The position numbers were made by a program, and so were the translations under genes. A stretch of DNA of 64,000 bases from Dehalococcoidia bacterium (GTDB taxonomy: Bacteria > Chloroflexota > Dehalococcoidia > Plut-88900): positions 1,312,001 through 1,376,000 of the forward strand of contig CBDBLV010000005.1 of NCBI GenBank assembly GCA_965207225.1. Reading direction: 5' to 3'. Under the pieces are notes generated by a model that was given only the letters and a program-made list of their open reading frames with translations, did no database searches and was not told where the DNA came from. This document shows positions 1-64,000 of this stretch, one piece after another; the stretch's first letter is position 1, and every line of letters starts with the position of its first letter.

Positions 1-49
1 GCGCGTATTTCTCCCCCCAGTCCCCAAACCGCCTTCTCTCATGTGGCAC
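1..49 (-). CDS. YraN (UPF0102) family protein, 5' fragment running off the window edge
   Basis: GTG start overlapping the rnhB stop (TAGTG); reads VPHERRRFGDWGEKYA, matching the typical YraN N-terminus R..G..GE..A; rnhB-yraN adjacency is common. Confidence 0.6.
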   Translation of the reverse strand, partial: MPHERRRFGDWGEKYA

Positions 50-699
50 TAGAACAGCGTCCCGAGTCCATTGCACCGTGCCACGGGAGCAAAGGTGACT
101 CTGTGAATTCGACAAGGGCCTCGGCGCTCCAATACCCCCATGTGCTCCCGGGTCCCGTACCCCTTGTTCCGACAGAACCCGTACCCGGGATACTTGCGAT
201 CGGCCTCTTCCATCAGCTTGTCCCGGGCCACCTTCGCCACTATCGACGCCGCCGCTATCGACAGAGATACCCGGTCCCCCTTCACGGGGCACAGTTGTGG
301 CAACGAAACCCCCGGAAGAGACACCGCGTCGATAAGCAGTCCCTCGGGTTTGGGGGACAGCTTGTTGATCGCACGCACCATCGCTCTCCTAGTCGCCCCG
401 ACTATCCCCACCGCATCCACCTCCCGAGCCGGGGCCCACCCCACCCTCACATCCACCGCCCTCTGCGACACCAGTACCGCCAACCTCTCCCTGTCTCTCG
501 CCGTAAGCTCTTTCGAGTCCCGCACCCCAAGCAAGTCCTTTTCATCAATGTCCGCTGGAAATACAACCGCCGCCGCTGTCACAGGTCCCGCCAAAGGCCC
601 CCGACCCACTTCATCCACCCCGGCTATGTACCTCAGTCCCCTCTCCCTGAGAGTCGTCTCCAGCTCGAATCCCGGCGCTCGAGTATCGGCTTTCATCAT
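49..699 (-). CDS. rnhB: Ribonuclease HII
   Basis: Motifs IAGVDEVGRGPLAGPV, DSK, KGD..SLSIAAASIVAKVARD, NKGYGT, IHRVTF; start moved to the MMKAD ATG. Confidence 0.95.
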   Translation of the reverse strand: MMKADTRAPGFELETTLRERGLRYIAGVDEVGRGPLAGPVTAAAVVFPADIDEKDLLGVRDSKELTARDRERLAVLVSQRAVDVRVGWAPAREVDAVGIVGATRRAMVRAINKLSPKPEGLLIDAVSLPGVSLPQLCPVKGDRVSLSIAAASIVAKVARDKLMEEADRKYPGYGFCRNKGYGTREHMGVLERRGPCRIHRVTFAPVARCNGLGTLF

Positions 700-791
700 G
701 CAGCTAACTGTCCGACCAACATGCGCCCTTAAGCGACCCTTCACAACCCGGCCTCCAGTTTCCCAAGTCAACCTTGAACCAGGGAAGGGTA

Positions 792-834
792 TCCCGCTCG
801 CCCTGAGCGGAGTCGAAGGGTCTTAAGAGCGGAA
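792..834. repeat. REP-like palindrome (ACCCTTCGAC..GCTCAGGGYGAGCGG family)
   Basis: Near-identical inverted copy at 18623-18665; related copies near 11405, 3679, 7006 and 19487. Confidence 0.8.
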
Positions 835-911
835 TGGGAGGGGTTCCGCATGGCGGCTACGTTACGTAGATTTCTCCATCGGACCCTGTTTCGTCCCCAG
901 CTAGTCGGTGA

Positions 912-2051
912 TCAGGAAACCACAGTCACGGCCCGTAGCGTTTCCTCTACCGACGCCCCACCAACCCCCGACCCCAAATGCCCCTCTATTACCCCACCCC
1001 CCACTACCTCGTCCCCGTCATAGAACACCGCCGCCTGCCCCGGAGTCACCGCTCTCTGCGGCTCCTCAAATCTCACGATCGCCGTTTCCCCATCCGACTC
1101 CAGTGTTGCCCATACCTCCGGCGCCCGATGCCTTATCTTCACCGTGACCCTCGTGGGCCCAATCGGGCGTTCACCGCACACAAAGCTTACCTTGGATGCC
1201 ATCAAACCGTCTGACCAGAGGTCACTCTCCCCTCCCACAACCACCTCGTTCCGACCCGCATGCAGCGACACCACGTAACGCCTCTCCGACGACACGACTC
1301 CCAGCCCCTTCCTCTGGCCCACCGTGAACTCTTCTATACCCTGGTGCCCCCCAATCCGGGTCCCCTCCGTGTCCACTACATCACCCGGTCGGGGAGGCAA
1401 ACTCTTGCGTAGAAAGCCCCTGTAGTTCCCGTCCGGTATGAAGCAGATGTCCTGGCTATCCGGCTTGTCCGCCACCGGGAGGTCCAACGACCTCGCTATC
1501 TCCCTTATGCGAGCCTTGGGGTAATCGCCCACAGGGAATACCAGCCTGGACAGCTCTTCCTGTCCCAGCCCGTAAAGCACGTAGCTCTGGTCCTTCCCCG
1601 GGTCTTGAGCCTTCAGCAGCCTGTACCGCCCATCCGAATAATCGACCCGTGCGTAATGTCCCGTTGCCAGCTTATCCGAGCCCAGCGCCCGAGACCGCTC
1701 CATCAGGAACCGGAACTTCACCTGCTCGTTGCAGGCTATGCACGGGTTGGGCGTCCGCCCCTTCCGATATTCGTTGAGGAAGTATTCGATGACCTTGGCC
1801 CGGAACTCCTTCTCGAAGTTCTGGACGTAGTGGGGGATGCCCAGGATCCGGCACACCCGACGCGCGTCCGTAGTGTCCTCCGCCGTACAGCAACGCTTGT
1901 TCTCCCGGCTGCCCGACGCCTGCTGTGGCGCCGACAGCCGCATCGTCACGCCGATCACATCGTAGCCTGCCTCCTTGAGAAGGTAAGCCGAAACCGCGGA
2001 GTCCACTCCTCCGCTCATCGCTGCTACAACTACGCCATTCTTTGTATCCAT
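912..2051 (-). CDS. mnmA: tRNA 2-thiouridylase MnmA
   Basis: [10 protein letters not shown]-loop, [48 protein letters not shown]; start at the MDTKN ATG (the ORF-track extension is spurious). Confidence 0.96.
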
Positions 2052-2147
2052 TGCACGCCTCAAGGCCATCCGAGCATAACACGCTATTTCTGGGAGCGGC
2101 AAACCCGTACACTCGTATGGTGGGTCAGCGATACACCGGGTTTTTTC

Positions 2148-2840
2148 TTCAGTTGTGGGTCTCGTCTTCCGTTCTGTCTGCTGGGTTTTGGGTCGGCGAT
2201 GGAAGGCCCGGGACTCTGGTGCAGGATGACTATGGCACCTACGCCGACGCTGGCAGCATCGGCGGCGTCCTGCCGTATCCCCACACATGCCATTGGGGGA
2301 CTTGCCGGTGTCGAGGGCGTCCCTGGGTGGGGCAATCCGTCCTGCATCAGCGCTCGACCGCTCAGCGGGACAGCATTCGGCTCGAACCGTCACTGTGGAA
2401 CGAAGTCCGCATACGGTGACGGCGGTGGAGCCGCGTAGGGGCTCTGAGGCCCTAATCCCGGTAACGCCGGGCCGTACAATTTCGCCGACGAGTCAATGCC
2501 AGCGACATAGGCGTCCCAATACAGGGAGCACCGATTCGGTAGAGGTCCCAAGAAGGGGCTGTACCGCGTAGAGCAGATGGACCTTCCATCGCCTGGAAGT
2601 TAGGGAAGGGGTACGGGACCCGTGTTGAGGAGATGGCGTCCCCGACGTCTCGGGGATGACGCTTTCGCTTGTGCCGCAACCTGCTTGCCTCGCAAGGGGG
2701 GCGATTGGCCGGTTCGCTCCTACGGGAGGGGAGAGGTATTGGGATGGGCTAGGGCGTTGAGTCCTCGGGATCGGGTCTCGGGGGCTTCCCCGGGTTTTTG
2801 GTTCCTCCTTTGATGATGTGAGTTAGTGTTCGATCGAACG
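2148..2840 (-). ncRNA. Candidate structured ncRNA, copy 1 (closing stem 2195-2209/2579-2593)
   Basis: Own promoter; flanks shared with 45436-46144; long-range inverted repeat around a hairpin-dense interior; no credible protein. Confidence 0.5.
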
Positions 2841-2846
2841 CAGGGT

Positions 2847-2875
2847 ATGATAGTACAGTCGGACAGGTGTGTCAA
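2847..2875 (-). promoter_or_regulatory. Sigma70-type promoter TTGACA-17-TATCAT
   Basis: Reverse complement reads TTGACA cacctgtccgactgtac TATCAT. Confidence 0.7.
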
Positions 2876-2920
2876 GAGCAAATGTGCGGCTTTTGAAGAG
2901 AATATTCCCCGGCCCCTCAA

Positions 2921-3050
2921 GGGAACCCTCACCCCCTTTATCCCCCTCTCCCTTATAGGCCCTAAGGGAGAGGGGGAGAGAAGAACAGAGGCAGAGGTCG
3001 GCGCAGAAGCGCCGACCTCTGCCTCTAGTTCAGTACTAGGGAGGAGGGGG
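2921..3050. repeat. Composite REP/MITE-like element (GGGAACCCTCACCCC...hairpin...long stem-CTAGTTCA.TACT)
   Basis: Related copies at 18388-18540, 46301-46430 and partly 22010-22095; 17-18 bp perfect stems with differing sequences. Confidence 0.75.
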
Positions 3051-3261
3051 AAGGCTCGGTTCTGGGGGGATGCAAGTCTTAGCGTGGGTGGCCTGCAGGG
3101 TACCCACGAGAGGCACCGCTACGGGGATGGAGAGAGAAGCGCAGAGGCATGCACATGTACCAAGGCGCAGGTGCGTATCTCCGGACTGGAACTGGGGAAG
3201 GGATGCCCCTCCCGGCCACCCGGGATAAATATGAGTCCCACCCGCCCGCCCTGTTTTGTTT

Positions 3262-3302
3262 GAATTATCAGAAATGCTGCCTGGCAGCATTTCTGATAAT
3301 TC
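3262..3302. repeat. Perfect 20-bp inverted repeat with 1-nt spacer
   Basis: GAATTATCAGAAATGCTGCC-T-GGCAGCATTTCTGATAATTC. Confidence 0.95.
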
Positions 3303-3507
3303 GTTACCAGGGGGGATGCTATGGAAGGATGAGATTGGTGAGGAGAGAAGGGGGTTTAGGGAGGGGCGCTGTAGCTACCTCGCGGGGTCACGGGATGGGA
3401 GGGATGGACTTGTAGGGTACGGAGGTACCCGAGCCTCCCCCCGCCACCTGTGTGAATTCGACGGTTGCATGTGCCCGGCGGGACGCCCCACCTCCCCCAA
3501 CCCCTCT

Positions 3508-3534
3508 GGATTCCTGCCTCCGCAGGAATGACGG
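3508..3534. repeat. REP-like palindrome GGATTCC..GGAATGACGG family
   Basis: Related copies at 7053-7081, 18678-18705, 19537-19565 and 26019-26045. Confidence 0.75.
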
Positions 3535-3588
3535 TGAGAAAGACGTGCGAGTAGTGAGAGTCGAGGTGGATCTACGGTGGGAAGTTGG

Positions 3589-3614
3589 AGATTCCTCGCG
3601 GGGCATCGGAATGG
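3589..3614. repeat. REP-like palindrome AGATTCCTCGCGGGGCMTCGGAATGAC family
   Basis: Copies at 11314, 18556, 19394, 22125, 25913, 35100 (degenerate) and 47938, all in the same orientation. Confidence 0.85.
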
Positions 3615-3736
3615 GAAGGGGGGATGTCGGGATGGCGATGGAGATACGGGACAGTGCAACAGAACTTGGCCCTCCACCGCTCATACTTCGACGGGACTCA
3701 GTATGGGGGGCCGATATGTCCCGGGGGGAGGGCTGA

Positions 3737-5434
3737 TTAGATGGAGAGCATGGATTGGGCTTCGGAGACGGCGTTGGAGAGGGGAGCCATGCGTTTTTGG
3801 AGGGTGGCACGGTCAGTGATTTCCACGGCGTCCTGCTTGAGGTTTCGGGGGCTGACGGTGAGGCGGACGGGGATGCCTAGAAGGTCGGCGTCGTTGAACT
3901 TGACGCCAGGGGACTCGTCCCGGTCGTCGTAAAGAACTTCGAGTCCGGCGGCCTGGAGGGAGTCGTAGAGTTGGTCTGCGGCCTCGGCGACGCCGGGCCT
4001 GTCCAGGGAGAGGGCGCAGATGTGGACATGATATGGGGCAATGGGGTGGGGCCAGACGATGCCGTGCTCGTCGTGGTTCTGCTCCATGGCGGCGGCCATG
4101 AGCCTACCTACTCCGATGCCGTAGCACCCCATGACGATGGGCCTCTGCCGGCCTTCCTGGTCGGAATAGTAGGCGCCGAGGGACTCGCTGAAGAAGGTGC
4201 CAAGCTTGAAGACGTGGCCAACCTCGATGCCGCGGGTGATGGTGAGGGGCGTTCCGCACTGGGTGCAGCCCTGGCCCGCTTCCACCTCGGCGATGTCAGT
4301 GATGGCATCGGCTCGGAAGTCACGGGGGTAGTTGGCGTTGAGGAGGTGGGTGTCGGGCTTGTTTGCCCCGACCACGAAGTTGTCGCCGAGCTCAATGGAG
4401 TCGTCGGCAATGCACTTGAGGTCGCCGCGGCCGATGGGAGAAGCAGAGCCAGCAACGAGACCAGAGCCCTTGACCTCTTCGTCGGTGGCGAGTCGGAGGT
4501 CGGTGGCGTGGAGGAGGTTCTTCAGCTTGACGTCGTTGACTTCGAGGTCGCCGCGGATGACTACAAAGACTATTTCGCCGTCGGCGGTGTAGAAGACGGC
4601 TTTCAAGGTTTTGGATTCGGGAACGCCGACGAATTCGGCGAGACCCTTGATGGTCTTGACGCCGGGGGTGGAGACTTCTTCAAGGGGCAAGGGGCCGGTC
4701 CTGGGCTGGTCGGACTTGACGCCCGAGGCCCGCTCCATGTTGGCGGCGAAACCACAGCCGGGACACTGGACGATCTGGTCCTCGCCGCTTTCGGCGATGA
4801 GGATGAATTCGTGGGAGTCCTTGCCGCCAATGGCGCCACTGTCGGCCTCAACGGCGAGGGCGGGAAGGCCGCAGCGGCGGTAGATGTTCCTGTAGGCCTG
4901 GACCATCTTGTCATAGCTGACATCGAGGCCCGCCTGGTCGACGTCCATGCTGTAGAGGTCTTTCATATCGAACTCACGGACGCGCATGAGGCCGGCGCGG
5001 GGTCGTGGCTCATCACGGAGCTTGGTCTGGATCTGGTAGGGCATGCGGGGCATGTCCTTGTAGCTGTGGATGTGCTGGATGGCCATCTGGGTGATGACCT
5101 CCTCGTGGGTCGGGGCGAGGCAGAGGGGGCGGCCGCGTCGGTCCTGCAGCTTGAAGAGGTTGTCCCCGAAGGCGGAGGCCCGGCCGCTGGTCTCCCAGAG
5201 CTCAAGGGGCTGGATGACGGGCATTTTGACTTCCTGCCCACCGGCGGCGTTCATCTCTTCTCGGATGATATTTTCGATCTTGCGAAGGACCCTCCATGCG
5301 ATGGGCATGTAGCTGTAGACGCCGGCGGAGACCTGGTGGACCATGCCGGCCTTGAGCATGAGCCGGTGGCTGTTGGATTCGGCCTCGGCGGGCTCGCTCC
5401 TGAGGGTCTTTCCGAACATCCGGGAGAGGCGCAT
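3737..5434 (-). CDS. proS: Proline--tRNA ligase (with editing domain)
   Basis: LAPTHEE, RDEPRPRAGLMRVREFDMKDLYS, GIEVGHVFKLG, MGCYGIGVGR. Confidence 0.97.
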   Translation of the reverse strand: MRLSRMFGKTLRSEPAEAESNSHRLMLKAGMVHQVSAGVYSYMPIAWRVLRKIENIIREEMNAAGGQEVKMPVIQPLELWETSGRASAFGDNLFKLQDRRGRPLCLAPTHEEVITQMAIQHIHSYKDMPRMPYQIQTKLRDEPRPRAGLMRVREFDMKDLYSMDVDQAGLDVSYDKMVQAYRNIYRRCGLPALAVEADSGAIGGKDSHEFILIAESGEDQIVQCPGCGFAANMERASGVKSDQPRTGPLPLEEVSTPGVKTIKGLAEFVGVPESKTLKAVFYTADGEIVFVVIRGDLEVNDVKLKNLLHATDLRLATDEEVKGSGLVAGSASPIGRGDLKCIADDSIELGDNFVVGANKPDTHLLNANYPRDFRADAITDIAEVEAGQGCTQCGTPLTITRGIEVGHVFKLGTFFSESLGAYYSDQEGRQRPIVMGCYGIGVGRLMAAAMEQNHDEHGIVWPHPIAPYHVHICALSLDRPGVAEAADQLYDSLQAAGLEVLYDDRDESPGVKFNDADLLGIPVRLTVSPRNLKQDAVEITDRATLQKRMAPLSNAVSEAQSMLSI

Positions 5435-5565
5435 GTGTGGCTCCTGAGGTCTAGGTAGGTGGGAATTGTAGCACCTGGAGGCTAGCCGCTAAGGGAAGGG
5501 TTACATAAACTACAATCGGAGAGTCCTGGGCTTGAAGTCCGAGGAGTCCCGGAATACATAGGGTT

Positions 5566-6297
5566 ATGAATAAGCCGTTGCCGGTCTTAGTATCGTGGTC
5601 GTCGGGGAAGGACTCGGCGTGGGCGCTGCATACCCTACGGCAACAGCCTGAGAAGTACGAGGTCAGGGGGATTTTCACGACGGTGACCTCGATGTTCGAC
5701 CGGGTGTCTCTGCACTCTACGCCTGGGTGGATATTACGGGTGCAGGCGGAGCGGCTCGGGCTGCCGTTGTACGAGGTTCCGATTCCGTATCCCTGCCCTA
5801 ACGAGGCATACGAAGAGGCGATGAGGTTATTCCTGGACAGGATACTGACACTCCCTGAAGGGGAATCAGCGCGCCACCTGGCTTTCGGGGACCTGTTCCT
5901 GGAGGACATTCGCGGCTACAGAGAAGAGAAGCTGAGGCGCACGGGGTTCACCCCGATTTTTCCGATCTGGGGTAGTGATACGAGCGAGCTGGCGATGCGG
6001 ATGACGGGGTCGGGGCTGAAGGCTGTGGTCACGGCTGTGAATACGGCGGCGCTACCGGCGGAGTTTGCGGGTCGGTGGTTCGACCAGCAGTTTCTGGCTG
6101 ATTTGCCGTCGGGGGTGGACCCCCTGGGGGAGAACGGGGAGTTTCACACTTGCGTGGTAGACGGCCCGATGTTCTCCATGCCCATCGACGTGCGACCGGG
6201 CAAGGTGGTCCAACGTGAGATTGTGCTAAAGGCCGATGAGGACGACAACGATCTGGTCAATCCAGTCTACACCTACGCTGATGTGGAACGGGCCTAG
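5566..6297 (+). CDS. PP-loop ATP pyrophosphatase (diphthamide-synthase/MJ0570-like family)
   Basis: SWSSGKDS, FGDLFLEDIRGYRE and DPLGENGEFHT motifs. Confidence 0.85.
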   Translation: MNKPLPVLVSWSSGKDSAWALHTLRQQPEKYEVRGIFTTVTSMFDRVSLHSTPGWILRVQAERLGLPLYEVPIPYPCPNEAYEEAMRLFLDRILTLPEGESARHLAFGDLFLEDIRGYREEKLRRTGFTPIFPIWGSDTSELAMRMTGSGLKAVVTAVNTAALPAEFAGRWFDQQFLADLPSGVDPLGENGEFHTCVVDGPMFSMPIDVRPGKVVQREIVLKADEDDNDLVNPVYTYADVERA

Positions 6298-6303
6298 TGC
6301 AAA

Positions 6304-6987
6304 TTGGTTGACGGCGTGTTAAACATCGCACATAGGGGATATACGAGGGAATGGCCGGGAAATACGCTGGAGGCGATAGAGGCGGCGATTGGGCTGGGGG
6401 TGGATGCGGTGGAGGTGGACGTGCGGGAGACTGCAGATGGGTGTTTTATCCTGGCGCACGATGCGACTATTGAAGGTCGAACCATTGGGGATATGACGCT
6501 GCCAGAACTCATGGGAATTGATGTGGGGCTGAGGTGTCGGGTCCCGACGCTGGAGGAGGCGTTGGACGTGTGTCGGGGGGAGGTGGGGGTGGTGCTGGAG
6601 TTGAAGGATGTGAAGTCGATAGGGTGGTTTTTGGAGATTATTAAGGGGTCGGGGGAGGAGGGGCGGGTGGGGGTCTGTTCTTTTTACCCGGCGCTATTGA
6701 GGAAGGTGAAGGAGTCGGGGCTACGGATGGGGTTGATTGTGGATGCGCTGCCCCGGGAGCCAGTGGAGGTGTTGGAGGGGCTGGGGTGTGAGGTTATCGG
6801 GGTGCGGGCGCCTCACATCACGGCGTCGTTGGTGACTGAGGTGCAAGCCTCGGGGAAGATGGTGTTCGGGTGGGGGGTGGAGGATGACTCGGGAGTGGAC
6901 AGGTTGATGGGGATGGGGGTGGATGGGTTGGTGTCGGACTTTCCGGATGTGGTGAGGGGGAGGGTAAGCGTAAACCTGGACACTTAG
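6304..6987 (+). CDS. Glycerophosphodiester phosphodiesterase family protein
   Basis: IAHRG, NTL, VEVDV..T.DG..IL.HD, GVDGLVSDFP. Confidence 0.88.
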   Translation: MVDGVLNIAHRGYTREWPGNTLEAIEAAIGLGVDAVEVDVRETADGCFILAHDATIEGRTIGDMTLPELMGIDVGLRCRVPTLEEALDVCRGEVGVVLELKDVKSIGWFLEIIKGSGEEGRVGVCSFYPALLRKVKESGLRMGLIVDALPREPVEVLEGLGCEVIGVRAPHITASLVTEVQASGKMVFGWGVEDDSGVDRLMGMGVDGLVSDFPDVVRGRVSVNLDT

Positions 6988-7084
6988 TCTGGTGTGGTCC
7001 CACCCCGCTCATACTTCGAGAGCCTCAGCACGAGCGGCCCCACCCCGGGGACGGATTCCGGCTCGGGGGCCGGAATGACGGATG

Positions 7085-8308
7085 TTAGTTGAGGGAGTTG
7101 GGGCCCCAGCGGGTTTCGACGTAGTCTTCGACCATCTGGACGAAGTCGTTGGCGATGGTGGGGCCTTCGAGGAAGGTCTGGCGTTTGCCGTCTACGAAGA
7201 CGGGGGCGCGAGGAGATTCGCCGGTACCGGGGAGAGAGATGCCGATATCGGCGATGCGGGACTCGCCGGGGCCGTTAACCACACATCCCATCACGGCAAC
7301 CTTGAGGGTCTCGGCGCCGGCATAGCGGGACTTCCATTCGGGCATCTTGTTGTCGAGGTGCTGCTGGATGTCCCGGGCGAGTTCCCGGAAAAGGGTGGAG
7401 GTGGTGCGGCCGCAGCCGGGGCAGGCTGTTACTGCGGGTCGGAAGGAGCGGAGGCCGAGGGATTGAAGGACCTCCTGGCAGAGGCGAACTTCCCGGGCGC
7501 GATCTCCGCCGGGCTCGGGAGTCAGGCTGGAGCGGATAGTGTCTCCGATACCTTCGTATAGGAGGATAGAGAGAGCGGAGGTGGTGGCGACGATGCCTTT
7601 TGTGCCCATTCCGGCCTCGGTGAGTCCGAGGTGCAGGGGGAAGTCGCATTGTCGGGAGATTTCCCGGTAGGCCTCGACCATCTGATTAAGGCGGGAGACC
7701 TTGCAAGAGATTATGATCTTGTCTTCGGGGAGTCCAAGGTCTACGGCGGCGGAAGCGCTGGATATGGCGCTTTCTACTAGCGCTTCGCGTTCGACTTCGT
7801 CGCCGGTTAGGGGGTCAGGGTTGCGGGAGTTTTCGTCCATCTTCCTGGCCAGGATGTCGGGGTCCAGACTGCCGGCGTTGACGCCGATGCGGACGGGCTT
7901 ATCGAGGTCACGGGCGACTTCAATGAAGGTTGTGAAGTTCTGGTCGTGGCGGGGGCCTCGTCCGACGTTGCCAGGGTTGATCCTGAACTTGGCGAGGGTC
8001 CGGGCGCAGTCGGGGTGGGTGCGGAGGAGTCGGTGGCCGATGAAGTGGAAGTCGCCTATTAGTGGCACGGTACAACCGATGTCATCCAAACGTTCACGGA
8101 TGCGGGGTACGGCATCTGCAGCGGCATCGTTGTTGACGGTTACACGTACGAGCTCGGAGCCGGCGTCGGCGAGGAGTTTGACCTGGGAGACAGTGGCGTC
8201 AATGTCGGCGGTGTCTGTGTCGGTCATGGACTGGACGACTATCCGGCTGCCGCCGCCGATGGGAACACCGCCTACGTATACTTGCTTGGTGAGGCGTCGG
8301 TTGCTCAT
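7085..8308 (-). CDS. ispG: (E)-4-hydroxy-3-methylbut-2-enyl-diphosphate synthase
   Basis: [46 protein letters not shown]. Confidence 0.96.
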
Positions 8309-8330
8309 GTAGATATTTTAGCAGTCGGGG

Positions 8331-9080
8331 CTACTGGGCGGTAATACCGCCGTCCACGACGAGTTCCGAGCCTGTAACGAAAGAGGACTCGTCGGAGGCG
8401 AGGAAGAGGATAACGTTGGCGACTTCCTCGGGTTCTCCGAAGCGGCCCATGGGGACCCGGGCGAGATTGTCGGCAAGCTTGTCCGGGAAGTCCATCACCT
8501 CGTGCATCATGGGTGCGTTGATGGGGCCCGGGTGGACGGAGTTAGCCCTAACGCCGAGCTTTGCGTTCTGGATGGCGGTTGACTTGGTGAAGATCCGCAC
8601 CGCGGCCTTGGACGCGCCATAGGATGCGGTATTGGGCCCCGCGACGATGCCGGCAGTGGAGGAGAGGTTGACTATGGACCCGTTGCCGTGGCGCTTCATC
8701 TCGGAGAGGACGGCCTTGGTGCCGAGAAAGACGCCCTTGGCATTGACGGCCATGGTGCGGTCCCAGAGGTCTGCGGTCTCGTCCTCTATGCGGTCACGCC
8801 TGATGACGCCTGCGTTGTTAACGAGGATGTCGAGCTTGCCGTAGCGGTCTATGGCGAGGGCAACGGCGTCGGCCCAGGCGGACTCGGAGGTGACATCGAG
8901 GGGGGTGAAGGAGATTTCGCCGCCGGAATGCCGGATTTCGTCGGTGAGGAGCCGGCCTTCTTCTAGGAGAACGTCACCGACGACAACGGAAGCGCCTTCG
9001 GTGGCGAAGCGACGGGCGACGGCAGCGCCGATGCCTCGGGCCCCGCCGGAAATGAGAGCTACTTTTCCTTCAAGCCTCAT
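8331..9080 (-). CDS. Short-chain dehydrogenase/reductase
   Basis: GGARGIG, NNAG and YGASK catalytic motif. Confidence 0.92.
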   Translation of the reverse strand: MRLEGKVALISGGARGIGAAVARRFATEGASVVVGDVLLEEGRLLTDEIRHSGGEISFTPLDVTSESAWADAVALAIDRYGKLDILVNNAGVIRRDRIEDETADLWDRTMAVNAKGVFLGTKAVLSEMKRHGNGSIVNLSSTAGIVAGPNTASYGASKAAVRIFTKSTAIQNAKLGVRANSVHPGPINAPMMHEVMDFPDKLADNLARVPMGRFGEPEEVANVILFLASDESSFVTGSELVVDGGITAQ

Positions 9081-9176
9081 GATGGTTGCTCCTTGGGTGA
9101 GAACCTTTTGCCGTCCCTGAGCCGTTACTGTATTGCCAGATACGAGTGCTAGAAAACTGCGGGAACTAAATGAGGT

Positions 9177-9926
9177 CTACCGGGCGTTGATACCTCCGTC
9201 GATGATGAGTTCGGAGCCGGTCATGAAAGAGGACTCGTCGGAGGCGAGGAAGAGGACGGCGCTGGCAATTTCGTCGGGCTGGCCGAGCCTCTCCATGGGG
9301 ACCATTAATTCGAGCTGTCGCACCTTTTCGGGGAATGGCAGAAATTCCTGAATCAGGGGGGCATTGACGGGCCCCGGGTGTACGGAGTTGGCGCGGACCC
9401 CGAATGAAACGTTCTGAATGGCGGTGGACTTGGTGAAGAGCCGGACGGCGGCCTTGGAAGCACCGTAGATGGCGGAGTTGGGGCTGCCGATGTTCCCGTA
9501 GGACGATGACATATTGACTATGGCGCCATTGCCATGGCGTTTCATTTCAGGAAGGACGGCTTTGGTCCCAAGGAAGACGCCCTTGGCATTTATCTCGAAG
9601 ATGCGGTCCCAGCTTTCGGCGGTCTCGTTTTCTATGAGTTCACGTTTTGTGACTCCGGCGTTGTTGACGAGGATGTCGAGCTTGCGGTAACGGTCGATGG
9701 TGAGGGCTACGGCGTCGGCCCAGGAGGATTCGGAGGTGACGTCCAGAGGCGTGAAGGTTATGTTGGCGCCGGACTGCTGAAGCTCAGCGGCTAGAGTCCG
9801 GCCTTCTTCGACAAGGATGTCGCCTATTACGACGGATGCGCCTTCGGCGATGAAGCGTCGGGCGATGGCGGCGCCGATGCCTCGGGCGCCGCCGGAGATG
9901 AGGGCTACCTTTTCCGGGAGTCTCAA
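9177..9926 (-). CDS. Short-chain dehydrogenase/reductase (tandem paralogue)
   Basis: Same motifs; TTG start with GGAGGAG RBS; co-linear with the 8331-9080 protein. Confidence 0.9.
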   Translation of the reverse strand: MRLPEKVALISGGARGIGAAIARRFIAEGASVVIGDILVEEGRTLAAELQQSGANITFTPLDVTSESSWADAVALTIDRYRKLDILVNNAGVTKRELIENETAESWDRIFEINAKGVFLGTKAVLPEMKRHGNGAIVNMSSSYGNIGSPNSAIYGASKAAVRLFTKSTAIQNVSFGVRANSVHPGPVNAPLIQEFLPFPEKVRQLELMVPMERLGQPDEIASAVLFLASDESSFMTGSELIIDGGINAR

Positions 9927-9945
9927 ACCGACTCCTCCGGCTGAA

Positions 9946-11196
9946 CTAGGATGGTTGCGGCGGAGGGACCGGGATGTGTTTGACGAAACGATCGTCAAAG
10001 GGGGCGTGAGAGAGAACCTCGGGGCCGTTCCTGGTGATGAGGATCTCCTCTTCCAGCTTGACGCTCTCCCTAGCCCCGCGCTTGCTGGCCAGGCCTTCAA
10101 GGGAGAGGACCATGTTTTCCTGGAGGACCTCGTCGTCGTTGCCGAAGCCGCTCCAGGACTGGTCGGGCCAGTAGATGCAGGGCCATTCGTCGGACATGCC
10201 GTCGCCGTGGGCGATCATGGGGTAGCGCTGGTACTTGTACTCCTCGGGATACTCGGGGCACTTTTCGGCGATTTCCTGGAAGTGGGCGCCAACCTGGAAA
10301 TGTTTCAGGGACTCGTAGATGAAGTTGTAGCCGAGCTTGTAGGCTTCCATCTGCTCGTCGTTGGGGGGGCCGTCGCCGCAGAGGTAGGTGCGGGAGAAGT
10401 CGGCGAAGTAGCCCATGGGTCCGGACATGTCGGTGTCGTAACCGACGAGGTCACCGGGGCGAACTATTCGGTCGGTGGATCCCTGACCCCAGGGGTTGGT
10501 GTTGCCGCCCGCGGAGAGGAGCCGGGCGTCCATATGCTCACCGCCGTGCTTGAGGTTGGTGTAGGTCATGACGGCGAATAGCTCCTGCTCGGTGACGCCG
10601 GGCTTGATGGCGTCCCGGACTGCGCAGATGGAGATATCGGCGACGGCGCATGCCTGGCGGATGAGGGAGACCTCGTCTTCGGTCTTAATGGATCGGGCGC
10701 GTTCGAAGGGGATGCGGGCGTCGGCGAGGGGAATCTCGTGATTGCGAAGGGACTCCATGCTGTTGAAATCGAGCCTGTCGAAGCCCAGCCGCTGTCCAAG
10801 AATGCCCTTCTCCTTGAGTACAGACGTGATGCGGTCGCCCCAGAGTCGGGCGGCGTCCTCGGCGTACTGACCGGCGGGGAAGAACTCGAACAGGGTGCCT
10901 TTCTCAAGGGCCCAGGAGCCGTCGTCAGCATATTCGGAGAGCCAGGGTTCACCTTCCTGGGGGACGATGGCGTACTGGCCGAAGGTCCGCATTCCGAAGA
11001 CTCCAGCATGGCGGTGACCGGTGGCGTAGCGGATGTTGACGGGGTCGAAAATGAGGATGCCGCCGAGGTCGGCCTTGGCCATTTCGGCCTGGAGCCGGGC
11101 GAGGCGCTCTCTCTTGAGTCGGGCGACGTCTACTCGTTCGTCAAAGTCGACGGTCTCCTGGCCGAGCAGGTCACGATTGGAACCGAAACGCACCAT
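9946..11196 (-). CDS. M24 peptidase-fold protein, DddP (DMSP lyase)-like
   Basis: FDPVNIRYATG, RLLSAGGNTNPW, YDTD..GPMGYFADFSRT, QRY...HGDGMSDEWP, VKLEE. Confidence 0.8.
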   Translation of the reverse strand: MVRFGSNRDLLGQETVDFDERVDVARLKRERLARLQAEMAKADLGGILIFDPVNIRYATGHRHAGVFGMRTFGQYAIVPQEGEPWLSEYADDGSWALEKGTLFEFFPAGQYAEDAARLWGDRITSVLKEKGILGQRLGFDRLDFNSMESLRNHEIPLADARIPFERARSIKTEDEVSLIRQACAVADISICAVRDAIKPGVTEQELFAVMTYTNLKHGGEHMDARLLSAGGNTNPWGQGSTDRIVRPGDLVGYDTDMSGPMGYFADFSRTYLCGDGPPNDEQMEAYKLGYNFIYESLKHFQVGAHFQEIAEKCPEYPEEYKYQRYPMIAHGDGMSDEWPCIYWPDQSWSGFGNDDEVLQENMVLSLEGLASKRGARESVKLEEEILITRNGPEVLSHAPFDDRFVKHIPVPPPQPS

Positions 11197-11491
11197 GAGG
11201 GCACCTCCGCTGGTTAGTAGGGCTGGCGTCGGGGGTGATTATACTACCGGTGGGGGTGTTTGTGGTTATGGGTGGGGAGGTCTTGCGAGGAGTTATGCGA
11301 GTAGGTAAGTCCTAGATTCCTCGCGGGGCCTCGGAATGACAGGGATGTTCGGAGGCAGGGTAGAAGAGTGTTGATAGTCAGATCGGCGTGGGCCTCCCCC
11401 CGCTCGACCCTTCGACGCCGCTCAGGGTGAGCGGCCCCACGCCACCCCGGGCAACCGCAAGGGATTGCCCTTACAGGGGATGGGGAGGGGG

Positions 11492-12610
11492 TTAGGGGAG
11501 GAACTGTTCGCCGCGTATCAGGCGGCCGATGTCGTTGAAGCTGATTACAACTATGACGGCTATGAGGAACATGAAGCCCATCAGGTGGACCAGGGCTTCG
11601 CGCTTGGGTGCGATGCGGCGGCCGCCGCGAAAGGCTTCGATGATGACGAAGAGGAGTCGGCCACCGTCGAGGGCAGGGATGGGGAGAAGGTTGAAGAAGG
11701 CAAGGTTCAGGCTGAGAATGGCGACAAATCCGATAAAGGGGAGGACTCCGGTCCTGGCTACCTCTCCGGTAACCTGGGCGATGCCGATGGGCCCGGCAAG
11801 GCCCTCCCGGCCTTCGGTGGAGGTGAAGATGTTGCCTATGGATTCCCCGATGGTGGTGACGAACCGGTAGACCTGGACGAAGGACTCGGGAATGACGCTG
11901 AGGCTGGGGCTGAAGCGGGTCACGACTTCTCCGCCGGACACGCCGACACCGATGCCCATAGGCCCCTGGTCGGGGGGAGGGTTGGCGCGCGGGATTAGCC
12001 TAACTATAACGGGGGTGTTGCCACGGGCCATGAGAAAGGAGACCTCCTGCCCGAGGTTGTCCTGAGTGTAGTCAGTGACGTCCCGGAGGGACTGGATTTC
12101 CGTGCCTCCGTAGGGGTCAGCGTCCTCGGGCTGGTCCAGGAGCTGCAGGGTTGAACCTTCAAAGGAAAGATCACTGCGCAGGAAGACGTCCCCGGGGAGC
12201 ATACCCGCTGCGTAGGCAGGGGAGCCGGGTTCGACGCGGGCGACGATTACCTGGGTGCCGACGACCTCGGGCGGGAAGGTGAAGAAGACTGCGAATAGGA
12301 CAAGAGTGAGGGCCAGGTTCATGAAAATGCCGGCCAGGAGGATGGTGACTCGGACGCGGATGCTGCGGGTGGCGAGGCTGCGGGGGTCTGTGGGATCTTC
12401 CTCGCCGGTTAGCTTTACGTAACCGCCTATGGGGATGGCGTTTATGCTGTAACGGGTCTCACCACGCACCACAGAGGCGATGCGGGGCGGGAAGCCGAGG
12501 GCGAACTCCTCGACGCGGACGTTGAAGGCTCGGGCTGCAATGAAATGCCCGAATTCGTGGATGACGATGAGGACGCTGATGACGATGAAGAAAAGGAGGA
12601 CGGTGGTCAT
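11492..12610 (-). CDS. rseP: Site-2 (M50) metalloprotease RseP
   Basis: HEFGH, GGYV, PDZ-like region, NLLPIPALDGG; follows dxr. Confidence 0.93.
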   Translation of the reverse strand: MTTVLLFFIVISVLIVIHEFGHFIAARAFNVRVEEFALGFPPRIASVVRGETRYSINAIPIGGYVKLTGEEDPTDPRSLATRSIRVRVTILLAGIFMNLALTLVLFAVFFTFPPEVVGTQVIVARVEPGSPAYAAGMLPGDVFLRSDLSFEGSTLQLLDQPEDADPYGGTEIQSLRDVTDYTQDNLGQEVSFLMARGNTPVIVRLIPRANPPPDQGPMGIGVGVSGGEVVTRFSPSLSVIPESFVQVYRFVTTIGESIGNIFTSTEGREGLAGPIGIAQVTGEVARTGVLPFIGFVAILSLNLAFFNLLPIPALDGGRLLFVIIEAFRGGRRIAPKREALVHLMGFMFLIAVIVVISFNDIGRLIRGEQFLP

Positions 12611-12623
12611 CGGGGCTGGGTGG

Positions 12624-13751
12624 TCAGCCGGAAGCCATGTCTCGGGCCCAGCGGTCGGCAGCGAGGATGTCCTGGAAGGAAGGTTCGAAGACGGGGTCGT
12701 GGCGCTCGAGAACCTTTTCGACGACACGGAAGATGTCGTTAAAGCCGATGCGACGGTCTAGGAAGAGACGGACGGCGACTTCGTCGGCGGCGCTGAGGAC
12801 GGCGGGGTAGGTGCCACCCTTCTTGCCTGCGTCGACGGCGAGGGTGAAGCAGGGGTATCGGTTGGTGTCGAGCTCCTGGAAGGTAAGTTCCAGAGTGGAT
12901 AAAGAACCCATGCGGGGGGTGTGGCCGTTGTACCAGCGCTCGGGGTGGGAGAGGGCGTACTGGATGGGGAGCCGCATGTCGGTGGGGCCGATCTGGGCCT
13001 TGACGGAGCCGTCGGAGAATTCGACGAAGGAGTGGACGGTGCTCTGGGGATGGACCACGACTTCGATCTTTTCGTAGGGCATGTCAAAGAGCCAGTGGGA
13101 CTCGATGACCTCAAAGCCCTTGTTCATGAGGGTGGAGGAATCGATGGTGATCTTGTTGCCCATCTTCCAGGTCGGGTGGCGGAGGGCTTCGTCGGGTGTG
13201 ACGTCCTGGAGTTCGTCGATGGGGCGCTGGCGGAAGGGACCGCCGGATGCGGTGAGAACGAGTCGGGAGACGTCACCCTCGCCCTGGAGACACTGCCAGA
13301 TGGCGCTGGGCTCGCTGTCGACGGGGATGATTTCCGCTCCCGAGGCTTTGGCCTCCTTGACGACCAGCTCTCCAGCGGAAACGATGACTTCCTTGTTGGA
13401 AAGGACGACACGCTTGCCGGCACGCAGGGCGGCGAGGGTCGGTTCGAGGCCGATGCGTCCGAAGGTTGCCATGACGACGATATCGACATCGGGGTGGGAG
13501 GCGATTTCCTCTGGGGAGGACCACTGGGAGGAGTCAGCGATCAAGGCGCGGGTGTCGGAGGAGGGGTTAAGGGAGCAGGCGAAGTCGGGGGAGAACTCCG
13601 AAAGCTGCCGGTTGAAGAGAGAGGTGTTGCGCCCGGCGGTCAAGCCGATGACCCTGAACCGGCCCGGAAAGGCGCGCACGATGTCCAGGGTCTGGGTGCC
13701 TATGGAGCCCGTGGAGCCGAGGACGGCAAGGCCTTTTATCCCGTCAGTCAT
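12624..13751 (-). CDS. dxr: 1-deoxy-D-xylulose 5-phosphate reductoisomerase
   Basis: LGSTGSIG, PVDSE, LTASGGPF, HPTWKMGNKITIDS, HPQSTVHS. Confidence 0.97.
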   Translation of the reverse strand: MTDGIKGLAVLGSTGSIGTQTLDIVRAFPGRFRVIGLTAGRNTSLFNRQLSEFSPDFACSLNPSSDTRALIADSSQWSSPEEIASHPDVDIVVMATFGRIGLEPTLAALRAGKRVVLSNKEVIVSAGELVVKEAKASGAEIIPVDSEPSAIWQCLQGEGDVSRLVLTASGGPFRQRPIDELQDVTPDEALRHPTWKMGNKITIDSSTLMNKGFEVIESHWLFDMPYEKIEVVVHPQSTVHSFVEFSDGSVKAQIGPTDMRLPIQYALSHPERWYNGHTPRMGSLSTLELTFQELDTNRYPCFTLAVDAGKKGGTYPAVLSAADEVAVRLFLDRRIGFNDIFRVVEKVLERHDPVFEPSFQDILAADRWARDMASG

Positions 13752-14620
13752 GCTACGTAATAGTATACAAGGGGTATGGTGAATACAACGCTGTCGAGGC
13801 GGTCCAGGACGCCGCCGTGACCCGGGAGGAGCTTGCCGGACTCCTTGGCGCCTACTCTGCGTTTGAGGTAGGACTCGGCGAGGTCTCCCGCCATCGATAC
13901 GAGGGCCACTATGGCGGAGAGAGCGGAGATGGGGGCGAGGGCGCCGGGGAGGTCCATAACGTAGTGGACGAGGGTGCCCAAAATGACGGCGGCGGCGACT
14001 CCACCCCCAGCACCTTCCATGGTCTTGTTGGGGCTGATGCGGGGGGCGAGTTTGCGCTGCCCAACGGCTTTACCGATGAAGTAAGCACCGGCGTCGGCGG
14101 CGAAGACGGTTACGAGGGTGTAGAAGACCCAGTCCCGACCCTGGGAGAGGTCCCGGAGAAGGACGAAGTGAGCCAAGGGCCAAGCGATCAGGAAGGCTCC
14201 GAGACCGCCCCACATTACGGGGCCAACGAAGCTCAAGGGTTGATGCTGTTTCAGGTAGAGGATGCCGAGGCAGAGGGCGACGGATGCGGCGGTGAGCACG
14301 GGGAGGACTACTGCATCGAAGAATATGACGCCTACCAAGAAAATGGCGGATAAGAAAAGGCCAGCCAGGGTTGCAGGAGATAACCAGCGCTTCCCGATTA
14401 GGAAATAGAACTCCAGGGCCGCGGCTATTGCGACGATGGCCACAGCGATGGAGACCAGGGGGTCGCCGAGCCAGACTACGGCAAAAAGGACCGGGAGGCC
14501 GACGGCGGCGGTAAGGATGCGGAGGAGGAGATTGGAGGGGCGCTTAGAATTACGTTCACCCTCACCCTGATTCTCTCCCGCCAAGGGAGAGGGTGCGGAA
14601 GGGTCAGGAGTCGATGCCAC
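13748..14620 (-). CDS. cdsA: Phosphatidate cytidylyltransferase
   Basis: SPNKTMEG, GDLAESYLKR..GAKESG..LPGHGGVLDRLDS; multiple TM helices. Confidence 0.93.
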   Translation of the reverse strand: MASTPDPSAPSPLAGENQGEGERNSKRPSNLLLRILTAAVGLPVLFAVVWLGDPLVSIAVAIVAIAAALEFYFLIGKRWLSPATLAGLFLSAIFLVGVIFFDAVVLPVLTAASVALCLGILYLKQHQPLSFVGPVMWGGLGAFLIAWPLAHFVLLRDLSQGRDWVFYTLVTVFAADAGAYFIGKAVGQRKLAPRISPNKTMEGAGGGVAAAVILGTLVHYVMDLPGALAPISALSAIVALVSMAGDLAESYLKRRVGAKESGKLLPGHGGVLDRLDSVVFTIPLVYYYVA

Positions 14621-15344
14621 CGAACCGTCTTTGGCGCTGGGAATAGGCCTGCAGGGAGTTTCGGACCTCCTCCTGGTCGAACTCGGGCCAGGCTTTGTCG
14701 GTGAAATAGTATTCGCTGTAGGCTGACTGCCAGATGAGGAAGTTGCTTAGGCGCATCTCGCCGGCGGTGCGGATGATAAGGTCGGGGTCCGGGATGTTCC
14801 GGGTGTAGAGGTAGTCGGAAACGAGCTGTTCGTCGACGGAGGTCGGGTCTATGCCGTCCCTGAGCATTTGCCTGATGGCGGTGAGGATCTCCGCGCGGCC
14901 GCCGTAGTCGAAGGCGATGCAGACGGTCATGTTGGTGTTGCTGCTGGTGAGGTCAACGGCTTCCTGTATGGAGGCCTGGAGGTCATGAGAGAGTCGGTCT
15001 ATGCGGCCGATGTGGACCAGGCGGACGCCTCTTTCGTGGAAGTACTGGGTCTCGTCCCTGATGGCGGCGGCGAGGAATTCGAGGAGGCCCTGGACCTCTT
15101 CCGGGGGTCGGGCCCAGTTCTCCGTAGAGAAGGCATAAAGGGTGAGATACTCGACGCCATGCTTTGCAAAATCCTCGATGACGGGGCGGATGTTGGATAT
15201 GCCAGCGCTGTGGCCCTTGAGGCGGGGCAGGTTACGCCGCTGGGCCCACCTGCCGTTGCCGTCCATGATAATGGCGACGTGCCGGGGGACGGGGGAGGTC
15301 TGGGGGTCTACCAATGGTATAGGGCTAACGGCGGAGTGTTCCAA
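14604..15344 (-). CDS. uppS: Polyprenyl (undecaprenyl) diphosphate synthase
   Basis: HVAIIMDGNGRWA, YAFSTENW, RTAGEMRLSNFLIWQ, RRFG. Confidence 0.96.
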   Translation of the reverse strand: MEHSAVSPIPLVDPQTSPVPRHVAIIMDGNGRWAQRRNLPRLKGHSAGISNIRPVIEDFAKHGVEYLTLYAFSTENWARPPEEVQGLLEFLAAAIRDETQYFHERGVRLVHIGRIDRLSHDLQASIQEAVDLTSSNTNMTVCIAFDYGGRAEILTAIRQMLRDGIDPTSVDEQLVSDYLYTRNIPDPDLIIRTAGEMRLSNFLIWQSAYSEYYFTDKAWPEFDQEEVRNSLQAYSQRQRRFGGIDS

Positions 15345-15411
15345 AAGGGTCCTCTAGGGCTTGCTTCCACGAACGGACAGGGTGCAATGAAGTCTGAGAA
15401 CGGTAAGCGGG

Positions 15412-15975
15412 CTACCCTTCCATCAACTCCTGCTCCTTGGCCTCGCCGAGTTCGGAGATCTTCTTTATGAAGGAGTCGGTGAGCTTTTGGATCTGGTCGG
15501 TGGCGCGGCGCTCCTCATCCTCGGAGATGTCCTTGGCTTTCTTCATAGAACGGGCCTGCTCCACAGACTCCCTACGGGCGTTACGGACGCTGACCCGACC
15601 TTCTTCGACTCGCCGGCTTACCAGCTTCGCCAATTCCCGGCGGCGCTCATCGGTGAGGGGTGGGATGGGGATCCGGATGATGGCACCATCGGAGGCGGGG
15701 TTGAGGCCGAGGTCGGCCTGGAGGATGGACTTCTCGACGGCTGGTATCGAGCTCTTGTCCCAAGGTTGGACGGTGAGGAGCCGGGCGTCGGGTACGGCGA
15801 TGGAAGCGAGCTGGTTGAGGGGGGTGGAGGCGCCGTAATAGTCGATGAGGAGGTTTTCGATGAGGCCGGGGCTGGCGCGGCCGGTCCTGACGGAGGCGAG
15901 GCTCCTTACAAGGGCGTCGACGGAATCCTCCATCTTGAGTTCGGTTTCGGTAAGGAGATCATCGGTTTCCGGCAT
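15412..15975 (-). CDS. frr: Ribosome recycling factor
   Basis: RTGRASP, YYGASTPLNQLA, IPPLTDERRREL; follows pyrH. Confidence 0.96.
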   Translation of the reverse strand: MPETDDLLTETELKMEDSVDALVRSLASVRTGRASPGLIENLLIDYYGASTPLNQLASIAVPDARLLTVQPWDKSSIPAVEKSILQADLGLNPASDGAIIRIPIPPLTDERRRELAKLVSRRVEEGRVSVRNARRESVEQARSMKKAKDISEDEERRATDQIQKLTDSFIKKISELGEAKEQELMEG

Positions 15976-16052
15976 GGCAAAGATCCTCCGGTCGGGAGGT
16001 GGTGGGGGCAAGTGTAATATCGGGAGGGGGCGGGGGCAAGGGGAGGGGGTGG

Positions 16053-17278
<1,226 letters not shown>

Positions 17279-17280
17279 GG

Positions 17281-18165
17281 TTATTCCTGGGTAGGCTCGG
17301 GTGTTTGCTCTTCTTCAGGTTCGGGGGAAAAGGTTTCGGAGGCCTCTTCTTCGGGTTCGACCATGGCCTCCTCGTAGGCCTTCTGCTGCTCTTCGGCGAG
17401 GCGCTGTCGGAGCTCGACGCCTTCGAGGACGGCGTCGGAGATCTTGCCGCTGATGAGCTTAATAGAGCGGATGGCGTCGTCGTTGCCGGGGATGGGGTGA
17501 TCGATGAGGTTGGGGTCGCAATCGGTATCAACGATGGCAACGAGGGGAACGTCGACGCGCTGGGACTCCTTGACGGCGATGTCCTCCTTGCCGGGGTCGA
17601 CGATGAAAACGGCGTCGGGGAGCTTGGTCATCTCCTTGATCCCGCCGAGGAGGCGGTTCATACGGACGATTTTCTCCTCGAGCTTCTGGGCTTCTTTCTT
17701 GGGGAGGGTCTCGAAAACGCCCTTCTCCTTCTGGTCTTCGAGGCGTACAAGGTGGTCTATTCGGGACTGGATTGTGCCGAAGTTGGTGAGGGTGCCGCCG
17801 AGCCATCGGATATTGACGTAGTGCATGCCGCAGCGGGTGGCTGCATCGTGGATTACGTCCTGGGCCTGTTTCTTGGTGCCGACGAAGAGGACCTCGCCGC
17901 CTTCCATGACGAGGGAGCGGACGAAGTCACAGGCCTCGTTGAGCTTGGTGATGGTCTGCTGAAGGTCGACGATGTGGATGCCGTTGCGCTGGGTGAAGAT
18001 GTAGCGCTTCATCTTGGGGTGCCAGCGTCGGGTCTGGTGTCCGAAGTGGACACCCGATTCGAGGAGGAGCTTCATTGTGACGGGTTCAGGAAGTTGCTCT
18101 TCCTGGGTTTCGACCACAGGCGCTTCAGCGGCGGGTTGGGGTTCCGTTACGGTCTCTTGTACCAT
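17281..18165 (-). CDS. rpsB: 30S ribosomal protein S2
   Basis: [33 protein letters not shown]. Confidence 0.98.
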
Positions 18166-18283
18166 GCTTAAGTTGCTCTATTCCTTCCTGCATAGCCTGA
18201 AAATGGGCGCGAGGGAGTATAGCACAGGGCAATAATTGGGGACAATTGGATGGGGGTGGGGCGCCCAGGGAGTGATGGGGCGT

Positions 18284-18335
18284 TTGATTGAAGATTGATT
18301 GAACGTTGATTGAACTCGTAGCTGGTTTGATTGAA
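18284..18335. repeat. Four phased direct repeats TTGATTGAA
   Basis: Copies start at 18284, 18295, 18306 and 18327. Confidence 0.85.
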
Positions 18336-18387
18336 TGACGCCTAGAGTAGAAAACCAGGGGCGTGGTGCATTTTGGGTGGGCCGGAG

Positions 18388-18705
18388 GGGAACCCTCACC
18401 CCCTTGGTCCCCCTCTCCCCCCCGAGGGACTCGGGGCAGGCTCTTAGGGCCTTTAAGGGAGAGGGGGAGAGAAAAACAGAGGGAGCCGTTGGCGCGCCTG
18501 CGCCAACGGCTCCCTCTAGTTTCATTACTGGGGAGAGGGAACAGGACACCACCCCAGATTCCTCGCAGGGCATCGGAATGACAGTGTGAGGGGCGTTGGT
18601 TGGTGGTTGCAGCACTGCGCCGTTCCGCTCTTGAGACCCTTCGACTACGCTCAGGGCGAGCGGAACCCCCACCCATAGGTTCCCGATCGGGGTCGGGAAT
18701 GACGG
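18388..18705. repeat. Cluster of REP-like palindromes and composite element
   Basis: Contains members of four dispersed repeat families. Confidence 0.75.
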
Positions 18706-18716
18706 GAAGGGGGTGT

Positions 18717-19224
18717 AGGCGATGGAAGGACCATGGCCAGGGCGCAGGGGCCGGGGGGCCAAGCTGCGCCAGACCCGCAAGTCGGCAGGGCGAGAGGGAG
18801 TATCCCCTTGCGGCCTGTCCGTATGCGGGAAGCGCTCCATCATTCGGAGGGATGGGAGCACAGACTCTCTGCCGTCTCTAGGTGAATGGGAGCCTCCGAG
18901 ATTTGAGACGGGGGAGTAGTCCCGGGGCGCGATGGCCTCGGGGGACCCGACAAAGTCGGGGTAGAGCCCCTCGCACATGGCGGGGGCTAGACGCCCCAAT
19001 GAGGGGGCGCAGCCGCGGGGGAGACCTGGATGACAGGTGTGCCGCGGAGAGTCGATGGACCTTCCATCGCCTGGAGGAAAGGGTGAGGGGAGGTGACGCG
19101 TGTCGTAGGCCGGGCGGTCGCGCAGCGCCCGGGTGCGACGTGAGCTGATCAGGCTGGTGCGGCTCATAAACTCCTTATTCCTTTCCTGTGTGATGGGCTC
19201 CGAGGTACGAGGTCGGTGGCCCTG
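18717..19224 (-). ncRNA. Candidate structured ncRNA, copy 3 (closing stem 18717-18734/19055-19072)
   Basis: AGGCGATGGAAGGACCAT...ATGGACCTTCCATCGCCT enclosing many hairpins; upstream promoter. Confidence 0.45.
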
Positions 19225-19230
19225 GGGAGT

Positions 19231-19259
19231 AGTATAGCACGGGGGTTCAGGTAGAGCAA
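19231..19259 (-). promoter_or_regulatory. Sigma70-type promoter TTGCTC-17-TATACT (extended -10 TG)
   Basis: Read from the reverse complement. Confidence 0.6.
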
Positions 19260-19601
19260 ATGTGCAGGTTTGGGGGGGGTGGCGGAGGAGAGTGGGGGTG
19301 ATGGGGGTGTGTGGCGCACAGGGTACCCACAAGGGGCACCCCTACAGGGGAGGGGAGTGTGGAAGGGGTGAGAGGCGTGAGTGGGCAAGTCCCAGATTCC
19401 TCGCGGGGCATCGGAATGACAGAGGAGAGGGGGGTGGGGCTTTTGCAAGGCTGACGGGACGTATTGGCAAGCCGTTGGCTCCGCCTCCGCTCATACTTCG
19501 AGAGCCTCAGCATGAGCGGCCCCGCCACCCGGGGATGGATTCCCGATCGGGGGCGGGAATGACGGAAATGCGAATGCTCATCGGTAGGCATTTGGGTTGG
19601 T

Positions 19602-19630
19602 TTGACCGGGTAGAGGGGGGAGTATAGAAT
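19602..19630 (+). promoter_or_regulatory. Sigma70-type promoter TTGACC-17-TAGAAT
   Basis: Upstream of the aminotransferase at 19711. Confidence 0.6.
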
Positions 19631-19710
19631 CGGGCGCGGAGGCCACGGGCGGCGGTGTTAGCGCCCGGGGCTTTGCAATCTCATTGGATGTTCCGTAAAG
19701 GAGTTTTGCT

Positions 19711-21063
19711 ATGGCAGCCACCCAGACCCCGACCGCCGGTGAACTGAAGGAGATGGCCCTTAACTATTTCTGGCCGCATTCCCAGCAGGTAGCGGACTTC
19801 GAGAAGGAGGACGGGCTCCACGTGATGGCAGACGGGGAAGGGTGCTGGGTGGAGGACACGGAGGGGAGGAAGTACATAGATGTGCTTTCAGGGATGTGGC
19901 TGAAGAACATCGGCTACGGGCGGAAGGAGATTGCGGAGGCGGTCTACCAGCAGATGCAGACGATCACGTACTCGCCGGAGAACACCACGAACGTGCCTGC
20001 GCTGCAGCTGTCCAAGAGGCTGGCGGGCCTGTCCCGGGACAAGGAGTCTCGGGCTTTCCTGGTAAGCGGGGGGTCGGAGGCGGTGGAGTCGGCGTTGAAG
20101 ATGGCGAAGGCGTACCACAAGAACAGGGGGGAGGCGGGTCGGTACAAGGTCATCAGCCGGCAGAACTCATATCACGGGGCGACGTTTGCATTGATGAGCC
20201 TGGGAGGATACCCGGGGACCCAGGGTTTCGGGCCCCTGGTACCGGGCAACATTCACGTGCCCACGCCGGACCATTACGGAAGCCAATCCGGTGGCGGCGA
20301 CGTGGAGAGCGCAAAAGAAATCGAACGGGCGATTTTACATGAGGGGCCGGAAACGGTGGCGGCAGTAATTGGAGAACCGATTTCCACGTCCAAGATGGCA
20401 GTGCCGCATCCCGAATACTGGCCGACGGTCAGAGAGATATGCGACAAGTACGGCGTCCTGCTGATAGTCGATGAGGTGATCACGGGATTCGGGCGGACGG
20501 GGAAGATGTTCGCCTCCGAGCACTGGGACCTGCAGCCCGACATAATGACAATGGCGAAGGGGCTTTCGAGTGGATATCTGCCGATCGGGGCAGCGGTGGC
20601 GAGGAAGTCGGTGGCGGACGAATTCATAGGCGGGGAGGACAAGACGTTCAAGCACCTGTTCACGTTTGGAGGGAACCCGGTTTCCTGTGCGGCGTCCATG
20701 GCCAACCTGGACATCCTGGAGAACGAGGGCCTGATAGAAAACTCTGCGGCGATGGGGACGTACCTACACGAGCAACTTCAGACGCTGTACGAGCACCCGA
20801 TTGTCGGGGAGGTGCGGGGCGGTCTAGGGCTACTGGCGGGGGTGGAGATAGTAAAGGACCGGGACACGAAGGAGAAGTTCGCCGAGGACTCGGGGCTGGG
20901 GCAGCTGCTGACCGAGGGATTCCTGAACCACCAGATCCTGACTCGGCAGCGGGGCAACCTGATATTCCTGAGCCCACCCCTGTGCATAACGAAGGACGAA
21001 GTCGACTTCATAGTAAGCAACCTGAGCGAGATCCTGGGCGAGGTAAGCGAGAAGCTAGCCTAA
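19711..21063 (+). CDS. Class III PLP-dependent aminotransferase
   Basis: SGGSEAVE, SYHG, DEVITGFGRTG, DIMTMAKGLSSGY; AAGGAG RBS. Confidence 0.92.
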   Translation: MAATQTPTAGELKEMALNYFWPHSQQVADFEKEDGLHVMADGEGCWVEDTEGRKYIDVLSGMWLKNIGYGRKEIAEAVYQQMQTITYSPENTTNVPALQLSKRLAGLSRDKESRAFLVSGGSEAVESALKMAKAYHKNRGEAGRYKVISRQNSYHGATFALMSLGGYPGTQGFGPLVPGNIHVPTPDHYGSQSGGGDVESAKEIERAILHEGPETVAAVIGEPISTSKMAVPHPEYWPTVREICDKYGVLLIVDEVITGFGRTGKMFASEHWDLQPDIMTMAKGLSSGYLPIGAAVARKSVADEFIGGEDKTFKHLFTFGGNPVSCAASMANLDILENEGLIENSAAMGTYLHEQLQTLYEHPIVGEVRGGLGLLAGVEIVKDRDTKEKFAEDSGLGQLLTEGFLNHQILTRQRGNLIFLSPPLCITKDEVDFIVSNLSEILGEVSEKLA

Positions 21064-21078
21064 TCCCTGGTTTCCGGG

Positions 21079-21990
21079 ATGAAGTACGGGATTACGCTCA
21101 AGGAGAGCGGGGGTGATGCCACGGCGCAGGCGAAGGAGGCGGAGGAGTTAGGCTTCGACACGCTGTGGGCGGGGGAGCACGTAGTCTGGCGACATCCAAT
21201 CCACGACAGCCTGATGCAGATGGCCGCGGCAGCGGCTGTAACGGAACGCATCAGGCTGGGCACGGCTATCGTGCTGATTCCTCTGAAGCACCCGATTCTG
21301 ATGTGCAAGGCGGTGACGACGCTGGACCACATCTCCGGGGGGAGGGTGGACTTCGGGATTGGCATTGGCGGCGAGTACCCGAAGGAATTCGAGGCGATGG
21401 GGGTGCCGGTGAACGAGCGCGGGCCGCGGGCGAACGAGATACTTCGGCTGATGAAGAGGCTTTGGACTGAGGAGTCGGTGACGTTTTCGGGGCGGTTCTA
21501 TGAAATGGAGGACATCGGGCTGGAGCCGCACCCGGTGCAGAAGCCGCATCCGCCAATCTACGTGGGCGGGAGGCGGAAGTCGGTGCGGAGGACGGGACTT
21601 TATGGGGACGGGTGGATCCCATACATGTACTCGCCGGAACTGTTCAAGGAGGGGTGGACGCAGATCGTGGAGATTGCGGAGGGGGCGGGTCGGGACCCGG
21701 GGGGGATAGACCCGACGGTGTGGGTGCCGATCTGCATTGCGGATGACTACGACGAGGCGGCCCGGATGTCGAGCCAGGCACTGGGGGGAGACTACGGGCA
21801 GTCTTTCGATGCGCTTGTGCGGAAATATGCGCTGCTGGGGACGCCGGAGCAGATCGTGGGGCGGATGGGGGAGTACCGGGAGGCGGGGGTGGAGCATTTC
21901 ATATTCAGTCCCTCGGGGCCGGAGGAGGTGACGGCGGAGATGCCGGGGCGGATTGCTCGGGAGGTTATTCCGCTTTTCGGTGGGGGGTAA
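21079..21990 (+). CDS. LLM-class (luciferase-like) flavin-dependent oxidoreductase
   Basis: AEELGFDTLWAGEH, TERIRLGTAI, LDHISGGR, PVQKPHPPIYVGG. Confidence 0.9.
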   Translation: MKYGITLKESGGDATAQAKEAEELGFDTLWAGEHVVWRHPIHDSLMQMAAAAAVTERIRLGTAIVLIPLKHPILMCKAVTTLDHISGGRVDFGIGIGGEYPKEFEAMGVPVNERGPRANEILRLMKRLWTEESVTFSGRFYEMEDIGLEPHPVQKPHPPIYVGGRRKSVRRTGLYGDGWIPYMYSPELFKEGWTQIVEIAEGAGRDPGGIDPTVWVPICIADDYDEAARMSSQALGGDYGQSFDALVRKYALLGTPEQIVGRMGEYREAGVEHFIFSPSGPEEVTAEMPGRIAREVIPLFGGG

Positions 21991-22206
21991 GGGGCCCCCG
22001 CCCCCCAGCGGAACCCTCACCCCCTTGATCCCCCTCTCCACCTCGAGGGACTCGGGGCAGGCCCCTAATGCAGTACTAAGGGGAAGGGGAGGGTGGATGT
22101 AATGGATGTGGGTGGGCAAGTCCTAGATCCCTCGCGGAGCCTCGGGATGACAATGGTATAAGGTTCTCCTGAAGGGTGAGGCAAAGAAGAATAGAGGTGG
22201 GGGGAT

Positions 22207-23376
22207 TTAGGAGATGTTGTAGAGGCGGGCGCAGTTGTCCCAGAGGATTTCGCGCTGGCTGGACTCGGGGACGCCTTCAAGGGAAAGGAAGGTCTCGATG
22301 GCGTGGGGGTAGGCGGAATCGTTGTGGGGCCAGTCGGTGGAGATGACGAGGTTCTTGGAGCCGATGGCCTGGATGGTGTACTTGACGAGGGCCTCGTCGG
22401 GGTCTACTGAGACGAAGCAGCGTTCCTGGAAGTATTCGCTCGGGGGGCGGGTGAGGCGGAAGCGCTCCTTGTCGCCCATCATTTCCTCGTGCTCGTCGAG
22501 GCAGTAGAGCCACCAGGGGACCCAGCTGCTGTGACCTTCCAAGAAGGCGGCCTTGAGGGTCGGGTTTCTCTGGAGAACCCCGCCGGAGAGCATGTTGCCG
22601 AGGGTGCATATCAGCTCGACAGGGTGGGCAACGGAGTGGCCGAGGGCGTGGTTGTCCATGTAGCGGCGGGCGAGGTGGTTCTGGTAGGCCATCTGGATGC
22701 CGTGGAAGGACACGGGGACGCCGAGGGACTGGGCGGTGTTCCAGAAGGGGTCGTAGCAGGGGTCGTACCAGGGGCGTTGGAGGACCGGGTTGCTGGGGAG
22801 GACCAGGGTCACGGCGCCGAGGGTGTTGACGGCGTACTCGGCCTCCTGGATGGCGAGGTTAACATCGTGCATGGGGACGAGGGCGCCGAGCTTGAGGATG
22901 GATGGGTCTGCGTCGCAGTAGTCACGGAGCCAGAGGTTGAAAGCCCGGCAGATAGCGGCGGCCAGGTAGGGGTCCATGTCGTCGTAGCCTATTACGTGGG
23001 CGCCCATGGTGCGGAAGCAGATGGCTACATCAAGGCCTTCCACCTTGACGGCTTCGAGCATGTGCTCGGGTCGGGAGCCTTCCTCCTCGCCGGGGCCGAG
23101 GCTGCCGGACAGGTGCTTGTCGGGCTGGTAGGTGCCTTCGGATTCCGCCTTTCGCCGGGCGATTTCGTTGCGGATATCGAGGCCGCGCTGGCGTTCGGGG
23201 AGGTCAATGAAGGCGGGTAGGGGTCTGCCGTTGGAGTACCAGGTCTCGCCTCCGCCGTTCATGGACATCTTGCGGGGGGCGAGGTCTTTGAAGGCGGGGT
23301 CGATGTAGTCGGTCCACAGGTCCGGGGGTTCGGAGACGTGGATGTCGCTGTCCATGACTTTGAAGCCGTTGTTCAT
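22207..23376 (-). CDS. Amidohydrolase_2 family protein
   Basis: DSDIH metal motif, FLEG, STDWPHND, ILWDNCARLY. Confidence 0.88.
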   Translation of the reverse strand: MNNGFKVMDSDIHVSEPPDLWTDYIDPAFKDLAPRKMSMNGGGETWYSNGRPLPAFIDLPERQRGLDIRNEIARRKAESEGTYQPDKHLSGSLGPGEEEGSRPEHMLEAVKVEGLDVAICFRTMGAHVIGYDDMDPYLAAAICRAFNLWLRDYCDADPSILKLGALVPMHDVNLAIQEAEYAVNTLGAVTLVLPSNPVLQRPWYDPCYDPFWNTAQSLGVPVSFHGIQMAYQNHLARRYMDNHALGHSVAHPVELICTLGNMLSGGVLQRNPTLKAAFLEGHSSWVPWWLYCLDEHEEMMGDKERFRLTRPPSEYFQERCFVSVDPDEALVKYTIQAIGSKNLVISTDWPHNDSAYPHAIETFLSLEGVPESSQREILWDNCARLYNIS

Positions 23377-23409
23377 GGTTAAGCTCCCGAGAGTGAGAAA
23401 CGGACGGGC

Positions 23410-24507
23410 CTAGAAATTATGAATCCTGGCGACGGTGCCGCCGAGGATATTAGAGCGGTCTTCCTCGGAGAGGAAGGGACAGTGGGCTCGGTACTGGTCG
23501 AAGCACTGGCGGTAGTTCCAGAACCGCAGGACCATGGGTATATCGGTGCCGACTATGACATGGTCGGAGCCGATGCGGTTAATGATTTCCTGGACGGTGG
23601 GCTCGACGTTCCTGAAGGGGTACTGCCAGATGCCGCCAAGCTGGATGGGGAAGAGGAGCTGGAGGTTGCAGCTGTCGGACTCGAAGACCCGCCAGACCTC
23701 TTCCGGGAGGATGATGCGGTCGTCCTGGCGAAAGTTTCCCCAGGAGAGGCCGTGAGTGAGGACGACGGGGGTGTCGGGGTGGTCCTGCATCCAGTTGTAC
23801 ACGGTGTCGAGCTCCTGGAGGTAGCTGGCGGTGCCAGACTTGGCGAAGGCCTGACCGGCTTTGGGTTGGACGGTGAAGTAAATGGGGAGACCGAAGGTAG
23901 AGATGCCCTGCCAGAATTCGCGCATGGGGCCCGCGTTCCAGCTTTCGGCAAAGCCGCCGGTGGAGTAGGGGCGGGTGAAGAACTGGTAGCCGCACACGCC
24001 ACCGGCGTTCAGCCAATGCTCTACTTCCCGAAGGGCGGCGTGGGGGTCTGAGGGGATGTCGGTTTCTGGGATGTGGACGAGGCTCTTGATGCGGTCGGGG
24101 TAGCGGGCGGCGGCCTCGGAGTGGAACTTGTTGTTGCGGCCAAGGTGGGAGGCGTTGTGGAGGATGGCGATGTCGACGCGGGCGTAGTCCATTTCGGCGA
24201 TGAGGCGGTCGGCGGGCATTTCGAGGTTGTTGAGGAGGGGCGGAAGGTACTGCTTGGTGTAGGTCTCGCCTTGGTAAGTCCAAGTGAGCCGGTCCTTGTC
24301 CCGACCCCAGGTGACGTCATGGAGAACACCGGTGTCGGGGTCGGCGAGGACGGAGTTGTCGGCGAAGGCGCGGTCGCGGACTCGCCAGACGGGCTGGTGG
24401 TGGATGGACAGCTCCTGCTGGACTGCCCGCATTTTCTGGTCGAGGGTCGGGTAGCCGGCTGGGGAGTCCATGGGTTCAAAGATGTATGCGTGGCCGTCGA
24501 TCAGCAT
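23410..24507 (-). CDS. Amidohydrolase family protein
   Basis: LIDGHAY, VVLTHG, GTDIPM, ILGGT. Confidence 0.82.
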   Translation of the reverse strand: MLIDGHAYIFEPMDSPAGYPTLDQKMRAVQQELSIHHQPVWRVRDRAFADNSVLADPDTGVLHDVTWGRDKDRLTWTYQGETYTKQYLPPLLNNLEMPADRLIAEMDYARVDIAILHNASHLGRNNKFHSEAAARYPDRIKSLVHIPETDIPSDPHAALREVEHWLNAGGVCGYQFFTRPYSTGGFAESWNAGPMREFWQGISTFGLPIYFTVQPKAGQAFAKSGTASYLQELDTVYNWMQDHPDTPVVLTHGLSWGNFRQDDRIILPEEVWRVFESDSCNLQLLFPIQLGGIWQYPFRNVEPTVQEIINRIGSDHVIVGTDIPMVLRFWNYRQCFDQYRAHCPFLSEEDRSNILGGTVARIHNF

Positions 24508-24594
24508 GGTAAATCGCCCCCGAGTTTAACGCGTTGCCGCCGCTTCGGAGAGAACATTATACTTGACCGACATCCCCCCCGACGCGGAAGGCAA

Positions 24595-25788
24595 ATGAGC
24601 AGAATACTTGATGGGATTCGGGTCCTGGAGATAGCGAACTGGCTGGCGGCGCCGGCAGCCGGGGCCCTGCTGTGCGACCTGGGGGCGGAGGTGATCAAGG
24701 TCGAGCCGCACAGGGGGGACCCGTGGCGCGGATACAAGCAGACCGACCCGGAAAACTACGCGTTCGAGCAGGACAACCGGGGAAAGAGGAGCATTGCGCT
24801 GGACCTGAGCAAGCAGGGGTCTCGGGAGATAGTGCACAAGATTGCCGAGAGCGTGGACGTGTTCGTGACGAACCTGCTGCCGAGGCGCCGGGAAAGGTTC
24901 GGGGTGACGTATGAGGATTTGAAGGCTCTCAACTCGCGCCTTATATACATATCCTTTACGGGGTATGGGGAGAAGGGGCCGATGTACGACAGGCTGGGGA
25001 TGGACTTCGGGGCGTTCTGGTCAAGATCAGGGATCATGAACCTGATGGGGTGGCCGGATGAGCCGCCGATACTGCAGCGGGGCGGGATGGGCGACCACTC
25101 AACGTCGCTGGGGCTGCTGGCGGGTGTGCTGGGGGCTCTCTATCACAGGGAGAGGACGGGAGAGGGACAGGAGCTGTGGGGGTCGCTGTTTGCGACGGGC
25201 CTTTGGGTTATCGGGACGGACCTGCAGAGGACGCTGGTGAATGGTCAGGATGCGAAACGAAGGCCGTACCGAAATGAGAACGAGAGCCCGATAACGAACT
25301 GGTACAAGGCGAAGGACGGCAAGTGGCTGATCCTGGAGAACCCGAACCCCGACCCCTACTGGAAGAGGGCGTGTCGGGCGCTGGGGCTGGGGGATTTGGA
25401 GCACGTGGAGAAATATTCCACGGTGGAGGGGTTGCTGGAGGACTGCGTGGAGCTAAATGCGTTGTTTGACAAGATATTCGCGACGAAGACCCGGGACGAG
25501 TGGGCGCCTCTGTTGACGGAGCACGAGGTGATATGGGCGCCGATCCAGAATATGTTAGAGGCCGCGGAGGACCCGCAGGCGGAGGCGATCGGGGTATACG
25601 AGAGGGTGGAGCACCCGGAGTACGGGGAATACAAAGTAATCAATTTCCCAGTGAAGTTCAGCGGGACGGAGAACGGGGCCCGGGGGCCGGCGCCCCTGGT
25701 CGGGCAGCACACGGAGGAGGTGCTGCTGGAGTACGGGTATTCGTGGGGGAAGATCGAGGGGTTGAAGGGTGAGGGGGTTATTCCGTAG
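24595..25788 (+). CDS. CoA-transferase family III (CaiB/BaiF)
   Basis: LDGIRVLE, LGAEVIKVEP, NRGKRSIALDL, GMGD, APLVGQHTEEVL; start at the MSRILD ATG. Confidence 0.92.
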   Translation: MSRILDGIRVLEIANWLAAPAAGALLCDLGAEVIKVEPHRGDPWRGYKQTDPENYAFEQDNRGKRSIALDLSKQGSREIVHKIAESVDVFVTNLLPRRRERFGVTYEDLKALNSRLIYISFTGYGEKGPMYDRLGMDFGAFWSRSGIMNLMGWPDEPPILQRGGMGDHSTSLGLLAGVLGALYHRERTGEGQELWGSLFATGLWVIGTDLQRTLVNGQDAKRRPYRNENESPITNWYKAKDGKWLILENPNPDPYWKRACRALGLGDLEHVEKYSTVEGLLEDCVELNALFDKIFATKTRDEWAPLLTEHEVIWAPIQNMLEAAEDPQAEAIGVYERVEHPEYGEYKVINFPVKFSGTENGARGPAPLVGQHTEEVLLEYGYSWGKIEGLKGEGVIP

Positions 25789-25822
25789 GGGGTTGGGTGG
25801 CATTGCAGGGAGAGAAGAAATC

Positions 25823-25859
25823 ACCCTCACCCTGACCCTCTCCCGTCAAGGTAGAGGGG
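25823..25859. repeat. REP-like palindrome CCCTCACCC..CCTCTCCC...GGGAGAGGG
   Basis: Related copies near 14557, 27015 and 34203. Confidence 0.75.
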
Positions 25860-26052
25860 ATTTCGCGCAATCGAGCACAGCTTTCTTGCCTGTTCTGGGC
25901 GATAGGCGCTTGAGATTCCTCGCGGGGCCTCGGAATGACATGTAAGTTGGTGTTGCGCTAGGCGAAGCTGAGGCTTTGGCAGGTGTGGGCCTCTAGTTCA
26001 GCACTTTGGGGAGGGATGGGTTCCGGCTTGGGGGGCGGAATGATGAGGGGGT

Positions 26053-26487
26053 CTACAGGAGGGCGGAGGCTTGGCCTACGAGGACTTTTTTGTTGTTCTG
26101 GTCTTCGGCCCAGATGTTGAGGTGGACGGTGCGGCTATCTACTTTGGAGACTTCGGCGTGGTAGGTCAGGGTGTCGCCGTACCAGACGGGGGCGATGAAC
26201 TTGGTGGTCAAGGTGCCGCCTTCGATCCAGCCTTTGGGGTCGGGGAGCCAGCGGGAGATGAGGACGGAGAAGAAGGCCTCGGTGAGGACCCCCTGGGCGA
26301 TGGGTTCCTGGTACATGGTCTGGGCGGCGGCTTCACGGTCGGCGTGGAAGCTGGCCTTCCAGTCGCTGCGGGCGGCAATTCTCTCGAAGAGTTCTTCGTA
26401 GGCGATGACCATTTCCTCGGTGATGGTGCGGGTGATGGTGGGGAGGCGGTCGCCTACGTTGATTGCCTGCGATGGGGCTTGGGTCAC
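26053..26487 (-). CDS. MaoC/hotdog-fold dehydratase family protein
   Basis: H.D.E.A...PIAQG, KFIAPVWYGDTL. Confidence 0.8.
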   Translation of the reverse strand: MTQAPSQAINVGDRLPTITRTITEEMVIAYEELFERIAARSDWKASFHADREAAAQTMYQEPIAQGVLTEAFFSVLISRWLPDPKGWIEGGTLTTKFIAPVWYGDTLTYHAEVSKVDSRTVHLNIWAEDQNNKKVLVGQASALL

Positions 26488-26503
26488 GGGAGTCTCCTCG
26501 GGG

Positions 26504-26977
26504 CTAGGGGGTGGGGGCGGCGGTGGCCTCGCTGGGCCAGACGCTGGCGTGGTACTTCTCGGCGACGAGGGCGCCGTTCTGGTTCCGGCTCTCGATCTGG
26601 AAGGCGAGGTACTGTTGGCCCCGTTTCACCCACTTGTCGACGATCTTCATGTTGCTGGTGATGGTGTCGCCGGGGTAAACGGGGGCGATGAACTTGAAGC
26701 CGGAGCGGGAGTGGAAGGACTCGCCGGGGCGGCGGTAGCCGGCGGCATCAAGAATGGCTATAAAGTGGGCGTAGCAGTTCATGAGGACGGGGATAGAGAC
26801 GATATCGGAGTATCCGGCGTCTCTGGCTGAGGTCGGGTCCCGGAAGACGGGGAGGTCTTCATCGAGGAGGTCGACGAGGCGGTTTGCGAGGTCTCGGGTG
26901 ACGTGGAAGACGTAGGGGGTGAATTCGAAGCCTACCTGGGCATCTTCGTAGGTGAGGGGGGTTGGGGGGTTGTTCAT
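26504..26977 (-). CDS. MaoC dehydratase N-terminal-type (hotdog) protein
   Basis: P.F.D...A..AGY, FKFIAPVYPGDTI; likely heterodimer partner of the adjacent gene. Confidence 0.78.
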   Translation of the reverse strand: MNNPPTPLTYEDAQVGFEFTPYVFHVTRDLANRLVDLLDEDLPVFRDPTSARDAGYSDIVSIPVLMNCYAHFIAILDAAGYRRPGESFHSRSGFKFIAPVYPGDTITSNMKIVDKWVKRGQQYLAFQIESRNQNGALVAEKYHASVWPSEATAAPTP

Positions 26978-27086
26978 GTTGGTTTGCTCAAGAGGTGGAG
27001 AATGATCTCTACCTTCACCCTCACCCCGACCCTCTCCCTTGACGGGAGAGGGGGTGGGACACCTCCCCGCTCCTCAGTTTGGGGAG

Positions 27087-27350
27087 TTAGCCGCCGGCGA
27101 TGGCGTTGAGGAAGTGGACTTCGCTGTCTTCCCGGACTTTTTCGAGGGCGCCGAGCTGGGAGACCTCGCCGTCAACGGCGACGGAGAAGATGGGTTTGAG
27201 GCGGCCGTTCTCCATGAGTCGGTCCTGTATGCCGGGGAACATCTCGTCGAGGTTCTTGACGATTTGACGAACGGTAGCCCCCTCAATTTCGACGCGATCC
27301 TTGCCCCCGGAGAGGGTGCGCATCAGGGAAGGTATGAAGACCGTGGCCAT
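27087..27350 (-). CDS. MoaD/ThiS family sulfur carrier
   Basis: 87-aa beta-grasp-like protein ending AIAGG. Confidence 0.88.
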   Translation of the reverse strand: MATVFIPSLMRTLSGGKDRVEIEGATVRQIVKNLDEMFPGIQDRLMENGRLKPIFSVAVDGEVSQLGALEKVREDSEVHFLNAIAGG

Positions 27351-27354
27351 GGAC

Positions 27355-29634
27355 TCAGCTCCCGGAGTTGCCGTTGCCGAGAGCGGCCAATACGGCCGGG
27401 GGATTCATGGGGAGGTTCTCCATGCGGACGCCCATAGCGTCGTAGATGGCGTTGGCGATGGCTGCTGGGGGAGAGATAATGCTGGCCTCTCCGACGCCGC
27501 GAACGCCGTAAGGGTGGCCGGGGTTGGCCACTTCGACGATAACGGTGTCGATCATGGGGAGGTCAAGGGAAGTGGGCATGCGGTAGTCGAGGAGGGTGAA
27601 GTTGTCCATGCCACCCTCGGAGTTCATGTAGTACTCCTCATTGATGCCCCAGCCGATGCCCTGGACGCTGCCGCCCTGCATCTGGCCCTCCACGTAGGAT
27701 GGGTGGACGGCTTTCCCAACGTCCTGTACGCAGGTGAAGCGTAGGACGGTAACCTTTCCGGTCTCCGGGTCCACCTCCACGTCTGCGATGGCGCCGGCGA
27801 AGGAGACGCCGACACCCTTGGGGTCGACGGTGGACTTGCCAACGACGCCTCCGCCGGTCTCGTTCATCTGCCGGGCGAGATCCTTGAAGGTTGTGGAGAG
27901 CTCGGGGTCGGATTTGGACTTGAAGACGCTCTTGTTGAACTCCACGTCGTCGGGGTCGATTTCCCAGATGAGGGCGGCGCGCCTGATCATCTCGTCCCGG
28001 ACGTCTACTGCGGCTTCGTGGGCGGCCCAGCCGGTGGCGAAAGATGTGCGGCTGCCGCCGGTCACGTCGGTGTAGCCGATGGAGTCGGTGTCAACGACGG
28101 TGGGGTTAACGTCCTCGGCGGGGATGCCGAGGACCTCGGCGGCCTGCATAGCGATGGAGGCCCGGGTGCCGCCGATGTCGGTGGAGCCGGTTAGGAGGTT
28201 GATGGTGCCGTCATAGTTGACGCTTATGGAGCAGGCGGACCTCCAGCCGATGTTCATCCAGAAACCGACGGCGACGCCGCGGCCGCGGTTGACCCCTTCC
28301 AACTTGGAGTTGTAGTGGGGGTGCGCTTTCATGGCGTCGATGACCTCGGTGCTGCCGATGACGCCGTAGGAGGTTCCGTCGGCGCGGCGGGTGCCTTCTC
28401 GTGCAGCGTTGAGGGCCCGGAATTCGAGGGAAGTCATGCCGACCTTTTCGGCAAGGATGTCTACGACGGTCTCGGCGGCGAAGGCGGCATTGGTGGCGCC
28501 CGGGGCCCGGTAGGCTGCGGTCTTGGGCTTGTTGACGACGACGTCGTAGCCGTCGATTACTATATTGGGGATGTCATAGCAGGCGAATACGCAGGTGGCA
28601 CCGGCGCCAACGGGGGAGCCGGGGAATGCCCCGGCCTCGTAGGCGAGATAGGCCTGGGCGGCGGTGAGCTTTCCGTCCCTTGTGGCACCCATCTTGATCT
28701 TGATATGGGAGCCGGGGGTCGGGCCTGTGCCCTCGAAGACCTCCTTGCGGGACATCTGCATCTTGACGGGTCGGCCGGTCTTCTTAGAAAGGAGGGCGGC
28801 CACGGGTTCGAGGTAGACGGGAATCTTGCCTCCGAAGCCTCCGCCAATCTCCATGGGGGTTACCCGGATCCTGGAAACGGGGAGATCCAATATCTGGGAA
28901 AGGGATGTCCTGACGGGGAATGCGCCCTGGGTGCTGGTCCAGACGTGGAGCCGGCCGTCCTGGTTCCAGAAGGCGGTGCCGTTCTGGGGCTCAATGTAGC
29001 CCTGGTGTACGGTGGCGGTGTCAAAGTCCTTTTCGACGATGTAGTCGGCTTCTGCGAAACCTTCATTGACGTCGCCTAGTACCTGCTGGAAGTGAGTGGC
29101 AACGTTGCTCGGGTCCTTGCCGGGCTCACCCGACTCATCGGTGCGCATTTCGTCGTGGAGGATGGGGGCGTCGGGGGCCATGCCCTGGGGGGCACTGGTC
29201 ACGGGCGCGAGGACTTCGTAATCGACGTCGATAAGGGCAATTGCCTCTTCGGCGATGTGGTCGTTGACGGCGGCGACGCCAGCTACGGCGTGTCCGACAT
29301 AGAGGGCCTTTTCACCGGCGAGGACGTTGTTGCGCTGGTAGCGCCGGGTGGGTTTGTCGGAGCCGGCGCTGGGGAAGTCTTTAGAAGTTACGACGGCGCG
29401 GACGCCCTCGAGGGCTTCGGCCCTGGAGGTGTCGATGGACTTGATGCGGGCATGGGCGTGGGGGCTGCGCAGTACCTTGCCGAATAGCAGGTCTGAGGCC
29501 TTATAGTCGGCGCCGTAACGAGCGCGGCCGGTGACCTTGTCGGCGCCATCATGGCGGATAGGCCGGGTGCCGACAACATCGAATTCCTGGTTTACGAGGA
29601 CGACGTTGGAGTCGGTGCCCTGCCTGGTTGTCAA
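27355..29634 (-). CDS. Xanthine dehydrogenase family molybdopterin-binding (large) subunit
   Basis: DKVTGRARY, GGGFGGK, AYRAPG, GQMQGG, RGVGE. Confidence 0.92.
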   Translation of the reverse strand: MTTRQGTDSNVVLVNQEFDVVGTRPIRHDGADKVTGRARYGADYKASDLLFGKVLRSPHAHARIKSIDTSRAEALEGVRAVVTSKDFPSAGSDKPTRRYQRNNVLAGEKALYVGHAVAGVAAVNDHIAEEAIALIDVDYEVLAPVTSAPQGMAPDAPILHDEMRTDESGEPGKDPSNVATHFQQVLGDVNEGFAEADYIVEKDFDTATVHQGYIEPQNGTAFWNQDGRLHVWTSTQGAFPVRTSLSQILDLPVSRIRVTPMEIGGGFGGKIPVYLEPVAALLSKKTGRPVKMQMSRKEVFEGTGPTPGSHIKIKMGATRDGKLTAAQAYLAYEAGAFPGSPVGAGATCVFACYDIPNIVIDGYDVVVNKPKTAAYRAPGATNAAFAAETVVDILAEKVGMTSLEFRALNAAREGTRRADGTSYGVIGSTEVIDAMKAHPHYNSKLEGVNRGRGVAVGFWMNIGWRSACSISVNYDGTINLLTGSTDIGGTRASIAMQAAEVLGIPAEDVNPTVVDTDSIGYTDVTGGSRTSFATGWAAHEAAVDVRDEMIRRAALIWEIDPDDVEFNKSVFKSKSDPELSTTFKDLARQMNETGGGVVGKSTVDPKGVGVSFAGAIADVEVDPETGKVTVLRFTCVQDVGKAVHPSYVEGQMQGGSVQGIGWGINEEYYMNSEGGMDNFTLLDYRMPTSLDLPMIDTVIVEVANPGHPYGVRGVGEASIISPPAAIANAIYDAMGVRMENLPMNPPAVLAALGNGNSGS

Positions 29635-30116
29635 CTCTTGACCTCCTGCATCTTCTGGGCGGCGTCCATCACGGCCCGGACGATCTTGTCATAACCGGTG
29701 CAGCGGCAGAGGTTATTGGCGAGCCAGAAGCGGATGCGGTCCTCGGAGGGGTCGGGTTCCCGTTCGAGGAGGGCCTTGGCTGCGACGATGAATCCGGGGG
29801 TGCATATGCCGCACTGGAGGGCGGCGTTTTCGAGGAAGGCCTGCTGGATGGGGTGGAGGTCGTTGCCTTCGGCGACGCCTTCAATGGTCTCGATGTTGCT
29901 GCCTTCGGCCTCAACTCCGAGTACGAGGCACGAGGTGACGATGCGGCCGTCCATGTTGACGGTGCAGGCGCCACAGTTGCCGTCATTGCAGCCTTCCTTG
30001 GAACCGGTCAGGCCGATGACGTCACGCAGGCTTTCGAGGAGGCTCTGTCGGGGTTCGCAGAGGAACTCGACGTTTTCGCCGTTGATGGTTGTCTGAACGT
30101 AAGTTTTCCTAGGCAT
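29631..30116 (-). CDS. 2Fe-2S small subunit (CoxS-like)
   Basis: GCNDGNCGACTV, QCGICTPG, NLCRCTGY. Confidence 0.94.
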   Translation of the reverse strand: MPRKTYVQTTINGENVEFLCEPRQSLLESLRDVIGLTGSKEGCNDGNCGACTVNMDGRIVTSCLVLGVEAEGSNIETIEGVAEGNDLHPIQQAFLENAALQCGICTPGFIVAAKALLEREPDPSEDRIRFWLANNLCRCTGYDKIVRAVMDAAQKMQEVKS

Positions 30117-30989
30117 CTAAGACGCCTCCTTGGCCCGCTCGATGGCGGTGTTTAGTGCTCGTCGGGTCAGAACTTCGCAGAGGTGAGTGCGGAACTCGAT
30201 GGTGCCTCGCATGTCGGTGATGGGTTTTGCAGCGGCCTGGGCGAGGCCCGAGGCCTTGCGGATTGCCTCGTCGCTTATGGCCTGACCGGCGAGGGCGTCG
30301 CCCGCTTCCCGTACGAAGAGGGGGGTCGGGGCGACGGAAGCGAGGGAGACTCGGGCGGACTTGATGGTGTCACCGTCCAGTTCTACGGATACGCCGGCGC
30401 CGACGACGGCGATGTCCATTTCGTTGCGGGGGATGAAGCGGATGTATCGGGCGCCCGAGTTGGCCGCCGGGGCGGGGACGCTGACGGAGACCAGGAGTTC
30501 ATCTGCTCCGAGGATGGTCTGTCCGGGGCCCGTGCATACGTCTTCAACGGGGACGCTGCGGGTGCCATTAGGTCCGGCGATGTTAGCGGTGGCGCCGTAG
30601 GCAATGAGGGCGGGTATGGAGTCCGCGCTGGGGGCTGCGTTGCAGAGGTTGCCGCCGACGGAGGCCCGGCCCTGTATCTGTATCCCTCCGATGATGGATG
30701 TGCAGTCCACAAGGGCGGCGTAGTGTTCTTTCACTGCGGCGTCTTCATAGATCTTGTAGCATTCCACTGCGGCGCCGATGGTCAGTCCCGAGGAAGCGTC
30801 ATACGAGAGCTCGTTGAGTTCCGGGATGGACTTGACGTCGAGGAGGATGTCGGGAGAGCGGCGGCGAGCTCGAAGCTGAACGAGGATGTCGGTGCCGCCG
30901 GCGAGGGCACGGGTACGGTCGCCGTCCCTGGCGAGGATATCAAGGGCCTCGCTAAGGGAGGTGGGGCTGGCGTAGTCGATCCATTTCAA
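30117..30989 (-). CDS. FAD-binding medium subunit (CoxM-like)
   Basis: LAGGTD, ASVGGNLCNAAPSAD, PITDMRG; TTG start inferred. Confidence 0.92.
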   Translation of the reverse strand: MKWIDYASPTSLSEALDILARDGDRTRALAGGTDILVQLRARRRSPDILLDVKSIPELNELSYDASSGLTIGAAVECYKIYEDAAVKEHYAALVDCTSIIGGIQIQGRASVGGNLCNAAPSADSIPALIAYGATANIAGPNGTRSVPVEDVCTGPGQTILGADELLVSVSVPAPAANSGARYIRFIPRNEMDIAVVGAGVSVELDGDTIKSARVSLASVAPTPLFVREAGDALAGQAISDEAIRKASGLAQAAAKPITDMRGTIEFRTHLCEVLTRRALNTAIERAKEAS

Positions 30990-31078
30990 TGGCGGGCCTC
31001 TTTTCCCTCTCTGACGAGAGACAGGTTGAGTCCTTGGCTGCGGGCCTAGGGATATGGCTTCCGAAATGAAGCGGTTCC

Positions 31079-31107
31079 AAGATAACGACAGGCCCATGTT
31101 GTGTCAA
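31079..31107 (-). promoter_or_regulatory. Sigma70-type promoter TTGACA-17-TATCTT for the Mo-enzyme operon
   Basis: Read from the reverse complement. Confidence 0.6.
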
Positions 31108-31296
31108 GCCTGTAGGGGAAAGGGAGAAGGGTCTGAAGGGAGAGGTGAATTGAAGTAAACGCAGATTGGAAAGCAGGGGCAACTACGCACGTTTGTTGAA
31201 AGACGGGTAGCTGGGTGTTAGTATTCATCACTTAATAATGTGTGAAGTTTGGAACAGACGGTTTTCCATGACCGTAGAACAGGACCTGGCAGGCAA

Positions 31297-32100
31297 TTGA
31301 GTCGTTTATCCGACAGCTTCAGACGGGCCAAGGCGGAAGGGAGGCCGATAATTGCGACCTTCCTTACCGTCGGGTATCCGGAAACAGGCGCCGATGATGC
31401 TTTGATTGCGGCAATGGTGGAAGGCGGTGTAGACGTTATTGAACTAGGAGTTCCGTTCAGTGACCCCCTTGCGGAGGGTCCGACGATCCAGAAGTCGAGC
31501 CAGATTGCGCTGGAGCAGAGCATTACGTTGAGAGACTGCCTGGAATGTTCGCGTAAAACTCGGGCGCGGTTTCCCGGGACGCCGATAGTGCTGATGGGGT
31601 ACTACAACCCAGTGCTCAGCTACGGACTGGACAGGTTTGGGGAGGAGGCGGGGGACGCGGGAGTGGATGGGGTAATTGTAGTGGACTTACCGCTGGAGGA
31701 GGCTGGGCCTTTGCAGAGGGTGTTGAGGACGCAGGGGATCGACCTGATATTCCTATTGGCGCCGACGAGCACGGTGGAACGGATAAGGGGGGTGGCGCAG
31801 ACGGGCTCCGGGTTTGTGTATTGCGTTAGCGTGACGGGGGTCACGGGGGCAAGACGAGACCTGCGGTCCGATGTTTCGGAGTTCCTGGACAGGGTAAAGG
31901 CGGAGACAGACCTTCCGCTTCTTGTCGGGTTCGGGATATCGAAGAAGGAGCACGTAGATACGGTATTCGAGATGGCGGACGGTGTCGCAGTGGGCAGCGC
32001 CCTGATAAACTTGATTGAGCAGTCGGCGCCAGAGGCACGGGAAAAGAACGTGAAAGAGTTTGTGCGAGGGCTTCGGGGCTGCGTAGAGGCAGTGGCTTAG
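31297..32100 (+). CDS. trpA: Tryptophan synthase alpha subunit
   Basis: IELGVPFSDPLAEGPTIQ, MGYYNP, GFVYCVSVTGVTG, VGFGIS; start uncertain (31249 or 31297). Confidence 0.94.
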   Translation: MSRLSDSFRRAKAEGRPIIATFLTVGYPETGADDALIAAMVEGGVDVIELGVPFSDPLAEGPTIQKSSQIALEQSITLRDCLECSRKTRARFPGTPIVLMGYYNPVLSYGLDRFGEEAGDAGVDGVIVVDLPLEEAGPLQRVLRTQGIDLIFLLAPTSTVERIRGVAQTGSGFVYCVSVTGVTGARRDLRSDVSEFLDRVKAETDLPLLVGFGISKKEHVDTVFEMADGVAVGSALINLIEQSAPEAREKNVKEFVRGLRGCVEAVA

Positions 32101-32113
32101 GAGTTGAATCGTT

Positions 32114-32506
32114 TTGTGGTGTAGAGGAATAAGAGGAGCGACAATCGCGGAGGAGAATACCGAGGAGGCAATTCTCGAGGCTACAACAGAGCTATTGGAA
32201 CACCTGATAAAGGCCAACGATATCCAGCTGGAGAACATTGCCGCGGCGACGTTCACCACGACTCTCGACCTGAATGCGGAGTATCCGGCGGTGGCGGCCA
32301 GACACCTGGGATGGGTCGATAATGCGTTGCTCTGCGGCCATGAGATGGATGTGCCCAAGGGTCTTAAGAAGGTGATCCGGGTGCTGGTGCTGGTGAATAC
32401 AGACAAACAACTAAAGGATATAAGGCACGTATACATGAAGGAGGCCAGACAACTTAGGCCAGGCTTTGCGGGAGCTGCGTACATAGTGGATGCGGACAGC
32501 GCGTAG
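32114..32506 (+). CDS. aroH: Chorismate mutase, AroH class
   Basis: RGIRGAT, DLNAEYPAVAAR, HVY...A..LRP. Confidence 0.92.
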   Translation: MWCRGIRGATIAEENTEEAILEATTELLEHLIKANDIQLENIAAATFTTTLDLNAEYPAVAARHLGWVDNALLCGHEMDVPKGLKKVIRVLVLVNTDKQLKDIRHVYMKEARQLRPGFAGAAYIVDADSA

Positions 32507-32530
32507 CCGGCCCAGGTCCGGGAGAGTCAG

Positions 32531-33547
32531 ATGATAGTGGTCATGAATGCAAACTGCTCGGAAGAGAACATCGATGCCGTAAAGAACCGGCTGACGACGC
32601 TGGGGCTATCGGCGCACCTGTCCCGGGGCGAGGACAGGGTAATAGTGGGGGTGGTGGGGAAGACTTATCCCGACCTGAAGTCCAACCTGGAATATATGGA
32701 AGGCGTAATTGAGGTTGTAACGGTTTCGAGTCCATTCAAACTGCCGAGTCGGGACTTTCACCCGGAGGATACGGTGATAAGGGTCGGGGACGTGGAGATC
32801 GGGGGTGGGGAGCCGGTGGTGATGGCCGGTCCCTGCGCCGTGGAAAGCTGGGACCAGCTTCTGGAGACGGCGCTGGGTGTGAGGGATGCGGGTGCAAACA
32901 TCCTGCGGGGCGGAGCGTACAAGCCAAGGACTTCTCCGTACAGCTTCCGGGGGATGGGGGAGGCGGGGCTGGAGCTGCTGGCCCGGGCACGGGAAGAGAC
33001 AGGGATGCCTGTTATCACTGAGGTGATGACTACAACCGATGTTGAAGTAGTGGCCCAGTATGCGGATATCCTGCAGATCGGGGCGCGGAACATGCAGAAC
33101 TTCAACCTTTTGGACGAGGTTGGGAAGTGCAACAGGGCAGTGATGCTGAAACGGGGCCTTTCGGCGACGATAGAAGAATGGCTGCTGGCTGCTGAGTACA
33201 TCCTGGCGCAGGGCAATCCGGACGTGATGCTCTGCGAACGGGGCATCCGGACTTTCGAAAAGTACACGCGAAACACGCTGGACCTGAGCGCCATACCCGT
33301 TATCCAGCGGCTGAGCCACCTGCCGATCATCGCGGACCCGAGCCACGCTACAGGAAAGTGGTACCTGGTGACGCCGATGGCGCTGGCGGCTGCGGCGTCG
33401 GGAGCGGACGGGCTGATGGTTGAGGTGCATCCGAGGCCGGAGGAGGCGCTCTGCGATGGGGCGCAGGCCCTGCGGCTGGACAACTTTGCGCTGATGATGG
33501 ACCGGATGCGGGCGATCACGAGGCCGCTACAGGGCGTTTATACGTAG
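32531..33547 (+). CDS. aroF: DAHP synthase type I-beta with N-terminal regulatory domain
   Basis: MAGPCAVES, GGAYKPRTSPYSF, QIGARNMQN, CERGIRTF, DPSH. Confidence 0.95.
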   Translation: MIVVMNANCSEENIDAVKNRLTTLGLSAHLSRGEDRVIVGVVGKTYPDLKSNLEYMEGVIEVVTVSSPFKLPSRDFHPEDTVIRVGDVEIGGGEPVVMAGPCAVESWDQLLETALGVRDAGANILRGGAYKPRTSPYSFRGMGEAGLELLARAREETGMPVITEVMTTTDVEVVAQYADILQIGARNMQNFNLLDEVGKCNRAVMLKRGLSATIEEWLLAAEYILAQGNPDVMLCERGIRTFEKYTRNTLDLSAIPVIQRLSHLPIIADPSHATGKWYLVTPMALAAAASGADGLMVEVHPRPEEALCDGAQALRLDNFALMMDRMRAITRPLQGVYT

Positions 33548-33562
33548 TCGCTCGGGGGTGAG

Positions 33563-33694
33563 ATGAGAGTCCTGGTGTCGGTGGGGCTGGGTCTCGCTCT
33601 GATAGTGAGTGCGTGTGGGGGGTCTGGGGGACCATCGGAGCCGACGCCGGATGTCGGGGCGGAGGTGAGGACGACGGTACATGAGCCGCGATAG
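33563..33694 (+). pseudogene. Short or truncated lipoprotein ORF
   Basis: MRVLVSVGLGLALIVSACGGSGG...: signal peptide with lipobox, stops after 43 aa. Confidence 0.4.
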
Positions 33695-33770
33695 AGCTTT
33701 GGCCTATCACTACCAAGAAACACTGCGCGCGGGGCGATGTGACAGCCGCTCTTCACCCCTTGGGATTCTC

Positions 33771-33800
33771 TTGACCCTCTCAGAAGGGGGTGGCTATAAT
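33771..33800 (+). promoter_or_regulatory. Sigma70-type promoter TTGACC-18-TATAAT
   Basis: Upstream of the two small Cys-rich ORFs. Confidence 0.6.
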
Positions 33801-33861
33801 TGCCGGAAATCTCGTTGGGTGCGGGCGCGGGGCCCGGGCCCGATTTTCCAAGAGGCACTAC

Positions 33862-33981
33862 GTGGCAAATCAGACAGGCAAGCGGTACAAGTGTGAGAGC
33901 TGCGGGTCGGAGTTCATTGTGACCCGGGGCGGGGACGGCGCTATCACGTGCTGCGGTACCGAAATGCCCCTCAAGAAGTAG
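33862..33981 (+). CDS. Desulforedoxin-like small metal-binding protein (39 aa)
   Basis: MANQTGKRYKCESCGSEFIVTRGGDGAITCCGTEMPLKK: CxxC...CC motif; GAGG RBS, GTG start. Confidence 0.8.
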   Translation: MANQTGKRYKCESCGSEFIVTRGGDGAITCCGTEMPLKK

Positions 33982-34040
33982 TGGTCGGGGCCCGGATGCG
34001 GGGTCTTCCTGCTTCTAAATGACGGAGAGGACTTAAGGGA

Positions 34041-34184
34041 ATGCCAAACTTGCTGGGCAAACGATTCGTTTGCGAGAACTGCGGGACCCAGGTGCTGTGC
34101 ACGAAGGCAGGCGAGGGTGCAGTAAACTGCTGCAGCCAGGAAATGACCCTGCAGCAACCGAAGCCTCTGCCTTCCGCGGACTAG
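34041..34184 (+). CDS. Desulforedoxin-like small metal-binding protein (47 aa)
   Basis: MPNLLGKRFVCENCGTQVLCTKAGEGAVNCCSQEMTLQQPKPLPSAD; absent from the ORF track. Confidence 0.8.
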   Translation: MPNLLGKRFVCENCGTQVLCTKAGEGAVNCCSQEMTLQQPKPLPSAD

Positions 34185-34321
34185 GGTTTATCCCAAGAGT
34201 TTCACCCTCATCCCCGACTTCTCGGGGATAGGGTCTAGCCTTCTCCCGACAAGGGAAGGGGTACCGGACACCCTCCCCAAGCCAATTGGAGAGGGCACCG
34301 GAAAAGTCCCAGAGAGGCGGG

Positions 34322-34954
34322 TTACGCTAACTTTCGGATGACCCCGATGACCCTTCCTTTGACGGAGAGGTTGGAGGGGTCGACGTATATGGGGTCCATC
34401 TGGGAGTTGGCGGGTTGAAGCCTGACTCTTCCCTGCTCTCGATAGATCCGCTTCAGCGTGACTTCTTCCTCAGACTCGAGCCAGGCGGCTACCATGTCAC
34501 CATCCTCGGCGGTTTCGGAATGCTGGAGGAGGACGATGTCGCCGTCGTCGATCAGGGCGTCGATCATGGAATCGCCTTTGACCTTAAGGGCGTAGACGTT
34601 TTCCATGCCGCTGACGAGGTCTTCGGGGACGTCCAGGGTCTCGAGGGCGGCCCAGGGCTCGGCGGTGGGGACGGGGAGGGGTTCGCCGGCGGCGATGGCG
34701 CCGAGGAGCGGGGTCTTGATTGCGCCGGAGCTTTGGCTTTCGTAACCGATGATCTCTATTCCCCGGGATACGCCAGCATCGCGGCGGATGTAGCCGTCGC
34801 GTTCGAGGGCTTTGAGGTGGTAGTCGGCGACGGAGGTGGAACTCATGTTGCACATCCGCACGACGTCCCTGACGCTGGGGGGATACTTGTGACTATCGAG
34901 AAAAGCGGTGATGGCTTCCAGGACTTCTTTACGTTTTTTGGACAATGCTTTCAT
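34322..34954 (-). CDS. lexA: SOS repressor LexA
   Basis: YPPSVRD wHTH, IAAGEP cleavage site, VKGDSM, VTLKR. Confidence 0.96.
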   Translation of the reverse strand: MKALSKKRKEVLEAITAFLDSHKYPPSVRDVVRMCNMSSTSVADYHLKALERDGYIRRDAGVSRGIEIIGYESQSSGAIKTPLLGAIAAGEPLPVPTAEPWAALETLDVPEDLVSGMENVYALKVKGDSMIDALIDDGDIVLLQHSETAEDGDMVAAWLESEEEVTLKRIYREQGRVRLQPANSQMDPIYVDPSNLSVKGRVIGVIRKLA

Positions 34955-34970
34955 CGAGCACCTCTGTTGG

Positions 34971-34982
34971 GAACGGGCGTAC
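34971..34982. promoter_or_regulatory. LexA (SOS) box GAAC-N4-GTAC
   Basis: GAACGGGCGTAC between the lexA promoter and start; matches the Gram-positive/Dehalococcoides-type box. Confidence 0.75.
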
Positions 34983-34989
34983 TAAGCAG

Positions 34990-35018
34990 ATATTAACCGA
35001 AAAATAGGAAGGTGTCAA
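34990..35018 (-). promoter_or_regulatory. lexA promoter TTGACA-17-TAATAT
   Basis: Read from the reverse complement. Confidence 0.65.
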
Positions 35019-35144
35019 GGAGGTGTGAGGTGGAATCCCCCGGAAATTCCAAGAGATGTGTTCAGGCAGGGCAATTGAGCAGGGTGAATCAGGCGTTTTA
35101 GGTTCCTCGCGGGGCCTCGTATTGAGCGCTGGACAAGAGAAGGG

Positions 35145-35819
35145 TCAGGAATCTTCGGATTCGGCGGGAGTCTCTGCTGCGCCCGCTTCGGCGATGGCTT
35201 CTTCAGCACCTTCTTCGGTTTCCTCTGCGGCTTCGGCTTCAGCGGCGGCGTCGGCGGCTGAGACGCGGCCCTGGGCTGCCCGGACTACCATCTGGTCGGC
35301 GTCGGTAAGGACTTCAACGCCGTCAGGAAGCCGGAGATCGCTGACGTGAATTGACTGATCGACCTCGACCAGCACTGAAATGTCGGCCTCCACAGAGCTT
35401 GGGATGTCCATGGGAAGCCCCGATACCTGGATGGAGGACAGTATCTGGGAAATTACAGTCGAAGTCTTTGGAAGGGGCGACTCACCGACCAGTAAGACGG
35501 GGACATCGGAGGTGATGGCCCGTGTAACGTCGACCTGGAGGAAGTCTACGTGGACTATGGAGTCGGTAACCGGGTGACGCTGGACGTTACGGATGACGGC
35601 GGTCCTGGGTTTCTTCTCGCCATTGACCTTGACGGACAGGACGGCGTTACGACCGGCCTGCGTAAGGGCGTGGACGAGGTCGGAGGACTGGAGCTGGAGG
35701 GCTACGGAGTCGAGGTTTCGGCCGTAAATGTTGGCTGGGGTAATGCCGTCTCGGCGAAGGAATCGGGCCTTTTTGCCAAGGGCTTCGCGAACATCTACGG
35801 CCAACTCTAGGGTATCCAT
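35145..35819 (-). CDS. rplY: 50S ribosomal protein L25/Ctc
   Basis: LRRDGITPANIYG, VQRHPV....HVDF, acidic tail. Confidence 0.93.
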   Translation of the reverse strand: MDTLELAVDVREALGKKARFLRRDGITPANIYGRNLDSVALQLQSSDLVHALTQAGRNAVLSVKVNGEKKPRTAVIRNVQRHPVTDSIVHVDFLQVDVTRAITSDVPVLLVGESPLPKTSTVISQILSSIQVSGLPMDIPSSVEADISVLVEVDQSIHVSDLRLPDGVEVLTDADQMVVRAAQGRVSAADAAAEAEAAEETEEGAEEAIAEAGAAETPAESEDS

Positions 35820-35956
35820 GGGACCGGTATCTCCCGTATGTTTTTTACATTTTTGCAGGCTTCAAAATTGAAGCCCGGCGCTAGCTATGTTATCATACAT
35901 CGTCCTCAGGCAGAGAAGAAGGGCGATGGCCCTAACCCCGCGGAGGAACTGTCTTA

Positions 35957-36775
35957 ATGGCAACACCGCTAGCTTTCAACAAGGAACAAGTCCAGAGGTA
36001 CAGCAGACATCTTATCCTGCCGCAAGTAGGCAGCAAGGGGCAACGAAAGCTCCTGGAGTCCAAGGTGTTGCTAATCGGGGCGGGGGGACTGGGCTCGCCG
36101 ACGGCACTGTACCTGGGTGCGGCGGGAGTCGGCACGCTGGGAATCGTAGATTTCGACGTGGTGGACCTTACGAATCTGCAGAGGCAGATCCTGCACCGTA
36201 ACAGCGACGTGGGAAGGCCGAAGGTTGACTCGGCGACGGACACGCTGAAGGGCATTAACCCGGACGTAAACGTGGTGTCCCACCCGGTACGGCTAAGTTC
36301 CGAGAATATATTCGACATCATCGAAGACTACGACGTTATCGTTGACGGGACCGACAACTTCCCGACCCGCTACCTTGTGAACGACGCCTGCGTGATGAGC
36401 AAGAAGCCGAACGTTCACGGCAGCATATTTCTGTTCGAGGGTCAGGCCTCGGTGTTCACGCACGACAAGGGCTGCTACCGATGCCTTTACCCGGACCCGC
36501 CACCCCCAGGCATGGTGCCCAGCTGTGCTGAGGCAGGGGTGCTGGGAGTCCTTCCTGGGATTGTCGGGACTATCCAGGCGATAGAGACGATCAAGCTGCT
36601 GCTGGGGCTCGGGGACTCGCTGGCGGGAAGGCTGCTAATCTTCGATGCGCTGGATATGGACTTCAGGCAGGTGAGGGTGCGTCGGGACACGGAGTGCCCA
36701 GTGTGCGGCGACAAACCCACGGTTACGGAACTTATAGACTACGAAGCCTTTTGTGGCGTTCTGGCCCACGCGTGA
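35957..36775 (+). CDS. moeB: MoeB/ThiF adenylyltransferase
   Basis: RYSRH, GAGGLGS, DLTNLQRQ, CYRC, SCAEAGVLG, CPVC. Confidence 0.93.
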   Translation: MATPLAFNKEQVQRYSRHLILPQVGSKGQRKLLESKVLLIGAGGLGSPTALYLGAAGVGTLGIVDFDVVDLTNLQRQILHRNSDVGRPKVDSATDTLKGINPDVNVVSHPVRLSSENIFDIIEDYDVIVDGTDNFPTRYLVNDACVMSKKPNVHGSIFLFEGQASVFTHDKGCYRCLYPDPPPPGMVPSCAEAGVLGVLPGIVGTIQAIETIKLLLGLGDSLAGRLLIFDALDMDFRQVRVRRDTECPVCGDKPTVTELIDYEAFCGVLAHA

Positions 36776-36813
36776 TAATCAGAGACGCAGCAAGAAATGG
36801 AACTGCCTTATAC

Positions 36814-36844
36814 AGGGCGCCCTTCGAATCCGGGGGGCGCCCTC
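36814..36844 (+). terminator. GC-rich hairpin after moeB
   Basis: AGGGCGCCC...GGGCGCCCT. Confidence 0.5.
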
Positions 36845-37025
36845 TCTAATTTAAGGTCCGGCGGAGGAGTGGGAGGGGAAGAGGAGTGGTGAAAAGGCTA
36901 CCCAGTTTGAAGGGTAGTCGGGGGAAGGATCTCGGGAGATTACCCTGGAATGTTTGGCCTTGAGGTTACTTTTGCTTAGATAGGAAAAAGGGTTAGAAAA
37001 CCAAGAGACAGCTAAAGGAGGCAAA

Positions 37026-38471
37026 ATGGCGGCGAGCGGCGCAAAAGACATAATCAAGAGGTTGGCAGAGGAAGAGATCGAGTTTGTCGACCTAAAGTTC
37101 ACCGACCTGTTCGGGAGGCTCCAACACTTTTCGATCCCATCGGTGGAGGTGGATGACGCTCTCTTCGAAGACGGGATGGGGTTTGACGGCTCGAGCATCA
37201 GGGGGTTCCAGGCAATCAACGAGAGCGACATGCTGATCGTGCCGGACCCGACCACCGCATACCTCGATACGGTGTACGAAAGGAAAACTCTGAGCCTAAT
37301 CGGGGACATACGGGACCCAATACTCGGGAACGGGTACTCCCGGGACCCTAGGTACGTGGCCAAGAAGGCAGAGGCATACCTGACGAGCACGGGAATTGCC
37401 GATTCCAGCGCCTGGGGCCCGGAGCTGGAGTTCTTCATCCTGGACGACATCCGGTATGACAACCAGACCAATGCAGCTTACTACTACATAGACTCGCAAG
37501 AGGCGGTGTGGAACAGAGGGTCGGGGAAGACCATGGGAGACAGGGGAGAAGACGCTCCGAACTTGGGGCACAGGCCGCCCGGGAAGATGGGATATTCTCC
37601 AGCCCCGCCCCTGGACTCGATCACGGACATCCGGAATGACATTGCTACGGAACTGATGGCAGCCGGGATCCGGGTGGAGATGCACCATCACGAGGTCGCC
37701 ACGGGGGGGCAGAGCGAAATCAGCATCCGGTTCGACACCCTCAGGAACATGGGGGACAAGGCACTGCTGTACAAGTACATCGCCAAGAACGTTGCCAAGC
37801 GACACGGCAAGTCCGTGACTTTCATGCCGAAGCCGATATTCGGGGACAATGGATCGGGCATGCACGTGCACCAGAGCCTGAGGAAAGACGACACGAACCT
37901 TTTCTACGGCGATGGCTACGGCTCAACAAGCGAGATGTGCCGCCACTACATAGGCGGCCTGTTGAAGCATGGGCGGGCGCTAATGGCCTTCTGCGCACCC
38001 GGCACCAACTCCTACAAGCGGCTGGTGCCCGGGTACGAGGCCCCGGTGAACCTGATCTACTCACACCGGAACCGGAGCGCATGCATCAGGATTCCGGCCT
38101 ACTCGAATGCGCCGAATGCGGTGCGGGTAGAGTTCCGACCTCCGGACCCGTCATCCAACCCGTACCTGGCATTCTCGGCGATGCTGATGGCGGGATTGGA
38201 CGGTATCCAGAACAAGCTCGACCCCGGGGAGCCGATGGACGTGGACCTCTACGAGCTTTCGGCGGAGGAGGCCAAGGGCATACCGCAGGTGCCGGGAAGC
38301 CTTGACGAGTCTCTGCAAGCATTGAGGGACGACCACGACTTCCTGTTGAAGGGCGACGTGTTCACGCCGGACCTGATCGATACATGGATCGAGTACAAGC
38401 AGTTCAATGAGGCGGACCCGGTAAGGATGAGACCACACCCTTACGAGTACGCGCTGTACTACCACGCTTAG
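37026..38471 (+). CDS. glnA: Glutamine synthetase type I
   Basis: FDGSSI, HHHEVA..GQ.EI, FMPKP..GDNGSGMH, SYKRLVPGYEAP, RVEFR.PD. Confidence 0.97.
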   Translation: MAASGAKDIIKRLAEEEIEFVDLKFTDLFGRLQHFSIPSVEVDDALFEDGMGFDGSSIRGFQAINESDMLIVPDPTTAYLDTVYERKTLSLIGDIRDPILGNGYSRDPRYVAKKAEAYLTSTGIADSSAWGPELEFFILDDIRYDNQTNAAYYYIDSQEAVWNRGSGKTMGDRGEDAPNLGHRPPGKMGYSPAPPLDSITDIRNDIATELMAAGIRVEMHHHEVATGGQSEISIRFDTLRNMGDKALLYKYIAKNVAKRHGKSVTFMPKPIFGDNGSGMHVHQSLRKDDTNLFYGDGYGSTSEMCRHYIGGLLKHGRALMAFCAPGTNSYKRLVPGYEAPVNLIYSHRNRSACIRIPAYSNAPNAVRVEFRPPDPSSNPYLAFSAMLMAGLDGIQNKLDPGEPMDVDLYELSAEEAKGIPQVPGSLDESLQALRDDHDFLLKGDVFTPDLIDTWIEYKQFNEADPVRMRPHPYEYALYYHA

Positions 38472-38482
38472 AAGAGAAGCTA

Positions 38483-38519
38483 GAAACGGCGACCTGTCCA
38501 CCTCGCAGGTCGCCGTTTC
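38483..38519 (+). terminator. Hairpin after glnA
   Basis: GAAACGGCGACCTG...CAGGTCGCCGTTTC, 14-bp stem. Confidence 0.6.
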
Positions 38520-38542
38520 GCGTAATGGCAGGAGGAGTAAAG

Positions 38543-39319
38543 ATGATTGAGAAGCTGTTTGATCTTACGGATCGCGTTGCGATAGTGACGGGGGCGTCGT
38601 CGGGGTTTGGGGTGGTGTTTGCCCACGCGCTGGCCGAGGCCGGGGCGGACGTGGTGGTGGCGGCGAGACGGAAAGAGCAGCTGGAGCAGACGGCGGAAGG
38701 GGTGCGTGAACGAGGGCGTCGGTGCCTGGTGATGCAGACCGACATATCACAGGAAGACCAGGTGGATGACCTGGTGGCCAAGACGATGGTGGAGTTCGGG
38801 AGGATAGATATAGTCGTGAATAATGCGGCCCGAGGCGGGATGGCGATGTGGACGGAGACGACGACGCTGGAGGAGTACCGGACGATCCTGGACACTAACC
38901 TGATAGGCGTATTCATGCTGACGCAGAAGGCGGGTCGGGTGATGCTGGAACGGGGTTGGGGGAGGGTTATCAATATCTCGTCAGTGGAAGGGGTGCAGGC
39001 AGCGCCGGAGAATGACCCGAGCCTTGGATATTGCACGGCCAAGCACGGGATGGCAGGACTGACGCGGGAGACGGCAAAGCAATGGGCGAAGCGCGGCGTG
39101 ACGGTCAACCAGATCGGGCCAGGGTTCTTCCACACGGAGCTGACAGACCGTTTCCTGAGCGTGCCGGAGGTGAAGGCAGAACTCTCCGCGCTTTCGCCGA
39201 TGAACAGGGTCGGGCAGCCGGAGGAGCTAGTAGGGTTGCTGCTGCTCCTGGCTTCGGAGAACTCCAGCTACATCACGGGGCAGACGATCATGGTGGATGG
39301 GGGGTGGAGCATCTGGTAG
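38543..39319 (+). CDS. Short-chain dehydrogenase/reductase
   Basis: TGASSGFG, NNAA, YCTAK; AGGAGG RBS. Confidence 0.9.
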   Translation: MIEKLFDLTDRVAIVTGASSGFGVVFAHALAEAGADVVVAARRKEQLEQTAEGVRERGRRCLVMQTDISQEDQVDDLVAKTMVEFGRIDIVVNNAARGGMAMWTETTTLEEYRTILDTNLIGVFMLTQKAGRVMLERGWGRVINISSVEGVQAAPENDPSLGYCTAKHGMAGLTRETAKQWAKRGVTVNQIGPGFFHTELTDRFLSVPEVKAELSALSPMNRVGQPEELVGLLLLLASENSSYITGQTIMVDGGWSIW

Positions 39320-39329
39320 GGTCGCCCCG

Positions 39330-39944
39330 TTAGTTGTACCGGGACATGGCGGCGTCCAGGCCTGAGGTCAGGATGCAGGCTATGGCGTCGGAGACGGTAG
39401 AGACTGCGCTGGTAATAGTCTCCTGTTCTTCGTTGGAGAAGGGGCCTAGGACTCGGGCGATGGCGCCGGTCTGCCCGGTGGGGTCCCGGCCGATGCCTAC
39501 CCTTATGCGGGGTATTTCCTCGGTGCCGAGGGCTCGGATGATGGACTTGATACCGTTGTGGCCTCCGGCGCTCCCCTGCATACGGATGCGTACCGTGCCG
39601 AGGGGCAGATCCATGTCGTCGTAGATGATTAGGAGCTTGTCCTCGGGGACGCGCCAGCGGGATGTGATGTAGTGGACGGCCTCGCCGCTGAGGTTCATGA
39701 AGGTGCGGGGCTTGCCGAGGAGGACCCGATGGGCTTTCCCTTCAATGTTTACCCGACCCTCGGCCCATTTGAGCGGGCCGCGCCGGCCGTCCCAATTTAA
39801 GCCGTGGTCGGCGGCGAACTGGTCGACGCATTCGAAGCCGACGTTGTGACGGGTGCCGACGTACTCGGGGCCGGGGTTTCCGAGACCTACTACGACGAGG
39901 TCAAAGGGGTCGGAGGCCCACTTTTTTCTCTTGAAGGGCCACAT
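39330..39944 (-). CDS. pth: Peptidyl-tRNA hydrolase
   Basis: VGLGNPG, TRHNVGF, TFMNLSG, GSAGGHNG. Confidence 0.96.
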   Translation of the reverse strand: MWPFKRKKWASDPFDLVVVGLGNPGPEYVGTRHNVGFECVDQFAADHGLNWDGRRGPLKWAEGRVNIEGKAHRVLLGKPRTFMNLSGEAVHYITSRWRVPEDKLLIIYDDMDLPLGTVRIRMQGSAGGHNGIKSIIRALGTEEIPRIRVGIGRDPTGQTGAIARVLGPFSNEEQETITSAVSTVSDAIACILTSGLDAAMSRYN

Positions 39945-42014
<2,070 letters not shown>

Positions 42015-43124
42015 CTACGCGTTTGAACCCTTGAACCCGAGACGTTGAAGGACCTCGCGCAGGGTGTCTATCACCACGTCGATGTCGTCCTCTGTGACGT
42101 GGCCGAGGTGGCCGATGCGGAAGACTTTGCCTGCCAGGGGGCCCGGGCCTCCGGCGAGGACAACCCCGTATTCCTCCCGGCAGATTTTCAGGAGTTGGGC
42201 CAGGTCTACACCCTCGGGGGCGTTGATTGCGGTGACGGTGTTGGAGGCGAATTCCTCCTCGGCGAGGAGGGATAGGCCGAGGGAACGGGCGCCGTCACGG
42301 GCGCGTCGGGCGACGGAGGCGTGGCGTTCAAATACGTTGGCCAAGCCTTCCTGAGCTATTGCTTCGAGGCCGACGTCCAGGGCGTAGAAGGTGGAGACGG
42401 CAGGGGTCCAGGGAGTCTGGCCTCGTTCGAAATAAGACTGGAGCTGGCCGAAGTCCCAGTGGAACCGGGGCATGGTAGAGGTCCTCCATGCCTCCCACGC
42501 TCTCTGGCTGACGCTGATCATGGAGAGGCCGGGCGGGGACATCCAGCCCTTCTGGGAGGCGGTGGAAACGACATCGCATTCCCAGGCGTCGACGGGGAGG
42601 TCTATAGAGCCGATGCTGCTGATGGCGTCGACGAGGAGGAGCCTATCGTGGGAGCGGGTGATTTCTGCGATGGAGCGGAGGGGGTTAGTTACGCCGGTGG
42701 AAGTTTCGTTGTGGGTTACCAGGACGGCCTTGATGGAGGGGTCGTCGGAAAGGTGCTTGTCCACATCATCCGGGTTTATAGCCTTTCCGTAGGGGGCTTC
42801 CAGTTTGACTACATCCGCGCCGAAGGCCTCGGCGATCTGGACGTAGCGCTGCCCGAAGGAGCCGATGGTGAGTGCGAGGACCCGGTCTCCGGGGGACAGG
42901 GTGTTAACTACAGAGGCCTCCATGGCGCCGGTGCCGGAGCTCGTCATAACGTACAGGTCGTTCTCGGTCTGGAAGAATTCTTTGAGGCGGACGGTGACGC
43001 GCTCCAGGAGCTCCTTGAATGCCGGGCCGCGGTGGTTGATCATCTGCGCGGTCATGGCGTCCAGGACTTCGTCGGGGACGGGGGTGGGGCCGGGGATGCG
43101 GAGGTGGATTTTCTTATCTGGCAT
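42015..43124 (-). CDS. Class V aminotransferase (alanine-glyoxylate/serine-pyruvate family)
   Basis: IPGPTP, HNETSTG, VDAISS, ASQKG, FRIGHLG. Confidence 0.92.
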   Translation of the reverse strand: MPDKKIHLRIPGPTPVPDEVLDAMTAQMINHRGPAFKELLERVTVRLKEFFQTENDLYVMTSSGTGAMEASVVNTLSPGDRVLALTIGSFGQRYVQIAEAFGADVVKLEAPYGKAINPDDVDKHLSDDPSIKAVLVTHNETSTGVTNPLRSIAEITRSHDRLLLVDAISSIGSIDLPVDAWECDVVSTASQKGWMSPPGLSMISVSQRAWEAWRTSTMPRFHWDFGQLQSYFERGQTPWTPAVSTFYALDVGLEAIAQEGLANVFERHASVARRARDGARSLGLSLLAEEEFASNTVTAINAPEGVDLAQLLKICREEYGVVLAGGPGPLAGKVFRIGHLGHVTEDDIDVVIDTLREVLQRLGFKGSNA

Positions 43125-43174
43125 GGCTTTTTCTCGGTTAGATTTTAGCCGATTGTGAGCTTAGGAAAAGGGCG

Positions 43175-44383
43175 CTATTTGTCGACGAAAACGAGGGTGC
43201 GCCGTTTGCCGACTTTCATGCGTGCTCCGGGCACGAGCTTGGACCGGTTAACGGCGTACTCGGAGAGCTTGCTGCCGTCCAGTTCGACGCCGCCGCCGTC
43301 GATGAGGCGTCGGGCTTCGCCGGTGGAAGATGCGGCTTTGTGTTCAACGAGGAGTCGGGGGATGAAGGCGGCATCTCCGTCGCTCAGGGAAGCGAGGGGG
43401 ACTTCGGTGACGATGTCGTCGGCTTCTTTGCGTTGAACGATGCGCTCGAACTCGGTCTCGGCGGAGGCGGCGGCCTGGGGGGAGTGGAACTGGGCGACGA
43501 TTTCCCGGGCGAGGCGTTTCTTGAGGTCAAGGGGGTTCACGGAGCGGGAGGCGAGGGCCTGGGACAAGTCGGAGACTTCGTTGTCGGGGAGGTCGGTGAC
43601 CAACTCTAGGTAGTTGGGGATCAGATCGTCGTTGAGGCGCATGACCTTGAAGTAGGTGTCCTTCGGTGGTTCGGCGACGCCGATGTAGTTGTCGAGGCTC
43701 TTGCTCATGCGCTGGACGCCGTCGGTGCCGACCAGGATGGGGACGAGGAGGCACTGCTGGGGTTTCTGGCCCACCATGCCCTGGAGCTCGCGCCCGAGGA
43801 GCAGGTTGAACTTCTGGTCGGTGCCGCCGAATTCGACGTCTGCTTCGACTACTGTCGAGTCATAGGCCTGGAGGAGAGGGTAGAGAAGCTCGGTTATGGC
43901 GATGGGCCGGTTGGCCTTGAAGCGGTTGGAGAAGTCCTCCCGGGCGAGGATCTGGGCGACGGTGAAGCGGCTGGTGAGGGAGATGACCTCGGTGAGGGTG
44001 AACTTGCCGAACCAGTCGCTCTGCCATCGGACCTCGGTACGGTCTTTGTCCACGACTTTGAAGAACTGCTCCATGTAGGTGCGGGCGTTCTCCTGTACCT
44101 GCTCGGCGGAGAGCATCTGCCGGGTGGCGGACTGGCCGCTGGGGTCGCCGATCTGGGCGGTCCAGTCGCCGACGATGAGGATGACGCGGTGGCCGAGCTC
44201 CTGGAACTGGCGCAGCTTGCGCAAGCCGACGGTGTGGCCGAGATGGATATCGGCGCGGCTGGGGTCGAAGCCCATCTTGAGGCGAAGGGGTCGGCCGGAG
44301 TCCAGGAGGTCTTCAAGCTCCTGCTGGCGGATGATCTCGGCGACGCCACGGGTGAAAAGGTGAGCGTATTTTTGATTAGTCAT
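43175..44383 (-). CDS. tyrS: Tyrosine--tRNA ligase
   Basis: GFDPS..HLGH, YPLLQAYD, GGTDQKFN, RMSKS, S4 domain. Confidence 0.97.
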   Translation of the reverse strand: MTNQKYAHLFTRGVAEIIRQQELEDLLDSGRPLRLKMGFDPSRADIHLGHTVGLRKLRQFQELGHRVILIVGDWTAQIGDPSGQSATRQMLSAEQVQENARTYMEQFFKVVDKDRTEVRWQSDWFGKFTLTEVISLTSRFTVAQILAREDFSNRFKANRPIAITELLYPLLQAYDSTVVEADVEFGGTDQKFNLLLGRELQGMVGQKPQQCLLVPILVGTDGVQRMSKSLDNYIGVAEPPKDTYFKVMRLNDDLIPNYLELVTDLPDNEVSDLSQALASRSVNPLDLKKRLAREIVAQFHSPQAAASAETEFERIVQRKEADDIVTEVPLASLSDGDAAFIPRLLVEHKAASSTGEARRLIDGGGVELDGSKLSEYAVNRSKLVPGARMKVGKRRTLVFVDK

Positions 44384-45306
44384 CGGCTGGGACTCGCGGC
44401 GAGGACTTTGCGGGCCACTTTCACGTCGTTGTTCATCTGCTCAATCAGCTCCGGGACGCCGGAGAAGCGCATGTCGCTGCGGACGAGGGCGAGGAAGTCG
44501 ACGGAGAGGTGCTGGCCGTAGATGTCCTCGTCGAAGTCGAAGATGAAGACCTCCGTGGCGCGGGTCTCGCCTTCGAAGGTGGGTTTGCTGCCTACGTAGG
44601 TTATGGAGTCCAGCATGCGGTCGTCCAGCAGGGCACGGGTGGCGTAGATGCCGTCGGCGAGGAGGGCGCGGTCGGGTGGGACCTGGATGTTGGCGGTGGG
44701 GAAGCCGAGGAGGCGGCCACGCTTGTCTCCGACGACCACGGGGCCCGAGAGGCGGAAGGGTCGGGCCATTAGGCGCATGGCGAGGTCGACGTTGCCGGTG
44801 GAGAGGGCTTCGCGGATGGCGGTACTGCTGACGGTGAGGTCGCCTTCGCGGATTACGTCCTGGCAGACGACTTCGTAACCGTGTTCAGTTCCGAGTCGCG
44901 TCAGGGTGGGCACGTCTCCCTCCCGGCCCTTGCCGAGGGCGAAGTCCTGGCCGCAGACTAGGGCTTTCATGTTCAGCCTGGTCACAAGCTGTTGGACGAA
45001 TTCCGAGGCCCTGAGCTGGGACACTTCCCGGGTGAAGTTGATGGCGACGACGTGGTCGATGCCGAGGGCTTTGATTGCTTCGAGGCGGGAGTCGAGGTCC
45101 ATGAGGTACTGGGGATGGAAGGCCGGGGCGAGGACGGTCAACGGATGGTTGTGGAAGGTTACGACGGCGGAGTCCAGGCCGCGACGCCCGGCTTCTTCGA
45201 TTGTGCGCTGAAAGAGGGTCTTGTGGCCTAGGTGGACGCCATCGAACACTCCGATGGCTACGGCTGTGTGGGTGTCGGGCGGGGGGCCGGCGAGCTCTTC
45301 CAGCAA
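44380..45306 (-). CDS. ribF: Bifunctional riboflavin kinase/FAD synthetase
   Basis: GVFDGVHLGH, VSSTAIR, GRLLGFPTAN. Confidence 0.96.
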   Translation of the reverse strand: MLEELAGPPPDTHTAVAIGVFDGVHLGHKTLFQRTIEEAGRRGLDSAVVTFHNHPLTVLAPAFHPQYLMDLDSRLEAIKALGIDHVVAINFTREVSQLRASEFVQQLVTRLNMKALVCGQDFALGKGREGDVPTLTRLGTEHGYEVVCQDVIREGDLTVSSTAIREALSTGNVDLAMRLMARPFRLSGPVVVGDKRGRLLGFPTANIQVPPDRALLADGIYATRALLDDRMLDSITYVGSKPTFEGETRATEVFIFDFDEDIYGQHLSVDFLALVRSDMRFSGVPELIEQMNNDVKVARKVLAASPSR

Positions 45307-45435
45307 AGGGTGGACCTATATCCGAATACGACCCCTACCGAGGGATAGGGGTCACTGGGTAGGATGGTAGCACGGGCATCGGGACAAGTCTACCAAGCAG
45401 ACGGATTCGGGGGGAAGGGGAGGCCCTGGCGTGTA

Positions 45436-46167
45436 TTCAGTTGTGGGGTTTCGGGGTTTGGGTTTGTCTGTTGGGTTTTGGGTCGGCGATGGAAGACGCA
45501 CCTGGTGAGCCGTTGGTCCCTACCATGCGGTGTTCCAGCTGTCCAGGGCCATGGAGGTCCGCCGGGGGGCGGATTGCAGCCGGCCGCACCCTTATGCTCG
45601 ATGTGTGCTCCGGCTGTTCGGGCAGACAGCCGGGCTTTGACCCGCTCCCAGGCGCCTAAGGGCGCAGTGGGGGCCAGTGATCGGGCGGGTAGCCCCCGGG
45701 GGAATTTCTATTACGTGGCGCAACCACGGGTCCTGGCCGCCCCAGCTACCCCTGTGCTTGATTTGGTGTGGCGTAAGCTCGCCGACGGGCCAACCTCCGA
45801 GAGAGCTACTCTCGTGCGGGGTTTGCCGGCCCGCCACCCCTATCTTGATATAGCGCAAGTTCGCTACAGTCCGACCTCCGAGACGGTCTCTCGGCGGGGG
45901 GTGGCCGGTCTGCTTGGCTTCTATCCAGGGCGTCTTTCCATCGCCTGGGGGACAGGGAAGGGACACGGAACCCAGTGGGATGAGGAGATGGCGACGTTCG
46001 CTTGTGCCGCAACCTTCCTGCCTCGCAAGGGGGGCGATTGGCCGGTCGCCCCTACAAGAGAGGGGAGAGGTCTTGGGATGGGCTAGGGCGTTGAGTCCTC
46101 GGTGTCGGGTCTCGGGGGCTTCCCTGGGTTTTTGGTTCCTCCTTAAGGTGGTGTCGGGTCTAGACTT
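45436..46167 (-). ncRNA. Candidate structured ncRNA, copy 2 (closing stem 45485-45505/45925-45945)
   Basis: Shares about 200-nt and 50-nt flanks with 2148-2810; different hairpin-dense interior; own promoter. Confidence 0.5.
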
Positions 46168-46173
46168 AGAACA

Positions 46174-46202
46174 AATATAAGGCTCAAGTGTTTGCATGTC
46201 AA
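46174..46202 (-). promoter_or_regulatory. Sigma70-type promoter TTGACA-17-TATATT
   Basis: Reverse complement reads TTGACA tgcaaacacttgagcct TATATT. Confidence 0.7.
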
Positions 46203-46300
46203 GGGGTAATGTCATATTTGGGGGGAATGTCTGAACTGTGATTCGTGGGATTGATGGATTGGTCTGATATGTTGGGGGGAGGGATACCCCCAGCCCCCCA

Positions 46301-46430
46301 GGGGAACCCTCACCCCCTTGATCCCCCTCTCCCTTAGGGCCTATAAGGGAGAGGGGGAAGGAAGAACAGAGGCAGACGTGGGTGCAACGCACCCACGTCT
46401 GCCTCTAGTTCATTACTGGAGGGAGGGGGA
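46301..46430. repeat. Composite REP/MITE-like element
   Basis: Same architecture as 2921-3050. Confidence 0.75.
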
Positions 46431-46486
46431 TGGGATGGGGTTGGATGGCTTTGAGGGTGTGGCCTAGTTTGAGTAAACTGGACGGT

Positions 46487-46644
46487 ATGGCTGAGGCGAA
46501 TTTTGTGGACAAGACGATCTGGACGGGGGACAACCTCGATATTTTGCGGGGTCGTGCCCGCATTGCAATCGGATCAAAGAGGATAGGGATATGGCTTACC
46601 TGATGGCTTGGTTGGGGGAGGGGTGGGAGTTAGGATACAGATAG
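46487..46644 (+). pseudogene. Internally deleted DNA methyltransferase-HNH gene remnant
   Basis: MAEANFVDKTIWTGDNLDILRG (MTase N-terminus) joined out of frame to CPHCNRIKEDRDMAYL (HNH C-terminus). Confidence 0.7.
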
Positions 46645-46650
46645 TAATCT

Positions 46651-47178
46651 ATGAAGGAAGATGCCAGAAGAGAAATAGAACGAGCTCACGGTATGATCGA
46701 TGCATTGGAAAAGGAGTTGGTTTCGCTGGATCATTTATATTTCGCGTTCCCAGATACCAAAACCTCTTTATTTGAGCGGTCGTACTCTAATGCCTCCACT
46801 CAAGTAGTGCCAGCTTTATTTATTTCGCATAGTCCTACCAGTGCAATAGAAGGTCCCGCAGCAATAAGAACGATTGTCGACCACAAACATCCCTTGCCAT
46901 CAGATTATGTACGAATGCCCCGCGTGAAGGACACTCGCGTGCTTATGGAAAAGGTTCCGTCCAAAAGCGTCAAAAGGCTATTGGGTAAGCGCTGTCTAGT
47001 GATTGAGAAATGGGGTAATGAGTTTGTATGTAGAGTGCCACACTACATTAGAGAAAGTGCTAAGGATGGCACTTCGGCCATAGTTGCGATTCCACCACCC
47101 GGAAAGATGTGGAATCTGACGGTAGTCAAAAAGCTCCAAGATGTGTGTCGGACTATGGGGAAGCCAATATCTACTTAG
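46651..47178 (+). CDS. Hypothetical protein (low GC)
   Basis: 175-aa ORF in an AT-richer island; no motif recognised. Confidence 0.6.
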   Translation: MKEDARREIERAHGMIDALEKELVSLDHLYFAFPDTKTSLFERSYSNASTQVVPALFISHSPTSAIEGPAAIRTIVDHKHPLPSDYVRMPRVKDTRVLMEKVPSKSVKRLLGKRCLVIEKWGNEFVCRVPHYIRESAKDGTSAIVAIPPPGKMWNLTVVKKLQDVCRTMGKPIST

Positions 47179-47229
47179 CAATAACCATACCTGAACTAAG
47201 AGACGGCTTCGGAATGGTTGGGGGGGTGG

Positions 47230-47426
47230 GGAGGGGCTATGCAGCAGGTTCAATTCGATTTCCAGTTCAAGATTATGGAGGTGGACCATGTGGTGCCGAG
47301 AAGAGTCCGGGAGGGGAAGACAACGTGGAAAATCTGCATCTGCTGTGTCCGAACTGCAATCGGATCAAGGGGGATAGGGATATGGCTTACCTAGTGGCGA
47401 GGTTGGGGGAGGGAGGATATATGTGA
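47230..47426 (+). pseudogene. Frameshifted HNH endonuclease domain
   Basis: MEVDHVVPR / GGEDNVENLHLLCPNCNRIKGDR split across frames. Confidence 0.75.
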
Positions 47427-47917
47427 TTCAACTAGTCACCTTAAGCCTTACTGCCGTAGCTGCTCTTGCCGCGGTTATAGGTGCAGTGTTCGCTTGGCTC
47501 AGTCATCGCGCTAGGTTGCGCAGCGAATTGCCAAATATAAAAGTAGGAGGATGGACCTATGAGACTCCCCGCCAACTTTTTTCTTCTCTGATTCACTTTT
47601 GGTTTGAAGTAGGGGTTGACCATAACAGCGTAGGCTGGGAAGTGATTAGAGTTGAAGCCAACAAGTCTCGCGGTAGCAAATGTCTATTGGCCTCTGTGAA
47701 TGGAGAACCCACATGGCAAGATTCATATGAATTGATCTATCCGACCAACAGAGGGCGTCTTAGAATAAAAGAGACCCAGGGATCCGGGTGGCTTACATTC
47801 ACATGCCAACGCGCGTCGAGAAAAGAAGGAAAATACAGGAAGAAGAGAGTCGCTGTGCCATACGTGGTGTGGGAGGAAAGTTATTCTATGGAACCCAAGC
47901 CTCAAGATCATACGTAG
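47423..47917 (+). CDS. Hypothetical protein with N-terminal TM anchor (low GC)
   Basis: 164-aa ORF with hydrophobic N-terminus; start overlaps the HNH stop (GTGA). Confidence 0.6.
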   Translation: MIQLVTLSLTAVAALAAVIGAVFAWLSHRARLRSELPNIKVGGWTYETPRQLFSSLIHFWFEVGVDHNSVGWEVIRVEANKSRGSKCLLASVNGEPTWQDSYELIYPTNRGRLRIKETQGSGWLTFTCQRASRKEGKYRKKRVAVPYVVWEESYSMEPKPQDHT

Positions 47918-48051
47918 CTTGGGATTGCAAATGCCTCAGATTCCTCGCGGGGCATGGGAATGGGATGTAAGGGGTGTGGGGAAGGGGTGTATACTCTGCG
48001 ACAACCAGTCGGGATTCGGGTCGAAGCCATGGGAATTGAGGGGGTAGAAGC

Positions 48052-49380
48052 ATGTCGCAGTTGAGGGTTGTACATTACCTGAACCAGTTTTTTGCGGGGA
48101 TTGGCGGGGAAGAGAAGGCGGATACGGCCCCGGGCTCGGAGGGCGGTCCGCTGGGTCCGGGAATCGCCCTTAATCAGGCGCTGATTTCTTCGGAGGAAGG
48201 GGAGGTGGCGGCGACGGTATATTGCGGCGATACGTATTTCACGGAGAACCAGGAGGAGGCGCTGGAGCGGATCGTGGAGCTGGTGGGGGAGTCGGGGGCG
48301 GAGGTGCTAGTGGCGGGGCCGGCGTTTGGGTCGGGTCGGTACGGGCTGGCGTGCGCGCAGGTGTGCCAGAGGGTCGGGGCTGCGCTGGGGATCCCGGTTG
48401 TTTCGGGGATGCACCCCAGGAACCCGGGGGCGGAGCAGTACAGGGGACAGGTGTACATGGCTTCGACTTCGGATACGGCGGTGGGGATGGGGGTGGCGAT
48501 AGAGGTGATGGCGAAGCTGGCGGTGAAGCTGGGTCGGGGGGAGGAACTCGGACCTGCGGACGAGGACGGGTACATACCGACGGGTCGGGTGAAGACGCAA
48601 GTACACGAGAAGACGATGGCGCAGCGGCTGGTGGACATGGTGCTGAAGAAGGTGAACGGGGAGCCTTTCGAGACGGAGTGGCCCCTGCCTTCGATGGAGA
48701 AGATAGAACCTGCGCCGGCTATAGGGTCGGTGGCCGGGGCAAGGATAGCGCTGGTGACGGAGGGGGGAGTCGTGCCTCGGGGGAACCCGGACAAGATCCC
48801 GAGCGGGTGGGCGAAGCACTGGGCGCGTTATGACATCGGCGAGGTGTCGGACTTCACCCCCGATAAGTGGCAATCCGTCCACGGTGGCTTCGACACAACC
48901 AAGCTGAATGAAGATCCCGACAGGGTCCTGCCCCTCGACGTGATGCGGGACCTCGAGAAAGAGAAGGCCATAGGCAAGGTCCACGAGTACATGTATTCCA
49001 CCGTAGGGAATATCGGCTACGTGGCGGACATGAAACGGTTCGGAGAGGACATAGCGGCGGAACTGCAGGCGGCGGGGGTACAGGGGGTGATCCTGACCGG
49101 GACCTGAGGCACCGGCACGCGTAGCGGGGCTACGCTGGCGAAGGAGCTGGAGAGGGCCGGGCTGCCGACGGCATTTATCACGGCGATGGTGCCGCTGGCA
49201 CAGAGTATCGGGGCGAACCGGATCGTGCAGGGGAAAGCGGTGACAACGACGACGGGAGATCCCGATCTCCCGCCGGATGAGGAGAGGGCTTTCAGGCGTC
49301 GGCTGGTGGAACGGGCGCTGAAGTCTCTGGAGTCGACCCCCGAAGGGCAGGAGGTGGTGTGGGGGGAGGACCGGGGCTAG
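48052..49380 (+). CDS. Glycine/betaine/sarcosine reductase selenoprotein B family (UGA 49105-49107 read as Sec)
   Basis: RVVHYLNQFFAGIGGEE, AGPAFGSGRYG.AC, HGGFD, ILTGT-U-GTGTRSGATLAKELERAG; the downstream ORF is in frame. Confidence 0.88.
49108..49138 (+). promoter_or_regulatory. Bacterial SECIS-like hairpin
   Basis: GCGTAGC-GGG-GCTACGC stem-loop 12-28 nt after the UGA, with a G-rich loop. Confidence 0.7.
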
Positions 49381-50915
49381 ACGGCGACGCGTTCCAGGTC
49401 TTTCAGGATGGCTCGGGCGGCGTTGTAGCCCGGGGCGCCGGTAATCTCGCCGCCGGGGTGGGTGCCTGAGCCGCACATATAGAAGCGGTCGATGGTCGAG
49501 CGGTAGGGCATCCGGCCTGTGAAGATCTGCTTACTGGTGATGTCTATGTGTCGGATGTTGCCGTCGGTGAGGAACTGGCGGATTTCAATGTCCTCGGGGG
49601 TTTGGAGGGTCCAGTCGACGATGGACTCACGGAAGTTGGGGGCATAGGTTGTGAGGATGTCGATCAGCTGCTCTCCCACCTTGGGCCCTTCCACGTCCCA
49701 GGAGCCGTCCTTCAACTCAGCAGGCGCGTAAAGCGTCCACGAAGACAGCACATGATGGCCCGCCGGGGTCAACGATTTGTCGTAGATTGAGGGCATCTGG
49801 ACGTTCATCACGGGGCAGCTGGAGGGGTAGCCGTTCTTGGCGTCGTCCCAGCTTTGCTGGAAGTACTCCACCGAGGGACAGATTCGGAAGTAGGCGGTGA
49901 GCCGGGGGTCGTAGCCTTCGCCGAGGTAGCTGCTGAAGTCGGGGAGCTCACGGAGGGCTACGAGGAGCTTGACGCAGTTGGCCCGGGTGGTGAGGCCGTC
50001 GACCTTGGAGCGGGTGGCGGGGTCGACATCTGCGGAGTCGATGAGGTCATTGTAGGTGCGCTTGGGGTCGGCGTTGGAGACGACCATGAAGCTCCTGATC
50101 TCCTCGCCATTTTCTAGGCGGACGCCGACGGCGGTGCCGTTTTCGACGATGACCTTGTCGACGACGGTGTTGAGGCGGATCTCGACGCCGAGGGACTCGG
50201 CGTAGCGGGCCATGGAGAAGGGAAGCTGGCTCATGCCTCCGCGGGGGATGCCGTAGTTCTCGGGCTTGGTGAAGGCGTTGACGCGGAGGTAGGCGAGGCT
50301 GAGGATGCTGCCGGGGGCGCTCGGGTCACCGGCGTCCTGGGCGTCGATGAAGTGGGCCTTGACCTGGGGGTGCTCGAAGTGCTGGTCAACGAGGTCCCTC
50401 ATGCTGACGGTTAGCATGGTCTCCCAGACTTCCTCGTCGCTGGTGCCCCGGACGTCCTGATAGACCTCGGCGATGGTAGGGGGTTCTCGGAACCAGTAGC
50501 GATGCAGGATGGCGGAGGCGCGTTCCCAGAAGGACGCCCATTCCGGGAAGGCCTGGGCGTCCTTTTCGGAGAAGCGGGCCAGCTCTCGGGCGTTCTTGTG
50601 GTTTTCCCGGTAGGTCATGATGTAGTTGCCGTCCGGGAAGGGGTCGAAGCGAAAGGTGGTGAAGGGGATGATGTCGAGGCCGTTGTCACGCAGCTTGAGG
50701 TCGTCGATGACTCGGCCCTGCATGATGTGCAGGATGTAGGCGCAGTACGGGATGTTGAAGCCGGGAGCGAGTTCGTCGGTCACCACAGCGCCGCCGACCA
50801 TCTCGAGGCGCTCCAATACGAGGACCTTCAGGCCCTCCTGGGCGAGGTACCCGGCGGTGACGAGGCCGTTGTGCCCCGCCCCGATGATGATGGCGTCGTA
50901 CTGGTGCTGCTGCAT
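49377..50915 (-). CDS. Phytoene desaturase-like FAD-dependent oxidoreductase
   Basis: IIGAGHNGL, VLER, RGGM, YMCGSGTHPGG.ITGAPGYNAA. Confidence 0.88.
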   Translation of the reverse strand: MQQHQYDAIIIGAGHNGLVTAGYLAQEGLKVLVLERLEMVGGAVVTDELAPGFNIPYCAYILHIMQGRVIDDLKLRDNGLDIIPFTTFRFDPFPDGNYIMTYRENHKNARELARFSEKDAQAFPEWASFWERASAILHRYWFREPPTIAEVYQDVRGTSDEEVWETMLTVSMRDLVDQHFEHPQVKAHFIDAQDAGDPSAPGSILSLAYLRVNAFTKPENYGIPRGGMSQLPFSMARYAESLGVEIRLNTVVDKVIVENGTAVGVRLENGEEIRSFMVVSNADPKRTYNDLIDSADVDPATRSKVDGLTTRANCVKLLVALRELPDFSSYLGEGYDPRLTAYFRICPSVEYFQQSWDDAKNGYPSSCPVMNVQMPSIYDKSLTPAGHHVLSSWTLYAPAELKDGSWDVEGPKVGEQLIDILTTYAPNFRESIVDWTLQTPEDIEIRQFLTDGNIRHIDITSKQIFTGRMPYRSTIDRFYMCGSGTHPGGEITGAPGYNAARAILKDLERVAV

Positions 50916-50940
50916 GATTGGTTGTCTCCGGGGGTCGGGG

Positions 50941-52032
50941 CTAGTTGAACATGATGACGCTTCGGGCGATGTGGGCGTCCCGCATGTCTTCGAAGGCCTG
51001 GTTGATGTCCTCCAACTGGATACGCTTGGAGATGATTTCGTCGAGCTTCAGGCGGCCCTGTCGGTAGAGCTCCATGTACTGGGGCATGTCGACGCGGAAG
51101 TGGTTTGAGCCCATGTTGCTGCCCTGGAGTCGGCGGCCGTCCAGCAAGGCAGGCCCGTCAATGGTGACCTTAGTGCCCTGCGGAATCATGCCGATGACGG
51201 TAGCGGTGCCGCCCTTGTCGAGCATGTCATAGCACTGCTCGGCGGTTACGGCCTTACCTATGGCTTCGAAGGAATAGTCGACCCCAAGCCCACCAGTCAT
51301 GGCCTTGACCCTGTCGACAACGTCACCCTTGGAAGCGTCTATTACGTCGGTAGCGCCGACTCTCTGGGCGAATCCCAGCTTGTCCTCCACGGCGTCAATG
51401 GCTATGACCTTTGCCGCTCCGGCGATGAGAGCGCCGTTGATGGCGCTCAGTCCCACGCCGCCGCAGCCGACAACGGCTACTGTGCTGCCGGGCCTGACCC
51501 TGGCAGTATTCATGGCCGCTCCGACACCGGTGGTAACGCCGCAGCCGATGAGGGCCTGTACTTCGATGGGCACGTCTTCTTCCACTACTACCGCTGCGTT
51601 TTCGTGGACGAGCATGTACTCAGCAAAGGAGGAGAGGTTCATGGCCTGGTGGATCACCTCGTCGCCCTTGTGGAGGCGAGGGGCCTCGTCGCGGCTCCTC
51701 TTCAGGCCGACGCCCCTGCAGTTCACCATCTCTCCTTGAATGCACTTGTCGCAGGTGCCGCAGAACACGGACAGGCAGGTTATGACCCGGTCTCCGGGCT
51801 GATGGTAGGTCACCTGGGACCCGACCGCAGCGACGGTGCCTGCGGCCTCGTGGCCGAGGATGGTGGGGAGGGGGCACTTGTAGAGGCCGTCGACGTAGTG
51901 GAGGTCACTGTGGCAAACGCCGGATGCGCCGGTCTTGACGAGGATTTCTCGGGGGCCGGGTTCGCCGACGTCAACCTCTTCAATCGAAACCTCTTCGTAG
52001 GGGGCTCTCATCACGGCTGCTTTCATCTTCAT
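50941..52032 (-). CDS. Zn-dependent alcohol dehydrogenase
   Basis: GVCHSD, GHE, CxxCxxC, GCGGVG. Confidence 0.92.
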   Translation of the reverse strand: MKMKAAVMRAPYEEVSIEEVDVGEPGPREILVKTGASGVCHSDLHYVDGLYKCPLPTILGHEAAGTVAAVGSQVTYHQPGDRVITCLSVFCGTCDKCIQGEMVNCRGVGLKRSRDEAPRLHKGDEVIHQAMNLSSFAEYMLVHENAAVVVEEDVPIEVQALIGCGVTTGVGAAMNTARVRPGSTVAVVGCGGVGLSAINGALIAGAAKVIAIDAVEDKLGFAQRVGATDVIDASKGDVVDRVKAMTGGLGVDYSFEAIGKAVTAEQCYDMLDKGGTATVIGMIPQGTKVTIDGPALLDGRRLQGSNMGSNHFRVDMPQYMELYRQGRLKLDEIISKRIQLEDINQAFEDMRDAHIARSVIMFN

Positions 52033-52094
52033 GTCGGGTGTCCTCCTTGGGGGTGTGGGGCGGGGGTCCTAGTTGCTCCGATTGCCAGTCCTGA

Positions 52095-53177
52095 TTAGTT
52101 GAAAGTCAAAACGCTGCGGGCCATGTGGCCTTCCTTCATGTCATCGAAGGCCTTGTTCACGTCTTCCAGGGGAATCTGCTGGGAAATCATCTCCTTCAAC
52201 TTCAGGCGCCCCTGGAGGTAGAGCTCGATGTAGCGGGGCATGTCTATCCTGAACCTGTTGGAGCCCATGCTGCTCCCGCCGATCTTCCGCTCGCTGAGGA
52301 GGGACGGGCCGTCAAGGTGAATCTCGGTACCCTCGGGGATCATGCCGATGACCGTGGCCGTCCCGCCGTCGTCGAGCATGTAGTAGGCCTGTTCGGCAGT
52401 CTGCTTCAGGCCGATTGCTTCGAATGAATAGTCGACTCCCCGGGGGGAGAGAGCCCTTACTTTTTCCACTGCGTCGCCGGTGGAAGCGTCTACAACGTCC
52501 GTCGCTCCGAGTTGCATTGCCAAGCCAAGCTTCGTTTCCACGGTGTCAATGGCTATGATTTTTTCCGCGCCTGCGAGGACCGCACCCTGGAGGGCACTCA
52601 GGCCTATGCCACCCAAGCCGAGAACTGCCACAGTGCTGCCGGGGGCCACCTTTGCGGTGTTCAGCGCCGCCCCGACTCCCGTAGTGACTGCACAGCCGAT
52701 CAAAGCCACCTCTTCAAGGGGCACGTCTTCCCGGATCTTACAGGTGGCGTTTTCGTGGACGAGCATGTACTCGGCGAAGGTGGACAGGTTGGAAAACTGG
52801 TGCATGACGTTGCCGTTCTGGGTCAATCTGGGAGGCTCGCCGGGGGGGCGCTTCATGCCCTTGCGCCGGCACAGGTGGGGACTGCCGCTCAGGCACTTGT
52901 CGCATACACCGCAGAAGACCGAGAGACAAGTAATGACATGGTCTCCGGGTTTTACGTAGTCCACCATGGAGCCGACGGCCTCGATGACTCCGGCGGCCTC
53001 GTCGCCAAGAACGGTGGGCATGGGGAAGGAGTACTTGCCCTCCATATAGTGAAGGTTGCTGTGACACACCCCGGATGCAACTGTCCGAATCACCACTTCG
53101 TTGGGGCCCGGGTCATCGATCTGGACATCCTCGATGGTCAGGGGGACGTCGACTTCGCGCAGTACGGCTGCTCGCAT
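52095..53177 (-). CDS. Zn-dependent alcohol dehydrogenase (tandem paralogue)
   Basis: GVCHSN, GDE in place of GHE, CxxCxxC...C, GLGGIG. Confidence 0.9.
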   Translation of the reverse strand: MRAAVLREVDVPLTIEDVQIDDPGPNEVVIRTVASGVCHSNLHYMEGKYSFPMPTVLGDEAAGVIEAVGSMVDYVKPGDHVITCLSVFCGVCDKCLSGSPHLCRRKGMKRPPGEPPRLTQNGNVMHQFSNLSTFAEYMLVHENATCKIREDVPLEEVALIGCAVTTGVGAALNTAKVAPGSTVAVLGLGGIGLSALQGAVLAGAEKIIAIDTVETKLGLAMQLGATDVVDASTGDAVEKVRALSPRGVDYSFEAIGLKQTAEQAYYMLDDGGTATVIGMIPEGTEIHLDGPSLLSERKIGGSSMGSNRFRIDMPRYIELYLQGRLKLKEMISQQIPLEDVNKAFDDMKEGHMARSVLTFN

Positions 53178-53369
53178 TGGTTACCTCCTGAATAAAGGGC
53201 GGTAAGCAGTGTGGAGTCAGGTCGGGTATTAGGGGAGTTTATTATCCCGTGTTAGGCGGCGTCAACAAGGCTGAGGCTAGCTTCAGGCTTCAGCCGATTG
53301 CGGAGCTTTCATGTAAGATAGCCAGGCGGTGGGGTCTACCAGAAGCAGCGCCAACCATTTCTCAGGAGC

Positions 53370-53921
53370 ATGTCAATGACAGGTGAATTGGGGGCCAAGG
53401 TTATCAGGGAAGCCGAGTTCGACCAGAGATACATCGGTTACATTCGTATCCTGGGGTGCCTATGGCTAGTGATAACAGTGGTCGGGATCCTGCTGATACC
53501 CTTCTGGCTGATATTCAGCCTCTGGTTTGCGCCCGAGTCATTGCGGCGGCTTTCGGCACGGGTGACTGCCAACAGCGTTGAAATCAAGAAGGGGGTGTAT
53601 TTCCGAAAGGAGATCACCATTCCGCTGAACCGCATCACCGACGTCCGTCTCCACGATGGGCCGCTGATGCGCTTTTACGGCATCCGGGGGATCAGGGTCG
53701 AGACGGCAGGTCAGTCCGGACAGTATTCCGGCACAGAGGGTGACCTAGTCGGGGTGGTTGACCCGGTGGCGTTCAGGGATGCTGTCCTACGGCAGCGAGA
53801 GATTATGGTGGAGGGGGGACAGGCCGCTGCTAGTGCTCCCGCCGCCGGGGCGCCGACCGACAGCGCCTCGGTGCTGGCAGAGATACGGGATATTCTTGCC
53901 AGGATAGAGTCGAAGGGCTGA
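53370..53921 (+). CDS. Membrane protein with bacterial PH (bPH_2) domain
   Basis: Two TM segments followed by IKKGV.FRKE.TIPL.RITDV....GPL.R..G....VETAG. Confidence 0.8.
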   Translation: MSMTGELGAKVIREAEFDQRYIGYIRILGCLWLVITVVGILLIPFWLIFSLWFAPESLRRLSARVTANSVEIKKGVYFRKEITIPLNRITDVRLHDGPLMRFYGIRGIRVETAGQSGQYSGTEGDLVGVVDPVAFRDAVLRQREIMVEGGQAAASAPAAGAPTDSASVLAEIRDILARIESKG

Positions 53922-53928
53922 GGCGGCC

Positions 53929-55011
53929 TTGCCGGGCCGGGATAGCCCGACACAGGCTCCGTTGCTCCAGCGATACCTGCCGTCTATCTCCCCAATCCTT
54001 TCGCTCCTCATCATTGGTTCTCTGCTCATGTACGCCCTCGCCTGCACTTCTCCCGCCGATGAGACTGGGCCCTGCGTGGAAGACGGGCGGGTCCTCAACG
54101 TCGGGTTCTACGCCTATTTCGAGCCTGTCAGCTACAGCGCCAACGAAGATCCCGCGTCCGACGGCTTCAACACGCACGCCGGCTACGAAGCCGACCTCCT
54201 AACCGCTCTCGAAGCTATGGAGGATACCGGGCTCTCCTTTTACCGTCGAGGGATTGCAGTGTGGGAAAACATTTGGCTTCTTTCCGCTGATCCTGCCTAC
54301 GACATTGTAGGTGGCGGAATCACCATCCTGGACTCCAGGACGATGGATGACACCGGCAACTCTGTGGTCGCTTTTACCGAGGGCCATATCCAGTTTCGCC
54401 AGTCGCTATTGGTCCGCTCCGAAGATGCAGACAGGCTGGCCCACTATTCAGACCTGAATAGTGATGTGCGCGTCGGCGCTCTTGCCGGCACCACGGGAGA
54501 GTTCAGATTGCTGGAAATCACCGTACTGGTGGATGGCAACGGTGTTTTGGCCACCGGCACGCGCATTGAAACGCCCGAAGGGGCGTTGATCGCAGACGGC
54601 GCTGGCTATGTCATAACGCCAGCCGGGGAGTCCCCCAATCTTGTCGGAAGACGCCTGCTGTACCCCCCGTCGGATGCCATGCCTCAAGTCGTCTACCTGG
54701 GGTACACCGAAGGTGAGAAGGAGCTTTTCGACGCCCTCCGGGCAGGCGATATAGACGCCGTGGCCAGGGGCGAAATCGGCAACCGGGACGCCGCCAGCGT
54801 AGAGAGCGGCGAGTTCATTGTCACTGCCCTAGACGACAAGGTTGAGCAGGGCGGCTTCACCCTCGCGGTCCAGGACGCAGACTTGCTCTCATGTCTGAAT
54901 GAGAGAATCGGCCGGTTGACCGATAATCGGCGCATTGGCTACGCGGAATGGCTGGAGGACTCCTCGGTGTTCATGCGCCGGGCCCAACAGTGGAACGACC
55001 GGGACCGCTAG
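53929..55011 (+). CDS. Solute-binding lipoprotein (family 3-like)
   Basis: Lipobox ALAC, GYEADLL, VGALAGTTGE, AL..GDIDAV; start uncertain. Confidence 0.7.
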   Translation: MPGRDSPTQAPLLQRYLPSISPILSLLIIGSLLMYALACTSPADETGPCVEDGRVLNVGFYAYFEPVSYSANEDPASDGFNTHAGYEADLLTALEAMEDTGLSFYRRGIAVWENIWLLSADPAYDIVGGGITILDSRTMDDTGNSVVAFTEGHIQFRQSLLVRSEDADRLAHYSDLNSDVRVGALAGTTGEFRLLEITVLVDGNGVLATGTRIETPEGALIADGAGYVITPAGESPNLVGRRLLYPPSDAMPQVVYLGYTEGEKELFDALRAGDIDAVARGEIGNRDAASVESGEFIVTALDDKVEQGGFTLAVQDADLLSCLNERIGRLTDNRRIGYAEWLEDSSVFMRRAQQWNDRDR

Positions 55012-55045
55012 CCACCCCCTCCCGAACCGCCGATAGCCGTCGGGG

Positions 55046-55504
55046 TTACTCAGTGGTAACCCTTTCTCCCTGGCCGAGAAGGGCGGCCTTGAGGGTGTGC
55101 CAGGGCAGGGTGGCGCACTTGACGCGCATGGGGAACTCGCTGACGCCCGACAGGGCGGCCAGCTTGCCCAACTTGTCTATAGCCTCCATCATGTCCATGT
55201 CGATTTCGCCGGTAACGGACTGATGGAAGGTCTCTAACAGTTCCTCGGTGGCCTTCCTGTCGAGGCCTTTGACCAGTTCGGTCATCATCGAGGCGGAGGC
55301 CTTGGAAATGGCGCACCCTTCCCCCTGGAAACCAACCTCCCTGACGGTGTCACCATCCATTACGACTTCGACGTTTATCATGTCGCCGCAGAGGGGGTTG
55401 TAGCCCTGGGCGGAGCCGTTGGCGTTTTGGAGGCGTCCGAAATTTCTCGGGCGGTTGTTGTGGTCCAGCACGGCCTGCTGGTACAGCTCCGAAAGCTCAC
55501 TCAT
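55046..55504 (-). CDS. sufU: SUF system NifU-like protein SufU
   Basis: NPLCGD, GCAISKASAS, RVKCATL.WH. Confidence 0.94.
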   Translation of the reverse strand: MSELSELYQQAVLDHNNRPRNFGRLQNANGSAQGYNPLCGDMINVEVVMDGDTVREVGFQGEGCAISKASASMMTELVKGLDRKATEELLETFHQSVTGEIDMDMMEAIDKLGKLAALSGVSEFPMRVKCATLPWHTLKAALLGQGERVTTE

Positions 55505-56751
55505 GGGTTGAAGACCTCGATAACCTTGTCCAGGCCCTTGACCAGGGCGTCGATATCCGACCTGGTATTGTAAAACGCGAGGGAAGCCCTGGCGGTGGCG
55601 GGTACGCCGAAATGCTGCATGACGGGCTGGGCGCAGTGGTGGCCGGTGCGGATGGCGACGCCTTCGGTGTCGAGGATGGTGCCTACGTCGTGGGCATGGA
55701 TGCCTTCAAGCAGGAAGGAGACTACGCCAGCCTTTTCGCGGGCGGTGCCGAGGATACGGACTCTTTCGATGGATGAGAGGGCTTCGTGGGCGTAGTGGAG
55801 AAGTCTCTTTTCGTAGTCGAAGATGCGGGCCATGCCCACGGACTCCACGTAGTCAATTGCTGCACCCAATCCTATGGCTCCTGCGATGTTGGGGGTACCG
55901 GCCTCGAATTTGTAGGGGAGGTCGTTGTAAATCGTCTTTTCGAAGGTCACGGACTTGATCATATCGCCGCCGCCCTGATACGGGGGCATGGCATCGAGGA
56001 TATCCGCCTTGCCGTAGAGGACTCCCATGCCCGTGGGGCCGAAGACCTTGTGGGAGGAGAAGGTAAAGAAGTCGCAGTCCAGGTCCTTCATGTCGACGGG
56101 GCCATGGGGCACGGCCTGGGCGCCGTCAATGAGAACGGGAATGTCTCGGGCGTGGGCCATCTCCACTATGGTCTTGACGGGATTTATGGTGCCGAGGGCG
56201 TTGGAAGTGTGGGCCATTGCGACCAATTTCGTCCGGGGCCCTAGCATCTGCTCATATTCATCAATGAGGAGTTCGCCGTCCTCGTTGAAGGGGACGACCT
56301 TTAGCTCGGCGCTGGTCTGCTCGCAGAGCATCTGCCAGGGGACGATGTTGGAGTGGTGCTCCATTTCGGAGATGACGATCTCGTCACCCGGGCCGACGTT
56401 GGCGGGGCCGTAGCTGCCAGCTACGAGATTGATTCCGTCCGTGGTGCCCCGGACGAAGATGATCTCTTGGTCTTCCGAGGCGTTGATGAAGCTGCGCACC
56501 TTGGCTCGGGCGCCTTCGTATTCGGCGGTGGCCATTTCGCTGAGGGCGTGGAGGCCCCTGTGGACGTTGGCGTTGTATCGGGCGTAGTAGTCGGAGATGG
56601 CATCAATGACGGACTGGGGCTTCTGGCTGGTTGCGGCGTTGTCGAGGTAGACGAGGGGCTTGCCCCTCACCTCCTGATTGATGGCCGGGAACTGGCTCCT
56701 GAGCCGCCTGGCTTCAGCATCGTCAATGGGGCGGGCGCCCTCGGGGCTCAT
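55501..56751 (-). CDS. sufS: Cysteine desulfurase SufS
   Basis: YLDNAATSQKP, EHHSN, SSHK, RTGHHCAQP. Confidence 0.96.
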   Translation of the reverse strand: MSPEGARPIDDAEARRLRSQFPAINQEVRGKPLVYLDNAATSQKPQSVIDAISDYYARYNANVHRGLHALSEMATAEYEGARAKVRSFINASEDQEIIFVRGTTDGINLVAGSYGPANVGPGDEIVISEMEHHSNIVPWQMLCEQTSAELKVVPFNEDGELLIDEYEQMLGPRTKLVAMAHTSNALGTINPVKTIVEMAHARDIPVLIDGAQAVPHGPVDMKDLDCDFFTFSSHKVFGPTGMGVLYGKADILDAMPPYQGGGDMIKSVTFEKTIYNDLPYKFEAGTPNIAGAIGLGAAIDYVESVGMARIFDYEKRLLHYAHEALSSIERVRILGTAREKAGVVSFLLEGIHAHDVGTILDTEGVAIRTGHHCAQPVMQHFGVPATARASLAFYNTRSDIDALVKGLDKVIEVFNP

Positions 56752-58073
56752 GGGTTGGCCTCGAAGGCGCCTGATTCGGCGCAGCGGGTTAGTTTTTCCC
56801 GAACGAGGCCCGACATATATTCGCGAATCCGGGGGTCAGGAGCGAGGGCCAAGACGGCCTCGGCAAAGCCGTAGGTCAGGATGCGTCGGGACTGGGCAGG
56901 CCCGATTCCCCGGCTGGCTAGGTAGAAGATTGCTTCCTCGTCCAGCTGGCCGACGGTTGCTCCGTGGGAGCACTTGAGGTCGTCGGCGAAGATTTCGAGC
57001 TGGGGCTTGGTGTCGACCATGGAACGGTCGGAGAGGAGGAGGTTGTTGTTGGTCTGATGGGCATCGACCTGGTGAGTGCCGCGTCGGGCGATGATCTTGC
57101 CGTTGAAGACGGCCCTGGCGTTGTTGGTAAGTACGCCCTTGTAAAGCTGCCGGCTGGGGGTAAAGGATGCGGTGTGGTCGACGGAAGTGTGGTTGTCGAC
57201 GTGGCCGTTAGCCGAGGCGATGTAGAGGCCGTTCATGGTGCACTCGGCGCCCTCGCCTTCAAGAGAAACTGACAAATCGTTGCGGGCGATTCTTGCGCCG
57301 AGGTCGAGGGTGAAGGAAGTGAAGGCGCTGTCCCGGGCGAGGGTGACGTTTGTTGTGCCAATGTGGAAGGTCTCGGGGCCTTCTTCCTGGACCTTGTACC
57401 AAGCGAGCCGGGCACCCTCTTCAAGCACGATGTTGGTTACGGCATCGGTCAGGCAGACACAATCGCCGCTGGTGTAGTGCTCGAGAACCGTAGCGGAGGC
57501 GCCCTTTTCGATGATGATGAGGTTGTGGGGGTGGGCCATGGAGGGGGTCGGGGACTCGTTAGCGAGGAAGGAGAGGAGGATCGGGGTTGACGGCATGACG
57601 CCGGCGGGAACCCTGATGAAGCCGCCATCCTCAAGGAAGGCCCTGTTGAGGGAGACGAAGCCGTTGGTGATGTGGGCAGGGTTAACAGCCAGACGGCCTT
57701 CTACTGGCTTGGAGGAGTCACTAAGTGTTTGTGCGAGGCTCGTCACTTCGATGGGAAGTGCATTGTCTTCCAAACCGACGCTGGAGGCATACTTTCCGCC
57801 AACGAATCGGAGCCCGGGGACGTCCAGGGAAGAAATCGAGGAGTCAGGGTAATCCGCGGCTCGGGCCAGGGTGAAACGCTGCCTGGCTATGGGGGCGACG
57901 TTGGTGTATTTCCAGTCCTCGTCGCGGGTGGTGGGGAAGCCGAGGGACTCGAACTCACGAAAGGCATCGCGCCTGAGGGATTGCAGCCAATCGGGGGTCG
58001 AGCCCTCTTCCCTAGTCTGTAGGGCTTCGAACTCACTAACGAAGGAGTGTTCGCTGCTGCGGACTTGTACCAA
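56748..58073 (-). CDS. sufD: Fe-S assembly protein SufD
   Basis: EDWKYT, KPQLEIFADDLKCSHGATVG, FYLASRGI. Confidence 0.94.
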   Translation of the reverse strand: MVQVRSSEHSFVSEFEALQTREEGSTPDWLQSLRRDAFREFESLGFPTTRDEDWKYTNVAPIARQRFTLARAADYPDSSISSLDVPGLRFVGGKYASSVGLEDNALPIEVTSLAQTLSDSSKPVEGRLAVNPAHITNGFVSLNRAFLEDGGFIRVPAGVMPSTPILLSFLANESPTPSMAHPHNLIIIEKGASATVLEHYTSGDCVCLTDAVTNIVLEEGARLAWYKVQEEGPETFHIGTTNVTLARDSAFTSFTLDLGARIARNDLSVSLEGEGAECTMNGLYIASANGHVDNHTSVDHTASFTPSRQLYKGVLTNNARAVFNGKIIARRGTHQVDAHQTNNNLLLSDRSMVDTKPQLEIFADDLKCSHGATVGQLDEEAIFYLASRGIGPAQSRRILTYGFAEAVLALAPDPRIREYMSGLVREKLTRCAESGAFEANP

Positions 58074-58105
58074 TTTGGAGGCTCTTTGCGGGTGTGGCTG
58101 AGGTG

Positions 58106-58861
58106 TCAGGCCGTGGCGACCTGATCGCGGACCCAGTCGTAGCCGTGCTCTTCGAGGTGCTGGGCGAGACTACCGTCGCCCGACTCTACGATGCGTCCGT
58201 CCATCAAGACGTGGACGAAGTCGGGGCCGACGTATTCGAGGATTCTCTGGTAGTGGGTAATCAGCAGGACGGCCTTTGAAGGGCTCCTCAAGCGGTTAAT
58301 GCCTTCGGAAACGATACGGAGGGCGTCGATGTCGAGGCCGGAGTCGGTCTCGTCGAGGACGGCGAGGTCGGGCTCAAGGACGGCCATCTGGAGGATCTCG
58401 TTGCGCTTTTTTTCGCCGCCAGAGAAGCCGTCGTTGAGGGGGCGGTTGAGGTAGGAAGGGTCCATCTCCACCACCTGGAGCTTGTCCTTGAGGAAGCGGT
58501 AGAACTCGACGGCGTCCAGTTCCGTTTGCCCTCTGTGCTCCCTGAGGGAGTTGTAGGCGGTCTTGAGGAACTCCTGGGTGGAGACCCCCGGAATCTCATA
58601 GGGGTACTGGAAGGCCATGAAGATGCCTTCACGGGCGCGTTCCTCGGGGGGGAGGTCAAGGATGGAGTTGCCCTTGTAAAGGATGTCGCCCCGGGTGCAG
58701 GTGTAGGACTGGTGGCCGGAGAGGACTCGGGCGAGGGTGCTCTTACCGGAGCCGTTAGGCCCCATGATGGCGTGGAACTCGCCGGCGTTGACGGTCAGGT
58801 TTATTCCCTTGAGGATTTCAACATCGCCGACTCCGGCGTGGAGGTCTCTGATTTCAAGCAA
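58106..58861 (-). CDS. sufC: Fe-S assembly ATPase SufC
   Basis: [27 protein letters not shown]; TTG start inferred. Confidence 0.95.
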
Positions 58862-58875
58862 TTGAAGTTTCTTCC

Positions 58876-60312
<1,437 letters not shown>

Positions 60313-60430
60313 ACTTATGCCCCGCCTGACTGGGTATTAGGGGAACAGAACGGAGGATTTTACATCAAAAACCGGGGCCTGCCAAAAAGCGGACGCCCCG
60401 GTGAGCCGCCTAGATTGTCGTGCGAGAGAA

Positions 60431-60451
60431 TTATAATCCCTTTTATTATAA
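60431..60451. promoter_or_regulatory. Inverted repeat TTATAAT-N7-ATTATAA in the suf/fumC divergent promoter region
   Basis: Perfect 7-bp arms in an AT-rich patch. Confidence 0.5.
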
Positions 60452-60604
60452 AAATCTATAGAAAAAAGGTCTCGGAAGCGGCATTTTGATTTCAGGCGGT
60501 CCCGGGGTCGAGGCAAGAGGTTCGGTTGAGCACGGTTCGGTTGACGCCTCCTAACGGCCTCTTTACAGTTGTCCCCCGAGACGCGAATCCAAGGAGAATC
60601 TCCC

Positions 60605-62002
60605 TTGACTGATGACAAACCGACCAGAATCGAAAAAGATTCAATGGGCCCAATGGAAGTGCCGGCCGACGCCTACTATGGCGCTTCAACGATGCGGGCC
60701 GTACTGAATTTTCCTATCAGCGACCTCCGGTTTCCCCGGTCGTTCATCCGGGCGCTGGGCCTAATCAAGCTGGCCGCTTCGGAAGTGAATTGCGAGCTGG
60801 GGCTGCTGGACTCGGACAAGAAGGACGGAATCGTGCAGGCCGCACAGGAAGTGGTGGACGGGAAGCTGGACGATCACTTCGTGCTGGACGTATTCCAAAC
60901 GGGCTCGGGAACCTCGACTAACATGAACGCCAACGAGGTGATAGCGAACCGGGCGTCGGAGATCATGGGCGGGGGGATCGGGTCACGGGTGGTGCATCCC
61001 AATGACCATGTTAACAAGGGGCAGTCTTCCAACGACGTCATTCCGACTACCATGCACCTGGCCGCCCTGACCGAGATTGAGACTAACCTACTCCCAGCGC
61101 TACAGAGAACCCAGGCGGCGCTTGAAGCCAAGTCCAAGGAATTTTGGGACATCATCAAGACGGGTCGAACACACCTGCAGGATGCGACTCCCGTGCGGCT
61201 GGGCCAGGAGTTCAAGGGGTATGCGAGCCAGATAGAGCTTGGGATCAAGCGTCTGGACCACGCCCGCGAGGAGCTTTCCCAGGTTGCGCTGGGAGGCACG
61301 GCGGTGGGGACGGGGGTGAATACCCATCCCGAGTTTGCTGCAAGGGTCACGGGACGAGTGTCGGAGCTTGGGGAGGTGAAGATCAGAGAGACGGAGCACC
61401 ACTTCCAGGCCCAGAACACCCTCGACGGGGTGGTGGAGGCCAGCGCCGTTCTGCGCACCATCGCCATCAGCATGACAAAGATAGCCAATGACATCCGGTG
61501 GATGGGGTCGGGGCCGAGGGCGGGGATAGGAGAGCTTGCATTGCCCGAGGTGCAGCCCGGAAGCTCGATCATGCCGGGCAAGGTGAACCCGGTTATTCCG
61601 GAGTCGGTGATCCAGGTCTGTGCCCAGGTCAAGGGCAACGACGCGGCCATCGCCGCCGCAGGGCAGGACGGCTATTTCGAGATCAACCTGATGATGCCTG
61701 TGGCCGCGTACAATTTGCTGCAGTCGATATCCATTCTAGCCGCTGCCGCGGACAACTTGACAAAGCAGTGCATAGAGGGGCTTCGTGCCACGGACCAGGG
61801 CCCGAGCACCGTGGAGCGAGGGTTGATGATTGGGACTGCCCTGGCCCCAGTGGTCGGGTACGACATTTCCGCCCAGATAGCCAAGGAAGCTGCGAAGAGC
61901 GACCGCACGATTCGGGAGGTTGCGCGGGAAATGACGGACCTTTCGGAGGAAGAGTTGTCGCGAATCCTGGACCCGGAGAGGATGGTCGAGCCCCGGGCGT
62001 AA
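60605..62002 (+). CDS. fumC: Fumarate hydratase class II
   Basis: RIEKDSMG, QTGSGTSTNMN, GRTHLQDATP, GSSIMPGKVNP; TTG start after AAGGAG. Confidence 0.95.
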   Translation: MTDDKPTRIEKDSMGPMEVPADAYYGASTMRAVLNFPISDLRFPRSFIRALGLIKLAASEVNCELGLLDSDKKDGIVQAAQEVVDGKLDDHFVLDVFQTGSGTSTNMNANEVIANRASEIMGGGIGSRVVHPNDHVNKGQSSNDVIPTTMHLAALTEIETNLLPALQRTQAALEAKSKEFWDIIKTGRTHLQDATPVRLGQEFKGYASQIELGIKRLDHAREELSQVALGGTAVGTGVNTHPEFAARVTGRVSELGEVKIRETEHHFQAQNTLDGVVEASAVLRTIAISMTKIANDIRWMGSGPRAGIGELALPEVQPGSSIMPGKVNPVIPESVIQVCAQVKGNDAAIAAAGQDGYFEINLMMPVAAYNLLQSISILAAAADNLTKQCIEGLRATDQGPSTVERGLMIGTALAPVVGYDISAQIAKEAAKSDRTIREVAREMTDLSEEELSRILDPERMVEPRA

Positions 62003-62017
62003 GTATTGGCGAAATAG

Positions 62018-62048
62018 AAAGGCGTCGGCGCACTCCGCCGACGCCTTT
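62018..62048. terminator. Probable bidirectional terminator between convergent genes
   Basis: AAAGGCGTCGGCG...CGCCGACGCCTTT. Confidence 0.7.
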
Positions 62049-62071
62049 GCGTTCCGGGATCGGTCTCGCCT

Positions 62072-63166
62072 CTAGTCCGGGAACTGGATTACCGAGCGGA
62101 GAACTTCGCCGCGCTCCATTTCCTCGAAGGCTTCTTCCACGTCGTCGAGCTTGATCAGCTTGGTGACGGCCCTGTCCAGATCGAGCTTGCCCTGCAGGTA
62201 CCAGTTGGCAAACATGGGGAAGTCCCTCGATGGCAGGTTGTCGCCGTACCAGCTGACCCTGAGGGAGCCTCCAAGTCCGAAGAACTGGAGCATGGGGAGC
62301 TCCATGACCATGGTCGGGTCGGGGACGCCGATGAGGGTGCAGGTTCCGGCGAGATCTCGGGACCAGAGGGCCTGGAGGAGGGTGGCGGGGGTGCCTACGG
62401 CCTCAAAGGAGTGGTCTACGCCGTTGCCGCCGGTAATTTCCTTGATGGCTTCTACTGGGTCGGCCTTCGTGGCGTCAACGGTGTGGGTGGCGCCGAACTC
62501 TTTGGCCCATGCGAGCTTGTTGTCGGCGATGTCTACACCGATGATGGTCTTAGCATTGGCCAGCTTGGCACCCATGATCACGCTGCACCCGACCCCGCCA
62601 CAGCCGTAGACCGCTACGGTGCTCCCACGGCGGACGCCGCCCGTGTAGAGTGCCGCACCGATGCCGGTGGTCACACCGCATCCTAGGAGGCACGCCTGGG
62701 CGGGGGGGCATTCTCGGGGGACGGGGACGGCCTGCCTGGCCGAGACAACGGTGTGGGTGCAGAAGCCGCCGATGCCCAGGGCAGGTGAAAGCTGCTTGCC
62801 GTCGCTCTTCGCGGTCATCCGGGGCTGGGCGTTGAGGCTTGCGGAGCAGAGGTGGGGCTGGCCGATGGCGCAGAAGCGGCAGTTTGCACAGGGGGCCCTC
62901 CAAGCGATGACGACGTAGTCGCCGACAGCGGGGGACTCCACGCCCTCGCCGGCCGCCTCCACGATGCCTGCGACCTCGTGGCCGAGGAGGAAGGGGAATT
63001 CGTCGGTGATCTTGCCGAGCTTGTAGTGGAGGTCGGTATGGCAGACGCCGCTGGCCTGGACTCTTACAAGGACTTCCCCGGGCCCCGGGTCTTCAACGAC
63101 CATGTCCTCGACGCGGGTCGGGGCACCTGCCTCCCTGGAAATAACGGCTTGAGCAATGGTTGCCAT
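62072..63166 (-). CDS. Zn-dependent dehydrogenase, S-(hydroxymethyl)mycothiol dehydrogenase (MscR)-like
   Basis: GVCHTDLHY..G.I.DEFPFLLGHE, SWYGD.LP.RDFP, EVLRSV. Confidence 0.82.
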   Translation of the reverse strand: MATIAQAVISREAGAPTRVEDMVVEDPGPGEVLVRVQASGVCHTDLHYKLGKITDEFPFLLGHEVAGIVEAAGEGVESPAVGDYVVIAWRAPCANCRFCAIGQPHLCSASLNAQPRMTAKSDGKQLSPALGIGGFCTHTVVSARQAVPVPRECPPAQACLLGCGVTTGIGAALYTGGVRRGSTVAVYGCGGVGCSVIMGAKLANAKTIIGVDIADNKLAWAKEFGATHTVDATKADPVEAIKEITGGNGVDHSFEAVGTPATLLQALWSRDLAGTCTLIGVPDPTMVMELPMLQFFGLGGSLRVSWYGDNLPSRDFPMFANWYLQGKLDLDRAVTKLIKLDDVEEAFEEMERGEVLRSVIQFPD

Positions 63167-63331
63167 GAACAGCCTCCGTATAGTGGGTTGTTAAGGAGTA
63201 ATGGTAGCATAAGGGTGGGGAGGGGGAGGGTGGAAAGCTAGAGGTCTCAACAGAACGAGAGTGGTCGAGCAATTTTCGATATAAATTGAAGGTAAGACGC
63301 TCGACTTTTCCTCTGAGGGAACCCGTATTTC

Positions 63332-63360
63332 TTGACACTGAAATTGGGCGTTCCTATAAT
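63332..63360 (+). promoter_or_regulatory. Consensus sigma70 promoter TTGACA-17-TATAAT
   Basis: Perfect consensus upstream of rpsU. Confidence 0.85.
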
Positions 63361-63416
63361 CGGAGACCGATTGTTCAAATAAACTAGCGATACAAAAACT
63401 AGGGGAGGAGCCCAAA

Positions 63417-63602
63417 TTGTCCGAGGTAAGGTTGGGGCGAGACGAAAATTTCGAGAGCCTGCTGAAGCGGTTCAATAAGAAGGTCCAGCAGAACGGGATA
63501 CTATCCGAGGCGAGGCGTCGGGAGTACTACGAAAAGCCGAGCATCAAGCGGAAGAAGAAGGCCGCCGCGGCGGCACGAAAGCGACGAAACGCTCGACGGT
63601 AA
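63417..63602 (+). CDS. rpsU: 30S ribosomal protein S21
   Basis: [27 protein letters not shown]. Confidence 0.95.
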
Positions 63603-63629
63603 TACGGGGGTACACCGACAGATCGCCCG

Positions 63630-64000
63630 ATGTCGATACGCGAACAGTTGGATGCAGACCTGCTGGAGGCGGTGCGCAACAAGGATGGACTAAAGCGCTC
63701 CGCCTTACGTCTTATTAAGGCCAGCGTGCAGTCGGAGGAGAAGTCCCGGGGCAAGGAGCTGGGGGACGACGACGTGGTGCAAGTTTTGACTCGGGAGGCG
63801 AAGCGGCGACGGGAGAGCATTACGGCGTTCCGGGACGGCAACAGGCCCGACCTGGTGGAAAAAGAGGAGGCTGAGCTGGCGATTATTGCAAAGTACCTGC
63901 CGCAACAGCTCACCGAGGAAGAAGTGAGAGAGATAGCCCAGTCGGTGATTGAGGAAGTGGGGGCATCGGGGCCGGGGGAGCGGGGGAAGGTGATGGGCAA
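63630..64000 (+). CDS. GatB/YqeY domain protein (truncated by window end)
   Basis: MSIREQLDADL...LRLIK...REAKRRRESI..F....R.DL.EKE..EL..IAKYLPQQL; follows rpsU. Confidence 0.9.
   Translation, partial: MSIREQLDADLLEAVRNKDGLKRSALRLIKASVQSEEKSRGKELGDDDVVQVLTREAKRRRESITAFRDGNRPDLVEKEEAELAIIAKYLPQQLTEEEVREIAQSVIEEVGASGPGERGKVMG

Follow-up and report, generated by a model that had tools for sequence, protein, structure and literature searches.

Results

Three promoter-bearing cassettes precede mnmA, rpsB and ribF

The window analyzed here is a 64,000-nt stretch of contig CBDBLV010000005.1 from a Dehalococcoidia bacterium. Three of its intergenic loci (2148, 18717 and 45436; copies 1, 2 and 3) lie upstream of mnmA, rpsB and ribF, respectively, and their features are collected in Table 1. 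The sequence GGCGATGGAA occurs with its complement at all three loci, 354-461 nt apart. Exact matches to the arm 10-mer are located at 2195(+)/2584(-), 18718(+)/19062(-) and 45485(+)/45936(-), and the units measure 399, 354 and 461 nt from helix to helix. With at most one mismatch allowed, the window has 16 matches compared with 6.79 ± 2.96 in shuffled sequences (0/100 reached 16). The inner stem pairs GGTCC with GG(G/A)CC at 2195 and 18718 and GACGC with GCGTC at 45485. These results bear out the inverted arms and the co-varying inner stem described in an earlier sequence-only reading of the window.

That reading called the interiors hyper-folded, and a folding comparison with shuffled sequences agrees. 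The minus-strand z values are -4.66, -8.02 and -5.30 for copies 1, 2 and 3 (0/100 shuffles as stable, each). The plus strand is about equally stable (z = -4.75, -8.53 and -3.63), and therefore stability alone cannot choose the strand. The claim that the interiors share no alignable sequence was too strong; the first ~35 nt, the module CUCCnCCGUC...GACGG and the loop CCCUCCGA are common to the interiors and do align. The ~200-nt leader and ~50-nt CA-rich tail reported as shared by two copies are real, but they belong to the 2148 and 45436 loci, so the "copy 2" of that reading must be the 45436 locus. The 18717 locus has a leader and tail of its own.

The proposed minus-strand promoters with 17-nt spacing were recovered, two by a promoter scan and the third, at 19259, by conservation within its subfamily. 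The scan does not report the third because its -35 matches only 3/6; every one of the 7 subfamily copies is preceded by this 29-mer type. No start codon follows the SD-like box of copy 1, and the adjacent GC hairpin, read on the plus strand, is terminator-like and faces the promoter. Positions 2656-2774 of the copy 1 leader are an optional 120-nt module missing from the orthologue in genome G008. Only on the minus-strand RNA does the copy 1 3' arm make a U-G wobble pair with its 5' partner. Homology between the copy 1 locus and the cassette-free G005 and G007 loci stops just upstream of the mnmA-promoter -35.

Table 1 Features of the three cassettes in the window and of the genes downstream
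Feature	Position	Strand	Remarks
mnmA, downstream of copy 1	912..2051	-	PF03054, 3e-78
Putative native mnmA promoter, TTGCCG-17-TATGCT	2073..2102	-	
Copy 1 CA-rich tail, type t1	2147..2194	-	predicted single-stranded
Copy 1 3' arm GGGCCTTCCATCGCC	2195..2209	-	
Copy 1 interior, type 4 of 12	2210..2578	-	collinear with TerL-like gene segment
Copy 1 closing-helix 5' arm GGCGATGGAAGGTCC	2579..2593	-	
Copy 1 leader	2594..2840	-	includes the optional module 2656-2774
Copy 1 SD-like box AAGGAGGAACC (2800-2810) and GC hairpin (2777-2794)	2777..2810	-	5'-proximal
Copy 1 promoter type P1, TTGACA-17-TATCAT	2847..2875	-	scan 11/12; same 29-mer type before 19 cassettes
rpsB, downstream of copy 2	17281..18165	-	PF00318, 2.7e-94
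rpsB own promoter, TTGTCC-18-TATACT	18216..18245	-	kept in 6/6 genomes, cassette present or absent
19-bp hairpin terminator, copy 2 to rpsB	18477..18518	-	
Copy 2 3' arm	18718..18732	-	
Copy 2 interior, type 1	18733..19056	-	translation aligns with TerL-like protein
Copy 2 5' arm	19057..19071	-	
Copy 2 leader, subfamily-specific	19072..19224	-	
Copy 2 promoter type P4, TTGCTC-17-TATACT, TGn before -10	19231..19259	-	unreported by scan
ribF, downstream of copy 3	44380..45306	-	PF06574, PF01687
Copy 3 CA-rich tail, type t1	45436..45484	-	predicted single-stranded
Copy 3 3' arm GCGTCTTCCATCGCC	45485..45499	-	
Copy 3 interior, type 3	45500..45929	-	
Copy 3 5' arm GGCGATGGAAAGACGC, one A bulged	45930..45945	-	
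Copy 3 leader	45946..46167	-	
Copy 3 SD-like box (46134-46144) and hairpin (46111-46128)	46111..46144	-	
Copy 3 promoter type P2, TTGACA-17-TATATT	46174..46202	-	scan 11/12

The cassettes form a 48-member family restricted to one genus

The sequence-only reading had suggested a wider search for arm pairs, which recovered far more than three copies: the window loci are 3 of 48 cassettes in the 4.03-Mb genome and the family occupies about 0.8% of it. Each cassette consists of a sigma-70 promoter, a 100-340-nt leader, a 15-bp closing helix around a hairpin-rich interior of 200-550 nt, and an unpaired CA-rich tail. The promoter is present in 47/48 cassettes, with a constant spacing of about 60 nt to an SD-like box further downstream; this box occupies +23 to +30 in the predicted RNA. 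Four unrelated promoter sequences are used, all with the -35/-10 geometry intact. The interiors are of twelve types, grouped into two stem superclasses, and have little sequence in common. Promoters, interiors and tails reassort between copies, which upholds the earlier view of a constant scaffold carrying exchangeable structured interiors. Of 39 genomic instances of the box plus A-run motif, 38 fall at cassettes, and flank-motif matches do so in 34/37, 38/39 and 31/35 cases.

The outer 9 bp of the closing helix are invariant in 48/48 copies, and in 33/33 type-0 relatives save two G-U changes. Such constancy despite 12 interior types is more suggestive of a specific recognition site than of a generic stabilizing element. 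Cassettes were found in all eight same-genus genomes searched and essentially nowhere else, showing that the family is restricted to one genus, a group of sponge-associated Dehalococcoidia.

As the sequence-only reading anticipated, the cassettes match no Rfam family and no partner gene adjoins them. It had also suggested a retron-like or other RT template, with the arms as a1/a2-type repeats, or a nuclease guide RNA. Inverted repeats do surround a structured RNA behind a promoter and the genome encodes four RT ORFs, but all four are more than 15 kb from any cassette and the Rfam covariance models without a match include those for retrons, group II introns and omega-RNA. The repeated unit includes the promoter, which is not itself in the transcript, and this speaks against an RNA-mediated copying route. 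None of the flanks varies in the manner of a guide, and nothing else points to a guide RNA. An RT template or guide is highly improbable.

Wobble pairs modestly favor the promoter-sense strand, and the cassettes encode no protein

The closing helix has a probability of 0.99 in 41 full-length folds, and the CA-rich tail is 81% unpaired compared with 45% overall. The SD-like box is 41% unpaired, so no special openness is predicted for it. Helices common to both strands contain G-U and A-C cells in a ratio of 45:20, a modest bias that is reversed in type 2 (4:5). In the type-0 alignment, one pair of helix 220-229/259-268 is U-G in 19, C-G in 8 and U-A in 6 cases, and another is G-C in 18 and G-U in 14; these variants work only on the promoter-sense strand. 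On that strand, each of the five or six wobbles in the inner closing stem is G-U. The opposite, G-rich strand is at least as stable by alifold (-102 versus -89 kcal/mol), and double changes within type 0 are limited to 4/71 pairs.

Comparison of 39 translated cassette frames with Pfam and PHROG gave no match. Type 0 has no 3-periodicity (p = 0.30), and variable sites in type 1 are distributed 39/31/33 over the codon positions. The copy 2 interior has one open frame, in which variation lacks a codon-position pattern, and a frame is open in 7/7 copies of one subfamily. Open frames are expected because the cassette strand has only 17% T and 19% A. These results show that the cassettes encode no protein.

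The folded core resembles a segment of a terminase-like gene

From helix to helix, the core aligns in sense orientation with ~410 nt internal to a stand-alone terminase-large-subunit-like (TerL-like) gene resident in the genome. It is collinear, arms included, with codons ~229-365 of an ORF related to the TerL genes of tailed phages. Folding of the gene segment gives z = -4.10 and the same closing helix. The collinearity indicates that the core is derived from a fragment of a phage-type DNA-packaging (terminase-like) gene. Unlike the gene, the cassettes have one segment only and no longer show coding constraint, and this segment stands between a promoter-leader and a tail with no counterpart in the gene.

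A decayed protein gene was the contrary case named by the sequence-only reading. The core does come from a terminase-like coding segment, but without coding constraint and with the helix and promoters kept. Amplified, functionless pseudogene fragments would account for the homology and for the subfamily with open frames in 7/7 copies. It is very unlikely that the cassettes are nothing else, given that the same ~410 nt of a 1.39-kb gene is always taken and always bounded by the helix, that the flanks are foreign to the gene, that the helix is invariant, and that codon-position patterns are lacking where base composition predicts open frames.

Cassettes are co-oriented with downstream genes that keep their own promoters

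Cassettes lie in promoter-bearing intergenic regions just upstream of unrelated housekeeping genes. The downstream gene is co-oriented with the cassette in 43/47 cases (p = 3e-9 versus 0.5). The 47 regions comprise 25 divergent, 18 tandem co-oriented, 3 tandem anti-oriented and 1 convergent; genome-wide, 498/3306 adjacent gene pairs are divergent. The t1 tails directly adjoin host promoters, and downstream host genes keep their own promoters. G007 lacks the rpsB-upstream cassette and G002 has it inverted, with the rpsB promoter kept in both, so that rpsB at least can do without the cassette. The cassette-gene gap has no intrinsic-terminator-like feature in 28/43 cases and a 15-19-bp hairpin terminator in 15/43; such strong terminators are more in keeping with a free-standing RNA gene than with a leader.

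A tentative alternative is that the cassettes are free-standing genes for trans-acting large ncRNAs, with the RNA as product and the siting next to genes reflecting only safe harbours and selection against head-on transcription. The helix and core motifs would form a protein recognition platform, possibly for the TerL-like ATPase-nuclease, whose own mRNA would carry the ancestral fold; alternatively, C-rich loops would titrate G-rich (SD-like) sequences. The terminators, the retained host promoters, the invariant outer helix, and the CUCCnCCGUC...GACGG and loop motifs common to different types favor this reading. So does the folding of the TerL-like segment with the same closing helix, as does the sense orientation of cassette RNAs to that gene. 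However, 12 interior types in two stem superclasses are hard to fit to one 3-D fold, and a trans RNA does not require the 5'-region and co-orientation bias. The TerL-like gene lies among housekeeping genes with no cassette adjoining, and its family (3330 homologues) is far wider than the one-genus cassettes.

Cassettes turn over without signs of transposition

The same site in sister species holds a different type, an inverted copy or none. Type-0 identity to the query copy is 85-93% within genome G000 compared with 73-80% in G001, G002 and G006. Rearrangement breakpoints coincide with cassettes. Other REP-like modules surround cassettes, and metagenome contigs end at them. Terminal repeats, target duplications and a transposase were sought at the cassettes and none was found, which makes recombination the probable mode of spread.

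Dispersed REP- or MITE-like DNA repeats that are selfish or neutral, with arms acting at the DNA level, incidental hairpins, promoters as passengers and no RNA function, would explain the variable presence and orientation, the concerted evolution, and the breakpoints, REP-like modules and contig ends. This is unlikely, because the unit reaches 100-340 nt past the 5' arm and ~55 nt past the 3' arm, with flanks nearly never found without arms, and because all four promoter sequences have consensus geometry. The strand-specific G-U bias and the orientation bias also argue against it. A filled/empty site pair has no target-site duplication, no long element shares the arms, and the sole nearby IS has different ends and brackets 0/48 cassettes.

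Discussion

Neisseria Correia elements, with their RNase III sites, and enterobacterial ERIC/IRU are promoter-bearing dispersed intergenic repeats. The cassettes resemble them in having many copies by unrelated genes, inverted repeats that give a long transcript hairpin, and the capacity to supply promoters. Unlike these elements, the cassettes are 5-8 times longer, place a complete strong promoter, together with a leader, beyond the inverted repeats, enclose a variable, coding-gene-derived folded core, and lack unit-end terminal repeats, target duplication and a cognate transposase. OLE, GOLLD, ROOL, raiA and HEARO/omega-RNA are orphan large bacterial ncRNAs in Rfam, and HEARO is multicopy. 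The cassettes are like them in size, dense structure and own promoter, but differ in having about 48 copies per genome, 12 interior types, no adjacent protein gene and a one-genus range.

Putative mobile promoters are highly similar promoter-containing regions before non-homologous genes in one genome (PMC3575422). The cassette upstream regions are alike in this; the cassette promoter differs in being tied to a 0.4-0.8-kb structured RNA, with host genes retaining downstream promoters. The cry3A transcript is a case of STAB-SD stabilisation. A ribosome at the SD-like site of such 5' stabilisers blocks RNase J (PMC5737220). The cassettes likewise have a strong SD-like box, AAGGAGGA, that no start codon follows, in a genome that encodes RNase J, but their box is not predicted to be especially unpaired. 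On the opposite strand, its complement is the U-tract of a terminator-like hairpin. The box would be a candidate for a stabilising role.

We favor, with a probability of roughly one half, a reading in which the cassette is a portable, cis-acting promoter and structured leader RNA module set directly upstream of host promoters. Its own promoter would produce a 0.37-0.85-kb non-coding RNA whose closing helix clamps the folded core, and copies would spread and stay alike through homologous recombination or gene conversion rather than transposition. The 5' SD-like box and hairpin, with the closing helix, may act as signals for RNA stability or processing, and the genome encodes both RNase J and RNase III. 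The C-rich, G-poor tail may be a Rho-loading or standby platform, and Rho is encoded as well. Where no terminator-like feature intervenes, the cassette could provide the gene with a long leader and an additional strong promoter upstream, and where the hairpin terminator is present it would insulate the gene from the cassette.

Cassette architecture

Three intergenic stretches of the window are bracketed by the 10-mer GGCGATGGAA and its complement, the arrangement claimed in the sequence-only reading. At one mismatch or fewer, GGCGATGGAA has 16 matches in the window versus 6.8 ± 3.0 in shuffled sequences, and 0/100 shuffles reached 16. The helix-to-helix units of copies 1, 2 and 3, which precede mnmA, rpsB and ribF, are 399, 354 and 461 nt long. 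Their minus-strand folding z scores of -4.66, -8.02 and -5.30 against shuffles bear out the earlier description of strongly folded interiors, and the plus-strand values are similar (-4.75, -8.53 and -3.63). Minus-strand promoters with 17-nt spacing had been proposed at all three loci. Two were recovered by the promoter scan (table); the third was not reported by the scan, but its type precedes 7/7 members of the copy 2 subfamily. A leader and a CA-rich tail are shared by two copies, as had been stated of copies 1 and 2, but the loci concerned are those at 2148 and 45436.

Coordinates of cassette parts and other features in the window and in the source genome (G000, contigs C1-C5)
Feature	Position	Strand	Detail
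Arm pair, copy 1	window 2195/2584		GGCGATGGAA and complement
Arm pair, copy 2	window 18718/19062		GGCGATGGAA and complement
Arm pair, copy 3	window 45485/45936		GGCGATGGAA and complement
Copy 1 promoter, TTGACA-17-TATCAT	window 2875->2847	minus	promoter scan, 11/12
Copy 2 promoter, TTGCTC-17-TATACT	window 19259->19231	minus	weak -35 (3/6), unreported by scan; TGn before -10
Copy 3 promoter, TTGACA-17-TATATT	window 46202->46174	minus	promoter scan, 11/12
Copy 1 leader module	window 2656-2774		120 nt
Flanking repeat modules (two kinds)	window 2941-2977, 2987-3026, 18473-18522, 46322-46358, 46368-46406
TTCAATCAA, four copies	window 18284-18335	minus	just upstream of rpsB promoter
Direct repeat, ~33 nt	window ~18551-18585, ~19391-19425		both sides of copy 2, by eye
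Promoterless cassette (number 2) and matching promoter/SD-box fragment	G000:C1:66886-67043 and C1:69717-70023
TerL-like ORF	G000:C1:233687-235075		462 aa; locus L132:88-1476
Second divergent arm pair	near G000:C5:241563-241970		locus L133
IS481-like element, 1313 bp	G000:C1:39109-40421
IS481-like element, 1313 bp	G000:C4:457395-458705
IS481-like element, 1313 bp	G000:C4:503490-504800
IS481-like element, 1313 bp	G000:C5:~1203745-1205060
Reverse-transcriptase ORF	G000:C2:158087-158773
Reverse-transcriptase ORF	G000:C5:1548409-1549095
Reverse-transcriptase ORF	G000:C5:1553608-1554405
Reverse-transcriptase ORF	G000:C5:1671488-1672288

The three loci belong to a larger family. The source genome (4.03 Mb, 5 contigs, 92% complete, 8% contamination) contains 48 copies, which together make up ~33 kb (0.8% of its length). 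On the minus strand of the window the parts follow in the order promoter, SD-like box with GC hairpin, leader, 5' arm, interior, 3' arm and CA-rich tail. A sigma-70-type promoter is present in 47/48 copies. Four unrelated sequence types (P1-P4) keep the hexamers and their spacing, and each is common to 7-19 cassettes before unrelated genes. Putative mobile promoters are likewise near-identical promoter regions before non-homologous genes in one genome. About 35 nt after the promoter comes AAGGAGGAACCAAAAACC followed by the GC hairpin, with 38 of its 39 genome hits at cassettes. In the predicted RNA the SD-like AAGGAGGA occupies positions +23 to +30, and the copies inspected have no ATG, GTG or TTG over the following ~30 nt; STAB-SD 5' stabilisers share this arrangement of an SD-like site near the 5' end with no start codon after it. 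The leader measures about 70-300 nt with optional modules, and the tail about 50 nt.

In 48/48 copies the 15-bp closing helix has the same outer 9 bp. Its inner 5-6 bp are either GGTCC/GGACC or GACGC/GCGTC, complementary in both versions and in some copies interrupted by one bulged base. Closing helix probability is 0.99 in 41 full-length folds (366-845 nt). The tail, C/A-rich by inspection, is 81% unpaired in the predicted folds versus 45% for the whole RNA. BLAST sorts the interiors into 12 types with 14, 7, 6, 5, 4, 2, 2, 2, 2, 2, 1 and 1 members and lengths of 198-553 nt; window copies 1, 2 and 3 are types 4, 1 and 3. The claim that the interiors share no alignable sequence needs qualification: several types have CUCCnCCGUC...GACGG modules, sometimes duplicated, and the loop CCCUCCGA in common.

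The leaders are themselves modular. One leader module of copy 1 is cleanly absent from the orthologue in the relative G008, and one metagenome contig joins window position 2660 to 2771, likewise without it. The sole promoterless cassette has a matching promoter and SD-box fragment 2.7 kb upstream; a 527-aa ORF on the opposite strand lies between the two, and the arrangement may reflect insertion into the leader. The genome motif search found no 'empty' scaffolds in which the leader joins the tail without the helix. The window has a single leader-like hit, near 34253, which matches weakly and lies downstream of a gene.

The earlier reading recognised no known RNA class, in line with the 0 matches of Rfam 15 covariance models at gathering score across the whole window. 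The families covered include group I/II introns, RNase P, tmRNA, OLE, GOLLD, ROOL, HEARO and raiA. At E ≤ 1 nothing matched copy 1 (window 2147-2875), and a type-0 copy gave only matches below gathering score, such as whalefall-1 (25.5 bits; gathering score 37), located in the promoter and leader. Other matches at permissive thresholds were hairpin noise outside the cassette.

Promoter-sense strand and coding capacity

The strand cannot be chosen from folding energy, since it is the opposite, G-rich strand that folds better. Four other lines of evidence favour the promoter-sense strand. First, promoters occur in that sense alone, and the promoter scan found none on the plus strand at the window loci. 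Second, helices predicted on both strands contain G-U and A-C cells in a ratio of 45:20 (22:8, 8:4, 4:5, 5:1 and 6:2 by type). Third, one type-0 helix has U-G 19, C-G 8 and U-A 6 at one pair and G-C 18 and G-U 14 at another, variation that pairs only on the promoter-sense strand. Fourth, all five or six wobbles of the inner closing stem are G-U on that strand. Covariation in type 0 is limited, with 99.1% of cells paired and double changes in 4/71 pairs; double-change cells number 17 versus 5.8 ± 1.7 in shuffles, and slid controls give ~44% pairing.

Searches of Pfam and PHROG with 26 + 13 stop-free frames from four cassettes returned nothing with E < 0.1, and 3-periodicity is absent from type 0 (p = 0.30). 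One frame is open in 7/7 type 1 copies. It was rejected as coding, since its variable sites show no codon-position pattern (39/31/33). The promoter-sense strand is only 17% T and 19% A, and open frames are therefore expected.

A terminase-like gene as the probable source of the core

A 462-aa ORF on contig C1 contains a divergent arm pair (GACGATGGAAGGTTCC ... GGAACCTCCATCGTC) at a spacing of 408 nt, and a second copy of the pair is on contig C5 (table). The ORF has weak matches to PHROG terminase large subunits (5713, E = 1.5e-4; 5909, E = 7.8e-4). No Pfam family matched it, and PF17289 had 0 hits in a six-frame scan of the source genome. At E ≤ 1e-5 the ORF has 3330 homologues; some contain PF17289, and many are Dehalococcoidia proteins annotated as 'hypothetical'. 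The protein has conserved motifs across both halves, which we take to be ATPase and nuclease motifs, and the neighbours of the gene are housekeeping genes with no prophage. The ORF looks like a domesticated ATPase-nuclease and is treated here as a candidate for one.

The segment of this TerL-like gene between the arms folds with z = -4.10 and has the same closing helix. The frame-0 translation of copy 2 is 31% identical to the TerL-like protein over 111 residues (E = 1e-5), and copy 1 is collinear with the gene over the whole unit at the DNA level. Types 4, 6 and 11 give blastn HSPs inside the segment (E 1e-8 to 1e-5), and the reversed control gives 2 HSPs. The cassette RNA strand is the sense strand of the gene. 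Since the protein family long predates the cassettes and is much more widespread, we read the cassette core as derived from the TerL-like gene. The residues that the arms encode, DDGRF and TSIV, occur only in this genus, and GGGGF and (P)SVV stand in their place in outgroup homologues. It follows that within this lineage the gene either gave rise to the inverted repeat or received a copy of it. The possibility that a cassette is itself a terminase large subunit gene was rejected on the basis of the missing Pfam/PHROG match and codon-position pattern and the representation of only about 410 nt of the gene.

Distribution

BLAST found dozens of matches in each of 8/8 same-genus genomes, and 0/6 other genera had any. 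The exact pattern was present in only 3/8 same-genus relatives and in 0/32 genomes from other genera. A covariance model of the leader end and 5' arm matched 5/5 congeners with at least 31 matches each; elsewhere in the class its sole hit across 145 genomes was marginal (E = 6e-4). A scan with a 19-mer, covering one genome per species (185,579 species), returned 78 stretches, 70 in records titled 'MAG: Dehalococcoidia bacterium' and 8 as single hits elsewhere, which is about chance level. Public sequencing runs with the family are sponge, coral and marine metagenomes; no RNA run was among those matching window 1500-3300. Literature searches, supplementary files aside, found no description of the cassette family and no paper that pairs 'Dehalococcoidia' with 'structured RNA'.

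Turnover and spread

Promoter types, interior types and tails reassort, as illustrated by type 0, which occurs with P1 (8 copies), P2 (4) and P3 (2) and with both tail types. The site upstream of rpsB holds type 1 in the source genome and G008, another type in G005, a type-4-like cassette in G001, an inverted cassette in G002 and none in G007, and rpsB's own promoter is conserved in 6/6 genomes compared (these five same-genus relatives and G000). Upstream of ribF, G000 has type 3 and G002 a type-0-like unit. In G000 and G008 a cassette and proS lie upstream of mnmA, and synteny breaks exactly at the cassette end (window 2052-2147). In G005 and G007 mnmA has no cassette, its neighbouring gene differs and homology stops right before its -35, which places a rearrangement breakpoint at the cassette. 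At these two loci (L045, L046) mnmA is divergent from a small gene, presumably rsfS, across a 110-nt spacer.

The only clean filled/empty pair examined compares a filled site in G001 with the empty site at ~291.9 kb of contig C4 in G000, where a TTCAATCAA repeat module replaces the cassette; each insert has a REP-like module on one side and the host -35 on the other. No duplicated bases are present in this pair, and the arm flanks (CCA... / ...GAC) are not duplications. The inverted repeats are not the unit ends: conserved sequence continues past both arms, as leader and promoter beyond the 5' arm and as tail beyond the 3' arm, and the flank motifs rarely occur without arms (34/37, 38/39 and 31/35 motif hits at cassettes). 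A search for an autonomous element combining cassette arms with a transposase found none, and far-apart or orphan arms were only 2-mismatch noise. The cassettes thus have none of the three hallmarks of a MITE or non-autonomous TIR transposon, namely TIRs at the unit ends, a target-site duplication (judged from the one pair) and an autonomous partner.

Mobilisation by the IS481-like element was also rejected, since its ends differ (TIRs begin TGTATAGACCGGGGA) and 0/48 cassettes are bracketed by it. This element always sits at the centre of a REP-like palindrome (TCCCCCTCTCCCTTAGGGCC / GGCCCTAAGGGAGAGGGGGA) distinct from the cassette arms and therefore targets another repeat family. The sequence-only reading had offered a retron-like RT template. 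Flanking a1/a2 inverted repeats characterise retrons, and the closing helix fits this feature, which is not retron-specific. The idea fails on location: no RT lies directly downstream of a cassette, and the closest cassette-RT distance is about 16.6 kb. Of the four RT ORFs, two lie in frames of 586 aa and score identically, and are probably one mobile intron or retroelement present twice; the other two (641-652 aa) have a split RVT_1 match.

Metagenome contigs from four runs aligned to window 1-20000 break at repeats and include one leader indel; none bridged an empty site. By BLAST, copies are more alike within one genome than between species, from which we infer that the family probably spreads and is homogenised by homologous recombination or gene conversion.

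Position relative to downstream genes

The nearest downstream gene is co-oriented in 43/47 cases and lies 41-955 nt away. Cassette regions comprise 25 divergent, 18 tandem same-pointing, 3 tandem against and 1 convergent arrangement, whereas only 15% of adjacent gene pairs are divergent genome-wide. Beyond the window, the N-termini of downstream genes look by eye like those of rpoB, gyrB, nusA, rpsO, uvrA, leuS, def and folD. About 45 nt past the t1 tail (...CCCCACAACTGAATAA) comes the -35 of a host promoter; the t2 tail is usually followed by a 15-19-bp hairpin and a T-rich run. A predicted terminator of this hairpin kind separates cassette and gene in 15/43 cases and none does in 28/43.

The intergenic regions at cassettes are mosaics of repeat modules. 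Two further modules flank the cassettes (table), one a palindrome with 15-bp arms (TCCCCCTCTCCCTTA / TAAGGGAGAGGGGGA) and the other a hairpin with 18-23-bp arms and a T-rich run, read as a predicted portable terminator. The four TTCAATCAA copies upstream of rpsB compare with 0.28 expected by chance, and the module also occurs in the rpsB region of relatives and at the 'empty' site on C4; it may be a protein-binding array. The direct repeat around copy 2 reads CCCAGATTCCTCGC[A/G]GGGCATCGGAATGACAG.

Discussion

The cassettes form a lineage-specific, recombining family of self-promoted, non-coding, structured units with a terminase-derived core, located on the 5' side of many genes. The preferred mechanism, with a probability of roughly one half, is a predicted cis-acting portable promoter and leader. 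The helix, the 5' box with its hairpin, and the tail would then stabilise the RNA, direct its processing or load Rho; the source genome has a single gene each for Rho, RNase J and RNase III. Counting against a cis role are the intact host promoters, the termination of a third of the cassettes before the gene, and at least one site that tolerates cassette loss or inversion. The main rival, which we regard as distinctly less probable than the cis mechanism, is a family of RNAs that act in trans and are recognised via the invariant helix.

A further proposal, less probable again, describes a new RNA gene class in which a fragment of a domesticated terminase-like gene was captured between promoter-leader and tail, amplified to ~50 copies and diversified into a dozen folds around the invariant helix. 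Its RNAs would act via the helix with a dedicated partner. The simplest partner would be the TerL-like ATPase-nuclease, whose own mRNA would carry the ancestral fold, with the RNAs as decoys or regulators. Alternatively, the cassette DNA could supply dispersed packaging-recognition mimics that bias its own transfer and recombination.

The cassettes have a practical consequence in that they break assemblies and mark rearrangement points in the source genome and its relatives. The family lends itself, as a natural experiment, to studying how modular RNA elements disperse and remain similar through recombination with no transposase. If transcribed as predicted, about 1% of these genomes would encode some 50 strongly promoted, highly folded RNAs before core genes. 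The family would then count among the few documented structured non-coding RNA families to have originated in a protein-coding fragment, and would supply promoters genome-wide, or control at the RNA level, in a lineage of sponge symbionts that is uncultured and ecologically abundant.
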